Positions 1 to 64,000 of a DNA stretch of 64,000 bases are shown piece by piece. Location: NCBI GenBank assembly GCA_965372795.1, contig CBDVDR010000011.1, positions 43,723-107,722 on the forward strand, given 5' to 3'. The DNA comes from an uncultured bacterium. GTDB lineage: Bacteria; Zixibacteria; MSB-5A5; GN15; FEB-12. Below the pieces are notes generated by a model. That model searched no databases. It was not told where the DNA came from and saw nothing but the letters and a program-made list of their open reading frames with translations. The stretch's first letter is position 1. Each line of letters begins with the position of its first letter. The translations under genes and the position numbers were made by a program.

Positions 1-738
1 ATTAATGATGTTCGTTTTGCCCAGACTGGTACTTATACTTTGAAATCAGACGCTGATAGCTCTTCCACTCAGGCTACGATGGATATCGTAACTGATAAAG
101 CTTCGGCTGCTGCTGGTTCAAATGGTATTACTTTTGGTCAGATGCTTGCCACAGTTACCGGTACTAAACTTTCCGTTCGTTTGAACGGTGGTTCAGCAGT
201 TACCGCAACTGTTGGTCAGCAATCAATAATTTACTCACCTGATAGAGAAGAATCAATTTCAGTCAATTATGCATTAACCTCTAATGGTGGTAATGAAACT
301 ATCAGTAATACTGATCAGTCACTGGTCTTCCAGATTGGTGCAAATGTTGGTCAAACAACTCGTATTTCTATGAGAAATATGGCTGCATCATCATTAGGTG
401 ACGGCATTGTTGGTAATATGTTCTCAAGCCTTGCGAATATTGATGTTACCACTGCTCAAGGTGCCCAGGATGCTCAGTCAGTTATTGACGCTGCAATTAA
501 CGAAGTTTCCACAACTCGTGGTGCTCTTGGTAGTTTCCAGAAGAATACTCTGGAATCCAACTTAAGAAACCTTCGTATTGCTGCTCAGAATCTGACAGCT
601 TCCGAATCAATGATTCGTGATACTGATATGGCTAAAGAAATGTCAAACTTTACTAAGAACCAGATCCTTATGCAAGCCGGTACATCCATGCTTGCCCAGG
701 CTAACCAGGTTCCTCAGTCAATCTTGTCATTATTCTAA
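1..738 (+). CDS. fliC: Flagellin, C-terminal part (5' end outside window)
   Basis: Frame open from position 1; flagellin C-terminal motifs FQIGANVGQ, RGALGSFQKN, SMIRDTDMAKEM, QAGTSMLAQANQVPQSILSLF. Confidence 0.95.
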   Translation: MNDVRFAQTGTYTLKSDADSSSTQATMDIVTDKASAAAGSNGITFGQMLATVTGTKLSVRLNGGSAVTATVGQQSIIYSPDREESISVNYALTSNGGNETISNTDQSLVFQIGANVGQTTRISMRNMAASSLGDGIVGNMFSSLANIDVTTAQGAQDAQSVIDAAINEVSTTRGALGSFQKNTLESNLRNLRIAAQNLTASESMIRDTDMAKEMSNFTKNQILMQAGTSMLAQANQVPQSILSLF

Positions 739-757
739 GTCTATTATAGATGGAGAA

Positions 758-783
758 TCGGGGGAAGGAATTCCTTCCCCCGA
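758..783. terminator. Perfect 26-bp inverted repeat after flagellin (terminator/stabilising hairpin)
   Basis: tcgggggaaggaa|ttccttcccccga; no strong U-tract. Confidence 0.6.
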
Positions 784-842
784 ATATTTGAAATGAAAAT
801 AAACATAATGACATTGAAGTCATTCTCTTACAGGAGTTAATC

Positions 843-3188
843 GTGCCAGGATTTAATTCAATTGATGGTCTCAGTTCTGGTCTTGATACAACAGCGATGG
901 TTGACGCCATCATGGATTTTGAACGACGACCGGCAATATTACTCGAAGTACAACAGGCAGAAAAGCTGGCTGTTGTTTCTGCATATCAGGCCTTACAGGC
1001 AAAATTTTTAGCATTATCCTCTGATTTAAGCAATCTTGTTAAGACCAGTACTTATGAAAAAGCTACAATCGATGTTTCCGACGAATCATATTTAACAGCT
1101 GCCCGAGGCAGCCGGGTCGGAACCGGAAGTTACAATTTTCAGGTTTTAAGTTTAGCAAATAATAATCAGCTTGCCTCGCAGGGTTTTGATGATGATAGTC
1201 TGGATTCATTTGGAACGGGAGAAATTCTTTTAAAAGTAGGCGATGGGGCTGAAAAAACAATATTAATTGATACCAATAATAATTCCTTAGTTGGAATTAA
1301 AACCGCAATCAACGAAGCTAATGCCGGTGTGACAGCATCTATAATAAATGATGGAACAAGCTCAAATTCATTTCGATTGGTATTAAGTGCTGAAAAATCA
1401 GGTAAAGAAAATGCAATTTCAATCACTTCAAATTTAGTCGATGGAAGCAACCTTAATTATTCTTCATCCTCTTTTGATATTCCTGAAACAATTACCAAAA
1501 ATTTAAGCTCAACCTCGCAAATTTCTTTGGGAGCAACCGCAGCCTATACCGGATCTGAAAATACATCCTATACATTTACTGTTGCAGGGTCAGGTACCCA
1601 GACAATCGGAACCGATACAATTACAATAGACTGGGTTGATGATAACAATCCGGCAAATAGTGGTTCGATTGTTGTTACTCAGGCTGATTTTGAATATGAA
1701 GCTGTTGGTGCTGAGGGGTTGTACATGTCATTTGGATCCGGAGATTTAACCGCCGGTGATAAGTTTAAGATTGATACCTTTACGCCGCTTCTGCAAAACG
1801 CCACTGATGCTAAAATTGCTATCGGATCAGGTGATGGCTCCGGTTCGCCTATTACGGTAACCTCAAGCACAAATAGTTTTACCGATATAGTTGGCGGATT
1901 AAATTTAACCGTGAATAAACTGACTGATCCGGGAGATTCAATTACAGTTAAAACTGATGTAGATGTTAAAAGCATAAGGGATAGAATTGGATCATTCATT
2001 GCTAATTATAATAATCTGAATGAATATATAGACAAGCAAAATTCATACGATCCAGAAGCTGGGGGAGCACCGGTTCTATTCGGTGATTTTACAGTTTGGA
2101 GAGTTCAAAACTCCATGCGAAAAAAACTGTCTTCATTGGTTCAGGGTGCTGATGGCTCATTTAACCAATTATATTCTATTGGGATCAAAACCGATGTTAA
2201 AGGAAAATTAACGATTAGCAATAATGCAAAACTCGAAGAGTCTATTCGTAATAATCTTGATGAAGTAATTCAGTTATTTTCAAAAACCGGTGAATCCAGT
2301 ACTACCGGATTAGAGTTTGTGTCAGCAACCAATAAAACTAAAGCCGGTCAAGATTTTCAGGTTGATATTACTCAGGCTGCCACTCATGGTTCATTTGAAG
2401 GTGGGACCTTGAATGATCCTGCAACTACACCTCTGATAATAGATGCTTCAAACAAAAAATTGAAATTCAAAGTAGACGGGCTTGTTTCAGGTGAAATTTC
2501 TCTTTCAGAGGGAACCTATAATACTCATCAGGATTTAGTCAATGAAATTCAAGCTCAAATATTAGCAGATTCTAAAATTGGCAAAAGAGGTGTGACTGTC
2601 GAGTGGGTTGAAGGGGAATCCGGAAAAGGAAGCATCAAACTTACCGGTTCATCTTTTGGTATCCACTCGAAAATAGAACTCGACACTGCAATTGCTGATT
2701 CAGCCTTTAGTCTACTCGGGTTATCATCAGGAAGTACGGTTAATGGAAAAGATGTTGTCGGAACCATAAACGGTGAAGAAGCCGAAGGCTCTGGAGTATT
2801 GCTTAAAGGCAAAGAAGGTAATGAAACAACCGAGGGTCTGGTATTAAAGGTTACCATGGATGAAGCCTCAGTTACAGATGCTGTGGAGGGTGTAGTGTCC
2901 TATGTACAGGGGTTGGCTTCAATTCTGCAGGACGCAGTGATTAATATAACCCAAATTGATACTGGAATTATTGACAGCCGAATAACATCTTATGAAAAAC
3001 AGATCGAAACAATTAAAGATCAAGTTGAGAATATTGATGAGCGACTGGCTCTAAGGAGAGAATCTCTTTATAAGAAATTTTATGAAATGGAAACTATTTT
3101 GGGTAAATTGAATGCTCAAAGTCAATTTTTGGAAACTCAGTTTGCCGGAATAAATGGAAACTGGGGCGTTGGCAGTGATAGAAATTAA
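843..3188 (+). CDS. fliD: Flagellar filament cap protein FliD (long form, 781 aa)
   Basis: N-term GLSSGLDTTAMVDAIM, C-term coiled coil ending KKFYEMETILGKLNAQSQFL; lies between fliC and fliS; AGGAG RBS before GTG. Confidence 0.93.
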   Translation: MPGFNSIDGLSSGLDTTAMVDAIMDFERRPAILLEVQQAEKLAVVSAYQALQAKFLALSSDLSNLVKTSTYEKATIDVSDESYLTAARGSRVGTGSYNFQVLSLANNNQLASQGFDDDSLDSFGTGEILLKVGDGAEKTILIDTNNNSLVGIKTAINEANAGVTASIINDGTSSNSFRLVLSAEKSGKENAISITSNLVDGSNLNYSSSSFDIPETITKNLSSTSQISLGATAAYTGSENTSYTFTVAGSGTQTIGTDTITIDWVDDNNPANSGSIVVTQADFEYEAVGAEGLYMSFGSGDLTAGDKFKIDTFTPLLQNATDAKIAIGSGDGSGSPITVTSSTNSFTDIVGGLNLTVNKLTDPGDSITVKTDVDVKSIRDRIGSFIANYNNLNEYIDKQNSYDPEAGGAPVLFGDFTVWRVQNSMRKKLSSLVQGADGSFNQLYSIGIKTDVKGKLTISNNAKLEESIRNNLDEVIQLFSKTGESSTTGLEFVSATNKTKAGQDFQVDITQAATHGSFEGGTLNDPATTPLIIDASNKKLKFKVDGLVSGEISLSEGTYNTHQDLVNEIQAQILADSKIGKRGVTVEWVEGESGKGSIKLTGSSFGIHSKIELDTAIADSAFSLLGLSSGSTVNGKDVVGTINGEEAEGSGVLLKGKEGNETTEGLVLKVTMDEASVTDAVEGVVSYVQGLASILQDAVINITQIDTGIIDSRITSYEKQIETIKDQVENIDERLALRRESLYKKFYEMETILGKLNAQSQFLETQFAGINGNWGVGSDRN

Positions 3189-3213
3189 ATTTAAATGATA
3201 CATAGGAGTAATC

Positions 3214-3648
3214 ATGGAAGACAAAGTAGCAGCTTATAGGAATATTGACACTCAGGGGAAATCACAAATAGAACTGATTCTTCAAGTATATGACGGGGCG
3301 ATTTCAAATTTAAATAGTGCAAAAAAACATTATGAAAATCTTGAAAATCAAGAAGGTTTTGAATCAATTGACAAAGCTCGTAAATTTGTCACCCACTTGT
3401 ACACGACCTTAAATCCTGAAAAAGGTGGGGATATCGCAAAAAATTTAGGCAAATTATATGCTTTTATTATCAATCAATGCAGTTTGATAGAAGCTACCAA
3501 AGAATCAGCGCAAATTGACGATATTATTATTGTATTGAATAATTTAAAAGAGGGTTGGGTTGGTATTAAAGATCAGCAGAATAATAGTAATTCTGTGAAT
3601 CCAAACGACTCAAAACCCAAAGCAACTAAGCTGTCAATTACCGGGTAA
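3214..3648 (+). CDS. fliS: Flagellin export chaperone FliS
   Basis: LILQVYDGAI, GGDIAKNLGKLYAF, LKEGW motifs; follows fliD. Confidence 0.93.
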   Translation: MEDKVAAYRNIDTQGKSQIELILQVYDGAISNLNSAKKHYENLENQEGFESIDKARKFVTHLYTTLNPEKGGDIAKNLGKLYAFIINQCSLIEATKESAQIDDIIIVLNNLKEGWVGIKDQQNNSNSVNPNDSKPKATKLSITG

Positions 3649-3654
3649 GGAATT

Positions 3655-4107
3655 ATGAATTTTACCAATATTGAACAACTCGAACGGGAACTTCTTTTTA
3701 CATTAAAAGAAGAATTTTCATTTTATCAGTCATTGTACATCATGCTGGATAAACAGCGTGATGTAATGAAATATGATAAAGACGATAATATACTTGATCT
3801 TTTTGCAGAGATTGAACGGTGTTATAAGCGGATAAAAAAATCTGAAGAAAAAATTTCTGAGATGAAAGAGAAAAATCCTCAGATTTTTAAATTAGCAACC
3901 GCTTTGCCCGATGTAAAAAAGATTGTTAACAGTATCGCAACTTTGGTTAAGAAAAACATCAATCTCGTAAACGAGAGCGAACAATATATGAGAGGGCGGT
4001 ACGAACGGATAAAAACTGAAATGGGTGACTTAAAAAACAGCAGTAAAATATTGCAGTATATGTCGGATGCGCCGATAAACCCTCAGTTTATAGATGGGAA
4101 AAAATAG
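3655..4107 (+). CDS. FlgN/FliT-like flagellar export chaperone
   Basis: All-helical 150 aa protein (YQSLYIMLDKQRDVM) after fliS. Confidence 0.6.
   Translation: MNFTNIEQLERELLFTLKEEFSFYQSLYIMLDKQRDVMKYDKDDNILDLFAEIERCYKRIKKSEEKISEMKEKNPQIFKLATALPDVKKIVNSIATLVKKNINLVNESEQYMRGRYERIKTEMGDLKNSSKILQYMSDAPINPQFIDGKK
4052..4078 (+). promoter_or_regulatory. Putative sigma28 promoter for the FlgM-like gene
   Basis: Perfect GCCGATAA at 4071-4078; weak -35 TGCAGTAT 11 bp upstream. Confidence 0.45.
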
Positions 4108-4156
4108 GAAATTGTTAAATCGCACACCTTTAAAATAGGAACGAAAAGGTGATATT

Positions 4157-4504
4157 ATGAAAATAGGATTTATTGGACGTGATCCAGTCAGTAGCCAAAA
4201 CTCAGAGAGTCTGAGAAAGGAAACTAAAACCGAAACAAATAACGGAGAGCCAAAGAAAAAAATATCTCTGAAAGAATTGTCGAAAACTGTTGATGAATTT
4301 AAAAGAACTTCAGAGGTAAATAAAGAAGATGATAAAATTATCTCTTCTATTTACTCAAAAAATGAGATTAGCAACAAAGAAACCAATCATGAAAAAAGGC
4401 TGGGATCAATTAAGCAGAAAATTACCGATGGGTTTTACGAACAAAACGATATTATAAAAATAGTTGCTGATAAATTAGCAGATAAATTTGAAAACGATAT
4501 ATAA
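4157..4504 (+). CDS. flgM: FlgM-like anti-sigma28 factor
   Basis: C-terminal RLGSIKQKITDGFYEQNDIIKIVADKL resembles the FlgM sigma-binding helices; flagellar context. Confidence 0.65.
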   Translation: MKIGFIGRDPVSSQNSESLRKETKTETNNGEPKKKISLKELSKTVDEFKRTSEVNKEDDKIISSIYSKNEISNKETNHEKRLGSIKQKITDGFYEQNDIIKIVADKLADKFENDI

Positions 4505-4521
4505 CGGAGATTCTCGACAAG

Positions 4522-5409
4522 ATGGATGTTGCAACAGTTGATAATAAAGTAAAACAAGTTGTCTCGAATATCAGAAACTTGCCTACTCCTCCAATTGTTT
4601 TTCACCAGATTCAAAAAGTGATGAACGATCCCAATGTATCGGCAACTCATGTTGCTGCTATTTTGGCGGAAGATCCAGCGATGTCAGTTAAAGTATTAAA
4701 ACTTACAAACTCGGCATTTTACGGTTTGGCAAGAGAAATCGATTCGGTGAAACATGCTGTCGTAATTGTTGGTCTGGATGCTATTAAAAATCTGGTGCTG
4801 TCAGCTTCAGTTCTTGATATGTTTAAAGGAAAAGAAATTGATCAGGAATTTCATGAAAAACATTGGCGCCATTCATTAGCTACCGGTTTTTGTTGTCGAA
4901 TCTTAGCAAAAAAACTAAGATCTCGTGGAATGATAAGTCCTGATTCTGCTTTCTCAAGCGGCTTATTGCATGATATTGGTAAAATAGTTATATCAATGTT
5001 TCTGCCGAATGAATGTCAACTTGTTAAAAATGAACGAGAAAATGATACTCAATCAGCGGATTATGAAATTGAAGAGAAAGTTCTTGGGTATAATCACGCT
5101 CAAATCGGAGGAATATTGGCAATGCAATGGAAATTACCTTCACTATTGGGTGAATCTATATCATTTCACCATCAACCTCAATTAAGTGAAGCCCAGAATC
5201 CGACTCCATATATTGTAAATATTGCTAATCATATTGCAAAGATGACGTTTTACGAAAGAGATGAAAAACATCTTATTGGAACATTAGATCCTCAAATTAA
5301 AGAATATATGGAATTCGATGACTCTTTGGTTGAAGAAGTAATTGAGCTTTTAAGAGAAGAATACTCAAAATCTGAGACATTTATGCAAATGGCTGGAATT
5401 AGTGATTAA
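4522..5409 (+). CDS. Stand-alone HDOD domain protein
   Basis: LPTPP, DPAMSVKVLKLTNSAFYG, GLLHDIGK, HAQIGGILAMQWKLP. Confidence 0.92.
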   Translation: MDVATVDNKVKQVVSNIRNLPTPPIVFHQIQKVMNDPNVSATHVAAILAEDPAMSVKVLKLTNSAFYGLAREIDSVKHAVVIVGLDAIKNLVLSASVLDMFKGKEIDQEFHEKHWRHSLATGFCCRILAKKLRSRGMISPDSAFSSGLLHDIGKIVISMFLPNECQLVKNERENDTQSADYEIEEKVLGYNHAQIGGILAMQWKLPSLLGESISFHHQPQLSEAQNPTPYIVNIANHIAKMTFYERDEKHLIGTLDPQIKEYMEFDDSLVEEVIELLREEYSKSETFMQMAGISD

Positions 5410-5446
5410 ATTTCCTCTAAGTCATTAAAATATATCAAAATTGGTC

Positions 5447-5475
5447 TTGACAACAAACCAATACTCGCCTATTAT
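5447..5475 (+). promoter_or_regulatory. sigma70 promoter for tRNA-Val/thrS
   Basis: TTGACA-N17-TATTAT. Confidence 0.8.
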
Positions 5476-5512
5476 TAGAGGCTTCGGCTCAACAGCTAAG
5501 CTGTTTTGATGT

Positions 5513-5589
5513 GGGCGATTAGCTCAGTTGGTTAGAGTACTTGCTTGACATGCAAGGAGTCACTGGTTCAATTCCAGTATCGCCCACCA
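5513..5589 (+). tRNA. tRNA-Val (anticodon GAC)
   Basis: Acceptor stem GGGCGAT/ATCGCCC, D arm AGCTCAGTTGGTTAGAGT, anticodon arm CTTGC-TTGACAT-GCAAG, GGTTCAA T-loop, encoded CCA. Confidence 0.97.
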
Positions 5590-5598
5590 TAAATTAGA

Positions 5599-5638
5599 GC
5601 GGATTCTTAAGGCAAGAGTTGTCTTGAATCCGCGTTTT
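5599..5638 (+). terminator. Hairpin between tRNA-Val and thrS (terminator or processing signal)
   Basis: gcggattc..aaggcaa-gag-ttgtctt-gaatccgc followed by gtttt. Confidence 0.5.
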
Positions 5639-5656
5639 AAGTATTTAAGAGGTTTT

Positions 5657-7573
5657 ATGGCAGTTGCACAAATTAATCTACCCGATGGTTCCTCGAGGAG
5701 TTTCGAGCAAAATGTGACCGGGTACGAATTGGCAAAATCAATCTCGCATGGACTTGCCAAAGCTGCATTAGCAGTTAAGGTAGATGGCGAGATACGCAAT
5801 TTAAACGCTGATCTTCCCAATGGTTCAACGGTTGAAATTCTCACTTTCAATAATCCGGAAGGTAAAGAAGTTTTCTGGCATTCGAGCTCTCACATCATGG
5901 CTCAAGCAGTCCATGAAGTTTTCCCAGGAACCAAACTTGCCATTGGTCCGCCAATCAGTGAAGGCTGGTACTATGATTTTGAAGTAGAGAAGCCGTTCAC
6001 TCCTGAAGATTTAGTTAAAATCGAAAAAAAGATGGCGGAAATTATTAAAGAAAATGATGAGTTTCGCTATGAGGTTAAAAACCGTCTTGAATCAATTGAA
6101 TATTTCAAATCAAAAAATGCTAACTATAAAGTTGAACTTTTAGAAGGCATCGAAGGCGACGAAGTTACATTTTATTATCATTCACGTTTCGAAGATCTCT
6201 GTCGTGGACCACATCTGCCAAAAACAGGTTTTGTAAAAGCTTTCAAACTGATATCAACATCGGGTGCTTACTGGCGGGGTGATGAAAAACGGACTATGCT
6301 CCAGAGAATTTACGGTGTCTCATATCCTAAAAAAGTGATGCTTGAAGAATATCTTACACGTCTTGAAGAAGCAAAAAAACGTGACCACCGAATTCTTGGA
6401 AAGCAGTTGGAATTATATACTGTTAACGATGAAGTCGGAGCCGGCTTAATACTTTGGCTTCCCAAAGGTGCTCGTATTAGAAATGAAATAGAAAATTTCT
6501 GGCGGGAAGAACATCTCAAATCCGGATACGAATTAGTCTATTCACCTCATATCGCTAATCGTAAAATGTGGGACAAGAGCGGACACACCGATTTTTACAG
6601 CGATGATATGTTTGGACCGATTGAAGTTGAAAACCAGATGTTTCAGCTCAAACCAATGAATTGTCCGTTCCATATTTATATGTATAAATCCCGTATGTGG
6701 TCATACCGTGATTTGCCGCTTCGCTGGGCAGAACTGGGAACTGTTTATAGATATGAAAAATCTGGGGTGCTTCATGGACTGATGCGGGTTCGCGGATTTA
6801 CTCAAGACGATGCCCATCACTTTGTGGCTCAGGAGAATATGGAAGAAGAGCTGGTTTGGCTTCTTGATTTCTGTACTCATATTCTGAGTGCATTCGGTTT
6901 TTCAAATTATGACATTTTCCTGTCAACCAGACCTGAAAAAGCGATTGGTGATATTGAAGACTGGGACAGGGCCGAAGCTGGTCTTAAATCTGCTTTAGAA
7001 AAAGCTGACCTTGAATATCAGGTTGATGAGGGCGGCGGAGCCTTTTATGGTCCCAAAATTGACATTAAAATTAAAGATGCTTTGAATCGCAGCTGGCAAT
7101 GTTCGACTATTCAGTTCGATTTTTCCTTGCCGGAACGGTTCAATATACATTATATTGATTCAGAAGGTAAACAGCGACGCCCGTATATGATACATAGGGC
7201 ATTACTAGGATCTATCGAGAGATTTTTCGGTATTCTAATAGAGCATTATTCCGGGAATTTCCCGTTATGGTTGGCTCCTGTGCAGATAAAAGTTCTGCCA
7301 ATAACCGATAGCTCTATTGATTATGCTGCTGAAGTTGCCAAGAAACTCAGGAGTGAAAATTTCCGGGTACAAGTTGACAACCGTTCTGAAAAAATTGGTG
7401 CTAAGATCAGAGATGCTGAGCTTTTAAAAGTACCATATATGCTGATTGTCGGATCTAAAGAGGTTGAGTCAAACTCAGTCTCATTGCGCAAGCATGGTGC
7501 TGGCGATCAGGGAAGTAAAACTGTTGAGGAATGTCTTACTTTATTCTCAGAAGAAATAAAGAATAAGGCATAA
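5657..7573 (+). CDS. thrS: Threonine--tRNA ligase
   Basis: TGS domain, DLCRGPH, KPMNCPFH, GAFYGPKID; ATG at 5657 follows AGAGG. Confidence 0.98.
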   Translation: MAVAQINLPDGSSRSFEQNVTGYELAKSISHGLAKAALAVKVDGEIRNLNADLPNGSTVEILTFNNPEGKEVFWHSSSHIMAQAVHEVFPGTKLAIGPPISEGWYYDFEVEKPFTPEDLVKIEKKMAEIIKENDEFRYEVKNRLESIEYFKSKNANYKVELLEGIEGDEVTFYYHSRFEDLCRGPHLPKTGFVKAFKLISTSGAYWRGDEKRTMLQRIYGVSYPKKVMLEEYLTRLEEAKKRDHRILGKQLELYTVNDEVGAGLILWLPKGARIRNEIENFWREEHLKSGYELVYSPHIANRKMWDKSGHTDFYSDDMFGPIEVENQMFQLKPMNCPFHIYMYKSRMWSYRDLPLRWAELGTVYRYEKSGVLHGLMRVRGFTQDDAHHFVAQENMEEELVWLLDFCTHILSAFGFSNYDIFLSTRPEKAIGDIEDWDRAEAGLKSALEKADLEYQVDEGGGAFYGPKIDIKIKDALNRSWQCSTIQFDFSLPERFNIHYIDSEGKQRRPYMIHRALLGSIERFFGILIEHYSGNFPLWLAPVQIKVLPITDSSIDYAAEVAKKLRSENFRVQVDNRSEKIGAKIRDAELLKVPYMLIVGSKEVESNSVSLRKHGAGDQGSKTVEECLTLFSEEIKNKA

Positions 7574-7600
7574 CCTTAATTTTGATTATAGGAGGATTTC

Positions 7601-8230
7601 ATAGCCAATAAGAGCCATCGGGTTAATCGCCTGATAAGAGTTTCACCGGTTAGACTGATCGGTCCGGAAGGCGAACAACTGGGAATTTTACCGGTTGATG
7701 ATGCCATCAAAAGAGCTATAGATGCCGGACTTGATTTGGTGGAAGTTTCGCCAAACAGCAGACCACCGGTCTGTCGTATTCTTGATTATGGCAAATTCAA
7801 ATATGAAATTGCTAAAAAAGATAAAATGGCGAGAAAAAGACAACACAATCAGCAAATGAAAGAGATGCGTTATCGACCTAAAATTGATGAACATGACTTT
7901 CAATTTAAAACGAAACACGTAAGAGAATTTTTGCTCTCGGGCAACAAAGTTAAAGCCTTTGTAATGTTTCGGGGTAGAGAAATGGCGTATCAGGAATTTG
8001 GTGAAAAAGTTTTAATACGACTCGTGAAAGAACTTGACGAGATTGCTGTTGTTGAAGTGAAACCAAAAATGGAAGGAAGAAATATGAATATGATTTTATG
8101 TCCTTCTGCTGAGGTTATGAATCAACTGAAGAAAAGCAAAGTCTATGACAAAGATGCTTCTAAACCCAAAACAGAAGCAAATACTGAGAAAAATGATAAA
8201 AAAGAAGAAATTGAAATAGAGGAATCCTGA
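7601..8230 (+). CDS. infC: Translation initiation factor IF-3 with non-canonical ATA start
   Basis: GGAGG at 7591-7595, then in-frame ATA GCC AAT AAG (..[24 protein letters not shown]..) continuing into [25 protein letters not shown]. Confidence 0.95.
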
Positions 8231-8424
8231 TGCCAAAGATGAAAACAAGACGTGGCGCTGCTAAAAGGTTCAAGAAAACTGCAACCGGAAAGATCAAGCG
8301 TAGCAAAGCTTTCAAAAGCCACATCATGACCAAAATGAGTCCAAAAAGAACCCGTGATTTGCGTAAATCAACATTAGTCTCTCCTTCGGATATGAAGCGG
8401 GTTGAACGGATGTTGCCTTACTAA
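8230..8424 (+). CDS. rpmI: 50S ribosomal protein bL35
   Basis: [21 protein letters not shown]. Confidence 0.98.
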
Positions 8425-8452
8425 ATTGGAATTTAATAGGAGTTAATATAAG

Positions 8453-8803
8453 ATGCCACGTTCTATGAACAATGTCGCTGCCCATCGCCGACATAAAAAG
8501 GTTTTAAAAAAAGCAAAAGGTAATTTCGGTGGAAGAAGAAATCTTTACCGCACTGCCTTAGAGACGGTCCATAAAGGTTTAAAATATGCCTATCGTGACC
8601 GTCGCAATAAAAAACGTGTATTCCGTTCATTATGGATTGCCCGTATTTCAGCAGCAGCCAAAATGTGCGATACTAATTATTCGACATTTATACACGGATT
8701 AAAAAAAGCCGGTGTAAATCTTGACCGCAAAATTTTAGCTGATATCGCCGCCAGAGATATGGCTACTTTTCAAAACTTAGCCAAAATGGCTTCTGAAAAT
8801 TAA
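8453..8803 (+). CDS. rplT: 50S ribosomal protein bL20
   Basis: YAYRDRRNKKRVFRSLWIARI. Confidence 0.98.
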   Translation: MPRSMNNVAAHRRHKKVLKKAKGNFGGRRNLYRTALETVHKGLKYAYRDRRNKKRVFRSLWIARISAAAKMCDTNYSTFIHGLKKAGVNLDRKILADIAARDMATFQNLAKMASEN

Positions 8804-8820
8804 GTCGTATAATATCGCTA

Positions 8821-9834
8821 ATGGCGCTATTAGATAAAATTTTACAGATTAAGCAAGAAGCGATCGATCGGATCAATAATATTGATTCGATCGATTCTCT
8901 TAATGAGGTGCGGGTCAAATTTCTCGGACGCAAAGGGGAATTAACGGCTATTTTAAAAGGGCTCAAAGACCTGCCGGTTGAAGAAAAAAAAGCGGTGGGA
9001 GCCGAGGCTAATAAATGCCGGGTCTTTCTTGAAGAGCAAATCAACATTGCTTCGGAAAAATTCAAAACAGACAAAGTTGATTCATCATTTGATCCAACTT
9101 TGCCTGGAACAGCACCCCGTATCGGAGTAACCCATATTATAAATCAGGTTCTTGATGAAATTTGCCATACTTTTCATGGTATGGGTTTTGAAATAGACCG
9201 CGGACCTGATGTCGAGACTGATTTTTATAACTTTGAAGCTCTGAATTTCCCTCCTGACCATCCGGCAAGAGATATGCAGGATACCATGTTTGTTGAAGGG
9301 GGAAGATTATTACGCACTCATACGACTCCGGTTCAAGTAAGAAAACTTGAAAAGGAAAAACCTCCGATTAAAATCATTGCTCCCGGAAGAACTTATCGCC
9401 ACGAAGCGATTTCAACCAGAGCACATATTGCATTTCATCAGGTAGATGGTTTTCTGGTTGATGTTGGCGTTACTATGGCAGATTTGAAAGGGGCTTTGCT
9501 TGCTTTTTGTAAAGCATTTTTTGGAGAGGACTTGAAGCTTAAATTTCGCCCTTCGTTCTTTCCTTTTACTGAACCTTCCGCTGAGGTAGACATCTCTTGT
9601 TTTCTGTGTAGCGGTAAAGGTTGTCAACTTTGTAAATACAGCGGTTGGCTGGAAATTTTAGGCTGTGGCATGATCGATCCGAATGTGCTGATTAAAACCG
9701 GACATGACCCTGAAAAATATACCGGATATGCCTTCGGTATGGGAGTCGAACGGATTGCAATGTTGAAATACAAAATTAATGATATAAGATTATTCTTTAA
9801 TAACGATATAAGATTTCTTAGACAGTTTAAATAA
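8821..9834 (+). CDS. pheS: Phenylalanine--tRNA ligase alpha subunit
   Basis: HPARDMQDT, FRPSFFPFTEPSAEVD, GYAFGMGVER. Confidence 0.98.
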   Translation: MALLDKILQIKQEAIDRINNIDSIDSLNEVRVKFLGRKGELTAILKGLKDLPVEEKKAVGAEANKCRVFLEEQINIASEKFKTDKVDSSFDPTLPGTAPRIGVTHIINQVLDEICHTFHGMGFEIDRGPDVETDFYNFEALNFPPDHPARDMQDTMFVEGGRLLRTHTTPVQVRKLEKEKPPIKIIAPGRTYRHEAISTRAHIAFHQVDGFLVDVGVTMADLKGALLAFCKAFFGEDLKLKFRPSFFPFTEPSAEVDISCFLCSGKGCQLCKYSGWLEILGCGMIDPNVLIKTGHDPEKYTGYAFGMGVERIAMLKYKINDIRLFFNNDIRFLRQFK

Positions 9835-9836
9835 AC

Positions 9837-12224
9837 ATGAAAATTTCATACAAATGGTTATTAGAATTAACAGGATTGGACTGGCCTGTTGAAGAGGTTG
9901 CCGAGAGATTAACTCTCTGTGGTACTGCCTGTGAAGATTATGAATCCACATCGAAGTACTTAAATAATGTAATTGTTGGTGAGATTCTTGAAATTAACCC
10001 GGTTGAGGGTGCTGATAAAATCAGATTAACCAAAGTTGATACCGGTTCTGAAAAATTAGATATAATTTGTGGCGCCCCTAATATTGAAGTCGGTCAAAAA
10101 GTCCCGGTAGCTGTGATAGGTGCTGAACTGGCAGGCGATTTCAAAATAAAAAAAGCTAAAATCCGCGGAGTTGAATCATATGGTATGATTTGTTCCAAAC
10201 GGGAATTAGGCATCTCTGACGACCATGCTGGAATTTGGGTTCTCGAGCCAACGGCTAATACCGGTACTCCTTTTGCAGAATACCTTGATTATGACGACTA
10301 TATTCTGACTTTTGAACTTACTCCTAATCGTGCTGACTCTACCTCTGCAATAGGAATTGCCCGTGATTTGGCAGCTTTGGCAAAAACATCGGTTATCAAA
10401 CCGAAATTTGAAATTAAAGAAACTGCTGAAAAAGCATCTGATTTAATCAAAATAAACATTGAAGATACAAAAGCATGCCCAAGATATGCTGCTCGAATAA
10501 TTAAAAATGTTAAAATAGCCGAATCTCCATGGTGGTTGCAGAAAAAGCTGATCACTGCCGGTGTTCGTCCTATAAATAATATCGTTGATATTACAAATTT
10601 AGTGATGTTTGAAATTGGACATCCATTACACGCTTTTGACTTAAACCGTTTTGGGTCTGATGAAGTCCTGGTCAGAATGGCAACTAAAGGTGAAAAGTTC
10701 ACAACCCTTGATGCCAAGGAGCATGAGCTTACTCCGGATGTTATTCTAATTACAAATGGTAAAGAAGCTGTTGCTGCCGGTGGAGTTATGGGTGGTTTAA
10801 ACTCTGAGGTAGAAGCTGACACTAAAGATATACTGCTTGAGGCGGCATATTTTAACTCGTCAATGATTCGTAAAAGCCGGAAGATTTTAGGTAATGTGAC
10901 TGAATCATCAACTCGTTTTGAAAAGGGTGCTGATCCGAATCAGGGATTAGAATACGCAATCAATCGAGCTGCATATTTATTTCAGGAAATATGCGGGGGT
11001 GAGGTTTTATCCGGAATAGTCGATTGTTATCCTGAAAAAATTGAACCGGTTACAGTATCACTTCGACCCCAACGCTGCAATGATATTCTTGGAACAAATT
11101 TATCGACAGAGCGAATTAAAGAGATTTTAACTTTATTAGAGCTTGAAGTCAAAGATGGCGACCCGCTTCAGATAACAGTGCCGACCTTCAGACCTGACCT
11201 CGAAAGGGAAATTGATCTGATTGAGGAAGTCGTCAGGATAGAAAGTTACGACAATGTTCCTAACTCGAATACTAATATAGGGTCACTATATACGCCCACT
11301 CACTTCGAGGATAACTTTAAGTCCGAGCTGAGAACGTTACTGACTTCTATCGGTTTTGATGAGATTCTTGGACATGGCTTAGCTGATAAAAAATTAGCGG
11401 ATAAATTGAATCCGGGCGTTCCTCAACTAAACCTTGTCAATCCTGTTTCTGAAGATATTAACATAATGCGGAATTCTCTGGCACAGACAGCTTTAAAAGT
11501 TATCGAGTTAAATGTTTCGCATCGTAATATAGATTTACAGTTATTTGAAATCGGTAAAGCTTATTTCCCGCCTGATAAAGATGATAATTGGGTGGAAAAT
11601 GAAAAACTCCTTCTGACTGTTACTGGCAACAGTGAACACACCTGGCGAGAAACTCCGAGGGCGTATGATTTTTATGATATCACCGGAGCCTTTGATAATA
11701 TTGTAAAACATTTTGGTGTTCCGGGATTTGAATTAAAATATTCCGGAAATCATTGGTTTACTTCGGATATATCATTTGATGTGATTTTTGAAGGTGCTAA
11801 AATTGGCTCAGTAGGAAAAGTCTCAGCTGATATTATGAAAGCCTTTGATATAAAACAGACTATCTTCCTTGCTGAAATTGATCTTTTACCTTTAATTACA
11901 TATGGCAAGCAGTTGACAAAATACGAACAGCTTCCGGTTTATCCAGCAGCCCCGAGAGACCTCGCAATCCTTGTAAAAGAAGAGATAAAAGCCGGTGAGA
12001 TTATAGAAGTTGTTAAAAAGGCTGCCGGGAAGATTGCTGAATCGGTCTCAATATTTGATTTATATACCGGAAAGCAAATTGAAAAAGGAATGAAATCGAT
12101 TGCGATTTCGATAAGCTATCGTTCTGCTGAAGGTAATCTTTCAAGTGACGTAGTTGATAAAAGACAAGCACTTGTAGTTAATTCATTAAAGAAAAACTTC
12201 AAGGCTGAAATTAGGGACAAGTAA
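9837..12224 (+). CDS. pheT: Phenylalanine--tRNA ligase beta subunit
   Basis: MKISYKWL, ICGAPN, ELTPNRAD, STRFEKG, RPDLEREIDLIEEV. Confidence 0.98.
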   Translation: MKISYKWLLELTGLDWPVEEVAERLTLCGTACEDYESTSKYLNNVIVGEILEINPVEGADKIRLTKVDTGSEKLDIICGAPNIEVGQKVPVAVIGAELAGDFKIKKAKIRGVESYGMICSKRELGISDDHAGIWVLEPTANTGTPFAEYLDYDDYILTFELTPNRADSTSAIGIARDLAALAKTSVIKPKFEIKETAEKASDLIKINIEDTKACPRYAARIIKNVKIAESPWWLQKKLITAGVRPINNIVDITNLVMFEIGHPLHAFDLNRFGSDEVLVRMATKGEKFTTLDAKEHELTPDVILITNGKEAVAAGGVMGGLNSEVEADTKDILLEAAYFNSSMIRKSRKILGNVTESSTRFEKGADPNQGLEYAINRAAYLFQEICGGEVLSGIVDCYPEKIEPVTVSLRPQRCNDILGTNLSTERIKEILTLLELEVKDGDPLQITVPTFRPDLEREIDLIEEVVRIESYDNVPNSNTNIGSLYTPTHFEDNFKSELRTLLTSIGFDEILGHGLADKKLADKLNPGVPQLNLVNPVSEDINIMRNSLAQTALKVIELNVSHRNIDLQLFEIGKAYFPPDKDDNWVENEKLLLTVTGNSEHTWRETPRAYDFYDITGAFDNIVKHFGVPGFELKYSGNHWFTSDISFDVIFEGAKIGSVGKVSADIMKAFDIKQTIFLAEIDLLPLITYGKQLTKYEQLPVYPAAPRDLAILVKEEIKAGEIIEVVKKAAGKIAESVSIFDLYTGKQIEKGMKSIAISISYRSAEGNLSSDVVDKRQALVVNSLKKNFKAEIRDK

Positions 12225-12225
12225 G

Positions 12226-12468
12226 ATGGAAGAAAAATTTGAACAATTGTTTGGCAAGGTTGAGCGGCTGATTGATGCCCTTGAAACCTTAAAGAAACAA
12301 AATGAGTCCCTTAAGATTGAGAATGTACATTTAAAAAAAGAACTTACTCAAATTCAGAAAGAATATAATTCCATAAAACTTGATGATTCTGACAAAAAAG
12401 AAAAAGTACGCAACAAACTTGTAAGCGTTCTTCAAAGGCTGGATCAGTTGGAAGAGATTGCAGGATAG
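12226..12468 (+). CDS. zapB: ZapB-like coiled-coil cell division protein
   Basis: 80 aa coiled coil in pheT-zapB-zapA-rny synteny. Confidence 0.65.
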   Translation: MEEKFEQLFGKVERLIDALETLKKQNESLKIENVHLKKELTQIQKEYNSIKLDDSDKKEKVRNKLVSVLQRLDQLEEIAG

Positions 12469-12475
12469 TTTTTTC

Positions 12476-12505
12476 TTGACAATTATTTCTGAATTTAGAT
12501 AAATT
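12476..12505 (+). promoter_or_regulatory. Putative sigma70 promoter upstream of zapA
   Basis: TTGACA-N18-TAAATT. Confidence 0.5.
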
Positions 12506-12573
12506 ATTGTAAATTAGCAGGATAAGTAAAGGAATCCTGATTAGTAGTTATTTATAAATAGATAGCAGATTTT

Positions 12574-12867
12574 ATGAGTGATAATAAGGTTGTCGTAAAA
12601 ATTTTTGGAGAAGAATATCCCATCTCGGGGGTAGCTGATCCATCCTATATTTCAAGAGTTGCTGATTATGTTGATTCGGTTATGAAAAAAACAGCCAAGT
12701 CTAGCCAGATAAAATTGAAAGACAGGGTAGCAATACTGGCAGCAATGTCTATTGCATCTGAACTTCATGAGAAATCTGATAGCTTGGATTATATAGAAAC
12801 CCGAATTTCATCAAGGCTTGACGATTTAAACAGTCAAATCGATAATGCTCTTGACGGTTTACCTTAA
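12574..12867 (+). CDS. zapA: Cell division protein ZapA
   Basis: VKIFGEEYPI, VADYVD, RVAILAAMSIASEL. Confidence 0.9.
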   Translation: MSDNKVVVKIFGEEYPISGVADPSYISRVADYVDSVMKKTAKSSQIKLKDRVAILAAMSIASELHEKSDSLDYIETRISSRLDDLNSQIDNALDGLP

Positions 12868-12962
12868 GATTCTCTTAAATCAATACTAAATCAATGTCCT
12901 TTGTCTTATCCATGCCTTTTCATATATAGTGACATCCAACCGTTGTTGGGTGGGAGGAACAC

Positions 12963-14531
12963 ATGGATTTAGAACTAGTATACATAATCGTAATTGCAAT
13001 CGTTGTAGCTATTGTTTCTTTTCTGATTTCCTGGAATGTGGCTAAGAAAGCAAGTGCCAAGAATATTCAGGATGCTTCTGAAACAGCCAAGCGAATGCTT
13101 GGTGACGCTGAGAGCCAGGCCAAAATTCAGAAAAAAGAAGCTCTTCTGGAAGCTCGGGAAGAGTGGTTAAAATTAAAAAGTGAGTTTGACCAGGAATCTG
13201 ATAAGAGGAAAAAAGAACTCGATGCAATGGAAAAAGACCTTTCTGAAAAGATGGGCTCTTTAAATAAAAAATTAGAATTTGTTGAAGTTAAAGACCGCGA
13301 AATTTCAAATCGCGAAAAGAATATCCAGGCACGCGAAAAAGGGATTGAACTTAGACAAAATGAATTAGAGCAGGTTCTTCAACAACAGAACGAAAAACTG
13401 AGAAAAATCGCTCAAATGTCTCCGGAAGAAGCTAAACAGCAATTGATGGAGAATATGAAAGAAAAAGCTCGGTTAGAAGCCGCAGCTTATATTCAAGAAA
13501 TAAAAGACAAAGCTGAAAAAGACGCTGAAAAAGAGGCTCGTGAAATTATTCTATCTTCAATTTATCGCTGTGCCGCTGATCATACGGTTGAGACTACCGT
13601 CTCGGTTGTAAATCTTCCTAATGATGAAATGAAGGGAAGAATCATCGGGCGAGAAGGCAGAAATATCCGTTCATTTGAAACAGCGACAGGAATTGATGTT
13701 ATTGTTGATGACACTCCGGAAGCTGTAATTTTGTCAGGATATGATCCTGTTAGACGTGAAATCGGTAGAATGGCTTTGGAAAAACTGATTGTCGATGGTA
13801 GAATTCACCCGACCAGAATTGAAGAAGTTGTTGAAAAAGCACAACAGGAAATGGAAGTTATCGTTCAGGAGGCTGGCGAGCAGGCTTGTTTTGAGCTTGG
13901 TGTTCATGGTCTTCATAAAGATATTATCCAGCTTCTCGGAAAGTTAAAATTCAGATCGTCATACGGTCAAAATGTTCTTAATCACTCCAAAGAGGTAGCG
14001 ATGCTTTGCGGATTGATGGCAGCCGAGCTTGAACTTGATGCTGTTATGGCAAAAAGATGTGGTTTGATGCATGATATTGGTAAAGCGATCGATCGGGAAA
14101 CCGAAGGTACGCATACTCAAATCGGTGCTGATTTTGTAAGACGATTCCATGAAAATGAAATAGTCATTAATGCAATTGAAGCTCATCATGGTGATGTTCC
14201 AATGCTGGGACCATATCCGGTTTTAGTACAAGCGGCTGATGCAATCTCTGGCGCCCGACCGGGTGCCCGCCGTGAACCTCTTGAAGCTTATATCAAGCGC
14301 CTAACTCAGCTTGAAGAATTAGCTGATAGTTTTAAAGGTGTTTCAAAAGCGTATGCTATCCAGGCTGGTCGTGAAATTCGTGTTATTGTTGAAAATGAAG
14401 CAATTGATGACCTTACCAGCACAATTTTAGCGGCTGATATTGCCCAAAAAATTGAAAATGAAATGCAATATCCGGGTCAGATCAAAGTGACAGTTATTCG
14501 TGAGACCAGATCGATAGAATTTGCAAAATAG
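12963..14531 (+). CDS. rny: Ribonuclease Y
   Basis: N-terminal TM, coiled coil, KH ([13 protein letters not shown]), HD (HDIGKA). Confidence 0.97.
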
Positions 14532-14555
14532 ATTTCTTGTTTTAAATTGTTGATT

Positions 14556-14592
14556 ATAAAGTGGAGTATTGTTAAACTCCACTTTATCGTTT
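14556..14592 (+). terminator. Hairpin after rny
   Basis: 12-bp stem ataaagtggagt/actccactttat with 8-nt loop. Confidence 0.6.
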
Positions 14593-14597
14593 ATATA

Positions 14598-14646
14598 GAA
14601 TCTGATTATAAGGGCAGCAGGATCAGATTCATTTAAAAGCTGCCTT
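14598..14646 (+). ncRNA. Candidate H-type pseudoknot in the ymdB-folD leader
   Basis: Stem1 14598-14607/14621-14630; stem2 14611-14618/14639-14646; A-rich linker. Confidence 0.35.
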
Positions 14647-14660
14647 AGAAAGTATTTTAA

Positions 14661-15491
14661 ATGTCTTTAATAACATTGATGTTTGTTGCTGATATCAATG
14701 GGCAATCCGGACGGCAGACAGCATCGTATCTGATTAAACCTCTCCGTGAAAAATTTAATATCGACTATGTCATAGCCAACACGGAAAATGCTGCCGGCGG
14801 GTTTGGTATAACGCCTGAAATGGCTCAAAAAGCATTCAGTTATGGAATCGATTTTCAAACATCCGGAAACCATATCTGGGATCGTTACGAGATAGTTAGT
14901 TATATTAAACGCAACCCAAAATTAATTCGTGCGGCCAACTATCCGCCCTCAGTTCCGGGCGCAGGTTTTTATATTGATCAAATTGGGGATTATAAAATCG
15001 GAATAATATCTCTGATGGGTAGAACCTATATGAAGGATCTTGACTGCCCCTTCAGGGTTGGTGCCAGGATTGTAGAGAGTATCAAAGAAGAAACAGATAT
15101 GATCTTTATTGACATGCATGCCGAAGCTACCTCTGAGAAACAAGCCCTTGCTTTTTTCCTTGATGGAAAAGTTTCAGCCGTAATTGGTACCCACACCCAT
15201 GTTCAAACAGCTGATGAATCAATCAGCCATGCCGGAACAGCCTATTTGACCGATGCCGGCATGACCGGTCCCCACGATTCAATTATCGGGATGCAGAAAG
15301 ATCCCGCTTTGCAACGGTTCCTAACCGGAATGCCAAAAAGATTTTCCACTGCCGAGGGAGATTTGAAGTTATGCGGCGTGATTATCAAAATCGATCCCGA
15401 AACCGGTAAAGCTCACGAGATTAGAAGAATTAAATATGATTATAATCCTGACACCTTTGATCGTCAGAAATTCGTAGAAGAAACGGAATAG
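14661..15491 (+). CDS. ymdB: YmdB-like (TIGR00282) metallophosphoesterase
   Basis: ENAAGGFG, SGNHIWD, DMHAEATSEK, GTHTHVQTAD; follows rny. Confidence 0.93.
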   Translation: MSLITLMFVADINGQSGRQTASYLIKPLREKFNIDYVIANTENAAGGFGITPEMAQKAFSYGIDFQTSGNHIWDRYEIVSYIKRNPKLIRAANYPPSVPGAGFYIDQIGDYKIGIISLMGRTYMKDLDCPFRVGARIVESIKEETDMIFIDMHAEATSEKQALAFFLDGKVSAVIGTHTHVQTADESISHAGTAYLTDAGMTGPHDSIIGMQKDPALQRFLTGMPKRFSTAEGDLKLCGVIIKIDPETGKAHEIRRIKYDYNPDTFDRQKFVEETE

Positions 15492-15499
15492 TAAACATA

Positions 15500-16381
15500 A
15501 TGACTGCTCAATTAATTGATGGTAAAATTGTTGCCGCCCAAGTTACTAAAGCCCTTATACCAAGAATTGAAGAACTCAAAGCAAAGGGAATTACTCCCGG
15601 ATTAGCAACTGTTCTTGTGGGAGATGATCCCGCCTCGGCAACCTATGTCCGAAGCAAGGGGAAAGCTTGTGAGAAACTTGGATTATATAGCGAACAAATT
15701 ACAAAAGATGCTTCATTCTCACAGCAGGAATTGATTGAGCTGGTCCAGTCATTAAATCGGAACGATAAAATTCATGGGATATTAGTCCAGTCTCCACTTC
15801 CTTCGCACATGGATGAATTGACTGTGACAATGGCGATTAATCCGGCCAAAGATGTGGATGGTTTCCACCCTTATAATGTCGGGATGATGTTAATCGGGTG
15901 CAGTCAGTTATTGCCTTGTACTCCTTTTGGGATTATTAAATTGCTCGAAGCTTATGAAATCGACCCTTCCGGAAAGGAAGTTGTCGTTATCGGACGATCC
16001 AATATAGTTGGGAAGCCTATTGCTGTTCTGTTAATGCAAAAAGCAAAAACAGCCAACGCAACGGTAACAGTGGCACATTCTCGATCAGGAAACCTTACCG
16101 AGATCTGTCTGAGGGCAGATATAATAATTGCCGCCATTGGTAAACCACACTTTGTTAAGCCTGAGATGGTGAAAGATGGGGCTGTTATTATTGATGTGGG
16201 AATCAACCGAATTGATGATCCCGGAAGTAAAAAAGGATATAAAATCGTCGGAGATGTTGACTTTGATGGTTGTTTAGAGAAAACCTCGTATATTACTCCT
16301 GTTCCGGGTGGAGTTGGCAGAATGACGATTGCTATGTTAATGGAGAATACTGTCAAAGCCGCTGAAATTATTTCAAAATAA
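15500..16381 (+). CDS. folD: Methylenetetrahydrofolate dehydrogenase/cyclohydrolase
   Basis: KDVDGFHP, PCTP, GRSNIVGKP, TPVPGGVG. Confidence 0.98.
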   Translation: MTAQLIDGKIVAAQVTKALIPRIEELKAKGITPGLATVLVGDDPASATYVRSKGKACEKLGLYSEQITKDASFSQQELIELVQSLNRNDKIHGILVQSPLPSHMDELTVTMAINPAKDVDGFHPYNVGMMLIGCSQLLPCTPFGIIKLLEAYEIDPSGKEVVVIGRSNIVGKPIAVLLMQKAKTANATVTVAHSRSGNLTEICLRADIIIAAIGKPHFVKPEMVKDGAVIIDVGINRIDDPGSKKGYKIVGDVDFDGCLEKTSYITPVPGGVGRMTIAMLMENTVKAAEIISK

Positions 16382-16538
16382 CATTACGTAATGCTCTGCA
16401 TATATGTCGCAGTAGGTTGCACTGTGTCGTCATTGAAGTAACATTATAAATAATGTATTACTACCATAAACATTATTCTAACACTAAAGATGTGTAACGT
16501 AAGATGATGAATAATAATAGATTATGAGCATAGTAGAG

Positions 16539-16547
16539 TGTGGATAA
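16539..16547 (-). promoter_or_regulatory. Single consensus DnaA box
   Basis: TGTGGATAA is the reverse complement of TTATCCACA. Confidence 0.3.
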
Positions 16548-16580
16548 GAAAGTTTTTAAAAATCGTTTCATAATGTAACA

Positions 16581-16596
16581 AGGCATGGACTTTGCT
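16581..16596 (+). promoter_or_regulatory. Putative sigma54 (-24/-12) promoter
   Basis: AGGCATGGACTTTGCT: GG(16582-83)-N10-GC(16594-95) with TTGC. Confidence 0.6.
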
Positions 16597-16635
16597 CTAT
16601 AAAGCTTGATGAATAAGAATTTTAAAATAGCAATA

Positions 16636-19600
16636 ATGAAATTTCTAACGATATCCTTGTTAGCTTTTTGTCTAATTTCGATTCAGGCATATGCTATTGA
16701 GGTTGAGTCCGGCTTTGATGATGACTTTGTAATATCTAATCTTTTCGATAATAGTTCATCTTTAGTAACAAATTTTGAAATACACCAATTAGATAATTTT
16801 ACAATCGACTTATCTAATCCTAATGTTGAAGAGAGTTCAACCTATCTTCTTCAATTTGATATTTCACGCTCAGATTTTTTGAAACTTGGAAACGGAGGCT
16901 TCTCATTTTTATTCCCTCCGGGATTTGATTTATCAAATGCAGATGTTACTGATATTCAAGACTCGGTTTCTCAACATGAATATTCAATTTATAGCGCATC
17001 GGTCTTTGGTCAATTGTTAACCGTGCGTGTTTTAAGAAGCAAAAACGATGAATCGAGTGACGAAAGTTTAGATTTTGCTGTTACGATTCGCTTAGAGAAT
17101 GTTATAAATACTAATATCGCCGGGCAATACGCTTTATATGGATTAGCTTTTGATAAAAAATTGCGCCTAATTGCTGGACCTACCAAATCAAATTTATTTG
17201 AAATCCTTGGTTCCAATGGACTGACTATTGAACTGACTCCTTCTGAGGATTTAACAGTTCAAGCCGGTGACGATATCAATTTCGAATTAACTGGATATGA
17301 CTTAAATGGAAATCCGGTAGATCTTGAAAATGTAAGCTGGCTTTTAAAACCGGGCTCTGATCAAATTGGATATTTTGACGGTTCCACTTTTAAAACTCAA
17401 AAAGTCGGACAGGGAATTATACAAGCTGTATATAAAAGCGAAATTATTGAAAGTGGACTCATTACAGTGATACCCGGAGAGTTAGCTTTTATCGAGCTTG
17501 ATATTTCCCATAACCAGGTGGTTGGGTATCCGCTTCAAACCAGAGCAAAAATATATCTTTTGGATAGTTTCGGAAATTTCAAAACTGATTATGATCTTCT
17601 GAATAATCCGCTTGAGTTATCAATTTCCGAGGGTGTGATTTCTCCTGATTTAGTTAATGATAATTCATTGTTGATTGAAGGGGTTATTGATCTTCTACCA
17701 TTAGAAATTCAATATGAAGGTCAATCAGTTACTGTTGAAATGTATGCATCTTCTAACGGAATTCAATCAAACAATTCGGTTGTTTCATTTAATGGATTTG
17801 AAATACTTGATGTTTTAAATTCAGATGGTACAGCTCTTTTCCGGGTATTGCCCAATCAGAGTCTTGAAATTAATCTATTTGCTTCAAATAACGGAACTCA
17901 AATAGCTTTAGACAAGCCTAAGTTGACAGCCTTTTATAATTCAAAGCCTGATGATTTCGTGACAACATTATTTGATGGAAGTTACGGTGGGATTATTAAA
18001 AATATTCCTATTATCTTACCGCCTCATACAGGGGATCCATCAGAAGATATTATAACATTTCAGATTTCGGCTGATTATTCTATCAACGGCAAGGTATTAA
18101 ATTATTTCACTGAAACAGAAATTCAGATTTTTATTGAAGAAGAATCCAAGCCGGACCTCTCGGTTGCAAATCTATTTCCAACAGTTGTCTCAGCCGGAAC
18201 AGATGCAGCATTTGAATTTGATCTGCTGCTTGAAGAATCATTTGGGGAAGTTTTGGAGGTTATTCAGGCTGAATTTAATTTATCTGGAAACTCTTTTAAT
18301 TCATCATCGGAACTCTTTTTTATAAATAATCAAATTCTACCGGGGAATAATAAAGTAACCAGTGGACCGATATTTATTCCACCGGTTTTATCTGACAATG
18401 AATTGGAAGCAAGTGTCTCGATCACTTATTCGGATTCAAAGGGGAAAATATCACAATTTAATAGTCATTTTGATGATATCTCTGTTTTGATTACGTCTGA
18501 AACGATTGTTGAAATTACAAATTTAACCATTATTTCACAAAATTCACCAAGAGTAAATATAAATCAGAACTTTACAGTTGAAGCAACTATAACAAATAAA
18601 TCTGATGTTGAGATTGTTGATCTTGAAATTCAATTAGCATCCAATGGAAGTTCTATTTTTGATGGAATAAGACTTGTTGAATTATCCGCTCTTGAATCAA
18701 AGATAATAAGTTTTCCCGTAACCGCTTCATCTGTTGCGACGATTAATGAAACTTTCATTTTGAGTCTGGTTTCTTCAAATGTAATCCAGTCCCCAATACA
18801 ATCACCATCAACATTTATTGTTATTGATGAACCGGCTGAACTTACATTGAGCTATTCATTGATTGGTATAACAAACAATCTCATTGAAAAAGGTAAAACC
18901 TTTTCATTGTTGGTGAATCTGACAAAAACCGGAACATCTGAAGTTTCCGATGCCTCGTATAAATTATTAATAGAAAATGATTTTGTTTCTGATCTGCCTT
19001 TAGATGGATTGTTAAAAGTAAACGAACAAATGATATTCAATATCACCGTTCCTGATTTTGCTGTAACAGCTAATTTTGATTTTAGTTTAACAGCTATACC
19101 TATTGAAACTAATACCTCTGTGAATGCCAGTATAAATCAAGAATCATTTAATTTTGATATTACAGTCTTATCAGATTCTCCTGAGCAAGCCACAGTGCGT
19201 ATTCGTCGAGTAATTGTTGAGGCGCCTAATGCACCAAGAATAAATATGAATCAAAATTTTGAAATTATTTGCTTGGTTGAGAACCTTTCAGAATTTAATA
19301 TTGCTGATCTTCGACTCAATCTGTCAACTAATGGATTCTCAATATTAACAGCAGAACAGTTGGTTTCGATTCCTGCCAATGATAGTATTGAAGTTCGGTA
19401 TCAAGTTACCGCAGCTTCAGAGATGAATGATAATGAAGTGTTTACTCTTGAAATTTTATCTACCAATGTAAATATTTTAAATCCGGTTGATAATATCGCT
19501 TCTGTAATAATAGAAGCACCAGTAAATATTGAACTGAATCATAATCTGTTCAATGTGCATAATGGCGTTGTCAGCAGGGGCAGTAAATTCTCAATAGCTA

Positions 19601-20655
19601 TTGAGTTAAAAAATCTTGGCACCGCCCAGGCAACTTCAGGATTTTTTGAGTTGAATACTTTTGGAACTGACCTTGGACGGGAATACCAACCACTTGGTGA
19701 GATTGCTGTAAACGAATATATAATTTTCAACTTTACCGCTCCAATGTTTGATACAACTTTTGAAATAGAATTTTCTTTAACCGAAATACCTATTGATGTA
19801 AACACAAATCATCCCGCACAAATAAATAAAACTAAGCTGAATTTTACCTTTACAGTCAAATCACTTGACGGTTCACTCTTTGTTGAAGCAAATAAAATTG
19901 GCACTAATCTTTTAATCCCGGACCGGGTTAAAGAGATGTTCCAGATCGGTTTCACTAATCAGGGTCATCAGGATCAATCAAGAATAGATGTAAATTCACT
20001 TGAGGTATACTTTACTGATCAAAATAATTTACCGCTTAACATTGAAGATAAAATTGCTCTTGAAGAGACCGGTTTTTATGACGGAAATATCCTGATTTCG
20101 ACGGCGGAAATATCAGACAATCGGATTACTTTTACATTAAATAATTTTTCGATAAGTCCATTAGCTACCAACAGTTTAAAATTCAAATCAAAATTCACCA
20201 AAGCGATCAATTCCCCGTTTAATGTGGTGCTTGATTTAAGAACTATCAAAGCTGTTTATGCCGAGGGACCGTTTATCAATCAATCTCCTGAGATTAGAAC
20301 TAGTGGCGATAAGCTTATTCTTGAGATAAAGTATATCTTTAAAGGCAAGACTCTTGAAAATTCAGTAGTTGTTCAAAATAATCCATTCGATCCCCGAATT
20401 GAGCCTCTGATTTTTACTTATGAATTGACCCTTGTGTCGGCGGTTGAGTATCGAATATTCACGTTGATCGGAGAAGAGGTTTTCTCTAAAAACGTAGCCT
20501 CCGGCCAATCAGGTACTATTGTCGGTGAAAATATTTTTGAATGGAATGGTTTAAATAACAATGGATTGCTGGTTCTGAATGGTGTCTATATCGTATCTAT
20601 AAAAGTTCTTTCTACCGGAGAAGTTGTCCGTACAAAAGTGGCGGTGGTTCGATGA
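16636..20655 (+). CDS. Large exported Ig/CARDB-like repeat surface protein with T9SS type-B/FlgD-like C-terminal domain
   Basis: Signal peptide MKFLTISLLAFCLISIQAYA (alternative starts 16606/16609); acidic beta-rich repeats; C-term NNPFDP..YRIFTLIGEEV..WNGLNNNG..NGVY..KVAVVR. Confidence 0.75.
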   Translation: MKFLTISLLAFCLISIQAYAIEVESGFDDDFVISNLFDNSSSLVTNFEIHQLDNFTIDLSNPNVEESSTYLLQFDISRSDFLKLGNGGFSFLFPPGFDLSNADVTDIQDSVSQHEYSIYSASVFGQLLTVRVLRSKNDESSDESLDFAVTIRLENVINTNIAGQYALYGLAFDKKLRLIAGPTKSNLFEILGSNGLTIELTPSEDLTVQAGDDINFELTGYDLNGNPVDLENVSWLLKPGSDQIGYFDGSTFKTQKVGQGIIQAVYKSEIIESGLITVIPGELAFIELDISHNQVVGYPLQTRAKIYLLDSFGNFKTDYDLLNNPLELSISEGVISPDLVNDNSLLIEGVIDLLPLEIQYEGQSVTVEMYASSNGIQSNNSVVSFNGFEILDVLNSDGTALFRVLPNQSLEINLFASNNGTQIALDKPKLTAFYNSKPDDFVTTLFDGSYGGIIKNIPIILPPHTGDPSEDIITFQISADYSINGKVLNYFTETEIQIFIEEESKPDLSVANLFPTVVSAGTDAAFEFDLLLEESFGEVLEVIQAEFNLSGNSFNSSSELFFINNQILPGNNKVTSGPIFIPPVLSDNELEASVSITYSDSKGKISQFNSHFDDISVLITSETIVEITNLTIISQNSPRVNINQNFTVEATITNKSDVEIVDLEIQLASNGSSIFDGIRLVELSALESKIISFPVTASSVATINETFILSLVSSNVIQSPIQSPSTFIVIDEPAELTLSYSLIGITNNLIEKGKTFSLLVNLTKTGTSEVSDASYKLLIENDFVSDLPLDGLLKVNEQMIFNITVPDFAVTANFDFSLTAIPIETNTSVNASINQESFNFDITVLSDSPEQATVRIRRVIVEAPNAPRINMNQNFEIICLVENLSEFNIADLRLNLSTNGFSILTAEQLVSIPANDSIEVRYQVTAASEMNDNEVFTLEILSTNVNILNPVDNIASVIIEAPVNIELNHNLFNVHNGVVSRGSKFSIAIELKNLGTAQATSGFFELNTFGTDLGREYQPLGEIAVNEYIIFNFTAPMFDTTFEIEFSLTEIPIDVNTNHPAQINKTKLNFTFTVKSLDGSLFVEANKIGTNLLIPDRVKEMFQIGFTNQGHQDQSRIDVNSLEVYFTDQNNLPLNIEDKIALEETGFYDGNILISTAEISDNRITFTLNNFSISPLATNSLKFKSKFTKAINSPFNVVLDLRTIKAVYAEGPFINQSPEIRTSGDKLILEIKYIFKGKTLENSVVVQNNPFDPRIEPLIFTYELTLVSAVEYRIFTLIGEEVFSKNVASGQSGTIVGENIFEWNGLNNNGLLVLNGVYIVSIKVLSTGEVVRTKVAVVR

Positions 20656-22481
20656 CAAAGTTAACTTTGACTATTTTAACTATAATTATTCTGTTTTCAA
20701 GTACTTTTGTAAATGCCGGCGATGCCGGGCGTGAGTCGCCATTTATCATTGGTGCCGGAGCAAGAGCACTTGGAATGGGTGGCGGGTTTACTTCAATTGC
20801 AGATGATGCCACCGCGATCTACTATAACCCGGCGGCACTTGCTTCTTTGAATTATCAGGAAGTGTCATTTATGCACTCGACCTTTTTAGAAGGCACTCAA
20901 TACAATTATGTTTCCTGGGTATATCCTACAATGAAATTAGGCGGCTTTGGTATTGCAATGATGCGGATTGGTACTGATGATATTATCAGAAGAAACAATT
21001 TTATCGAAGAAGGCAGCTTTAACTATTCTAATATGCAAATTCTATTGGCATACGGCAGCAAAGTTCACGATAGAATTAGTCTGGGGATAAATGCTAAAAT
21101 AGTTCATCAATCTCTGGCGCAGTATTCAGATAACGGCATGGGTTTTGATTTTTCGATCAAAGCCAATTTAAATGATAATTTCTCTGCGGGCGTTATTGCC
21201 CGTGATTTGATCCCGCCAGAATTAAAAATAAATTCAAGCAATGAATCGGTCCCAATGTCTATAATGGGTGGAATTGCATTTCAAAAGTTTTATACCGAAA
21301 ATAATGTTAATCTTCTGGCATCTTTTGAGTTAGAAAAAATCGAAGACCGCTCAGTTAAAATTCATACTGGCATAGAAACTGTATTTAGTAATATCTATTC
21401 TTTACGGTTAGGTTACGACCGGGATAATTTTGCCTTTGGTTTAGGATATAAGTACAACCGGCTTAATGTCGACTATACTTATAAATTTATTGATTATGTC
21501 GAAGACAGCCATCGTTTTTCATTGTCATTTGTTCTTGGACAATCAGTAAAAGATAGGAAAGCTAAAGCTTCTCAAAAAGATAAAGAGATCGGCTCAAGAA
21601 TTCTACTGGACGAAAGACAAAAGCAATCCGATTTATTTAAAGAACAGGCTGATTCTTATTATTATAAACTAAAACTTGATTCCGCCTTAGCCTTCTATTA
21701 TCGCGCTTTGGCATTTGATGAAAATAATGAAGAGATAATTGGAAATATAGCAGTTATTGAAAAATCTCTAAAAAATAAAGAGCGAAGTCAGCAAAAGTTA
21801 TCTCAGATAGAAATTGAGCAGAACGTCACTCTGAATAATTTCCTTGAGCAGGCTAATAAATTCTATGATAAGAAATTCTATCTGGCTGCTATGGATATGT
21901 TAAATCTTATTTTTGAAATTGCTCCTGATCATGAAAACGCAGCTCAGCTGGAGCTTAAGATTAACAATACAATCCAAACTGAAATTTCGGATAATTTTGA
22001 AAAATCAAAAAAAGCTGAAAAAGAAAATAATTATGTCATGGCTGTTGAAGCCTACAACCGGATATTACAGCTTGATCCAACTAATAAAGTTGCCAAAACA
22101 GCCCGAGATGCTATGGGGGCAAGGCTTGATGTTGCCCATCAGTTGAATCTTGGAATTAGATTTTATAAAGAAGAGAATTTTACTGAAGCATTAAAACGTT
22201 TTAAAGCTGTTCTTGGAATTATTCCTAATGAACCGGTAGCCCTGGAATACTTTAAGCGACTTCAAGGACCGGACAAAAAAACAACGACTCTTGAAGATTT
22301 ACAAAAAGATAAAGATGCCTGGAAGCTTTATCTTGATGGCTTAAGATTTATGCGCAACAATGAGTATGGCAAAGCGATAGAGGCGTGGGAGAAGGTTCTC
22401 AAAAAGTACCCGCTGAGTGTAGATACTCGTAACAATATGGAACAGGCAAAACTTCGTCTAAAGTCTGAAAAATCTAAATAA
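20652..22481 (+). CDS. PorV/PorQ-family (UPF0164-like) outer-membrane barrel fused to C-terminal TPRs
   Basis: Signal peptide; GAGARALGMGGGFTSIADDATAIYYNPAAL; SHRFSLSF barrel end; TPR helices; ATGA overlap with upstream gene. Confidence 0.8.
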   Translation: MTKLTLTILTIIILFSSTFVNAGDAGRESPFIIGAGARALGMGGGFTSIADDATAIYYNPAALASLNYQEVSFMHSTFLEGTQYNYVSWVYPTMKLGGFGIAMMRIGTDDIIRRNNFIEEGSFNYSNMQILLAYGSKVHDRISLGINAKIVHQSLAQYSDNGMGFDFSIKANLNDNFSAGVIARDLIPPELKINSSNESVPMSIMGGIAFQKFYTENNVNLLASFELEKIEDRSVKIHTGIETVFSNIYSLRLGYDRDNFAFGLGYKYNRLNVDYTYKFIDYVEDSHRFSLSFVLGQSVKDRKAKASQKDKEIGSRILLDERQKQSDLFKEQADSYYYKLKLDSALAFYYRALAFDENNEEIIGNIAVIEKSLKNKERSQQKLSQIEIEQNVTLNNFLEQANKFYDKKFYLAAMDMLNLIFEIAPDHENAAQLELKINNTIQTEISDNFEKSKKAEKENNYVMAVEAYNRILQLDPTNKVAKTARDAMGARLDVAHQLNLGIRFYKEENFTEALKRFKAVLGIIPNEPVALEYFKRLQGPDKKTTTLEDLQKDKDAWKLYLDGLRFMRNNEYGKAIEAWEKVLKKYPLSVDTRNNMEQAKLRLKSEKSK

Positions 22482-22524
22482 AGTTTTAATAGACGCATCG
22501 AAGTTGGCACCATAATATATCATT

Positions 22525-24573
22525 ATGTTTGAACGTCCCGCCAAAGAGATAAATGCCGAATTTATGGCAGAGGAGCGGTTCCTTGATAGTATTCAAAGAA
22601 TTGTCAGGGAAAGCTGCGTTATTGCCGGATTAAGTAAGAAGATTACTTCCACCGTCCAGCTTGCTATCGAAGAAGGTGCCACCAATATAATCCGCCACGC
22701 CTATCTCTATAAAAAGGGAACGATCAGACTTCGAATCGTTATTTATAAAAAACAGATTGTCTTTTCTTTAATTGATACCGGAAAATCGTTTAATCCCGAA
22801 GGAACCTCGAGCCTTAATCTCGAACGGCTGGTAGAAACCGGACGAAAGGGAGGCTTAGGTTTCTACATGATCAAGAAGATCATGGATTCAGTTGAATATA
22901 TATCGGTTGGCGGATATAACGAACTTCGGATGATAAAAAGGATTACATCCGTTACCACACATACGAGACCAATATTAAGACGCTTATTCTCATTGAGAGT
23001 TAAATTCTCATTCTGGACATCATTTGTAATGGCTTTAATAATCGGAGGTTCATTTTATTTTATAAGCCTCAGAACTTATGATAGAATTAATGCCCACCTT
23101 CATGATACCGTAAAGACTCTCACCGAAACGATCGCCTATCAGTCTTCAGGTTTAATTCTTAACCAGCGAAGCGGGGTTGAATTTGATCAGATGATGGTAA
23201 GTTTCCTGAGGGCAAGCTCTGAATTCAGGCAGGTTGTGCTAACTGACGCCAGAGGATTGATTCTTGCAAACTCTGAAGATGTCAGTAACATTAGAGAACA
23301 GTACATTGCTCCGACAGCTTATGAAGTTGGCAAATATGCATCTTTTATTGAGAATAATGAAAAGATGTATTTCCTTTCAATCAAGATTTTATCTGGTAGT
23401 CAAGTTTTTGGAAATGTTAATGTGGTTTATTCAGATGAAAATATATCATCTAAAATTGAAAATGCTCAGCAGGAAGTTATCTTTTTAATGTTGTTCTTGA
23501 GCATGGTCGGCATCGTAGCAATATACTTTTTATCAAACTATTTTGTGACTCCAATTGCAAGGATAACACATCGGGTAAAAAGATTTACTTCGGGAGAACT
23601 TGAAACAGAAATGCCGCTAGAGCGAGCCGAAGAATTCTTTGAAATTTCAAAAGCGTTTAATCAGATGATGACCCGTTTGAGTCGGGATCAGAAAAATATA
23701 ATTTCCAGAGAAAAACTTGCCAAGGAAATTGAAGTAGCCTCTCAAATACAGAAAACTTTACTACCGGGAAAACTTCCGGAAATTGAAAATCTTCAGGTAG
23801 ATGCTTTTTACAGGGCAGCTTCTTTAATCGGAGGAGACCTTTATGATGTTATTGAAGTTATGCCAGGGAGGTACTGTCTGGTAATTGCCGATGTCTCCGG
23901 CAAAGGTGTGCCGGCATCAATGGTGATGTCTATGCTTCGTACGATAATAAGGATTTATTCTTCAGAGGCTAAATCATCAAAAGAAATTCTTGTCAGAGTA
24001 AATTATTATCTCGAAGAAAATATTCCACCAGGTATGTTTGTAACGGTTATGCTGATTATCTATGACTCAAAATCAAAAAAAATAAATCTTGTCTCAGCCG
24101 GGCATAATCCTCTGTTATATTTTAATGCGGAGGCTGGTGAAGTTATAAAAATTAATCCATCTGGGATGCCTCTTGGAATTTCATCAACGCTCAATTCTAC
24201 TTTTGAAGACAAACTTGAAGAAGTCTCTATGACAGTTAAAGACAACGATCTGTTATTTTTGTATACCGATGGGATTACTGAAGCGAAGGATACTTCAGGC
24301 AATGTTTACGGTATGGAGAAACTAAATGAATTTATCAGTTCACTGGCAACTTCAAATCCAATATTAACGGTCCAGGAGATGACTAAAAAAATAAGTCAGG
24401 AACTTGATCAATTTGCCGGATATGAAGAACAAAATGATGATATTACTTTTGTCATTGCAAGACATGGGATACCTGCTAAAATCAAAAATGTCCCTTTAGA
24501 AGGTAAAAATCACGTAAAATTAGAGACAAAAGAACTTAAGGTCAAAAATAATACAACTAAGAAAGAATCATAA
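22525..24573 (+). CDS. Membrane RsbW-type Ser kinase/HAMP/SpoIIE-type PP2C phosphatase fusion
   Basis: HATPase boxes EEGATNIIRHAY, DTGKSF, GGLGF; two TM segments; HAMP; PP2C motifs GGDLYD, ADVSGKG, SAGH, YTDG, DDIT. Confidence 0.9.
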   Translation: MFERPAKEINAEFMAEERFLDSIQRIVRESCVIAGLSKKITSTVQLAIEEGATNIIRHAYLYKKGTIRLRIVIYKKQIVFSLIDTGKSFNPEGTSSLNLERLVETGRKGGLGFYMIKKIMDSVEYISVGGYNELRMIKRITSVTTHTRPILRRLFSLRVKFSFWTSFVMALIIGGSFYFISLRTYDRINAHLHDTVKTLTETIAYQSSGLILNQRSGVEFDQMMVSFLRASSEFRQVVLTDARGLILANSEDVSNIREQYIAPTAYEVGKYASFIENNEKMYFLSIKILSGSQVFGNVNVVYSDENISSKIENAQQEVIFLMLFLSMVGIVAIYFLSNYFVTPIARITHRVKRFTSGELETEMPLERAEEFFEISKAFNQMMTRLSRDQKNIISREKLAKEIEVASQIQKTLLPGKLPEIENLQVDAFYRAASLIGGDLYDVIEVMPGRYCLVIADVSGKGVPASMVMSMLRTIIRIYSSEAKSSKEILVRVNYYLEENIPPGMFVTVMLIIYDSKSKKINLVSAGHNPLLYFNAEAGEVIKINPSGMPLGISSTLNSTFEDKLEEVSMTVKDNDLLFLYTDGITEAKDTSGNVYGMEKLNEFISSLATSNPILTVQEMTKKISQELDQFAGYEEQNDDITFVIARHGIPAKIKNVPLEGKNHVKLETKELKVKNNTTKKES

Positions 24574-24636
24574 TAATCTCTTGCCATTTGCCGATTATAT
24601 AATAAACTTAGCTTTTTATGGAATGTTTGATAAATA

Positions 24637-25317
24637 ATGGATAACACGATTAACATATCTTTACAGGAACGGGAAAATGACAACATCTCTTCGATTAGAA
24701 TTGATGGTGTTATAGATGCGATCACAGCCGGGGAACTTGAGCGTGTTATTCACTCCTTGATGAATAGAAATCGTTACCACATCATTATCGATCTTGCAGG
24801 AGTAGATTATATATCTTCGGCAGGATGGGGAATATTTATTTCTCACATCAAGGAGGTTCGTACCAATAGTGGCGATATAAAACTGGTAAATTTGATAGAC
24901 AATGTCTATGAAATTTATGAGTTGCTCGAGTTTGAAAATGTTTTAAAAGCGTATGACTCGCTTGAAGAGGCACGAAAAGATTTTGGTGAGTCAGTAGAAC
25001 CGCTAAAAAAAAAAGATAAAAATTCCAAAGTCTCAGTCATAGATAACGTTGGTACGGATTCATTTAATTATTCTCAAAACAGACAAAATAATATTTCCAA
25101 TTCACCGAATATGGCAGATATTGATCCAATTTCATATGTCCTTGCTCAAATAAAACAGGATCCGTTTATTACAATTTCAGAAATTAAACATGATTTTAAT
25201 AAAAAAAGCCCCAGCGATCATATTGGCTGGTGGCAAATTTTCGCAATCTTAAAAAGGCATAAACTGCTTTCCAAACGAGCCCGTTTTCGGTTTGCCCGTC
25301 AATATTATAGATCCTAA
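24637..25317 (+). CDS. STAS anti-anti-sigma protein with C-terminal HTH-like extension
   Basis: IDLAGVDYISSAGWG phosphoacceptor loop; about 100 extra C-terminal residues. Confidence 0.85.
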   Translation: MDNTINISLQERENDNISSIRIDGVIDAITAGELERVIHSLMNRNRYHIIIDLAGVDYISSAGWGIFISHIKEVRTNSGDIKLVNLIDNVYEIYELLEFENVLKAYDSLEEARKDFGESVEPLKKKDKNSKVSVIDNVGTDSFNYSQNRQNNISNSPNMADIDPISYVLAQIKQDPFITISEIKHDFNKKSPSDHIGWWQIFAILKRHKLLSKRARFRFARQYYRS

Positions 25318-25324
25318 TTATCAC

Positions 25325-25354
25325 TTGACACTTTCGACCCAAATCCTATATTAT
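25325..25354 (+). promoter_or_regulatory. Putative sigma70 promoter of the diguanylate cyclase
   Basis: TTGACA followed by TATATT (N16) or TATTAT (N18). Confidence 0.55.
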
Positions 25355-25375
25355 AATTAAACTTAGGTAAAGTTA

Positions 25376-27007
25376 ATGTCTTCAATTGAATCAATAATCA
25401 CAATATTGGCAGGCATTGTCGCCATATTGTCTATATCTTTAATTTATTATATCTATAGGGATAAAACACGCTACAAAGCTGTTAAAAAACTCGATACTAT
25501 AGAGTTTTCAACATTTTTGCGAACAAACAGCCTTGATGGTTCAATTCAGCAAGTTGCTGGAAAAGTAGGCGATTTGTTAAAATCTTCCTTCGAATGCGAT
25601 AAAATAATCTTTCTTCGCAAAAAAAGAGGAGTACTTGAGCTAAATTATTATCATGGAATTAATCGATTTGAACGGCGTGATTTTACAACTAAATATTCTC
25701 GTGAGTTAGACGGCATTTTAAGAACAGATTTTTTACCTCAGAAAATAGAACGTATCAAGGATATTTTTCCATCTTTGATTTTTGATCGCATCAAGGAATA
25801 TGGAATTGATCTTTATTTTCCAGTATATTGGCGAGAAAATTTGTATGGAATTTATTTTTTTAAAAGTAATCTGAAAACATCCGATCCTTCATTTAATATT
25901 TTGATCTCTTCTTTAGCCCAGTCATTATCAGCTGCCTATCATGTCAAATGGCATGAAATGAAACACAATGAATTGCTCGAAAAATATGAAAAAATTGAAA
26001 ATGCAAATTCTGTCAGTTCTGATCCTCTAACGGCAACTTATAATGAGCTAATGAAACTTACTAAAGAGAAAGATTCAGAACGTCTGGTTAAAAGAGTCGC
26101 TGAATATCTTTATCAGAGTCTGGGGATGAACAGAATTGCATTTATCTATGAATCAAAACAAGACAATAGAACCGAAATGCTAATTAAAGGTGAGAGTAAA
26201 AGTTCACTTAAAATTCCCGGAAGAGATTCGTTCAGTAATATTTTAAATGCCTTGGATTCAAAAAAAACAGTAACTCTTGATGAATTACTTGATAAAAATA
26301 TATCGTTGGTACATTGGATTACCGATTTGATAGATTTGGGCATGAAATATATAACACCTTTTCCTATTTCACCGAGTCGTCAAGGATTTGTTGCCTGGCG
26401 TGGCGAACCGTTTAGTGTTATTGATCATCAACTTTCCTTTATAAAAAAACATATTTCTGATCTGATAGAGAATGCCGAGAGTTTTGAACAAATGGAAGAT
26501 TTATCATATACCGATGGATTGACTGGATTGTCAAATCAGAGATATTTTAAAAAACGTCTGGATGAAGAAATTAGTCGCTGTCACCGTTATAATCGTAAGT
26601 TGGCTTTAATATTTTTTGATTTGGATGCTTTAAAGCAAACTAATGATAAATATGGACACTTAGCCGGTGATGACCTTCTTTATCAGGTTGGTCAAATTTT
26701 AAAGACATCAATCCGCTCAATTGATGTAATTGCCCGTTATGGGGGCGATGAATTCTGTGTTATAATGCCAGAATCAGATGAAAAAAACTGTACTCAATTT
26801 ATGGAAAGAATTCGCTCAAAAGTTACTAATTCCGAATTTGCCGCTGAAGGGGTTGACGGATTCATAAAATGTACTATTTCTCTTGGTGCGGCAGTTTACC
26901 CGAATCATGCCAAAGAGGCTAAAAAGTTGATTTATGCGGCTGACATGGCTTTGTTAAAAGCTAAAGAACAAGGCCGTGATAAATTCCTTATTCATAATCA
27001 GTCTTAA
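25376..27007 (+). CDS. Membrane-anchored diguanylate cyclase with GAF-like sensor regions
   Basis: N-terminal TM; TDGLTGLSN, ND.YGHLAGD, I-site RSID, RYGGDEF. Confidence 0.92.
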   Translation: MSSIESIITILAGIVAILSISLIYYIYRDKTRYKAVKKLDTIEFSTFLRTNSLDGSIQQVAGKVGDLLKSSFECDKIIFLRKKRGVLELNYYHGINRFERRDFTTKYSRELDGILRTDFLPQKIERIKDIFPSLIFDRIKEYGIDLYFPVYWRENLYGIYFFKSNLKTSDPSFNILISSLAQSLSAAYHVKWHEMKHNELLEKYEKIENANSVSSDPLTATYNELMKLTKEKDSERLVKRVAEYLYQSLGMNRIAFIYESKQDNRTEMLIKGESKSSLKIPGRDSFSNILNALDSKKTVTLDELLDKNISLVHWITDLIDLGMKYITPFPISPSRQGFVAWRGEPFSVIDHQLSFIKKHISDLIENAESFEQMEDLSYTDGLTGLSNQRYFKKRLDEEISRCHRYNRKLALIFFDLDALKQTNDKYGHLAGDDLLYQVGQILKTSIRSIDVIARYGGDEFCVIMPESDEKNCTQFMERIRSKVTNSEFAAEGVDGFIKCTISLGAAVYPNHAKEAKKLIYAADMALLKAKEQGRDKFLIHNQS

Positions 27008-27141
27008 CCCTCTAAAAATTAGTGATTTAGCTGTTTTTTTTATACTTTACAGAAGTATTTTCTTAACCTATATTTTTACGCCTAAATTGTAATTAAAATA
27101 TACCGATTTGGATAATAAATAACTATCAAGGAAGATATCGA

Positions 27142-28107
27142 ATGAAATCTTATAGATGTATAATATTATTATTGTTCTTGGGACTTATTTTATCTCCGGC
27201 TGTTACAAAAGCAGAGTACAAAATTGGTCCGGAAGATGTTCTTGATATAAGTTTTTGGCAAAAAGATGATCTAAATACTACTGTTCGTGTTAGTAAAAGC
27301 GGTAAAATTACACTTGATGTAATCGGTGAAATTGTTGCGGCTGGAAAGTCTACAAAAGAGCTTCAGGAAGAAATCGCAAGAGAAATATCCCGTTTAAATA
27401 AAAATGTCACTCAGGCTGTCGTCAGAATCAGTATCTATAATTATCAGTTTGTATTTGTATCCGGCCAGGTTATTGAACCGGGTAAAATTACATTTGAAGA
27501 AATTCCTGATCTTTGGACAATCATCAATGAAGCCGGTGGTATTAACGAAAATGGAGACCTTTCAAGAGTCACAATAATTCGTGGTGGGGATGGAGCTGGG
27601 GAAGTCATAACAGTTAATGTATCCGATGCTATTGCCAAAGGTGAAATCAACAAACTGCCTAAAATTAGGCGACAGGATACAATCGAAATCTCTCGTACTC
27701 CTTCAGGTATATATTCTGGAGATTTATCAAAACAAATCAACAGAAAAAACGTTTTGTATGCTATCGGAGCTGTGAATACTCCGGGGCTTCTGACTTTTGA
27801 GGAAAATGTTGATATCCTTGAGGCATTAACAATGGCTGGTGGTCCGTCATCAGATGCGGACCTTTCGAAAGTAATAGTAATAACCAGAGATGGGTATTAT
27901 GCTCAGACCTATCTAATTGATTTGAATAAATATGCTGAAACCGGAGCGATTCCCCGGTATATAATGCAAAGAGAGGATGCTTTGATTATTCCTCAAAAAT
28001 CAACGGGTGGATTATTTGGGATTGATTGGATAACACTTGGAACAATGGCGGGAGTTGTAACCTCAGGAATCTTGATATACAATCAAGTTTTTTCAAATGA
28101 TGAGTAA
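27142..28107 (+). CDS. wza: Polysaccharide export protein (Wza/OPX, SLBB repeats)
   Basis: YKIGPEDVLDISFW Poly_export motif, two SLBB modules, C-terminal hydrophobic helix. Confidence 0.88.
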   Translation: MKSYRCIILLLFLGLILSPAVTKAEYKIGPEDVLDISFWQKDDLNTTVRVSKSGKITLDVIGEIVAAGKSTKELQEEIAREISRLNKNVTQAVVRISIYNYQFVFVSGQVIEPGKITFEEIPDLWTIINEAGGINENGDLSRVTIIRGGDGAGEVITVNVSDAIAKGEINKLPKIRRQDTIEISRTPSGIYSGDLSKQINRKNVLYAIGAVNTPGLLTFEENVDILEALTMAGGPSSDADLSKVIVITRDGYYAQTYLIDLNKYAETGAIPRYIMQREDALIIPQKSTGGLFGIDWITLGTMAGVVTSGILIYNQVFSNDE

Positions 28108-28125
28108 TTTTAAGATAGAATAAAT

Positions 28126-29625
28126 ATGAATAAACCAGCGAATCAAAATTCTTTCGATGTAAAAGATATCGTGGGCATAATTAAGCTCAGGAAATGGTTT
28201 TTAATTATACCGATTCTTCTGACAACAGTAATCGCCTATGGCGGATCATTCTGGCTTGTCCCCGAGTTTCAAGCCTCAACTATTATCTGGATTGACAAAC
28301 CAGCTTCAGCTTCAAGAGAGTTAATGAGCATTATTGGAAGTGAAAGATTTGTCAGAGAGAGTAATGATGATCGGAGAAGGAAACTCCAGGCTCTTCAAAA
28401 TGAAATAACTTCGCAGAATTATTTGTTTCAATTAATCAGAAATATGAAACTTGACAATGATGCTGATCTTACCGAAGATGCTACAAAACTCCGAGAAAAA
28501 AATCCGGGATTTACGGTTGAGCAGTTAAAATATAATATTTTGCTTGGAAATCTAAGAGATCAAATCAAAGTTTCCTACGTAGGTAAAGATCAAATTGAAC
28601 TGACCGTCAAATCTACTTCTCCTTCACTGGCTCGAGATATTGCAACCAAACTGACCGAGATAATGGAGAGTGAAAAGACAAAATACGAGCTTGAAAAAAT
28701 TCTTGATAATCAGAATTTTGCTGACTTACAGCTCACAAAAAGGGAGTTCTATTATCAACAGGCAATTGATTCTTTAACCGAAGCAAAATCTCGGATGACC
28801 AATATTAGTCTTTCGAACGAAATTTCATCTGAGACTAATAGGCAGGAAATTACTTCTGAAATAAAACAGGCAAAAGATGACATAACCTATTATAACAATC
28901 TCATGATTTCAATTAAAACTCAATTAAAACAGGATGATCTTGACAAAGTGCGGTTAAAATATTCTGATTCTTTAATTAGCCTCAGAGCAAGTATTGAAGG
29001 TCAGCTTGTAACCTATGTTGAGCTGATGGAAAAATATGAGTGGACGGAACAGAACGTTATTAATGTCAATATTGGAATAATAGACAATATAAGAGTGCTT
29101 GTCTCCGGAATTCAAAATCAAGTTGAAAACCAACACAGCTCACTTGAGATAAACCAACAGCGACGGTTGAAAGATTATTTTGTTGCTAAAGAAAACTACG
29201 ATATCTCAAAATCCCGCCAAAAACATTTAGCCAACGCTTTTGATGACCTTGTCGAAAGAATCAATTCAATACCTCGTATGGAAGCGGAGATCAGTGACCT
29301 TGAAAGCCGGGTTGAAGAGGCTCGTCGTTACCGAGACGCTTTTAAGTCTGAAGAAACTACCGTTGAAATTTTATCTGAACAGGCAAAAGGAAGAACAAAA
29401 TATAAAGTGATTGAGGCTGCACGGACTCCATTGGAACCGTTCTGGCCCGATAAAAATAAAATAGCAATTTTGGGTCTTATTCTTGGCTTTGTGATAGGCG
29501 GAATCGCTGTTCTGCTTGGAGAAGTTCTCGATAGCACTTTTAAACGAACAGAGGATGTCGAGAATTTGCTCGGACTGCCTGTGATCGCTGTAATCCCCAA
29601 AATCGATAAACTAAAATTCAGGTAA
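28126..29625 (+). CDS. Polysaccharide co-polymerase / chain-length determinant (membrane part of split Wzc)
   Basis: Two TM segments flanking a coiled coil; PLEPFWP-K, DVENLLGLPVIAVIP. Confidence 0.85.
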   Translation: MNKPANQNSFDVKDIVGIIKLRKWFLIIPILLTTVIAYGGSFWLVPEFQASTIIWIDKPASASRELMSIIGSERFVRESNDDRRRKLQALQNEITSQNYLFQLIRNMKLDNDADLTEDATKLREKNPGFTVEQLKYNILLGNLRDQIKVSYVGKDQIELTVKSTSPSLARDIATKLTEIMESEKTKYELEKILDNQNFADLQLTKREFYYQQAIDSLTEAKSRMTNISLSNEISSETNRQEITSEIKQAKDDITYYNNLMISIKTQLKQDDLDKVRLKYSDSLISLRASIEGQLVTYVELMEKYEWTEQNVINVNIGIIDNIRVLVSGIQNQVENQHSSLEINQQRRLKDYFVAKENYDISKSRQKHLANAFDDLVERINSIPRMEAEISDLESRVEEARRYRDAFKSEETTVEILSEQAKGRTKYKVIEAARTPLEPFWPDKNKIAILGLILGFVIGGIAVLLGEVLDSTFKRTEDVENLLGLPVIAVIPKIDKLKFR

Positions 29626-29628
29626 TTT

Positions 29629-30747
29629 ATGGAAACTTATAGACTCAGCAGTAAATTAATCGAGATAAACAGAGAATTTTTGATAAAAACCTCGAATGAC
29701 GTGAAAGTTAATTCTGTGATTTCGACCGTTTATGTGAACGGGGAAGAAACAGAAACAGCAAAATGCCCTCATCCGGTTGAGTTCTCGCCCGAAGAAATAT
29801 TAACGCTTGTTAAGAGTAAGCATTCTGAAAAAAAGGCTGAAGTTGAAGTCATGTTAAAATGCTATAACGAAACTATGGAAAGCGGCGAGTCAGAAAGAAT
29901 GTTTCAATTAGGCACCGCATTTTTCTATAAAAAATATTCCAGAGAATCAAGAGAACTTTTTAACTCGGCAATTGCCCTTAACCCGCAATTTCACCAAGCA
30001 TGCAATTATCTGGGAATGGTTGAACTTGAGATGGGTGATCTGAATAAGGCTGTTGAGGTTTCTGAAAAAGCGGTCTCAATGAAACCTGGTTTTGCTGATT
30101 ACAGATTTAACCTCGGACATGCTTACTTGGCTATAAAAAATTGTCCCAAAGCAGTTAGGGAATTTGAAGAAGCCATCAGTACGAATCTTTATTATGCTGA
30201 TGCTTACATTAGTTTAGCACTGGCTTATTTATTGAATGCAATTGAACAGCAGAATATTACTTTGTTTCAAAACGTCTTAACAAAGACAATTGATGCGGTA
30301 AAAAAAGCTTCAATAATTGATCCGTTCTTCGATAATGAAATTCATAAAGATGGGTTAATTGCCATAGAAGCATTGGATGTTGAAGTTGCTTTTGCAATGT
30401 TTTCAAAACTTCTCAAAAATAAAAAAGAAAAACGTGACATTGAACTTTCTGATTATTATGTGAAATATTTATATTCGAGTGATGCAAATGACGACAAAAC
30501 CCTTTCTCACAGGATCAACTATTTAAAAGAGGAGATTGAAAAATATCCTACTTATGCAGACCTCCACGATGAAATCAGTTCATGTTATTTGTCATTAGCC
30601 AGAAATTATTGGCAAAATAGTCTCAATCATTTGCAGAAGGCACTGGATATTAATCCATCACTTGATAATATAAATAATTTACTTGAAGAGGCTGGCAAAG
30701 AGATTGAAAATATAAATAGAGTTATTTCCGGGAAATCAAAAATTTAA
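29629..30747 (+). CDS. Cytoplasmic TPR protein
   Basis: Multiple TPRs (PGFADYRFNLG, PTYADLH); no signal peptide. Confidence 0.8.
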   Translation: METYRLSSKLIEINREFLIKTSNDVKVNSVISTVYVNGEETETAKCPHPVEFSPEEILTLVKSKHSEKKAEVEVMLKCYNETMESGESERMFQLGTAFFYKKYSRESRELFNSAIALNPQFHQACNYLGMVELEMGDLNKAVEVSEKAVSMKPGFADYRFNLGHAYLAIKNCPKAVREFEEAISTNLYYADAYISLALAYLLNAIEQQNITLFQNVLTKTIDAVKKASIIDPFFDNEIHKDGLIAIEALDVEVAFAMFSKLLKNKKEKRDIELSDYYVKYLYSSDANDDKTLSHRINYLKEEIEKYPTYADLHDEISSCYLSLARNYWQNSLNHLQKALDINPSLDNINNLLEEAGKEIENINRVISGKSKI

Positions 30748-30748
30748 T

Positions 30749-31546
30749 ATGTCAAAAAAAAACAAACCAATAGATTATTATTACAGTTCCGACACACCGT
30801 TCGCTAACGAGTTTCGAAGGCTGTTAGTTAAGATAATAAAAAGTGGCACCGGTTCTGATGAGAAATCTATTATGTTAACTTCGGCGATGCTCTCCGAAGG
30901 TAAATCTACAATTTGTTCTTTTCTTGGAATTACAGCTGCAAAGCAAAACGGATTAAAAACTTTAATAATTGATTCTGACCTCAGGAGACCATCAATTCAT
31001 CGTTTTTTTGATGTTGAGAGAAAACATGGTATATCAGACATTCTGGTTGATGGTTTTGCTGCGGTTGAAGCTGTTAAAAGAACTTCTATCGAAAAACTTG
31101 ATATCATAACTTCCGGTTCTTCTTATGCCCACCCGGCTGAAATTTTTGATGCTGAATCTATAGGATATATTATTGAGGAATTAAAATTCTATTATGATTT
31201 AATTTTGGTTGATGCTGCTCCATTGATGCCGGTATCTGATCCGCTACTATTAGCGACCAAAGTTGATAAAATCATATTAGTAGTCAAAGCCGGATCGACA
31301 GACAGGGAAGTAGTGATAAAATCAGCAGAGATTTTGAGCTCCAGCAGGGACAAAATATTGGGTGTCGTCATGAATAATATGTCAAATTCATTACCATATT
31401 ACTATGACTATCAATATTACGGGTATGATTATGCCCCTTCCAAGTCCTCTGAGAATGCACCATTGCCAAACCCTCAGACTATCCCCAAAAAAGCAAGGAC
31501 ACGAAAATTAAATTCTATTTCTATTGAAACCAAGAAATCAAAATAG
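30749..31546 (+). CDS. CpsD/CapB-family BY tyrosine kinase
   Basis: Walker A TSAMLSEGKST, IIDSDLRRP, ILVDAAP, Tyr cluster PYYYDYQYYGYDY. Confidence 0.92.
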   Translation: MSKKNKPIDYYYSSDTPFANEFRRLLVKIIKSGTGSDEKSIMLTSAMLSEGKSTICSFLGITAAKQNGLKTLIIDSDLRRPSIHRFFDVERKHGISDILVDGFAAVEAVKRTSIEKLDIITSGSSYAHPAEIFDAESIGYIIEELKFYYDLILVDAAPLMPVSDPLLLATKVDKIILVVKAGSTDREVVIKSAEILSSSRDKILGVVMNNMSNSLPYYYDYQYYGYDYAPSKSSENAPLPNPQTIPKKARTRKLNSISIETKKSK

Positions 31547-31558
31547 TCTCTTAAAAAA

Positions 31559-32431
31559 ATGGATACTCTTAAAAATTTAATAACAGTCGATTGCGAAGAA
31601 TGGTTTGTCGCAGAAGCTTTAAAAAGATATTTTACCCATAAGGACTGGGATAAACTACAATCAACAGTTGTTCGCAATTCTCGAAAACTACTTGATATGT
31701 TTTACCATCATAAAGTCAAAGCAACCTGGTTCATGCTTGGCTGGGTGGCAGACCGGCATGCCGATCTGGTTCAAGAAATAGCTTCGGAGGGTCATGAGAT
31801 TGCCTGTCACAGCTATTATCATCGCAAGATTGATACTCTGACTCCACAAGAATTTGAGGAGGATGTGAACATGGCTATAACAGCAATCTTAAAAGCAACC
31901 GGTATTAGACCGGTTGGTTTTAGAGCCCCAAGCTGGTCAATCAATCCTTCAAGCTCTTGGGCTTTTGATATAATGTCACGGCTTGGTTTTGAATATGACA
32001 GCTCGATCTTTCCAATAAAACATGATATCTATGGTATGCCAAAAGGTCCCCGAACAACATTCAAAATCAAAGTTGATAATGATAATACTCTTTTTGAAAT
32101 TCCAGCTTCAACTTATCGTTTTTTCGGAAAAAATATTCCAATAGCAGGTGGCGGATATTTGCGCCATTCACCATATTGGTATACTAAGATGATGATTAAT
32201 CGGGTTAATCGAAAGGGACAACCGGTGGTTGCTTATATTCATCCCTGGGAGCTTGATCCAGATCCTCCCCAAATTGACGGATTATCTAAAATCGAAACTA
32301 TCAGAATGTACGGATCAACTTCTCTGCTTGAGCATAAATTCGATCAACTTTTATCGGATTTTGAGTTTACTACTATGATTGACTATCTTCAAGATTTTAA
32401 GAAAAGACCTATCGGTTTCAACCGAGCCTGA
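31559..32431 (+). CDS. Polysaccharide deacetylase (PEP-CTERM-locus/DUF3473 type)
   Basis: TVDCEEW, GHEIACHSYYH, GFRAPSWS, GGGYLR, YIHPWELDP. Confidence 0.9.
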   Translation: MDTLKNLITVDCEEWFVAEALKRYFTHKDWDKLQSTVVRNSRKLLDMFYHHKVKATWFMLGWVADRHADLVQEIASEGHEIACHSYYHRKIDTLTPQEFEEDVNMAITAILKATGIRPVGFRAPSWSINPSSSWAFDIMSRLGFEYDSSIFPIKHDIYGMPKGPRTTFKIKVDNDNTLFEIPASTYRFFGKNIPIAGGGYLRHSPYWYTKMMINRVNRKGQPVVAYIHPWELDPDPPQIDGLSKIETIRMYGSTSLLEHKFDQLLSDFEFTTMIDYLQDFKKRPIGFNRA

Positions 32432-32559
32432 TTCTCTATAAATCTCCTTAAATCTATCTTCGTAATCAGTTGTTTTTTTTAATTAGTTGTTGACTATAAG
32501 GGTATAAAGTTAAAACTTATAGCGGGAACAAGCGTGATAAATTTTTAAGGAGTTTAAAC

Positions 32560-33240
32560 ATGAGAAGATTTCTCGTAATTCTATTAATTTGCACAGTAAT
32601 GGCACCGGCTGTTTTTGCCAGAAAACCTAAAGACAAGGCTGGTAAGGTAACAGATATGGTCTATAAGGACAAAAAACTTAATTTTTCCATAACATTGGAT
32701 GATGGTTGGAAATATTCCATACAGAAGAATAAAAGCAAATACAGATTTATACTGGTTAAGAAAAATTACGATATCCCCTCAGATTATATTGATGCTCCGG
32801 ATTATACTATGATTCCCCGAATTACTCTTTGGGTTGATACGACATCTATGTCACCTTTTGTGTTTATTGATTCACTTTTAAGCCCGACTTATAAATCAAA
32901 ACAAAAAAACAATTTATATAAAGAATTTGATATCTTAAATGATAATATTTCTGAACAGGGAAGTATTCGTGAAAGACTGATTACCCGAAAGAAAAAAGCT
33001 TTTGAAATCGGTAAGAATAAAGCTCTGCGATGGAGTGGACAGATGAAATACCGTAAAGAGGTTGCGACGTCTTCTTCGTCAATCGGAGGTAAGCGTGTCA
33101 TCGGAGCCTATGGCGGATCATTGATTGCCGTAAAAAATGGTGATACGATCTATATGTTCCACATGATTTGCGAATGGAATTATTTTGATGCTCTTGTAGC
33201 TGAGATGACTAGAATTGTTCAAACGATTAAATTTGAATAA
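32560..33240 (+). CDS. Exported hypothetical protein, possibly PsbP-like fold
   Basis: Signal peptide; YKDKKLNFSITLDDGWK and C-terminal IVQTIKF pattern; AAGGAG RBS. Confidence 0.6.
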   Translation: MRRFLVILLICTVMAPAVFARKPKDKAGKVTDMVYKDKKLNFSITLDDGWKYSIQKNKSKYRFILVKKNYDIPSDYIDAPDYTMIPRITLWVDTTSMSPFVFIDSLLSPTYKSKQKNNLYKEFDILNDNISEQGSIRERLITRKKKAFEIGKNKALRWSGQMKYRKEVATSSSSIGGKRVIGAYGGSLIAVKNGDTIYMFHMICEWNYFDALVAEMTRIVQTIKFE

Positions 33241-33316
33241 AATTTCAAATGTGATGTTGTTCAAATAAATTATTATTATTCTAAGGATGGAAAATAGATG
33301 ATTAACCGGAGGAACC

Positions 33317-33682
33317 ATGTGGATTGTTAGAGCGATACTGATCGCCATTGTAATTATTTGTGTTGTTGCATTTGCATTTTACAATGTCGGTCCGGGCAAT
33401 GAAGTTGATGTAAATTTGATTTATGTTACATTTACCAATGTTCCTATGGTAACGGTAGTATTCTGGTCTTTTGTAGCTGGTATATTAGTATCATTGTTTT
33501 TATTCATTTCGATTTATATAAAACTTTCCGTTCAGCTACGTACATCTAATAAAAGAGTACAAGCATTGGAGGGAGAAGTTACAGTTTTAAGAAACCGTCC
33601 GATTGAAGAGTCGGTCGAACTACTAAAAGGGGCTGACAGCAATGGTGCTGACATCGAGTCACCTTTTAAAAAGAGCGAGTAA
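33317..33682 (+). CDS. lapA: LapA-family membrane protein
   Basis: Two TM segments plus coiled coil; upstream of LapB-like gene. Confidence 0.75.
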   Translation: MWIVRAILIAIVIICVVAFAFYNVGPGNEVDVNLIYVTFTNVPMVTVVFWSFVAGILVSLFLFISIYIKLSVQLRTSNKRVQALEGEVTVLRNRPIEESVELLKGADSNGADIESPFKKSE

Positions 33683-33684
33683 GT

Positions 33685-34770
33685 ATGTTTAATTATGTCT
33701 TAATATTTTTATTTCTGTTTGCTGTTTCTATTTTGTTCTACCTTTTATATGAACGATTTGTTAAAACAGATAAAAAAAGCGATTCGGCTTTATATGTTGA
33801 AGCCTTAAAAGATCTTCTTGATGGGAAACATGAATCCGCATTTACAAAACTTCGTCAGGTAGTTGCCGAGGATTCAACTAATATTGATGCTTATTTGAGA
33901 TTGGGTCAAATTTTACGGGAATATAATAAACCGGATCGGGCAATTCAGGTTCACAAAGATCTAACGCTGCGTTCAAATCTAACTAATCGTGAGAAAGAAG
34001 AGATTCTTAAACAATTATTCCAGAACTATTCTGCTCTAAATGATTTTGATATGGCTCATGCAGCTTTAAAAGAACTTATTACTATCAATTCTGAGAATAA
34101 GTGGGCTTTTGTAAGTCTTCTGAAACTGCTTGAAAAACAGCAAAAATGGGATGAAGCTTATAATACTGCTGCAAAATTATTAAAACTCGAATCAAATAAA
34201 TCGAAAAAACCTCTGGCTGTTTTCAAATTCCATCTTGCAAAAGATCTTCATAAAAAACGTGAATTTCATAAAGCCAGGATTATGTACAAAGAATCAATTG
34301 GTCTGGACCCTGCCTACGTGCCGGCTTATCTGGCAATCGGAGATTCTTATTATGAAGAAAACCGTTTTGAAGATGCGGTTAACTACTGGAATAAACTGAT
34401 TGATGCTGTTCCCTCTGAGGGACACCTTGTCATTGAACGCCTAAAGAAAACCCTGTTTGATTTAGGCCGATTTGGTGATTTAGCCGAAATCTGTCATAAC
34501 ATTTTAGAACACTCACCCAAAAATATTGAAGCCCGGTTTATGCTGGCTGAATTTTATGAAAAAAAGGGCGAACTTGACAGATCAGAGCAGATGCTTAATA
34601 CAATTTTTGATGACTATCCTGACAATACCAGGGTGACATTAGAACTCATCCGCCTGTATCTTGAAAAAGACGACACTCGTAAAATTCGTGACCTTTTAAA
34701 AGTAATTGAAGGTAAACGTGACAGACAGAAAGATAATGTCGGTGATTCAAGTCTTGTCGGTACCGGTTAA
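33685..34770 (+). CDS. lapB: LapB-like TPR protein lacking the rubredoxin domain
   Basis: N-terminal TM; AYLRLGQILR..DRAIQVHKDL; TPRs. Confidence 0.7.
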   Translation: MFNYVLIFLFLFAVSILFYLLYERFVKTDKKSDSALYVEALKDLLDGKHESAFTKLRQVVAEDSTNIDAYLRLGQILREYNKPDRAIQVHKDLTLRSNLTNREKEEILKQLFQNYSALNDFDMAHAALKELITINSENKWAFVSLLKLLEKQQKWDEAYNTAAKLLKLESNKSKKPLAVFKFHLAKDLHKKREFHKARIMYKESIGLDPAYVPAYLAIGDSYYEENRFEDAVNYWNKLIDAVPSEGHLVIERLKKTLFDLGRFGDLAEICHNILEHSPKNIEARFMLAEFYEKKGELDRSEQMLNTIFDDYPDNTRVTLELIRLYLEKDDTRKIRDLLKVIEGKRDRQKDNVGDSSLVGTG

Positions 34771-34791
34771 ATATTTAATGTAACTTCATTG

Positions 34792-35790
34792 ATGAAAAAT
34801 ATTATTACTAATTTTATTATTTTGGTTTTGGTCTTTTCCACAAACCTGTACGCTCAGAATATTTATACGCTTATAAACAAAGGTAAACTGAAAGAAGCTT
34901 CAGATTCTTTATCAAATTTATCAACTGCTTCATTGCGTGATGGTAACCATTTGTTTTTTCAGGGGCTGATTGAAGAAAATGCTGATGACGCTGCCCGTAA
35001 ATTTGAAGCAGCTTTAAAAGCCTCGGTTTCACCGATATATCAACAGGAAATATATCTAAGATTGGCAAGCTATTATTTTCTTAAAGAAAACTACCCAAAA
35101 CTCAATAGAATCTTAGCTGATTACAAATCGAAATGGGAAAATGGCAAATACCTTCAACAGATGATGCGTTTTTCTATAATTGTTGATCAACAAAGAAATG
35201 AATATGAAAATGCCATCAAACAGGCTGACAGATACTTATTAATGTTTTCAAAAGGGGATGCTTATCAACAGGGAGTAATCGATAAAGCCCAGACGATGAT
35301 TAGTAATAATAAAAGAATTGGGGCTGACAATCTATTAAAGAAAATTGCCCGTGAAAAAAAAGGAATCGGCGTTCCGCAATCTTTATATATTCGGGCTAAT
35401 GAAGCTATTCGTACCAAACGAATTGATGATGCCGTCTTTTTCTATAACCTTCTAAGAGAAAGTTATCCTTCTGCTGTTGGACTTGATGCTATTATAAATA
35501 GTATGATGAATGTTTCTACTTCAGAAACTGCGGATGACCGCGCAGAAAAATTTACCGATACATTTTATTCGATTCAGGTAGGCGTTTTCTCTAAAAAGGG
35601 AAATGCAAAAAAACAAGCATCTATTTTTGACTCTTACGGACAAAAGATTGAAATAAGAGGAAAGAAAATATCTAATAAAAAGTACCATGTTGTTTACGTA
35701 GGTAAATTCAAGACCTTTGCCGAAGCTTCTATGTTTAAAAATAAACTGGAAATAAATCATAACGATGTGTATCAGGTAATTGCTCGATGA
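34792..35790 (+). CDS. Exported TPR-like plus SPOR domain protein
   Basis: Signal peptide; C-term YSIQVGVFSKKGNA..YHVVYVGKF. Confidence 0.85.
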   Translation: MKNIITNFIILVLVFSTNLYAQNIYTLINKGKLKEASDSLSNLSTASLRDGNHLFFQGLIEENADDAARKFEAALKASVSPIYQQEIYLRLASYYFLKENYPKLNRILADYKSKWENGKYLQQMMRFSIIVDQQRNEYENAIKQADRYLLMFSKGDAYQQGVIDKAQTMISNNKRIGADNLLKKIAREKKGIGVPQSLYIRANEAIRTKRIDDAVFFYNLLRESYPSAVGLDAIINSMMNVSTSETADDRAEKFTDTFYSIQVGVFSKKGNAKKQASIFDSYGQKIEIRGKKISNKKYHVVYVGKFKTFAEASMFKNKLEINHNDVYQVIAR

Positions 35791-38384
35791 GTTCGATGCA
35801 AGATAAAGACAAAACAACTCCCTTAATGAAACAGTTCTACGCTGTTAAAGAACAACATCCCGATAAAATTCTGTTTTTCCGAATGGGCGACTTTTATGAA
35901 ATGTTTGGCGATGATGCCATCAAAGCTGCTCCCATTTTAGGAATATCTCTGACATCACGTTCTCATGGCAATTCGGAAAGAATTCCACTTGCCGGAGTCC
36001 CATACCATGCCGCCGATAAATATCTGGCGAAGATGCTTAAGCATGGAGAAAAAGTCGTCATCGTTGAACAGGTTGAAGATCCAAAAACTGCCAAAGGATT
36101 AGTTAAAAGAGAAGTCGTTGAAATTCTCACCCCGGGAACTGCTACGATTGACAGTCCCGAACTTAATGACCAGCAACTCTGTCTTGCCGCTATTTATGAA
36201 ACCAATGGAAAGAGACTTGGACTGGCTTCTTTAGATTTATCAACCGGACTGTTTATGATTGATGAGGGTGAATCAGATGAAATCCTCGAACGGTTGCGGG
36301 TTTTAGAACCTTCTGAAACTTTGTATCCTCTTGATGAAGGCAACGAAGAATCGAAACTTGCAAAAAAACTCGAACTTATAAATAATCTGACAGCTTTTGA
36401 AAATTGGAACTTTGATTATAAAACTGCCGAAAGAGAACTTAATCAACATTTTGGTACTTCGACTCTTGACGGTTTTGGAGTTGGAGACAATCGTTTAGGG
36501 ATTGCGGCCGCCGGTGCCATTCTTAGATATTTAAAAGAAAACCATCGCCTGCAACTCGATCATATTAAGAAAATATCATGTTTTGATTCTGCCGAACAGA
36601 TGACCCTTGATTACAGCACCGTTCGAAATCTTGAGTTAGTTAAAAATATTGCAACTTCAACTGAAGAAAACTCACTGTTTTCAGTAATCAATCATTGCCA
36701 TACCGCCGCCGGAGCAAGACGCCTGAAGCAATCTTTATTACGACCCTTTATTTCAAAAGTACAAATTGAAAGAAGATTAGGCGGAGTTGCAGAATTAGTT
36801 ACTAATCGCAATCTCTGTTTTGACATTAGGGATAAGACAAAAACTCTCCCTGATCTGGAACGACTCGCCGGACGATTAGGAATTGGCAAGTTGAATCCCC
36901 GCCAAATGAACGCTGTTAAAGATGCTTTAATTATTGCAAACCACCTTAAAGAAATATTACTGTCGGCACATAGCCCGCTCTTGGGTAACTTATGCGGCAA
37001 TTTGCCTAAATGCGATGAAGTGATCTTACAAATTGAAACTGCTCTTATAGAGGATCCTCCTCTGGTTATGAACAAGGGGAATATTTTTAAAAGAGGTTAC
37101 TCAAACGATCTTGATAATCTGAACGATTCAATCAAAGATGCCCGGTTGTATATCGGTTCCCTTCAGGAGAAAGAAAGAAAACGCACCGGGATTCATACGC
37201 TCAAGGTCGGGTATAATAAAGTTTTTGGATATTTTTTAGAGATTACCAAAGCCAATGCTGATAAAGCTCCTGATGAGTATATTCGCAAACAGACTTTAGT
37301 TAATGCCGAGCGATATATAACTCCTGAGCTGAAAGAGAAAGAAGAGTTGATTTTTTCTGCTGAAGAAAAAATATTTAAACTAGAAGCAGAACTGTATCTG
37401 AAATTATCAGAAACATTAAATAAAAATATTGGCGATATCTTATCAACTGCTCATATCCTTGCCGAAATCGACCTGATATCTTCATTATCAGAACTGGCTG
37501 TCAACGAAAGCTACTGCCGTCCGGAAATATTTGAGGATACTCGCTTAACTATTGAAGGAAGCCGTCATCCGGTAATTGAATCGGTTATTCCAGCCGGATC
37601 GTTTGTGTCCAATGATGTTTATCTCTCTGAACAGGATTCGATCCACATTCTTACCGGTCCGAATATGTCGGGTAAATCAACTTATCTCCGTCAGGTAGGA
37701 CTGATTGTTATCTTAGCTCAAATTGGATCATTTGTACCGGCATCCAAAGCAGAGATCGGTTTGGTTGACAGGGTCTTTACCCGAGTTGGGGCGCTTGATA
37801 ATCTTGCCCGGGGACAATCGACATTTCTGGTTGAAATGGTCGAAACGGCAAATATTTTAAATAACGCCACTGAACGATCATTGGTGCTTCTTGATGAAGT
37901 CGGTCGGGGGACATCCACCTTTGACGGTTTATCAATTGCCTGGGCGGTTGTCGAACATATTGAAGAAAAGTCTCATTCCCGAACTATATTTGCGACCCAT
38001 TATCATGAGCTAACCGGAATGGCTGAGTTGTACAGTCGGGTCAAAAATTATCAGGTTGCAGTTAAAAAATGGGAAGACAAAGTAATCTTTCTGCACCAGA
38101 TAATTCCCGGCGGGTGTGATGATTCCTATGGCATAGAAGTTGCGAAACTTGCCGGACTACCCAGAATTTCTATAAATCGCGCCAAGCAGATATTAAGACT
38201 GTTAGAATCAGGAAAATTCAATCAAAGTGAACTTGGCAAAGGTATATATAAAGAAAAGATGCAGCCAACCCTGTTTGATCGCCAGCCATCGGAAGTAGAA
38301 AATATTATTGGTGAAATTGATTTGGACAACTTAACCCCGATGGAAGCTTTCAATCTGTTGAAAGAATTAAAAGAGAAACTCTAA
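35787..38384 (+). CDS. mutS: DNA mismatch repair protein MutS
   Basis: FRMGDFYEMF, TGPNMSGKSTYLRQ, DEVGRGTST. Confidence 0.98.
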   Translation: MSSMQDKDKTTPLMKQFYAVKEQHPDKILFFRMGDFYEMFGDDAIKAAPILGISLTSRSHGNSERIPLAGVPYHAADKYLAKMLKHGEKVVIVEQVEDPKTAKGLVKREVVEILTPGTATIDSPELNDQQLCLAAIYETNGKRLGLASLDLSTGLFMIDEGESDEILERLRVLEPSETLYPLDEGNEESKLAKKLELINNLTAFENWNFDYKTAERELNQHFGTSTLDGFGVGDNRLGIAAAGAILRYLKENHRLQLDHIKKISCFDSAEQMTLDYSTVRNLELVKNIATSTEENSLFSVINHCHTAAGARRLKQSLLRPFISKVQIERRLGGVAELVTNRNLCFDIRDKTKTLPDLERLAGRLGIGKLNPRQMNAVKDALIIANHLKEILLSAHSPLLGNLCGNLPKCDEVILQIETALIEDPPLVMNKGNIFKRGYSNDLDNLNDSIKDARLYIGSLQEKERKRTGIHTLKVGYNKVFGYFLEITKANADKAPDEYIRKQTLVNAERYITPELKEKEELIFSAEEKIFKLEAELYLKLSETLNKNIGDILSTAHILAEIDLISSLSELAVNESYCRPEIFEDTRLTIEGSRHPVIESVIPAGSFVSNDVYLSEQDSIHILTGPNMSGKSTYLRQVGLIVILAQIGSFVPASKAEIGLVDRVFTRVGALDNLARGQSTFLVEMVETANILNNATERSLVLLDEVGRGTSTFDGLSIAWAVVEHIEEKSHSRTIFATHYHELTGMAELYSRVKNYQVAVKKWEDKVIFLHQIIPGGCDDSYGIEVAKLAGLPRISINRAKQILRLLESGKFNQSELGKGIYKEKMQPTLFDRQPSEVENIIGEIDLDNLTPMEAFNLLKELKEKL

Positions 38385-40249
38385 TGGTAGATATCGAAAA
38401 CAAATTGAAAAAACGATGGATTCGCCCCTTACCCAAGCAGGTTATAAATAAAATAGCTGCCGGTGAGGTTGTCGACCGTCCCGCATCAGTAGTCAAAGAG
38501 TTAGTTGAAAACTCAATCGATTCCGGTGCTGACCGGATTGAAATTATAATCGAAAAATCCGGCGGGAAAGTTATAAAAATTATCGACAATGGCTGTGGTA
38601 TTGCAGAAGACCAGATGGAAATTGCTTTCTCACGCCATGCGACTTCGAAAATTTCAAATTTCAAAGACCTCGACACTTTAGATTCTTATGGTTTCAGGGG
38701 AGAGGCTCTGCCTTCGATAGCCTCTGTTTCAAGAATGCGAATGATTTCAAGGCCTCATGATGCTTCTTCGGGTTTTGAGCTTATCTATGAAGGGGGCGTG
38801 TTGCAGTCATTTAATCCGGTTCCGGCTCAACCCGGAACAACCATTGAGATAGAAAACCTTTTTTATAACACCCCGGCAAGAAGAAAATTTTTAAAATCCG
38901 AAGCAACCGAATCAAGGCATATCTCTCGAACTGCCACAGCCATGGCGATTGGAAGATTTGATCTTGGATTTTCATACAAATTAAACGGTCGAAACATGTT
39001 TTCACTGCCGGCAAAGGGCACTTTAGGCGAAAGAGTAACTTCGATTCTGGCGCCCAATCAAAAGTTTGTTCCGGTAGAGTTTGAGAACCAACTTATTAAA
39101 ATAAATGGTTTTATCGGTCTTCCTGAAATGGCACAGCGTAACCGTAATGGGTTTTATCTGTTTATCAATAACCGGTTTATTCAATCACCCACTATTTCGC
39201 ACGGAGTATCTTCCGGTTACGGCGAACTGCTCCCCGGCGGACGTTTCCCGATTGGGGCGTTGCTTGTAACTGTGAATCCTGAAGAGGTTGATGTCAATGT
39301 TCATCCGACTAAAATAGAAGTCCGTCTTTCCCGGGAAAGAGAAATTCATGATCTTGTCCATAAGGCTGTAAAAGAATCTCTTCGCCGTGATGGAATAATT
39401 CCTGTTTTTAAAACTTCCTCTCCGTCACCATCCGGCTTTTCGGGCAACCAAAATTATCCGTCAAATTCTGACAGTCGCAATCGAAGTCAGGCTACAATTC
39501 CGGGGATATATTCCAAGCCTGTCTATGATAAATCTTTTATGAATGATCTGTACAAAACTCCTGTAAATCCAATATCTGAACCAGGGGTCGAAGGGGAAAA
39601 TCACTCATCTTCAATAGTTAATGTTGATACAAAAACCGGTGAAATTATTGAAACTGTAACGGTCTCTGAAGGTCCCAGCACCGGTTTCAAATTGATAGGC
39701 AGATTTTCAGATCTGTATCTATTATTACAAGCCGGGGAAGATTTATATATCGTTGATCAACATACTGCTCATGAACGGGTTCTGTATGAGGAAATTTTAA
39801 AACGTATTGACCAGCAATCAATAAACAGTCAACAGCTTCTTTTCCCTGAACAATTTGAACTTAGCCCGGAACAGCTTGGAGTTTTTGAAGAATCAGAAGA
39901 ATTATTAAAAAATTCAGGTTTTATAGTTGAAGGATTCGGGGGAAGAACGATCAAAGTTGAAGCCCTTCCGGCTATTTTAGCCAAAAAATCGGCTGAGAAA
40001 CTTATGTTAAAAGTTCTTGATGATATCGCCTCTCTTACCAAAACAGGTCTTGATCTGAAAAAAGCGATGGCACAATCAATCGCCTGTCGGGCGGCTGTTA
40101 TGTCGGGTGATAAAATGAGCGATCAGGAAGCTGTGCACTTGATGCACCAATTACTCCAATGTGATAATAAATATTCCTGCCCTCATGGCAGACCAACCTT
40201 TATTCGACTGACTCGAACCGATCTGGACAAACAGTTTGGTAGAATTTAA
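38384..40249 (+). CDS. mutL: DNA mismatch repair endonuclease MutL
   Basis: IAAGEVV, GFRGEAL, endonuclease motif DQHTAHERVLYE, CPHGRP. Confidence 0.98.
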   Translation: MVDIENKLKKRWIRPLPKQVINKIAAGEVVDRPASVVKELVENSIDSGADRIEIIIEKSGGKVIKIIDNGCGIAEDQMEIAFSRHATSKISNFKDLDTLDSYGFRGEALPSIASVSRMRMISRPHDASSGFELIYEGGVLQSFNPVPAQPGTTIEIENLFYNTPARRKFLKSEATESRHISRTATAMAIGRFDLGFSYKLNGRNMFSLPAKGTLGERVTSILAPNQKFVPVEFENQLIKINGFIGLPEMAQRNRNGFYLFINNRFIQSPTISHGVSSGYGELLPGGRFPIGALLVTVNPEEVDVNVHPTKIEVRLSREREIHDLVHKAVKESLRRDGIIPVFKTSSPSPSGFSGNQNYPSNSDSRNRSQATIPGIYSKPVYDKSFMNDLYKTPVNPISEPGVEGENHSSSIVNVDTKTGEIIETVTVSEGPSTGFKLIGRFSDLYLLLQAGEDLYIVDQHTAHERVLYEEILKRIDQQSINSQQLLFPEQFELSPEQLGVFEESEELLKNSGFIVEGFGGRTIKVEALPAILAKKSAEKLMLKVLDDIASLTKTGLDLKKAMAQSIACRAAVMSGDKMSDQEAVHLMHQLLQCDNKYSCPHGRPTFIRLTRTDLDKQFGRI

Positions 40250-41147
40250 ATCAAAACCGATTCAGATTATCTGTGGACCGACAGCCTCAGGGAAATCTAT
40301 AATTGCTAAACAACTGGCCAAGAAATATCCGATTGAAATAGTCTCTGCCGATTCTCGTCAAATTATTAAGCATCTTGAAATAGGCACTGCTAAGCCGACC
40401 AAAGAAGAACAACAACAGGTCAAACACCACTTAATCGATATTATTGAGCCCGGGGAAAGATACTCAGCCTTCAGGTTTATTAATGATGCCAACCGTTCTA
40501 TTGCTGACATAATTTCAAGAGATAAGATTCCTTTAGTTGTTGGCGGTACCGGATTATATCTGAATGCTTTGACCGACGGGGTTGTTGAAATTCTATCTGA
40601 AGATATGTCAATCCGCCAGAAGCTTGAAGATGAAATGGAGCAGTCGGGCGAAGAAGCGATGTTTGCCAAGCTGAAATCAATTGACCCTCTTGAGGCGGCT
40701 AAAACTCATCCCAATAATAAAGTGCGAGTCATTCGAGGACTCGAAATATTTTATCTGACCGGAAAAACAAAATCAGAATTGGTGACAACCTCGACTTACA
40801 AAAAGAGCCTTTATAAATTCGAATATCATTGTCTGATACCAGACCGGGAATTTTTATACGATTCTATAAACAAGCGGGTCGACGTGATGATCGAAAAAGG
40901 GTGGCTAATTGAGATTGAGCAGTTGGTCTCAAACGGCTTGGCTGAAAAACTTAGAAAGGCTAATGTTATTGGTTATAATGAGCTCCTTGACTACCATGAA
41001 GATAAGATTTCCTTCGAAGAAGCTATAAGTATAATCAAACAAAATACTCGTAGATTTGCCAAGAGGCAGATCACATGGTTTAAAAATCAGATAAAAGGAA
41101 ATTTTTACAATAATTTATCAGAAATTCCTGATTTATTTGTTGAATAG
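40236..41147 (+). CDS. miaA: tRNA dimethylallyltransferase
   Basis: GPTASGKS, SADSRQ, IGTAKP, GGTGLY, FAKRQITWF. Confidence 0.97.
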   Translation: MVEFKSKPIQIICGPTASGKSIIAKQLAKKYPIEIVSADSRQIIKHLEIGTAKPTKEEQQQVKHHLIDIIEPGERYSAFRFINDANRSIADIISRDKIPLVVGGTGLYLNALTDGVVEILSEDMSIRQKLEDEMEQSGEEAMFAKLKSIDPLEAAKTHPNNKVRVIRGLEIFYLTGKTKSELVTTSTYKKSLYKFEYHCLIPDREFLYDSINKRVDVMIEKGWLIEIEQLVSNGLAEKLRKANVIGYNELLDYHEDKISFEEAISIIKQNTRRFAKRQITWFKNQIKGNFYNNLSEIPDLFVE

Positions 41148-41164
41148 TAGCGACTTCTTTTATA

Positions 41165-41192
41165 TAAAGTAACTGAACTCGAAAGCCGATAA
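41165..41192 (+). promoter_or_regulatory. Putative sigma28 promoter upstream of the lytic transglycosylase
   Basis: TAAA-N16-GCCGATAA. Confidence 0.55.
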
Positions 41193-41219
41193 TTCGTTAT
41201 AAGAACAAACAAGGAGTTT

Positions 41220-43496
41220 TTGAAAAATATGAATGTATTGAGACAGATTTTTATTGTTATAATCGCCTTATCTCTTTTGAGTTGCGCCCCCAGTCAAAAA
41301 ATGACATCACCTGATATCTATGGAAATAAACCAGCTAAAACAAAAGTTGAAGATTCTAAAATAGATTCAAATAATACTGATTCCTCAGATTCTTCTATCG
41401 AGACCAAAGATGAACAGGTTTCAATCCCGGTTGATAAAGAAAAAGAAAAAGAATTTTCAGTATTTGACCTTCCAAAGAAAAAGAATACTAAAGCAGAAAA
41501 ACCCAAAAAGCATGCGCATCATACCCACGCAGAAGCTATCCCATTAAGCGTCTTTAGTGAAGCCTATACCGATCTTGATGATTCTGCTGAAGCTGTTGAT
41601 GATTTTATCTGGCGTCAATTTGAATTATCAGAAGAATATCATGCCATGGGAGTATTAGCTAATCGTGAAGCAAGTTGGGAAGAGGCTCAGTATTACTTTG
41701 AAAAGTCATTGAAAATTCTTGCTAATCTGGATATCGAAACTGACTCATCTCTAACTCCTGAAGCTGTTAAATATACTGAAATACTTGATAATTTAGTTTC
41801 CGATTACAGGGTTACGCTCAGATCGCTGGGGACTCTTACAGAGGAAGTTTCAATGTCTGTATTAGTCGAACGGTTTGGCGATTTGGCTAATCGGTTTGAT
41901 GTTGATACTCTGCAGGTCTTCAACAGGGAATTACAAAAAAAACGTACTTATGATCTTCCGATTGTAATGAACGATCGGGTGAAGAAATCAATCGTATATT
42001 TCCAAACTGTCGCAAAAGAAGCTTTCAAAAAATATCTGCGTCGTTCAAAAAAATATAAAAATTTGATGTTAACTACTATCCGAAAACATGGTTTACCTGA
42101 GGACTTGATTTATCTCTCTTTAGTTGAGTCAGGATACAATCCTCATGCATATTCATGGGCAAGAGCAATGGGATTATGGCAGTTTATCTCTTCAACCGGT
42201 AAAAGCTATGGCTTAAATAGAAACTGGTGGATGGATGAGCGCAAAGATCCGGTAAAGTCAACTGATGCTGCCTGTCGATTCTTAAAAGATTTATATAATC
42301 AGTTTGGTTCCTGGGAACTCGCCATGGCTGCCTACAACGGCGGACCGGGCCGGGTAAGAAGAACGATTAAAAAACAGAAAACTATCGATTTCTGGAAAAT
42401 GAAATTAAAACGGCAAACAATGGATTATGTCCCGCTGATTATGGCAGCAACTGTTATTGCCAAAGACCCGGAATATTATGGATTTACTGAAAATATATTT
42501 GAACCCGAAATTGTTTGGGATGAAGTATTAATCGACCGTTGTCTTGATCTTAAAGTAGTCGCCAAGGAACTCGGTTGCACCCTTAAAAAGTTAAAAGAAT
42601 TAAATCCTGAGCTATTGAGAAACTATACTCCGCCTAATACAAAAAAATATTCTTTAAAAATTCCGAAGGGTGATAGCAAGAAATTTATGGCTGCTTTAGA
42701 TAAGATGCCATCCCCCCAAGAGACAAGCTGGGTTAGACATAAAATCAAAAAAGGTGAAGCTGTCAGTACGATTGCTTCTAAATACGGTGTTTCACAATAT
42801 GCTATATTTGAAGCTAATAATTTAAAACGAACTTCTCGTATCTATGCCGGTAAAGAAATTATTGTACCGGTTCCTCTTGATCGGAACTATAATCGGAAGG
42901 CACGCAAAAAGAACTATAATGATTATGAAGCCAAAAAATCAATGTATATTGTGCGATCCGGCGACACTATGTGGGATATTGCCAGGGCATTCGGTACCTC
43001 AGTTAGTGACTTAAGAAGAATCAATTATATTGAGCGCGGTTCAAGAATTTATGTCGGACAAAAAATGAAAATTCCGACCAGTGCCAAGAATCTTAAGAAT
43101 AAAACAGCTAAATCTAAAAAAGTATATGCATCAAACAGCTCTGGAAATAGTAGCAATAAATCAAATTCCTCAAGTGGAAATTCGACTAAGACTACTAATT
43201 ATGTTGTTAAATCCGGAGATACTCTTTGGGATATAGCTCGTAAGTTTGGCACAACAACCGGTAAAATCCGTAATTTAAATGCTCTTGGGCGTTCCAGTCG
43301 AATTTACCCAGGACAAAAACTTACTGTATCCGGAACGACACCTAACTATATCGTTCATAAAGTAAAACGGGGTGAATCGCTTAGTCGCATTGCCCGCAGA
43401 TACCAAACATCGATTTCAAGAATTATGGCAAATAATGGTTTAACCAATCCGAATCAACTTCAGGTTGGGAAATCTCTTAAAATTTATATGAAATAA
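41220..43496 (+). CDS. MltD-like lipoprotein lytic transglycosylase with multiple LysM domains
   Basis: Lipobox LLSC; LVESGYNP, GLWQFI, AAYNGG; four clear C-terminal LysM repeats. Confidence 0.92.
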   Translation: MKNMNVLRQIFIVIIALSLLSCAPSQKMTSPDIYGNKPAKTKVEDSKIDSNNTDSSDSSIETKDEQVSIPVDKEKEKEFSVFDLPKKKNTKAEKPKKHAHHTHAEAIPLSVFSEAYTDLDDSAEAVDDFIWRQFELSEEYHAMGVLANREASWEEAQYYFEKSLKILANLDIETDSSLTPEAVKYTEILDNLVSDYRVTLRSLGTLTEEVSMSVLVERFGDLANRFDVDTLQVFNRELQKKRTYDLPIVMNDRVKKSIVYFQTVAKEAFKKYLRRSKKYKNLMLTTIRKHGLPEDLIYLSLVESGYNPHAYSWARAMGLWQFISSTGKSYGLNRNWWMDERKDPVKSTDAACRFLKDLYNQFGSWELAMAAYNGGPGRVRRTIKKQKTIDFWKMKLKRQTMDYVPLIMAATVIAKDPEYYGFTENIFEPEIVWDEVLIDRCLDLKVVAKELGCTLKKLKELNPELLRNYTPPNTKKYSLKIPKGDSKKFMAALDKMPSPQETSWVRHKIKKGEAVSTIASKYGVSQYAIFEANNLKRTSRIYAGKEIIVPVPLDRNYNRKARKKNYNDYEAKKSMYIVRSGDTMWDIARAFGTSVSDLRRINYIERGSRIYVGQKMKIPTSAKNLKNKTAKSKKVYASNSSGNSSNKSNSSSGNSTKTTNYVVKSGDTLWDIARKFGTTTGKIRNLNALGRSSRIYPGQKLTVSGTTPNYIVHKVKRGESLSRIARRYQTSISRIMANNGLTNPNQLQVGKSLKIYMK

Positions 43497-43506
43497 GGAT
43501 TACAAA

Positions 43507-44409
43507 ATGGCAAAGAAAAGGGATGTTATTGTTGCTGTTGTAATCTCAGTAGGGTTTTTCATCGCCCTCGGTATAATGGGATTGTTTTTTATCGGCTTGA
43601 TGTCCGGTGACGGTGATTATGATATTGCCGGATTTGGTGAAAAGATCGGCATAGTTGAAATGTATGGCATCATGGATGAAATCTCGGGACGACCGGTTGT
43701 AAAACAAGTAGACAAATGGGCTGACAATAATTCTATCAAGGCTATAATTGTTCATATCAATACTCCGGGTGGGGGAGTTGCCATCTCGCAAGAGATATAT
43801 AATTCTTTAAAAAATGCCAGTGAGAAAAAACCGATTGTTGCCGCCATGAGTTCTGTTGCCGCATCCGGAGGTTATTATATCGCTTGTGCCGCTGATAGAA
43901 TCATCGCTAATCCGGGAACCGTAACCGGTTCAATCGGAGTAATATTTCAATTCAACACTTTTGAAAAACTCATGGATAAAGTTGGAGTAGGAATTGAAAC
44001 TATAAAGTCGGGGGAATTAAAAGATGTTGGAAATTATTCCCGCTCAATGACTAAAAAAGAAGAGCTTATGCTTCGCTCTGTTGTTATGGATACTTACGAA
44101 CAATTTGTTGCAGCCGTTGCTGAAGGTCGCGGAATGGATCCTGAGGCGATTTACCCTTTAGCAGATGGTTCAATATTTACCGGTCTCCAAGCTCTTAATT
44201 TGGGTTTGATTGACACTTTAGGTGGTCTCAATGAGGCTATTGACCTTGCCGCCGAATTAGCCGAAATAAAGGGAAAACCAAGCATAGTGCGCCCATACAA
44301 GCGTAAAAAGGTCGGTTTATTTGATCTTATGGAAAGTTTGCTTATAAAATTAGATAGAAAATTCGATAATTCTGTAACGGGACCTGAGTTGCTGTTTTTG
44401 TATAAATAG
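43507..44409 (+). CDS. sppA: Signal peptide peptidase SppA (36K type)
   Basis: INTPGG, AASGGYYIA, TGSIGV. Confidence 0.95.
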   Translation: MAKKRDVIVAVVISVGFFIALGIMGLFFIGLMSGDGDYDIAGFGEKIGIVEMYGIMDEISGRPVVKQVDKWADNNSIKAIIVHINTPGGGVAISQEIYNSLKNASEKKPIVAAMSSVAASGGYYIACAADRIIANPGTVTGSIGVIFQFNTFEKLMDKVGVGIETIKSGELKDVGNYSRSMTKKEELMLRSVVMDTYEQFVAAVAEGRGMDPEAIYPLADGSIFTGLQALNLGLIDTLGGLNEAIDLAAELAEIKGKPSIVRPYKRKKVGLFDLMESLLIKLDRKFDNSVTGPELLFLYK

Positions 44410-44586
44410 CAAATAATTGAAAAAAACATAAAAAAAATGAAGATTTTATGATTTTTTCCTTTTCTTCCTTTGAAAAATTCCGTATCATAACGAATCACAA
44501 AGGGTTACCTCACCACCCGGTGAAGTATCTCTTTTATGAATTGAAAAAAATATAGGAATATTAATAAATAGCCAGGAGAGGTAGTC

Positions 44587-44871
44587 GTGACGAAAGCTGA
44601 TTTGGTCGAAAAAGTAGCCGAAAAGACCGGCCTCACCAGAACCGATGTGGCCGTGGTAGTTGATTCATTTCTTGACACGGTTAAAAAATCGCTTGAAGGC
44701 GGTCATAATATCGAGATCAGAGGTTTTGGTACTTTCAAAGTTAAGTTACGTAAAGCTCGTAAAGCACGTAATCCCCGGACTGGGGAAGTTGTTCCGGTTC
44801 CAGACAGAAAAGTACCTGTCTTTAAACCGTCGAATGAGTTTAAGAACATGATTACAAAGTTGGCTATCTAA
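44587..44871 (+). CDS. hup: HU/IHF-family DNA-binding protein
   Basis: MTKADLV, IRGFGTF, ARNPRTGE. Confidence 0.95.
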   Translation: MTKADLVEKVAEKTGLTRTDVAVVVDSFLDTVKKSLEGGHNIEIRGFGTFKVKLRKARKARNPRTGEVVPVPDRKVPVFKPSNEFKNMITKLAI

Positions 44872-44888
44872 CAGATAGTGGAGGATTG

Positions 44889-44984
44889 ATGCCAAGCGGA
44901 AAGAAACGCAAACGCCAGAAGATTAAAACACATAAGCGTAAAAAGCGTAGACGCGCCAACCGTCATAAAAAGAAAAATAAATAG
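44889..44984 (+). CDS. 30S ribosomal protein bS22 (AURKAIP1/COX24-like), 31 aa, absent from ORF track
   Basis: GGAGG RBS; MPSGKKRKRQKIKTHKRKKRRRANRHKKKNK. Confidence 0.9.
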   Translation: MPSGKKRKRQKIKTHKRKKRRRANRHKKKNK

Positions 44985-45130
44985 GTAATGCCTATTGGAA
45001 TTTATTATTCACAATATGAGAAATAATTTCCATTTTAAAAAACCGGGAGGAGTAAGCCTCGTTTTATTTTAGATGTATGCTTTACTAAGCTGTTGAACAG
45101 CACAACAATACCCGTTTATTAAAAAGTTTG

Positions 45131-45159
45131 ATGCCCGTTGCAAAACGGGCATTTTTTTT
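45131..45159 (+). terminator. Rho-independent terminator
   Basis: atgcccgtt-gcaa-aacgggcat followed by a T run. Confidence 0.85.
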
Positions 45160-45174
45160 GCCTTACTATTAATA

Positions 45175-48100
45175 GTGAAAACAATTAGTAGTAAAATTAT
45201 TGCTCTTCTATTAGTAGTCTCTGTTTTGTTTCACATTGGCGAAACAGTTGAATTGGAAGACTTTAAAGTGAACAGCGATATCACATCCCTGCCACAGACT
45301 AACCCGAGGATCGCTGTAAGCGGTGATCGTAGTTTTGTAATTACGTGGGTTGATCGCCGTAGTGGAAATGCTGAAATCTATATCCAAAAGTATTCTGTTA
45401 ATGGATCTCAGGTAGGGTCAAATCGAAAAATTAATGATGACCTGAACAATGCTTACCAATCTGATCCTGCTATAGGAATTGATCTTTTCGGCAGATATTC
45501 ATTAACCTGGCTTGATTATCGCGATGGAGCTTATCCAACCAGTCCGAATATATATTTTCAAGGTTTTGATTCGTTAGTCTCAGAAGCAGGCAGTAATCAG
45601 AATTTTACAGATGTGTCAATTACATCTATTAAGGAATCGCCCGATATTTCAATCTCTCAGCAAGGGGATGGGGTTGTTGTTTGGGCGGACAATCGTGATG
45701 GTAATTGGGATGTGTTTGGGCAGCTATTTACATTTGATGGAACTTTGATCGGTGTAAATTTCTTAATCAACGATGATACCGTAAGAGCACAACAACATGC
45801 TCCAAAAGTTTCAATGGCTCCTGAAGGCTGGTTCGTTGTAACCTGGTATGACAATAGAAATGACAGCACCGGCGATGATATATTTATCCAGCGGTTTGAT
45901 AAATTTGCTAACAAAATTGATGTTAACACAAAGGTAACAGAAGATGAAACGTTAACCCGTCAAGCTTTCCCGGATGTTTCAGCCGATGGTTCAGGACATT
46001 TTACCGTTGTATGGGTTGACTGGAGGCTTGGGAATTATCCCGATAATCCGGAAATCTTTTCAAGAAGATACGACACCTCGTTGGTTCCACTCACCGATGA
46101 AATTTTGATAAACAATGACAGCACCAATAGTGCCCAGCGGGAAGCTGTGATTTCAGCTGATAGAATGGGGAATGTTGCTATTATTTGGGCGGATTCAACC
46201 GAAAATTCGTGGGATATCATCGGCCAAATGATTGATGTTGATGGAAATGTTAGAGATACAAATTTCCAGGCAAACAGTTATAAAGATTCTTCACAGTTTG
46301 ATCCTGATGTTGCTTTGGACGGTACCTATCGCTATGTAACCTGGTCTGATAAAAGAAATGGTAACTTTGATATTTATGCTTCTGTCACAAAATATAATGA
46401 TCCGACAATAATAGCGACACCTCAAACAATAATATTTGAAATGCCCATTGGCGGTCCGCTCCCGTTACCAATTGAGTTGGAGGTAGATCATGGCGGTTTT
46501 AATAATCTCGGTTTTGTGATTACCGGCGGAGATGATTGGTTAACTGTTTTACCTCGTGAAGGTACAACTCCGGACACAATATTATTATCGGTAAATACAA
46601 CTTCAATAGACTATGGAACCTATCAAACAGCATTAACAATCGTTGATACAATCAACAATGACTCATCAGCGATAGTAATTGTAGAACTAAAAATTGTTTC
46701 ACCTGAGTTATCGGTTACACCGGACAGTTTATATTTTAAAGCCTTTTACGGGATGAATAATAGCCAGAGTCAACTAATCAGTATTCTTAACTTGGGTACC
46801 GGCAGTTTAAATTGGAATGCCAATAGTCTGGATCCCTGGTTGAATCTTTCGGAAACTTCTGGTATCGCACCATCAAATATTGAAATCTCAACTGATATTA
46901 TCGGATTGGATACCGGCCTACATATTAGTGAAATAGTTTTTGAGGCTGGAGGAATTATCGGTAAAGATACAATTTCGGTTGTACTGGAAGTTTTTCCAAA
47001 CCATCCTGTCATCGCTGTCACTCCGGATTCTATTTATGCCGAAGTTTTCAATAGAAATCTGCCTGATTTAAATCTGATAATCAGTAACGAGGGGACAGGA
47101 AATCTAAACTGGGTGGCTGAGTCAAATAAGGATTGGTTATCATTAAGCAGGTTAAGCGGGGGCGATGGTGATCAAATAATTTTAACTTTGGATTCATTAT
47201 CAATTCCAACAGGATTAAATATTGCCGAAATCAAAATATTGGATACTGCCTCGATCAATGATTCAGTATTAATCCCGGTAGTAATTAATTGGATTGAACA
47301 ATCACAACTCAAAGTGACGCCTAATTATTTCGACTTATTTTCTTTTCTTCAGCCGCTACAAGATACTTTTACAATTGTAACCAATTCCGGGGTCGGGTTT
47401 CTAAACTGGGAAGCTCAGGCGTCGGTGCCGTGGCTCATGGTAACTTCAAATGGGATGGCTAATGACACTCTGTTTATCTCAACCACAGATCCAAATTTAG
47501 CATTGGGAGAATACACAGCAACAATTGAAATTACCGATGCGACAGCCGTCAATAGTCCCATCGTAATTCCGTTTATTTTCAATTTGCACGATAAACCGGA
47601 GATTTTTACAATTGATCAAGCTATTGAAATTATTACCAGTGAGCCTTCATTGGTAGACACCTTTGTTGTGATTGAAAACAGGGGTGGGGCAAATTTAATG
47701 TGGCAGGCGTCTACTCAAAATTCCTGGATGAATGTTTCACCCTCCAATGGCGTTGATAATGATACTCTTTATATTAGATTAAATAACAATGATTTGAATA
47801 TTGGTGAATATAACGGAGTAATCAGTATCACAGACAATTCAGCTATAAATTCACCATACTTCGTCAATGTTTCTTTAACGATACTTGATATTCCAATCCT
47901 GCCAAACAGTATAGATACAGTTATAATCGAATCTGTTCAAATTCAACCATTTGAACCAACCAAAATTAGAATCAGTCTCAACCTTACCAACGAATATACA
48001 GAGCTAAGTCTGCCGTTAGAATATGACGAAGAAGTCATACAAATTGACTCATTATTGTTTAGCGATGACATTATAGCCGTGCCATCCGATTTAAGCTACA

Positions 48101-48648
48101 ACACTTCTGAATCAGATCGCTTAATTATTCAATTAACAACTAATGAACAAAACAACTATTTTAATCCCGGTATTTATTTTCTATGTGATATTTGGGTAAC
48201 GGCAAATATATTTGAAGGATTATCTGTCTTTAATGCGATAGTAGAAAATCAACTTAGTCCATATCTAATTACGCCGTTGAATGACACTGTTGATCTCGAA
48301 GTGATATCGGGTGAAGTTACAAGTAACATTCCGACCGCCGTTGAAGATGATTTGCTAACAAATTTACCCTATGAATTTTCACTTAAACAAAATTATCCAA
48401 ACCCTTTCAATAGTGAAACTATTATCAGTTTTGAATTATCACAGTCCGGTGATTTAACTCTTGAAATTTTCAATGTTTTGGGACAGAATATTAGGCAATT
48501 TCAGCAGTTTGGCATATCTCCCGGAACTCATGTGATCAATTGGGATGGGCGATATCAATCCGGACGTCAGGCTCCATCAGGTATCTATTTCTATCGACTT
48601 CAGTCAAATGGCTATCAAGCAGTCAAAAAAATGATCTTCTTAAAGTAA
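45175..48648 (+). CDS. Secreted protein: propeller-like repeats, BACON-like repeats, cohesin-like domain and T9SS type-A CTD
   Basis: Repeated FVVTW.D.R.G..DI..Q units; repeated G.G.LNW.A...WL units; CTD QNYPNPFN..SGIYFYRL..KKMIFLK. Confidence 0.82.
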   Translation: MKTISSKIIALLLVVSVLFHIGETVELEDFKVNSDITSLPQTNPRIAVSGDRSFVITWVDRRSGNAEIYIQKYSVNGSQVGSNRKINDDLNNAYQSDPAIGIDLFGRYSLTWLDYRDGAYPTSPNIYFQGFDSLVSEAGSNQNFTDVSITSIKESPDISISQQGDGVVVWADNRDGNWDVFGQLFTFDGTLIGVNFLINDDTVRAQQHAPKVSMAPEGWFVVTWYDNRNDSTGDDIFIQRFDKFANKIDVNTKVTEDETLTRQAFPDVSADGSGHFTVVWVDWRLGNYPDNPEIFSRRYDTSLVPLTDEILINNDSTNSAQREAVISADRMGNVAIIWADSTENSWDIIGQMIDVDGNVRDTNFQANSYKDSSQFDPDVALDGTYRYVTWSDKRNGNFDIYASVTKYNDPTIIATPQTIIFEMPIGGPLPLPIELEVDHGGFNNLGFVITGGDDWLTVLPREGTTPDTILLSVNTTSIDYGTYQTALTIVDTINNDSSAIVIVELKIVSPELSVTPDSLYFKAFYGMNNSQSQLISILNLGTGSLNWNANSLDPWLNLSETSGIAPSNIEISTDIIGLDTGLHISEIVFEAGGIIGKDTISVVLEVFPNHPVIAVTPDSIYAEVFNRNLPDLNLIISNEGTGNLNWVAESNKDWLSLSRLSGGDGDQIILTLDSLSIPTGLNIAEIKILDTASINDSVLIPVVINWIEQSQLKVTPNYFDLFSFLQPLQDTFTIVTNSGVGFLNWEAQASVPWLMVTSNGMANDTLFISTTDPNLALGEYTATIEITDATAVNSPIVIPFIFNLHDKPEIFTIDQAIEIITSEPSLVDTFVVIENRGGANLMWQASTQNSWMNVSPSNGVDNDTLYIRLNNNDLNIGEYNGVISITDNSAINSPYFVNVSLTILDIPILPNSIDTVIIESVQIQPFEPTKIRISLNLTNEYTELSLPLEYDEEVIQIDSLLFSDDIIAVPSDLSYNTSESDRLIIQLTTNEQNNYFNPGIYFLCDIWVTANIFEGLSVFNAIVENQLSPYLITPLNDTVDLEVISGEVTSNIPTAVEDDLLTNLPYEFSLKQNYPNPFNSETIISFELSQSGDLTLEIFNVLGQNIRQFQQFGISPGTHVINWDGRYQSGRQAPSGIYFYRLQSNGYQAVKKMIFLK

Positions 48649-48746
48649 ATTCGCAATTTAATTCAATTAATAATGCATAAAAAGTAACTTTTACCCACAT
48701 TTACCGTACTTAAAAGCAGATTAAATGCATTCTTTGAGGAGGAAAG

Positions 48747-49979
48747 ATGAGACATATCAAATTTCTTACAATTGTCCTAGCCGGAATTTTGCTAATTGCG
48801 GCTTTCTCTTATGCCAAGGATAATGGAAGAATTTATGGAAAAATAACAACCGTTGATGGAGATACCTTTAAAGGTCCAATTCGGTGGGATAAAAATGAAG
48901 GCAATTGGGTTGATGTACTCGATGGCACCAAAGAAATGGACCGTCGCGATAGAAGAAGTAAGAGAAAATATAGCCGGAGAAGATCCAATTTTGAAATATT
49001 CGGTATTTCAGTTGGAACCGGAGGGTCGGTTTATTATTCAGGTAATGCTCAATCAGGAATCAGATTTGGTCATATTGAAAAGCTTGAAGTGCTGGATGAT
49101 AATAGCGCTATGTTATATTTGAAAAGCGGCGAACAAGTTGAGATGTATAACGGTTCAACCGACATTGGTACTTCGATTCGTGAGATAGTTATTGAAGATG
49201 AAAACGAAGGTGAAATTGAACTGGTTTGGGACGATATCGAAATGATTGAATTCTCAGATTCTGATGATAATTTCAATTCTGTCTTTGGCGATCGACTATA
49301 CGGGACTCTAACAACCAGACGCGGTGATGAATTTACAGGTTTTATTTGCTGGGATGTTGATGAGCTATTTTATAATGATATTCTTGATGGTGACAATAAA
49401 GGACGATCACGTAAAATTAAATTCGGTAAAATTGACACTATTGAACGTTATAGCTCAAGCGGTGCCACGGTTATTCTTAAAAATGGTGATGATTTGTTGC
49501 TCAAAGGAACCAATGATGTTAATGAATCCAATAGCGGTATAATCGTATCTGATCCTTCTTTTGGTCAAATTATTGTTAAATGGAATGAATTTGATAATGT
49601 TAAATTTTATGAACCTTCTGAAAAAATTAAATATTCTCAATTTGACGGCGGAAAACCTCTTAAGGGTACTGTATATACAGAAGATGGCGATGAATTCACT
49701 GGAAGAATCAGATGGGACGACGATGAAGAATACACTTGGGAACTCCTTGATGGCAATTTCAGGAAGATCGCTTTTGATATAGAATTTGGTAAGATTAAAT
49801 CAATCGAAAAACGTTCTTATAAATCATCAATAGTTACTGTTTTGGATGGAAGAAGTTTCAGACTTAGCGGTTCTAATGATGTTGATGATGACAATAAGGG
49901 AATTATTATCTTTCTTGATGATGGAGAAGAGATTGAGATTGATTGGGATGATTTTGAAAAAGTGGAATTTGATAATTAA
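48747..49979 (+). CDS. Exported protein with three ~120-aa internal repeats
   Basis: Signal peptide; three copies of G...T..GD.F.G.I.WD..E....LDG; GAGGAGG RBS. Confidence 0.8.
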   Translation: MRHIKFLTIVLAGILLIAAFSYAKDNGRIYGKITTVDGDTFKGPIRWDKNEGNWVDVLDGTKEMDRRDRRSKRKYSRRRSNFEIFGISVGTGGSVYYSGNAQSGIRFGHIEKLEVLDDNSAMLYLKSGEQVEMYNGSTDIGTSIREIVIEDENEGEIELVWDDIEMIEFSDSDDNFNSVFGDRLYGTLTTRRGDEFTGFICWDVDELFYNDILDGDNKGRSRKIKFGKIDTIERYSSSGATVILKNGDDLLLKGTNDVNESNSGIIVSDPSFGQIIVKWNEFDNVKFYEPSEKIKYSQFDGGKPLKGTVYTEDGDEFTGRIRWDDDEEYTWELLDGNFRKIAFDIEFGKIKSIEKRSYKSSIVTVLDGRSFRLSGSNDVDDDNKGIIIFLDDGEEIEIDWDDFEKVEFDN

Positions 49980-50006
49980 CTAATTAAGCTAATCGTGTCA
50001 TTTAAT

Positions 50007-50067
50007 AAAACGTCGAATCATCGGCGTTTTTTTTATATAAAAAAAACCCCGAAAAATCGGGGTTTTT
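50007..50067. terminator. Tandem/bidirectional terminators between convergent genes
   Basis: aaaacgtcga-atca-tcggcgtttttttt and aaaaaccccga-aaaa-tcggggttttt. Confidence 0.85.
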
Positions 50068-50090
50068 AATATTACAAATCATTTATTTAC

Positions 50091-50993
50091 TTACTGTAAA
50101 TCTTTGGCTTCTTTTAATTCCTGTAATTCTTTAATATGCTGTTTAGCCTGTGTTAACTGGGCTTTGGCTCTGGAATTTGTTTTTGCAATTTTCACAAAAT
50201 CCTGCCAAGCAGAAATATTAACACCGACATTATCGGGGTCGTTTGATTCAACTGCGATAGCATAGTTATAAGCGGCAAGATACTTTTTAGGGTTAGCCTT
50301 TAAAGCCGCTTTAAAAGATTTGGAAGCGCTTTTATATTTTTCCTGACCTAAATATATTTGACCAAGAGCAAAATGAGCATTGTAGTTTTTACTTTTAAGT
50401 TCAACCGATTTTTTTAATGCCGGTATCGCCTGAGCTGATTTATTTAGTTTTTGATAACCTTTGCCAAGCATAAAATAAGTCAACTGATCGCCGCCGCCTG
50501 TTTCATGGCATTTAGCTAAGGCATCAACCATTTCAGAATAATTGCGTTTATAATAATAAACTTTACCCATCTGTTTTAACAGATCACTGTTATCAGGTTT
50601 TAAAGCCAGAGCAGCTTTGAAAGATTGTTCTGCTTCAGTGTATTTTTTTAATTTTAATTCAATACTGCCAAGGTTGGAAAATGCTTCAACGTTTGAAGCA
50701 TCAATCTCAGTTGCTTTCTTAAACATATCCATGGCATTATCATATTCTTTTTGCTCAAAATAAATAGCGCCTAAATTAATATAAGGATCGACGTAACTCT
50801 GGTCTTCGCCGATAGAAGCTTTGTATGCTAATATTGCAGCGTCAATTTTGCCTTCCTGTTTTGCTTTGATACCGACATTGTAATGTTCTTTAGATTTGTT
50901 AGCATCGGCAAAGCCAGTTGATGCAATAGCCATAAGACAGAAAACAATTAAGAACAGAATCGGGGATAACCAGTTTTTTCTGGGTTCAACCAT
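50091..50993 (-). CDS. Exported TPR protein
   Basis: AAGGAG RBS before ATG at 50993; signal peptide; multiple TPRs. Confidence 0.85.
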   Translation of the reverse strand: MVEPRKNWLSPILFLIVFCLMAIASTGFADANKSKEHYNVGIKAKQEGKIDAAILAYKASIGEDQSYVDPYINLGAIYFEQKEYDNAMDMFKKATEIDASNVEAFSNLGSIELKLKKYTEAEQSFKAALALKPDNSDLLKQMGKVYYYKRNYSEMVDALAKCHETGGGDQLTYFMLGKGYQKLNKSAQAIPALKKSVELKSKNYNAHFALGQIYLGQEKYKSASKSFKAALKANPKKYLAAYNYAIAVESNDPDNVGVNISAWQDFVKIAKTNSRAKAQLTQAKQHIKELQELKEAKDLQ

Positions 50994-51064
50994 ATACACT
51001 CCTTTAATAGTATTATATATATTCATAGATTATAACGCTTTTATAAGAAATCCGTTCAGGAAAT

Positions 51065-51511
51065 TTATAGAGAATTTCGATAATTCTCATGTTTTTGCTT
51101 AATTTCGGGATACTTTAAGGCTAAAATTCTGCCAGCCAGCACAGCTGCGTTCTTTGCGCCTGGTTTACCTATCGCTACTGATGCAACTGGTATCCCCGGA
51201 GGCATTTGCACTATTGATAGCAAAGAATCCATTCCATTTAGAGCAGCCGGTAATGGTACTCCGATTACAGGTAAATTTGAATGAGCGGCTGCAACTCCCG
51301 GAAGGGCTGCTGATAAACCAGCCATTGCAATAATAACATCAAAACCGTCTTTTTCTGCATTTTCAGTTATTGATTTGGTTCTTTCAGGATGACGATGAGC
51401 AGAAGAAATTTCAATTGAGGATTCAATTCCAAGTTCATTAAGTTGTTTAGCGCAGATTTCTGAATACTCTGAATCGGATTTTGAACCGATGACAATTAAG
51501 GCTTTTGGCAT
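51065..51511 (-). CDS. purE: PurE (N5-CAIR mutase / AIR carboxylase)
   Basis: GSKSD, SAHR, AGLSAALPG, IVQMPPGIPV. Confidence 0.96.
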   Translation of the reverse strand: MPKALIVIGSKSDSEYSEICAKQLNELGIESSIEISSAHRHPERTKSITENAEKDGFDVIIAMAGLSAALPGVAAAHSNLPVIGVPLPAALNGMDSLLSIVQMPPGIPVASVAIGKPGAKNAAVLAGRILALKYPEIKQKHENYRNSL

Positions 51512-51512
51512 T

Positions 51513-52796
51513 TTATTTTTTCCCTTGTACATTTAAAACTCTGAAACCAATATCTTTACGATATCTGGCTCCTTCGAATTTGATTCGATTTACCATTCGA
51601 TAAGCCCTGTTTAAGGCTTGCTGTAGATTACGATCTATCCCGGTGACGCCAAGAACTCTTCCACCGGATGTTTCGAAATTATTTTCGTTTCTTACTGTTC
51701 CAGCATGGAAGACAATACAATTGTCATCAGGCTTGTTTGGCAACCCGCTAATTTTAAGTCCGGTTGAATATTTACCGGGATAGCCTTTGGAAGCCATTAC
51801 AACACAAGCAGCACTTTCCTGGCGCCAGTTAAGTTTCTGAATAGATCCAAGTTTCTTATTTGCAGTGGCGAGCATGATCTCTACCAGATCAGTTTTTAGA
51901 AGGGGGAGAACCACTTGAGTCTCCGGATCACCAAAACGACAATTATATTCAAGTACTTTTGGACCTTGATCAGTAAGCATCAGACCGGCATAAATAATAC
52001 CTTTATAATTGATTCCTTCTTTTTGAAGCCCAATTACAGTGGGCTGTAAAACATATTCCATGATCTTACTCATGACTTCTTTAGTTGCCAGTGTGGTCGG
52101 GCTGTAGGCACCCATACCACCCGTATTAGGACCGCGATCACCATCAAAAGCCTGTTTATGGTCCTGACTTGGGAGTAGAGGGAGGATTGTTTTTCCATCG
52201 GTAAAAGCCATTATCGAGAGTTCCTGACCCTGCATAAATGACTCAACAATAATTCTCTCGCCGGCATCCCCGAATACATTTTTTACCATGATATCTTCAA
52301 TGGCTGAAACCGCTTCATCAAAGCTCTTAACAATAAGAACACCCTTACCGGCTGCCAATCCATCTGCTTTTATTACAACTGGAAATTCAACCGTCTTACA
52401 AAAACCAATCGCTTCAGCAGCCGAACTGAATACTTTGAAAGGCGCGGTGGGGATATGATATTTCCGCATAAATTCTTTTGAGTAAACTTTGCTGCTCTCA
52501 AGTTGAGCTGCTTTTTTGTCGGGACCAAATACTTTAAGTTTACGCTTTGCGAATTCATCAGCAATACCAGCTGCCAGAGGTGTTTCGGGTCCAACTATCG
52601 TTAAGCCGATTTTATTCCGAGTTGCAAAATCTGCCAGAGCTTTAATGTTATTATCTTTAATGTTAACACACTTTGCAATTTTAGAGATACCGCCGTTACC
52701 GGGAGCACAATAAATTTTGTCGATTTTTCTGGATTGTTTTATTTTCCAGATAAGTGTGTGTTCTCTTCCCCCCGACCCAATAACTAAGATATTCAT
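51513..52796 (-). CDS. purD: Phosphoribosylamine--glycine ligase
   Basis: GSGGREH, KADGLAAGKGV, GPNTGGMG, RFGDPETQ. Confidence 0.98.
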   Translation of the reverse strand: MNILVIGSGGREHTLIWKIKQSRKIDKIYCAPGNGGISKIAKCVNIKDNNIKALADFATRNKIGLTIVGPETPLAAGIADEFAKRKLKVFGPDKKAAQLESSKVYSKEFMRKYHIPTAPFKVFSSAAEAIGFCKTVEFPVVIKADGLAAGKGVLIVKSFDEAVSAIEDIMVKNVFGDAGERIIVESFMQGQELSIMAFTDGKTILPLLPSQDHKQAFDGDRGPNTGGMGAYSPTTLATKEVMSKIMEYVLQPTVIGLQKEGINYKGIIYAGLMLTDQGPKVLEYNCRFGDPETQVVLPLLKTDLVEIMLATANKKLGSIQKLNWRQESAACVVMASKGYPGKYSTGLKISGLPNKPDDNCIVFHAGTVRNENNFETSGGRVLGVTGIDRNLQQALNRAYRMVNRIKFEGARYRKDIGFRVLNVQGKK

Positions 52797-53046
52797 AATA
52801 AACCTTTTTTAATCCTGTAATCACATTTGAGATTAGAAAGTATATCATTTTGAGGATATTTTTCAACTGTTTTTTTTGTTTAACTTTTTAGGGTGGATAT
52901 GCGTCATATCTAAATAACCGAATTATCAGTTGACAAAGGCTCTAAGAGCTTATTTATTGACTTTTTAAGTATATCAAATAAGACTGTCTCTGGTATATTT
53001 GACACTAATTTTGAAGTATAGAATAATTTATTTTGAGGGATAGAAA

Positions 53047-53697
53047 ATGAGAAAGTTAGCAATCTTTGGTCTTCTTTTATTTATTCTAACTATAAACATA
53101 ACCGCAGTTGCTCAAGATGAGGAAATTGAAAAGGATGTTCTTGAAATCTCTTTCTATTCCGGTTTTGCAAGTCCAACCGGTGGTATAACTGAGTGGAATG
53201 ATGGACTAAATGCTTCAAATGGTTATAATATGGGGCTGGACATAGGTTATTTTGTAACTTCCAATTTTTCAACCGGTTTTAATTTCACCTATCAAAGATT
53301 TGATGTTGATTCTCCGGCTGCTTCATCATCATCACATAGACTCTATAATCCGAATTTATTTTTAAAATATATTCATACGACTGAAGGTAATCTTGAACCT
53401 TATGTTCGAGTACATGTAGGACTTGAAAATCCAAAATTTTCAACTTTTGTATCAAATCCGACTCAGGACAGATACCACTTAACTTCTTATGGTCCCGGTA
53501 TTGCTTATGGAGTTTCATTAGGATTGTTTTACTTCACATCCGATTATAGCGGCTTGTTTATTCAAGGAACTTATCACGGAGCCTCTACCAGTAATGTAAC
53601 TGCCACATACCTTGATCAGGAATACGATTTTAATGAAAATATTTCTGTTTACAATTTAAGTCTGGGTATAAGGGTTCTTGTTGGATCAGATGAATAA
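53047..53697 (+). CDS. Small outer-membrane beta-barrel protein
   Basis: Signal peptide; alternating aromatic beta strands (GLDIGYF, EPYVRVHVG, YNLSLGIRV). Confidence 0.75.
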   Translation: MRKLAIFGLLLFILTINITAVAQDEEIEKDVLEISFYSGFASPTGGITEWNDGLNASNGYNMGLDIGYFVTSNFSTGFNFTYQRFDVDSPAASSSSHRLYNPNLFLKYIHTTEGNLEPYVRVHVGLENPKFSTFVSNPTQDRYHLTSYGPGIAYGVSLGLFYFTSDYSGLFIQGTYHGASTSNVTATYLDQEYDFNENISVYNLSLGIRVLVGSDE

Positions 53698-53715
53698 TTG
53701 TTAGATATTTTAATT

Positions 53716-53745
53716 AACCCGTCATTACTAATGACGGGTTTTTTT
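53716..53745 (+). terminator. Rho-independent terminator
   Basis: aacccgtcatta-c-taatgacgggtt followed by a T run. Confidence 0.85.
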
Positions 53746-53762
53746 ATTGCCGTTTAAAAATC

Positions 53763-55121
53763 ATGCACAAAACAAAAATATTAATTGTTGATGATGAACC
53801 AAAACAGCGAGAGTTAATAGCTGGTTTTTTATCAAAAAAGGGCTATCAGGTTAGTACTGCTGACAGTGGTGAAAGTGCCCTCGAGCAATATCATAATTTC
53901 TTTTCCTCTTTAGCATTGTTGGATATTAAGATGCCCGGTATGAATGGGATAGAACTTCTCATCAAGCTTAAAGAAATTAATCCGTTTATTCAAGTTATTA
54001 TGCTGACTGCCTTCGGATCGGTTGACACCGCCGTCGAGGCAATGAAAGCAGGCGCATTTGATTATCTGACAAAACCGGTTGAGGATCTTGGTGAACTTCT
54101 TATAAAACTTGAGAAAGCAGCTGAACAAAACCGGCTGATCGTTGATAATAAAGTTATGCAGGAAAGACTGGCAGAAGTTTTCCCTGAGTCAGAAATGATT
54201 GGTGAGTCAGAGTCTATAAAAAAAATTAAAGAGCTGATTGCTCTGGTTGCAAAAAAGGATGCTACTGTATTAGTAACAGGTCCATCAGGAACCGGTAAAG
54301 AGATGGTCGCCAGAGCTCTTCATGCTCTATCAGATCGTGCTGAAAAAAGACTGGTTGCTATAAATTGTTCTGCGTTTCCAGAGACACTGCTCGAATCAGA
54401 ACTGTTTGGATATGAAAAAGGCGCCTTTACCGGTGCGGAAAAATCCAAACCGGGGAGATTTGAACTTGCCGAAGGGGGAACCCTGTTTTTAGATGAAATC
54501 GGAGATATGCCTCTTTCGATGCAGGTAAAACTTTTGCGGGTCCTTGATCAGAAAATGATAGAACGTTTAGGCTCGGTTAAAGAGATTGAACTTGATATTA
54601 GAATAATTGCGGCTACGAACAGGGACTTAGAACAACTGGTTAAAGATGGAAATTTCAGAGAAGATTTATTTTATCGCCTGAATGTTATCAGAGTGCATCT
54701 GCCATCACTTAAAGAACGCACGGTTGATATTTTACTTTTGGCAGAAAAATTTATTGAAAAGTATTCTCGCAAAATTGGAAAAAAGATAAATGGGATTGAT
54801 AGTTCTGCAGCTGAAATGTTGACAGCGTACTCCTGGCCCGGTAATGTGCGCGAGTTAGAAAACATCATTGAACGGGCAATTGTTTTGTCCCGCACAGATT
54901 ATATCACGTCAAAAGACCTTACCGGTTTAGTGATCAAAGAAAAAGAAATGATCCAAAATGGCAAAATCGTGCCATTAGCTGACATTGAAAAAATCCATAT
55001 TAAAAATGCTTTGGAATCTCTTGATTGGAATATGGGTTTATGTGCCGAAAAACTGGGAATTCATCGCAATACTCTCAGAGCCAAAATCAAAGAATATAGT
55101 ATCTCTAAATCCTCAAATTAA
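53763..55121 (+). CDS. NtrC/AtoC-family sigma54-dependent response regulator
   Basis: Receiver (VDDE, LDIKMPG), AAA+ (GPSGTGKE, GAFTGA, DEIG), Fis-type HTH. Confidence 0.95.
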   Translation: MHKTKILIVDDEPKQRELIAGFLSKKGYQVSTADSGESALEQYHNFFSSLALLDIKMPGMNGIELLIKLKEINPFIQVIMLTAFGSVDTAVEAMKAGAFDYLTKPVEDLGELLIKLEKAAEQNRLIVDNKVMQERLAEVFPESEMIGESESIKKIKELIALVAKKDATVLVTGPSGTGKEMVARALHALSDRAEKRLVAINCSAFPETLLESELFGYEKGAFTGAEKSKPGRFELAEGGTLFLDEIGDMPLSMQVKLLRVLDQKMIERLGSVKEIELDIRIIAATNRDLEQLVKDGNFREDLFYRLNVIRVHLPSLKERTVDILLLAEKFIEKYSRKIGKKINGIDSSAAEMLTAYSWPGNVRELENIIERAIVLSRTDYITSKDLTGLVIKEKEMIQNGKIVPLADIEKIHIKNALESLDWNMGLCAEKLGIHRNTLRAKIKEYSISKSSN

Positions 55122-55131
55122 ATCAACTTAT

Positions 55132-55177
55132 CACAATAATTGTGCTTTAGAATTGCATAGACGCACAAAATTTGTGC
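55132..55177. promoter_or_regulatory. Paired palindromic enhancer-like sites
   Basis: CACAAT-A-ATTGTG (55132-55144) and GCACAAA-A-TTTGTGC (55163-55177); centres 32 bp apart. Confidence 0.7.
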
Positions 55178-55242
55178 ATAGCAGGCTTCCGTGAGTCTGG
55201 AGTATAATTCTATCGTAATGCTATGCAACATGATACGGACTT

Positions 55243-55258
55243 TGGCATGAATTTTGTT
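55243..55258 (+). promoter_or_regulatory. Putative sigma54 promoter
   Basis: TGGCATGAATTTTGTT: GG-N10-GT (variant -12). Confidence 0.6.
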
Positions 55259-55304
55259 ATATATCTAAGCAGATGTGAATATTTATTTTAGAAAGGACCT
55301 CAAT

Positions 55305-56159
55305 ATGAAAAAGAACTTTTTGATAATGATAATTCTGATAGCAGTTTTTGCTATAAGTGGTTGTGAATCCAATAATGTTATTCTTAACCCGGCTCCGGCT
55401 GCTCCCCAGGGAGTCTACTCGATAACCGGTGATGAAGCAGTTTATATTTATTGGAACGGACCATACGAAGCTGATCTTGACGAATATGTTGTCATGCGTT
55501 CTTTTAAAGAGTTTGACAATTATGTTGAAATCGGTAGAGTGGATGCTGTTCAAAATTCGAATTTAGATCTGCTTATATATGAATTTGTTGATACCAAAGT
55601 TAGCAATGGCAAGACTTATTTTTACGCCATTAGAACTATAGATCTGTCTGGCCAGAGTTCTGACCTTTCGGCTGAACCTGTATTTGATACTCCTCGTCCA
55701 GATGGAGGAGTAACTCTTTATCCGGTTTCATTTGACGGGTCACTCTCAGGCTTCAATCTTGAAACTGAAACAGTCGTCAGTTTTGACTCTCCGGCTGCTG
55801 ATTTTTATTTAGTTTATGATGATGAAATTGATATTCATTTTTTGACAGTTGGAAATACATTTATTGATGTTCAGGATATGGGTTTCACTTATAACTTTGA
55901 AGATATCGGTTTTGCTCCAGATACCGGCTGGTCTTCATTTGTTGATATGGAACTTATACTCGGACATACTTATGTGCTTTGGACCGATAATGAAAATTAT
56001 GCAAAGGTTCGTGCAATTCAGAAATTCCCTAATTCTAATGCAATAAAATTTGAGTGGGCTTATCAAACAGTCCCTAATAATAGAGAATTGAAAGTTCTTC
56101 CTCCGGAAGAAAACGAAGAAACCTCACAAACTATCATTTTTACCTCTGACGGACAATAG
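55305..56159 (+). CDS. Lipoprotein with FN3-like domain
   Basis: Lipobox AISGC; PAAPQGV..GDEAVYIYW..NGKTYFYAIRTID..S FN3 pattern. Confidence 0.8.
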   Translation: MKKNFLIMIILIAVFAISGCESNNVILNPAPAAPQGVYSITGDEAVYIYWNGPYEADLDEYVVMRSFKEFDNYVEIGRVDAVQNSNLDLLIYEFVDTKVSNGKTYFYAIRTIDLSGQSSDLSAEPVFDTPRPDGGVTLYPVSFDGSLSGFNLETETVVSFDSPAADFYLVYDDEIDIHFLTVGNTFIDVQDMGFTYNFEDIGFAPDTGWSSFVDMELILGHTYVLWTDNENYAKVRAIQKFPNSNAIKFEWAYQTVPNNRELKVLPPEENEETSQTIIFTSDGQ

Positions 56160-56180
56160 TTGGTCTGGTAAAGAAAGGAT

Positions 56181-57698
56181 GTGAAAATTATGTTACGCAA
56201 ATATCAAAAACAAATGGTAAGCACAATAGTTGCTTTAATGTTATTGGCTGTGGGTGCTCAAGCACAGGATTATGATAAAATCAGTCGTTATGAGTACAAT
56301 AATGAACCCAAGGAAATCCGCATTGATCGTTATCTGGATGCAGAGCTTTGGACCAATCATAGCGATGGAGAGTATTATGAAGGTGATAATATCTCTATGA
56401 AATTCAGGGTCAATCATGATGCTTTTGTTGCAATCTATTCAATAGATACCAAAGGTCGAGTCAACCTTTTATTCCCGTCCTCGACAGAGCAGGATAATTT
56501 TGTAAGGGAAGGGGTCACCTACCGGTTACCTGATGGGTATGATGATTATGATCTGGTCGTAACCGGTCCAGAAGGAGTTGAATCGATTCAGATTATCGCT
56601 TCACGGGAAAGATTTCCGATTCCGAACTGGTATGGCAATTCGGGTGTCCTGTTTGATTGGGAAGACCGTCATGAATTTATGGATTATCTAAACCGACGTT
56701 ATTTCGTAAGGTACGATGGTCAGAAATTTGCCTTTGATCGGACTACTATTTATGTTAATGAATGGGAACAAAATTATTTTCATCCAACCTACCAACCGGT
56801 TTATCCAAGCTGGACTCTTAGCAGTAATGTTTATTTTGACTACCCCTGGGGGGCGACTGTTTATGTTGATGGAATTTACTGGGGCATAACCCCGCTATAT
56901 ATTCCGCGCATATATGTCGGATGGCATACCTTCTCTATTTATGACCGTTATGGATATTGCTGGGAGTCCAATATTCATGTGACCCATTATAATACCGTAA
57001 TCCTTAATAGAACCATTATCAGAACTTCTCAAAACACATACTCAAAATATAAGAAAGTTCGCAATGTTGGGTACAGGAATCCTTCGAAACATGGTTATCC
57101 GACTTATAAAACAAAAGTTGCAAGCATGAAGGCTTCTCTAAAAGTCAAGAATACTGGTAAAGTGTTAACTAAGACTGGTAATGTTAATTCATATAAAACT
57201 CTATCGGGTTTAACTAAGAAATATTCTCGCGGAAACAGTAAGCTTGTTAAAAGTAAACGTGGCTATGAAACTTCTGGTGTTGTAACCAAAACGAATACTA
57301 AAAGATCGAAAACATCTACATATAAAACTACTAAGTCGAGTAATAGAAAAGGAAGTAGAAGCGGCTACACTACCGGAAATTCAATAAAATCAAAAGGCAG
57401 TTCATCTGGTTCTTATAAGACGACGACTTCCAAAAGATCGAATGTTAAATCTAAAGTGAGAACTAAAACCTCAACTTCGACTAAGTCATCAGGTTACTAC
57501 CAGAAAAAGACGGGGTCATCCAAAAAGGGTGGCTCTTCATATAAGGGAAGCACCAAGAAATCAGATTCGTCGGCAAAGTCGTACAAAACTACAAAGACGG
57601 CCAAATCTTCTAAATCGGGCGGAACTAAATCTTCCAGTAATAGTGATAGTAAAAAAGAGAAGAAATCTTCTAAAAAATCAAAAGGAAAAAGAAGATAA
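56181..57698 (+). CDS. Exported DUF4384 domain protein with PEGA-like segment and long Lys/Ser/Thr-rich tail
   Basis: Signal peptide; YYEGDNI..DAFVAIYSIDTKGRVNLLFP..GPEGVESI; GATVYVDGIYWGITP; basic low-complexity C-terminus. Confidence 0.75.
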   Translation: MKIMLRKYQKQMVSTIVALMLLAVGAQAQDYDKISRYEYNNEPKEIRIDRYLDAELWTNHSDGEYYEGDNISMKFRVNHDAFVAIYSIDTKGRVNLLFPSSTEQDNFVREGVTYRLPDGYDDYDLVVTGPEGVESIQIIASRERFPIPNWYGNSGVLFDWEDRHEFMDYLNRRYFVRYDGQKFAFDRTTIYVNEWEQNYFHPTYQPVYPSWTLSSNVYFDYPWGATVYVDGIYWGITPLYIPRIYVGWHTFSIYDRYGYCWESNIHVTHYNTVILNRTIIRTSQNTYSKYKKVRNVGYRNPSKHGYPTYKTKVASMKASLKVKNTGKVLTKTGNVNSYKTLSGLTKKYSRGNSKLVKSKRGYETSGVVTKTNTKRSKTSTYKTTKSSNRKGSRSGYTTGNSIKSKGSSSGSYKTTTSKRSNVKSKVRTKTSTSTKSSGYYQKKTGSSKKGGSSYKGSTKKSDSSAKSYKTTKTAKSSKSGGTKSSSNSDSKKEKKSSKKSKGKRR

Positions 57699-57752
57699 AA
57701 TTATAATTGCAAAGAACCGATAATACCTATATCTAATAGGTAGGAGTCGATT

Positions 57753-58052
57753 ATGAAAAAAATATTTACTTATATATTGTGTGTGATTTTCTTAAGCTCA
57801 GCCGTTGGCAATGTTTGGGCGGTTGAGAAAAAAGAAAAGAAAAGCACATCCAAAAAAGTGGTAACAAAAAAGAAGGCTGTTCCCAAAATAGTAAAGAAAG
57901 CAAGTTCTAAGAAAATAGTTAAATCGCGAAAGAAGTTTGATAAATTTGTTGATAAGAATAAAAATGGAATTGATGACCGCAAAGAAAAACTGATTAAAAA
58001 GTCTGCCAAAAAGGCTCCTAAGAAAAAGACTAAAAAGAAACCAAAAAAATAG
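57753..58052 (+). CDS. Small exported Lys-rich protein with DxNxNG-type motif
   Basis: AGGAG RBS; signal peptide; FVDKNKNGIDDR. Confidence 0.7.
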   Translation: MKKIFTYILCVIFLSSAVGNVWAVEKKEKKSTSKKVVTKKKAVPKIVKKASSKKIVKSRKKFDKFVDKNKNGIDDRKEKLIKKSAKKAPKKKTKKKPKK

Positions 58053-58070
58053 TAATTGATATATTATGAT

Positions 58071-58099
58071 AAAAAACCGGTATTTTACCGGTTTTTTTT
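58071..58099. terminator. Rho-independent terminator
   Basis: aaaaaaccggta-ttt-taccggtttttttt. Confidence 0.85.
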
Positions 58100-58226
58100 A
58101 TGGAAATCGAATAATAACCAAAAAAATATGAACCACTGCTCTTGACTAATGTTATAAAAGTCATAAATTACGAAGTGACTGCCATGGTGGCTGTCATAAT
58201 GGCAGTATTGCGAAAGTGTTGATTCT

Positions 58227-59282
58227 ATGGCGTTTGAGAACTTAACAGAGCGTGAAAAAAAGATTCTGGCGAATCTGATAAACTATTACATCGACTCGGC
58301 TGATCCGGTAGGATCAAGAGTAATTGCTAATAAGTTTAAAATGGGTATTTCTTCGGCTACGATTAGAAATACGCTGTCAGATTTGGAAGAACTTGGACTG
58401 GTAACCCAGCCGCATACCTCTGCAGGTCGCATTCCGACTGATTTAGGTTATCGGGTTTATGTAGATTATTTATTCAAACCGGATAGTTTATCTCAATCTG
58501 AAAAGAATTTGATTAGTCAGGCGGTCTTAAAAGAGGGTCGAGGTATAAAAGAAATTCTTGGACAGACCTGTAATGTGTTAGGAGAGATAACAAATCAACT
58601 TGGAGTGACAATAGCGCCTCGTTTTGAAGAGGGCATTCTGAAGCATATAAATCTGATCCCGGTTAGTTCAGAAAGAATCATGGCGGTTGTCGTGGTAGAA
58701 TCCGGGCTTGCCCGTTCGGTGATTATTGAAATTGAGGCAGCAATCTCAGATATAGAATTAGGCCTCTTTGAGCAGATTCTAAATGAACGATTGGCGGGTT
58801 TGACCCTTGGACAAATCAAAACAACAATTTTAGAACGGATGGCAGATATTGCGGGGCATGGTCGTTTGATCAAACTGGTTATTGACTCAAAAGAAAAAAT
58901 TTGGACTGAAGACAGAACCGAAGATATTCAAATTGCCGGTATAGAAAAACTTCTCGAACAACCGGAATTTTCAAATATCGAAAGAGCTACCGAATTGATG
59001 AAGATGCTTCAAAACGGGACCGTTATTTCTGACTTCCTTTCGAATGCCTCAAGTGAAGGAATTCTGATTACAATTGGCAAAGAAAACAAATTTAATGAAA
59101 TAATGAGTTGCTCGCTGGTAACATCATCATACAAAGTTGGCAATATCTCCGGTACGATAGGAATTATCGGTCCGACAAGAATGCCTTACCGGAAACTCGT
59201 CTCGGTAGTGGAATACACGGCTCGAACAATTTCTGAAGTGATAGCAGGAATCGATCATAAAAAGGAACCTGGAAATGGGTAA
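58227..59282 (+). CDS. hrcA: Heat-inducible transcription repressor HrcA
   Basis: PVGSR, SSATIRN, QPHTSAGRIPT, IIGPTRM. Confidence 0.97.
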   Translation: MAFENLTEREKKILANLINYYIDSADPVGSRVIANKFKMGISSATIRNTLSDLEELGLVTQPHTSAGRIPTDLGYRVYVDYLFKPDSLSQSEKNLISQAVLKEGRGIKEILGQTCNVLGEITNQLGVTIAPRFEEGILKHINLIPVSSERIMAVVVVESGLARSVIIEIEAAISDIELGLFEQILNERLAGLTLGQIKTTILERMADIAGHGRLIKLVIDSKEKIWTEDRTEDIQIAGIEKLLEQPEFSNIERATELMKMLQNGTVISDFLSNASSEGILITIGKENKFNEIMSCSLVTSSYKVGNISGTIGIIGPTRMPYRKLVSVVEYTARTISEVIAGIDHKKEPGNG

Positions 59283-59895
59283 GAAGAAAAAGAATAAAAA
59301 AATTATAGATATTTCTAAAGATGAAAATAAGGTTGAAACAGAAGTGGAAGTTGAATTTACAGATGGAAAAGAAGCTGAAGTTATAGATTCAGAAGATGTA
59401 GCTCAAGAAGAAAAGCTTTCGGAAGAAGAAATTCTGAAACAGAAAAATGCTGAACTTGAAGACAAGCTTCTGCGAACAGTTGCGGATTTTGATAATTATA
59501 AAAAAAGATTGATCCGGAGACATGATGAAACGGTTGAAGCTTCAATTGAAAGACTATTAACCCAGATTCTTGAAATTGTAGATAATTTTGAGCGGGCGAT
59601 TCAACATAATGATGAAAAAGCTGATGTTGAAACGGTGATTAAAGGTACTGAACTAATTTATAACCAGATGTTAGAACTGCTGAAAAAATATGAAGTGACT
59701 CCCTTAGATTCAATCGGTGAAAGTTTTGACCCGAATTATCATGAGGCGTTGATGCAGGTTGATTCAGAGGAATTTCCAGAAGGATCAATTGCCGTCGAGA
59801 TTAACAAAGGCTATAAAAAGGGTAATAAAGTTTTAAGGCACAGCAAAGTCGGGGTAAGCAAGGGTGCTGCAGAAAAAGAAAAAGAAACTGAATAA
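59275..59895 (+). CDS. grpE: Nucleotide exchange factor GrpE
   Basis: ADFDNYKKR, FDPNYHEAL. Confidence 0.96.
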   Translation: MGKKKKNKKIIDISKDENKVETEVEVEFTDGKEAEVIDSEDVAQEEKLSEEEILKQKNAELEDKLLRTVADFDNYKKRLIRRHDETVEASIERLLTQILEIVDNFERAIQHNDEKADVETVIKGTELIYNQMLELLKKYEVTPLDSIGESFDPNYHEALMQVDSEEFPEGSIAVEINKGYKKGNKVLRHSKVGVSKGAAEKEKETE

Positions 59896-59944
59896 TTTTT
59901 ATATAGATGAGTAAATTAATAATTAACTATAAGGAGAAACACAG

Positions 59945-61882
59945 ATGAGTAAAGTCATTGGAATTGATCTGGGAACTACAAACTCCTGTGTTGCTGTACT
60001 AGAAGGACAGGAACCGGTAGTAATACCAAATCAGGAAGGTGCTCGCACTACGCCTTCAATCGTTGCGTTTGCCAAAGATGGTGAACGATTAGTAGGTGCC
60101 GCAGCCAAAAGACAGGCTGTTACAAATCCCGAAAACACAATCTTTTCGGTAAAAAGATTCATGGGGCGGATGCATGATGAAGTATCCTCCGAGGAAAAAA
60201 TTGTACCTTATATCGTTACTGAAAATGAAAAAGGTGCTGTTTTAATTGAAGCCAACGGTAAAAAATATACACCTCCGGAAATCTCTGCATTAACTCTTCA
60301 GGCATTAAAAAAGTCTGCCGAAAGTTATCTCGGTTCAGAAGTCAAACAGGCTGTAATTACTGTGCCGGCTTATTTTAATGACTCACAAAGACAGGCTACC
60401 AAAGATGCCGGTAAGATTGCCGGATTGGAAGTGCTTCGTATTATCAACGAACCGACTGCAGCCTCACTGGCCTACGGTTTGCAGAAAAAAGGAAATCAGA
60501 AAATCGCTGTGTTTGATTTAGGCGGCGGAACTTTTGATGTCTCTGTTTTAGAAATCGGTGACGGCGTTTACGAAGTTCGTGCCACTAATGGTGACACCCA
60601 TCTTGGTGGTGATGATTTTGATCAAAAGATCATTGATTGGCTGGCTGAAGAATTTTTGAAATCTAACGGCATTGACCTTCGCAAAGACAGAATGGCTCTG
60701 CAGCGTTTAAAAGAAGCCGGAGAAAAAGCCAAAATTGAATTGTCGACAACTTTGCAGACTAATATCAATTTACCGTTTATCACTGCTGATAAAGACGGTC
60801 CAAAGCATCTTGACCTGACTCTTACCAGAGCCAAGTTTGAGCAACTTTGTGATGATCTGATTCGCAGAACCATGCAGCCGTGTCAAAATGCAATCAAAGA
60901 TGCTAAATTGACGTTTGGTGATATTGATGAAGTTGTTTTGGTCGGTGGCATGACCAGAGTACCGAAGATTATCGAAACCGTAAAAGAACTATTCGGGAGA
61001 GAACCTCACAAAGGTGTAAATCCTGATGAAGTTGTTGCCATCGGTGCTGCAATTCAGGGCGGTGTTCTTGCCGGTGATATGCAGGATATCGTTCTTCTGG
61101 ATGTTACTCCGTTATCACTTGGTATTGAAACTCTCGGCGGTGTGTTGACCAAACTGATTGAACGCAACACCACTATCCCGACAACAAAGTCACAAATATT
61201 CTCAACCGCGGCTGATAACCAAACCGCTGTATCAATTCTTGTACTTCAAGGCGAACGCCAGATGGCGGTAGATAACCGAACTCTGGGGCGTTTTGATCTG
61301 GTCGGGCTTCCTAATGCTCCCAGAGGCGTTCCACAGATCGAAGTAAAATTCGATATTGATGCTAATGGAATTGTTCATGTTGGTGCAAAGGATAAAGCAA
61401 CCGGCAAAGAGCAGTCGATCAGAATTGAAGTTTCATCCGGATTATCCGATGAAGATATCGATAAAATGGTTAATGATGCTGATAAATATTCTGAAGAAGA
61501 TAAAAAGAAAGCCGAACTAATCCAGGCTCGCAATGAGGCTGATCAGTTTGTCTATTCCAGTGAAAAGTCATTAAAAGATTTTGGTGACAAGATCACAGAC
61601 GAAGAAAAAAAGAATATTGAAGAAGCTATTCAAAAACTAAAAGATGTCATTCCCGGTGATTCTCTTGAAGAGATCAATACAGCAAAAGAAACCCTTATGC
61701 AGGCTTCGCATAAATTAGCAGAAGAAATGTATAAGCAGACCCAGGATCAACAGGCACCGGGTGCCGAAGCAGGTCCGCAGGCTGAACCACAACCAGAACA
61801 ACCTCAATCTGACGACTCAACACAAGGTGATGGCGGAGCAGTTGATGCTGATTTTGAAGTTGTAGATGAAGATAAAAAGTAG
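59945..61882 (+). CDS. dnaK: Chaperone DnaK
   Basis: [18 protein letters not shown]-terminal VDADFEVV. Confidence 0.99.
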
Positions 61883-61886
61883 CTGA

Positions 61887-63065
61887 ATGGCTAAGCGAGA
61901 TTACTTTGAAATTCTCGGCATCGACCACTCATCTGGTGATGCCGAGATAAAATCTGCCTATCGTAAAAAAGCGATGCAGTATCATCCTGATCGAAATCCG
62001 GATAATAAAGAAGCGGAAGAAAAATTTAAAGAAGCTACCGAAGCCTATGAGGTTCTGAAAGACCCTCAAAAAAGACAAATGTACGAACAGTACGGTCATG
62101 CCGGCGTTGATCAGTCTGCCGGTGGATTTGGCGGGCAAGGCTTTGGCGGTGGATTTGATCTGAATGACGCTCTGCGCGCCTTTATGCGTGATTTCGGCGG
62201 CGGCGGTGGTGGCGGCGGTTCGATTTTTGAGGATATCTTTGGAATGGACAGTGGCGGCGGACAATCGCGTCGACGGGCTCGTGGAGAAGATCTCCGTATC
62301 AAACTAAAATTGAGCCTGAATGAAATCGCAAATGGTGTTGAAAAATCCATTAAAGTCAATCGGGTTGTTTCTTGTGATACTTGTGATGGTTCCGGTGTGG
62401 CTGCCGGTTCTTCAAAACAGACCTGCGGCCAGTGCAAAGGCGCCGGTCAGGTAAGAACTGTAACTCGTACTTTTCTGGGAACAATGCAACAGGTAACAAC
62501 CTGCAGCACTTGCCGCGGAGCCGGTGAAGTTATTTCTAATCCGTGTAAATCCTGCCGGGGAGAAGGCAGAGTTCGTGGTTCCTCAAAAGTTAATATCAAT
62601 GTTCCGGCCGGAGTTTCCAGCGGTAACTATATGACCATTGAAAATATGGGTAATGTTGCTCCTAATAATGGTCAACCGGGGGATTTAATTGTAATCTTTG
62701 ATGAGACAGAACATGATATGTTTACCCGGCATGCTGATAATATTATGTGTGATATCCCGGTCTCTTTTATCACAGCGGCTCTTGGTGGTACAATATCTGT
62801 TCCGACTTTGGAAGGTACAGAACTATTGAAAGTGCCATCAGGAACTCAGCCCGGTAAGATTCTAAAAATGCGAGGTAAAGGAATTGGACATTTAAATCGT
62901 TCCGGTAAAGGTGACCAACTTGTAAGAGTGGTTGTCTGGGTACCGGATAAATTAAATGACAATGAAAAGCAACTTCTGAAACAACTTGAGGATGCTGATT
63001 CATTTAAACCTCCCAAAGGGAGTAAATCGTTTTTCAAGAAATTACGAGAGACCTTAGGCGTATGA
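61887..63065 (+). CDS. dnaJ: Chaperone DnaJ
   Basis: HPD J-domain, G/F region, four CxxCxGxG. Confidence 0.98.
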   Translation: MAKRDYFEILGIDHSSGDAEIKSAYRKKAMQYHPDRNPDNKEAEEKFKEATEAYEVLKDPQKRQMYEQYGHAGVDQSAGGFGGQGFGGGFDLNDALRAFMRDFGGGGGGGGSIFEDIFGMDSGGGQSRRRARGEDLRIKLKLSLNEIANGVEKSIKVNRVVSCDTCDGSGVAAGSSKQTCGQCKGAGQVRTVTRTFLGTMQQVTTCSTCRGAGEVISNPCKSCRGEGRVRGSSKVNINVPAGVSSGNYMTIENMGNVAPNNGQPGDLIVIFDETEHDMFTRHADNIMCDIPVSFITAALGGTISVPTLEGTELLKVPSGTQPGKILKMRGKGIGHLNRSGKGDQLVRVVVWVPDKLNDNEKQLLKQLEDADSFKPPKGSKSFFKKLRETLGV

Positions 63066-63949
63066 ATCAAAAATCAAATGCAATCGAATCATATTCGGAA
63101 CTTACGATTGAAATTCCGAATCAACAGGTTGAATTGGTCTGTGACTTTATCATCAATAACATAACAAACGGTATTGTTCTTGAAGATGAAGAGGGCAGCA
63201 ACATTACTCTTATCAAATTTTATGTTCCTGAAGAAACGGAAACTTCTTCAATAGCATTAATCAAAGACTTTTTTAATGGACATAAATCAGACTTTGAACT
63301 TGTTCCGGAGATAAATAAAAGTTTGATAAAAAATGTTGCCTGGGAAGAAGAATATAAAAAATCTGTCAAACCGGTTTGGATTGGAAATGATATAGTAGTT
63401 TACCCAACCTGGGATAAAACAGAATTTAAGGCTCAACATAAAATTATCATCGAACCTAAAATGGCATTCGGCACCGGTACTCATGAAACTACCCGAAGTT
63501 GTCTGAAGGTAATATATAATAACTTCCAAAGCGGAAGTAACTTTCTTGATTTAGGATGTGGCTCTGGAATTCTAAGTATCCTTGCCGGAAAAATGGGTGC
63601 TTCGTTTATCAAGGCGGTAGATTATGATATTCTTTCTACAGAAAATACAGAAGAGAATTTCATTATAAATCAAATAAAGACTCCTAATGAAATTATTCAT
63701 GGTTCGATTGAAAAATGTATTGATGATAAACCGTATGATTTTGTCTGTGCAAATATTATTAGAAAGACAATTCTTGAAATGCTTGATCAATTGAACAAGT
63801 TGACCAGGCAAAATGGAATCTTGGTTTTATCAGGTCTTCTTGAACAGGATGAAAATGTAATTCGTGAAGCTCTTGCAAAACTAAATCTGAATAAGATTGA
63901 ATCAGTGCCTGATAATGAGTGGCGAACACTAATTATTAAGAAAGCTTAA
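63062..63949 (+). CDS. prmA: Ribosomal protein L11 methyltransferase
   Basis: PKMAFGTGTHETT, LDLGCGSGILS, ANI, LSGL. Confidence 0.95.
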   Translation: MNQKSNAIESYSELTIEIPNQQVELVCDFIINNITNGIVLEDEEGSNITLIKFYVPEETETSSIALIKDFFNGHKSDFELVPEINKSLIKNVAWEEEYKKSVKPVWIGNDIVVYPTWDKTEFKAQHKIIIEPKMAFGTGTHETTRSCLKVIYNNFQSGSNFLDLGCGSGILSILAGKMGASFIKAVDYDILSTENTEENFIINQIKTPNEIIHGSIEKCIDDKPYDFVCANIIRKTILEMLDQLNKLTRQNGILVLSGLLEQDENVIREALAKLNLNKIESVPDNEWRTLIIKKA

Positions 63950-63950
63950 T

Positions 63951-64000
63951 ATGCTTCCACCCGTCTTTTATGCTCATGACGAGAGTTATCAGGATGGCAT
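63951..64000 (+). CDS. Start of a gene running off the window, probably RsmE
   Basis: ATG immediately after prmA stop (MLPPVFYAH..); identity from dnaJ-prmA-rsmE synteny only. Confidence 0.4.
   Translation, partial: MLPPVFYAHDESYQDG

Follow-up and report, generated by a model that had tools for sequence, protein, structure and literature searches.

Bifunctional kinase/phosphatases that act on a STAS protein have already been described. In the available parts of the reports, SypE of Vibrio fischeri, encoded in an EPS locus, has a kinase first, then REC, and then a phosphatase, with SypA as its target (PMC10120452), and HsbR of Pseudomonas aeruginosa is both a kinase and a phosphatase, with HsbA~P binding the cyclase HsbD (PMC5085249). 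For surface proteins, the same kind of partial account gives a precedent for a cargo gene beside that of its own anchoring barrel in the PorP/SprF-like pairs of T9SS (PMC9143113), and FadL-like proteins of Treponema pallidum are described as a 14-stranded barrel followed by a helical TPR-bearing domain placed in the periplasm (PMC8407342).

The window, i.e., the whole stretch of 64,000 nucleotides analyzed, comes from an uncultured member of the Zixibacteria and contains ten + strand ORFs between folD (15500-16381) and a 226-aa ORF located 5' of lapA (33317-33682). All ten genes were present with the domains first named for them (Table 1), so that what an earlier note had observed was confirmed as a whole; its interpretation was partly supported. 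The end of the block, first given as 16581..32431, was exact, and the start was corrected to 16606 (TTG) or 16609 (ATG), where the first ORF begins. The intergenic gaps, in gene order, are -4, 43, 63, 58, 134, 18, 3, 1, and 12 bp. Because all long non-nested ORFs from 843 to 49979 are on the + strand, the co-direction of the ten genes carries little weight. Scans of the region returned no excess over chance, with 78 promoter hits (69.4 expected) and 11 terminator hits (11.3 expected); the promoter-like site nearest the consensus (11/12 positions) was located between the STAS gene and the cyclase gene. For 15000-34000, an Rfam search gave no element and hence no c-di-GMP riboswitch, and no glycosyltransferase, flippase, or polymerase is encoded within the ten-gene block. 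Exosortase and EpsI genes were found on a different contig of the same genome.

Table 1. Positions and domain content of the features of the block (KP, kinase/phosphatase).
Feature	Position	Strand	Domains and basis
Large secreted surface protein, 1349 aa	16606..20655	+	Signal peptide, repeated Ig-like (CARDB-like) modules, T9SS-like C-terminal sorting domain (CTD; last ~100 aa)
PorV-like outer-membrane barrel (~residues 69-295) fused to ~310-residue all-helical C-terminal TPR arm	20652..22481	+	NF033709, AF2 model, fold matches
KP, bifunctional membrane sensor	22525..24573	+	HATPase_c_2/RsbW-like serine kinase 15-138; Cache-like outside domain between two TM segments; HAMP 335-386; SpoIIE/PP2C 447-647
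STAS switch protein	24637..25317	+	STAS 12-112, variable linker, four-helix HTH-like C-terminal domain (~160-226)
A10 run, candidate slippery site	25005..25014	+	Between STAS domain and HTH-like domain
Membrane-anchored diguanylate cyclase	25376..27007	+	Single TM segment at the N terminus, then ~340 aa that may be GAF-like, then GGDEF domain
Wza-type polysaccharide export protein	27142..28107	+	Poly_export and 2 SLBB
Wzz-type chain-length determinant/co-polymerase without kinase domain	28126..29625	+	Wzz/GNVR
TPR protein, 372 aa	29629..30747	+	TPRs, no signal peptide
BY-kinase (tyrosine autokinase)	30749..31546	+	TIGR01007 152.7 bits (cut-off 108); Walker A, C-terminal tyrosine cluster
XrtA-system-type polysaccharide deacetylase	31559..32431	+	Polysacc_deac_1 and DUF3473; TIGR03006 313.9 bits (cut-off 276.2)

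The Ig-like repeats and sorting CTD proposed for the surface protein were both matched, but with scores under the curated cut-offs (CARDB, E 4e-4; FlgD_ig, E 0.002; TIGR04183, 15 bits vs a cut-off of 23). The PorU tail was a further match of the CTD at this sub-threshold level (E 3.5e-5), and the PorZ tail matched as well (E 0.002). The next gene overlaps the surface-protein gene by 4 bp, and the same 4-bp overlap was observed in 7 of 10 examined loci having both genes. Its product had been called a barrel with a TPR tail, and this was upheld: the protein scored 124.1 bits with the PorV/PorQ family model NF033709 (cut-off, 90), TPRs follow the barrel, and the AF2 model (mean pLDDT 88.1) consists of a barrel and then helices. 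The top fold matches of the barrel were the PorV chains 8gl6_F (E 1.1e-12) and 6h3i_F (E 1.1e-11), with FadL and TodX next, and the protein also matched Pfam UPF0164 (E 5.5e-8). The genome encodes an SprA-like T9SS translocon, 10 PorV-family barrels, and 12 further large ORFs with a similar CTD (at least 13 proteins of this CTD type); neither part is therefore unique to the locus.

The proposed membrane kinase/phosphatase fusion was recovered with its HATPase_c_2, HAMP, and SpoIIE/PP2C domains. Two hydrophobic segments flank an outside domain of ~135 residues (~183-315). Residues E49, E50, N54, H58, D84, G86, G109-G112, D438, D456, D582, D638, and D639 were invariant in 21 orthologues, and we read them as the ATP-binding boxes of the kinase and the metal-binding aspartates of the phosphatase. 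This outside domain resembles a Cache domain: many of the KP homologues listed carry an sCache_3_2 annotation, and the model was scored on two orthologues. The usual ligands of Cache domains are small molecules rather than proteins. KP was found in 129 of 151 Zixibacteria genomes. Longer forms (940-1468 aa) carry HTH_23/28/29/32 domains C-terminal to the phosphatase; the form in L021 has three STAS domains in addition, and those in L018, L024, and L025 carry TPRs at the C terminus.

In the STAS protein, S60 and S61 were invariant (26 sequences). The STAS part of the earlier STAS-HTH assignment stood, whereas a Pfam search detected no HTH on this protein; the HTH part is backed by fold and profile comparison. 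The HTH-like domain was predicted with a pLDDT of 95.7, and the tail aligned with the HTH_32-type part of the long KP forms (hhalign 83%, E 8.6e-6). The fold matches of the tail were middling (best Z 6.1), and Foldseek returned nothing for it at E <= 0.001. An A9 or A10 run was present at the same position in 21/21 loci of families f1 and f4, with the HTH-like domain in the -1 frame in 13 of them; in the window, adding an A to the run or removing one leads to a 127- or 134-aa product. These results suggest two isoforms of the STAS protein.

The Cache-type fold annotated on KP orthologues, the HTH-like tail, and the HTH domains of long KP forms would also fit a regulator lying next to its regulon and lacking any physical trans-envelope link. 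In that case, the ligand sensed by KP would be small and extracellular, the STAS protein with its HTH-like tail would be the transcriptional regulator of the neighboring genes for the surface protein, barrel, and export, and the TPR arm would serve only to secrete or anchor the surface protein. The position of the best promoter-like site (between STAS and cyclase) agrees with this reading, and conserved adjacency is equally expected of a regulator and its targets. However, the middling matches of the tail argue against it, as does the pairing of TPR and KP genes described below, and we regard it as rather unlikely.

The cyclase had been described as intact, and its GGDEF motif is indeed complete, with an RxxD inhibitory site five residues upstream; motif and site were found together in 36 of 39 cyclase orthologues. 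The GAF lead came from language-model features only (score 0.94), and a Pfam search of residues 1-370 gave nothing convincing (best E 0.019). The Wza, co-polymerase, TPR, BY-kinase, and deacetylase genes named previously were all identified by domain, Wza scoring 117.8 bits with TIGR03027, under the cut-off of 180. Walker A and at least four tail tyrosines were present in 36/36 BY-kinase orthologues. The 372-aa TPR protein is probably cytoplasmic, since it lacks a signal peptide; genes of this type adjoin STAS in families f6 and f10 and lie near STAS in three other-phylum loci.

Linkage of the sub-blocks in related genomes had been set beforehand as the check on the proposal. We examined 49 loci in Zixibacteria, covering 14 of the 15 families that have KP; they were selected because they contain KP and lie on long contigs, and genomes that are related do not count as independent observations. 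The order surface protein, barrel/TPR, KP, STAS, cyclase, wza, wzz, TPR, BY-kinase, deacetylase was largely kept; the sub-blocks are linked in these relatives, and the check did not refute the proposal. Per 49 loci, the barrel was found in 42, the surface protein in 41, STAS in 38, the cyclase in 39, wza in 37, wzz in 21, TPR in 39, BY-kinase in 37, and the deacetylase in 33, and the flanking genes were scarcer (folD, 27; lapA, 20). Linkage was also kept in the absence of the flanks: in families f5, f8, f9, f14, and f18, the flanks were found in 0/11 loci, and STAS, cyclase, wza, and wzz each in 11/11. The STAS gene was present at 0/4 loci of family f2; STAS, cyclase, and export genes were all missing within 20 kb in family f13; and families f7 and f15 retained, of the block, the TPR gene and KP alone.

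The core of surface protein, barrel/TPR, KP, and STAS recurred, with full-length KP, in 12 loci titled as FCB phyla other than Zixibacteria. The barrel was directly upstream of KP in 12/12 of these, and the surface-protein CTD and STAS were each found in 9/12; in a control set of 55 loci matching the PP2C part only, the barrel was found in 0/55. For the loci whose titles give KSB1 or Eisenbacteria, and for L017, whose title is just 'uncultured bacterium', the match to the surface protein was confined to the CTD, at 33-43% identity. Linkage beyond Zixibacteria thus holds for the core and not for the cyclase and export genes (0/12 near the core), which indicates that the c-di-GMP/EPS output is a lineage-specific addition.

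These data bear on whether the genes stand together by chance, without a joint function, because close relatives have inherited the same order. The co-direction of the whole window and the conservation of the folD and lapA/lapB flanks in families f1 and f4 would be in line with such a juxtaposition. It is nevertheless disfavored, and we consider it very improbable: the block persists without its flanks, the core reappears in loci whose titles name other phyla, the export block of family f18 is inverted as one unit yet still adjacent, and KP is fused to HTH, STAS, and TPR domains.

Tallies of the TPR arm and KP agreed in 16 of 19 families; both were missing from the genomes searched in f11, f12, f16, and f17, and both stood at 11/15 in f4. 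In the rows compared by eye, the arm gene ended <= ~100 bp from KP. Where the barrel was lost, in f7 and f15 (5/5 loci) and in L103, a TPR-only gene of 255-292 aa still abutted KP, and the three that were translated (L131, L132, and L103) had signal-peptide-like N-termini. In the two annotated f7/f15 loci, the gene upstream of the TPR-only gene encodes a Big_5-type Ig-like protein unlike that of the window, and the downstream genes are hrcA-grpE (with dnaK in L132). This retention of a secreted TPR gene beside KP amid different neighbors is a point that counts against a regulator lying next to its targets with no physical link. For the idea that periplasmic TPRs signal to KP, family co-occurrence, adjacency, and the secreted TPR-only gene are therefore genomic support, and the Cache-like nature of the sensor speaks against it.

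The same TPR-KP linkage would also be expected of a secretion or assembly checkpoint, in which KP reads the cargo loading of the barrel via the TPR arm and feeds back on surface-protein and matrix production. PorU and PorZ, whose retained tails the CTD resembles, are held by PorV and PorQ, and the T9SS translocon is encoded in the genome. On the other hand, the TPR-only variants have no barrel to report on, and no evidence here separates a checkpoint from surface sensing; we consider the checkpoint improbable.

We therefore slightly favor a single conserved surface-and-matrix control locus built on a sigma-less partner switch, with its input side tied to the surface protein and barrel. From the observed architecture, catalytic motifs, gene order, co-occurrence, and fusions, we infer protein contacts, a direction of signaling, and an output. 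KP would reside in the inner membrane, with kinase and phosphatase both cytoplasmic and the periplasmic Cache-like domain and HAMP between them, and would phosphorylate and dephosphorylate the neighboring STAS protein on a conserved serine. The state of STAS would set the output by two likely routes, one through its own HTH-like tail and the other, specific to Zixibacteria, by way of the neighboring GAF-GGDEF cyclase and the Wza/Wzz/TPR/BY-kinase/deacetylase export block. The second route is likened to SypE/SypA, which controls Syp polysaccharide, and to HsbR/HsbA~P, which engages HsbD. On the input side, a dedicated PorV-like barrel probably retains the T9SS-type surface protein, and the long TPR arm of this barrel would reach into the periplasm as the likeliest partner or scaffold for the KP outside domain. 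The earlier note had not recognized the gene set as a described system, and our literature search likewise found no description of the full set; the individual parts are known, and their wiring together appears to be undescribed.

Compared with T9SS PorV/PorQ, the barrel passes the family model and has PorV as its top folds, and the cargo tail is PorU/PorZ-like, but the barrel scores under the equivalog cut-offs (PorV, 35 vs 250; PorQ, 67 vs 220; PorV2, 101 vs 325 bits). Neither the PorV nor the PorQ model reaches its C-terminal TPR arm, and we know of no PorV/PorQ proteins with such an arm. The Treponema pallidum FadL-like proteins share the order of barrel and TPR-bearing helical domain, and the window protein matches UPF0164; they have an arm described as a bundle of helices that includes a single TPR motif, the arm of the window protein spans ~310 residues, and the available part of the account describes no link to signaling genes (PMC8407342).

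SiaABCD of Pseudomonas aeruginosa, the comparison made in the earlier note, likewise combines a HAMP-PP2C phosphatase in the membrane with a kinase and a switch protein, and its cyclase controls aggregation (PMC8457831). Its kinase is a separate protein, and KP scored 59.6 bits with the SiaA model, far under the cut-off of 700. SiaC, the switch protein of that system, is to our knowledge no member of the STAS proteins. SiaABCD is thus not the closest system, since the bifunctional enzymes of SypE/SypA and HsbR/HsbA/HsbD are closer. In HptB-HsbR-HsbA-HsbD, according to the accessible part of the report, a bifunctional kinase/phosphatase sets STAS phosphorylation, and the phospho-form binds the neighboring diguanylate cyclase and promotes biofilm (PMC5085249). 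Unlike KP, HsbR is soluble and phosphorelay-driven, and that part describes no surface protein, barrel, or export block in the Hsb locus. SypE/SypA, again as partially documented, combines in one protein an RsbW-like serine kinase at the N terminus, an input module in the middle, and a PP2C phosphatase at the C terminus, with a small STAS protein as the downstream partner, no sigma factor, and genes within an EPS locus (PMC10120452; PMC4517449). The likeness is one of architecture. SypE has a central receiver domain, whereas KP has TM, Cache-like domain, TM, and HAMP in its place and is an integral membrane sensor. The window STAS protein further differs in its HTH-like tail behind the A-run, and the locus differs in that genes for a cyclase, for a surface protein, and for the PorV-like barrel are attached.

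The ten-gene block described in the earlier note was confirmed by ORF calling and by Pfam and NCBIfam scans, which agreed with its list of domains. Genes for a surface protein, a PorV-like barrel protein with a C-terminal TPR arm, a bifunctional membrane kinase/phosphatase (KP), a STAS protein, a cyclase, Wza, a Wzz-type co-polymerase, a TPR protein, a BY-kinase, and a deacetylase form ten consecutive ORFs on the + strand, with folD on one side and a 226-aa ORF followed by lapA and lapB on the other. The intergenic gaps calculated from the ORF coordinates were, from gene 1 to gene 10, -4, 43, 63, 58, 134, 18, 3, 1, and 12 bp. The co-direction of the ten genes is nothing special here, because the + strand carries every long non-nested ORF between window positions 843 and 49979. 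In the surface protein, the Ig-like modules and the sorting domain both matched at sub-threshold scores only, and no family in Pfam or NCBIfam was found for the 226-aa ORF. A search of window positions 15000-34000 against Rfam gave nothing at E <= 1, and a promoter and terminator scan gave counts equal to the shuffled expectation.

Conservation of the block was examined among families of Zixibacteria (f1-f19, including that of the window). Among the best 120 of 5122 database matches, full-length KP homologues showed 52-63% identity, and those with a named source were mostly called Zixibacteria or GN15. KP was detected at E <= 1e-60 in 129 of 151 sampled genomes of the phylum, nearly always as one copy, and was detected in none of the searched genomes of f11, f12, f16, and f17. 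From the 128 other KP-positive genomes, we took 49 loci of 20 kb around KP, chosen for long contigs and for coverage of 14 of the 15 KP-positive families (f19 was omitted since its KP match lies at a contig end), and scored gene presence by tblastn with 18 window proteins. The results are listed in the table together with the coordinates of other features.

Coordinates of features in the window, in its own genome (G000), and in loci fetched around KP matches (L numbers), with the number of Zixibacteria loci (of 49) that retain each gene
Feature	Record	Coordinates	Strand	Loci (of 49)	Remark
folD	window	15500-16381	+	27	5' flank of the block
Surface protein	window		+	41	
Barrel protein	window		+	42	
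STAS protein	window		+	38	
A10 run	window	25005-25014			STAS domain on one side, HTH-like tail on the other
Cyclase	window		+	39	
wza	window		+	37	
wzz (co-polymerase)	window	28126-29625	+	21	
TPR protein	window		+	39	
BY-kinase	window		+	37	
Deacetylase	window		+	33	
226-aa ORF	window	32560-33240		20	kept between deacetylase and lapA in f1 and f4; signal peptide
lapA	window			20	flank
Second PorV-family barrel	G000, contig C19	54715-57396			931-aa open frame
Exosortase	G000, contig C4	155052-155807			L138:8921-10383
ParA/MinD-like ATPase	L118 (f5)	10308-11099			3' of KP
ParA/MinD-like ATPase	L121 (f9)	10500-11243			3' of KP
ParA/MinD-like ATPase	L021 (Latescibacterota-titled)	14380-15117			3' of KP
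KP and TPR-only partner	L131 (f15)	9765-11505			immediately 5' of hrcA-grpE
KP and TPR-only partner	L132 (f7)	6723-10257			immediately 5' of hrcA-grpE

The 11 loci of f5, f8, f9, f14, and f18 are the informative subset for linkage, with folD, the 226-aa ORF, lapA, and lapB all at 0/11. STAS, cyclase, wza, and wzz were each found in all 11, the barrel, surface protein, TPR protein, and BY-kinase each in 10, and the deacetylase in 6. In f18, the export block was flipped as one unit with its adjacency retained. The neighborhood conservation proposed as a check in the earlier note was thus borne out, the block holding together across Zixibacteria even where its flanks are gone, and as judged from this comparison it is genuine and conserved as a unit. 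Smaller forms were also observed. In f2 (L110-L113), no STAS match was found within the 20-kb locus (0/4), and the cyclase directly followed KP (229-bp gap in L110); these genomes may carry the gene for the STAS substrate at another site. Loci of f6 were without cyclase and export genes, those of f13 contained the surface protein, barrel, and KP only, and those of f7 and f15 a TPR gene and KP only. Two loci of the last kind, L131 and L132, carried hrcA-grpE in place of the STAS, cyclase, and export genes, followed in L132 by dnaK.

We then considered the barrel and the secreted protein encoded beside it. The barrel protein passed the cut-off of the PorV/PorQ family model NF033709 (124.1 bits versus 90), with the equivalog models for PorV (35.2 versus 250 bits), PorQ (67 versus 220), and PorV2 (100.9 versus 325) all missed. 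Its AF2 model (mean pLDDT 88.1) consisted of a barrel at residues 69-295 and helices at 299-608, and the best fold matches of the barrel were PorV chains of the Flavobacterium translocon (8gl6_F, E 1.1e-12; 6h3i_F, E 1.1e-11), followed by FadL and TodX. The C-terminal ~100 aa of the surface protein scored 15 bits against TIGR04183 (T9SS type A sorting), under the cut-off of 23 that other proteins of the same genome passed, and gave matches to the PorU (E 3.5e-5) and PorZ (E 0.002) tails. A SprA-like T9SS translocon is encoded in the genome (SprA_N, 73.6 bits; 2059-aa frame). In the same genome, 10 PorV-family barrels scored above the cut-off, and a C-terminal domain resembling that of the surface protein was found in 12 more large ORFs; barrel and tail are therefore members of broader classes. 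The second PorV-family barrel on contig C19 indicates more than one extended PorV-like protein in this genome. The surface-protein and barrel genes of the window share 4 bp, as do those of 7 of the 10 compared loci in which both occur. Type B T9SS cargo genes described in PMC9143113 adjoin their own anchoring barrel, and Treponema pallidum has barrels whose helical domain, placed in the periplasm, contains a TPR motif (PMC8407342).

The relation between the TPR arm and KP was followed separately. The arm alone (residues 300-609) was detected in 124 of the 151 genomes at E <= 1e-8, and its tally equaled that of KP in 16 of the 19 families, the exceptions being f1 (51 versus 53 of 54), f3 (2 versus 3 of 3), and f7 (8 versus 10 of 11). 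In those coordinate rows that were compared visually, the arm gene ended no more than ~100 bp from the KP gene. The barrel part was missing in f7 and f15 (5/5 loci) and in one f1 locus (L103), where a 255-292-aa gene matching only the last third of the arm directly adjoined KP. The three TPR-only genes translated had N-termini with a signal-peptide-like hydrophobic stretch, and in two barrel-less loci a gene for a Big_5 Ig-like protein lay upstream. The TPR-only gene kept by KP in barrel-less loci, the family tallies, and the adjacency together give the best support for periplasmic TPRs working with KP. The TPR-to-KP tie proposed in the earlier note is thus well supported by comparative genomics, the evidence being genomic in kind. 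A complex prediction for the periplasmic domain of KP (residues 180-322) with the arm (300-609), each with its alignment, gave a score of 0.13 against a mark of 0.32 and speaks neither for nor against binding.

To place these genes outside Zixibacteria, one scan of species-representative genomes yielded 80 loci, 12 of which (L015-L018 and L020-L027) contained full-length KP. These were assigned by record title only (Calditrichaceae, KSB1, Latescibacterota, Eisenbacteria, Omnitrophota, or "uncultured"), and a title such as "MAG TPA_asm: uncultured X" is no reliable guide to taxonomy: L010, titled Ignavibacteriales, proved to be the same 142,010-base contig as one of the Zixibacteria genome G040. 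The barrel was directly upstream of KP in all 12 loci, and the surface-protein C-terminal domain and STAS were each found in 9. Neither the cyclase (0/12) nor wza, wzz, BY-kinase, or deacetylase (0/12) was detected there. As a specificity control for the barrel-KP link, 55 loci (L034-L088) matching the phosphatase part alone were inspected, and none had the barrel. These results indicate that the arrangement of surface protein, barrel arm, and KP recurs across several uncultured phyla, as far as record titles define them, and that the membrane sensor KP is, by gene linkage, evolutionarily locked to the barrel arm and the secreted surface protein. The proposed output through c-di-GMP and exopolysaccharide (EPS), which the earlier note had made part of the system, would apply to Zixibacteria, where the cyclase and export genes are linked to the other genes; on this sample that arm is specific to the phylum.

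KP is composed of an N-terminal serine kinase (residues 15-138), a central input domain, and a PP2C phosphatase (447-647). The kinase matched PF13581 (RsbW-like HATPase_c_2; 78.3 bits versus 27.4), and E49, E50, N54, H58, D84, G86, and G109-G112 were invariant among 21 orthologues, a set that we read as the N, G1, and G2 ATP-binding boxes. The phosphatase matched PF07228 (PP2C/SpoIIE; 163 bits), with D438, D456, D582, D638, and D639 invariant in the same orthologues; these would be the metal-binding aspartates in our reading. Two hydrophobic segments lie on either side of ~135 residues. The order in the center is TM, Cache-like domain, TM, and HAMP, and domain scans gave no REC match. The STAS protein, of the single-domain substrate type, matched PF01740 (61.7 bits) and TIGR00377 (63.8 versus 53.45) and carries the motif DYISSAGWG, in which S60 and S61, the pair expected to include the phosphorylated serine, were invariant across 26 sequences. 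The kinase, STAS, and PP2C members of an RsbW/RsbV/RsbU partner switch are thus present. No sigma factor family, from which a kinase-held final target could come, was found among the 18 window proteins, rny to mutS, or the scanned neighbors.

Longer KP forms (940-1468 aa) occurred in f5, f8, f9, f14, f18, and other-titled loci, with HTH_23/28/29/32 domains after the phosphatase; three STAS domains were added in L021 and C-terminal TPRs in L018, L024, and L025. Between the 372-aa TPR protein and the C-terminal TPRs of one long form, BLASTP showed generic TPR similarity alone (E 2e-6 over 78 residues), which we do not take as a sign of homology. A ParA/MinD-like ATPase gene (AAA_31, CbiA) was located between KP and STAS in L118 and L121; in L021, where STAS domains are part of KP, a TPR gene lies between the ATPase gene and the free STAS genes. 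In L123 (f14) and L126 (f18), its place is taken by unscanned ORFs of about the same length, and the gene is absent from the family of the window.

The tail of the STAS protein is kept from Zixibacteria through a Calditrichaceae-titled locus. It was modeled as four helices (pLDDT 95.7), and hhalign paired it with the HTH_32-type region of the longer KP forms (83%, E 8.6e-6). Against PDB profiles, a weak match to the Sleeping Beauty RED subdomain was obtained (E 0.028), and a fold search (VIA) returned mostly DNA-binding HTH domains with a modest best Z of 6.1; Foldseek gave nothing at E <= 0.001, and Pfam no match. Between the STAS domain and this tail, a run of nine or ten A was present at the same site in 21 of 21 f1 and f4 loci and in 0 of 17 other loci with a STAS match. 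The tail lay in the -1 frame in 13 of the 21 loci, in which one additional A would change the product from 129-150 aa to 224-244 aa. The window and the remaining 8 loci have the tail in frame, and gain or loss of one A would give 127-143 aa. All 13 shifts were in the same direction, which argues against random assembly errors. These results suggest that the STAS gene yields two isoforms via slippage at the A-run, an event that we infer from the sequences, and the run is a candidate for programmed recoding in a signaling protein.

The cyclase matched PF00990 (161.5 bits) and contains the sequence RSIDVIARYGGDEF, comprising the GGDEF active site and the RxxD inhibitory site, both of which were found in 36 of 39 orthologues. 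Its anchor is one helix. The middle part is GAF-like solely by language-model features (Atlas), and Pfam gave nothing beyond chance-level rows for residues 1-370. The BY-kinase passed TIGR01007 (152.7 bits versus 108), and its Walker A motif and C-terminal tyrosine cluster were present in 36 of 36 orthologues. The Wzz-type co-polymerase was missing in 10 of 17 f1 loci (e.g., L092, L093, L095, and L097) and in all f4 and f2 loci, and the BY-kinase was retained in these. Split-type BY-kinases usually need a membrane partner of the Wzz type. The export block is without glycosyltransferase, flippase, or polymerase.

A classical XrtA/PEP-CTERM locus was considered for the export block. Of its genes, the deacetylase alone passed its XrtA-system equivalog (313.9 versus 276.2 bits). 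The export (117.8 versus 180), chain length (95.1 versus 278.85), and kinase (130.9 versus 230.65) equivalogs were missed. Contig C4, outside the window, carries the gene for the exosortase (8TM_EpsH, 191.7 bits) and those of the EpsI family, far from the XrtA-type deacetylase; their neighbors encode a UDP-glucose dehydrogenase and two proteins whose T9SS type A tails are bona fide. This reading was dropped because the exosortase is on another contig and only one equivalog of four passed its cut-off.

The earlier note had proposed trans-envelope surface sensing that acts through a partner switch on c-di-GMP and EPS. The conserved unit and the TPR-KP tie support it in part, and the c-di-GMP/EPS arm did not extend to the 12 loci titled otherwise than Zixibacteria. 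Taken together, the data allow a tentative reading, one that we hold to be possible rather than probable: the T9SS-type surface protein, a PorV-like barrel of its own whose TPR arm extends into the periplasm, the Cache-HAMP KP, and the STAS-HTH protein would be an undescribed trans-envelope signaling device of the FCB group. In it, the TPR arm would relay the state of a protein anchored at the surface to a partner switch in the inner membrane, and in Zixibacteria this switch would be wired to c-di-GMP synthesis and slime export and tuned by two STAS isoforms via A-run slippage. Were the link physical, diderms would have a new route for reporting surface state, or type IX cargo state, to the cytoplasm, and attachment and aggregation would become open to testing in Zixibacteria and relatives, for which we know of no genetic system.

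Matrix-controlling partner switches are known in a few Proteobacteria, where input comes via soluble phosphorelays. SiaABCD, to which the block had been likened, was rejected as the closest analogue, KP scoring 59.6 bits against the SiaA model NF038263 with its cut-off of 700. KP is more like SypE, in which a kinase, a receiver, and a phosphatase occur in this order and which controls the STAS protein SypA, downstream of SypE (PMC10120452), in connection with the syp polysaccharide locus (PMC4517449). Both have an N-terminal serine kinase, a central input domain, and a C-terminal PP2C, but the center of KP is TM/Cache-like/TM/HAMP, whereas that of SypE is a receiver (REC) (PMC10120452). HsbR acts as kinase and phosphatase for HsbA, which when phosphorylated binds the cyclase HsbD (PMC5085249), and a partner-switch-like module controlling a polysaccharide layer is described in Anabaena (bioRxiv 10.64898/2026.04.08.717354). 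Given the SypE/SypA and HsbR/HsbA/HsbD precedents, the logic leading from a switch to a cyclase and EPS is, by analogy, already known. No description of the full set appeared among the best matches of a literature search that left aside subscription journals and supplementary files. Judged by its predicted architecture, the system differs from the known ones on three counts: the two enzymes are fused with a membrane sensor between them; the STAS protein has an HTH-like tail and is possibly recoded; and, above all, its link with the arm of a PorV-like barrel and with a secreted surface protein is conserved.
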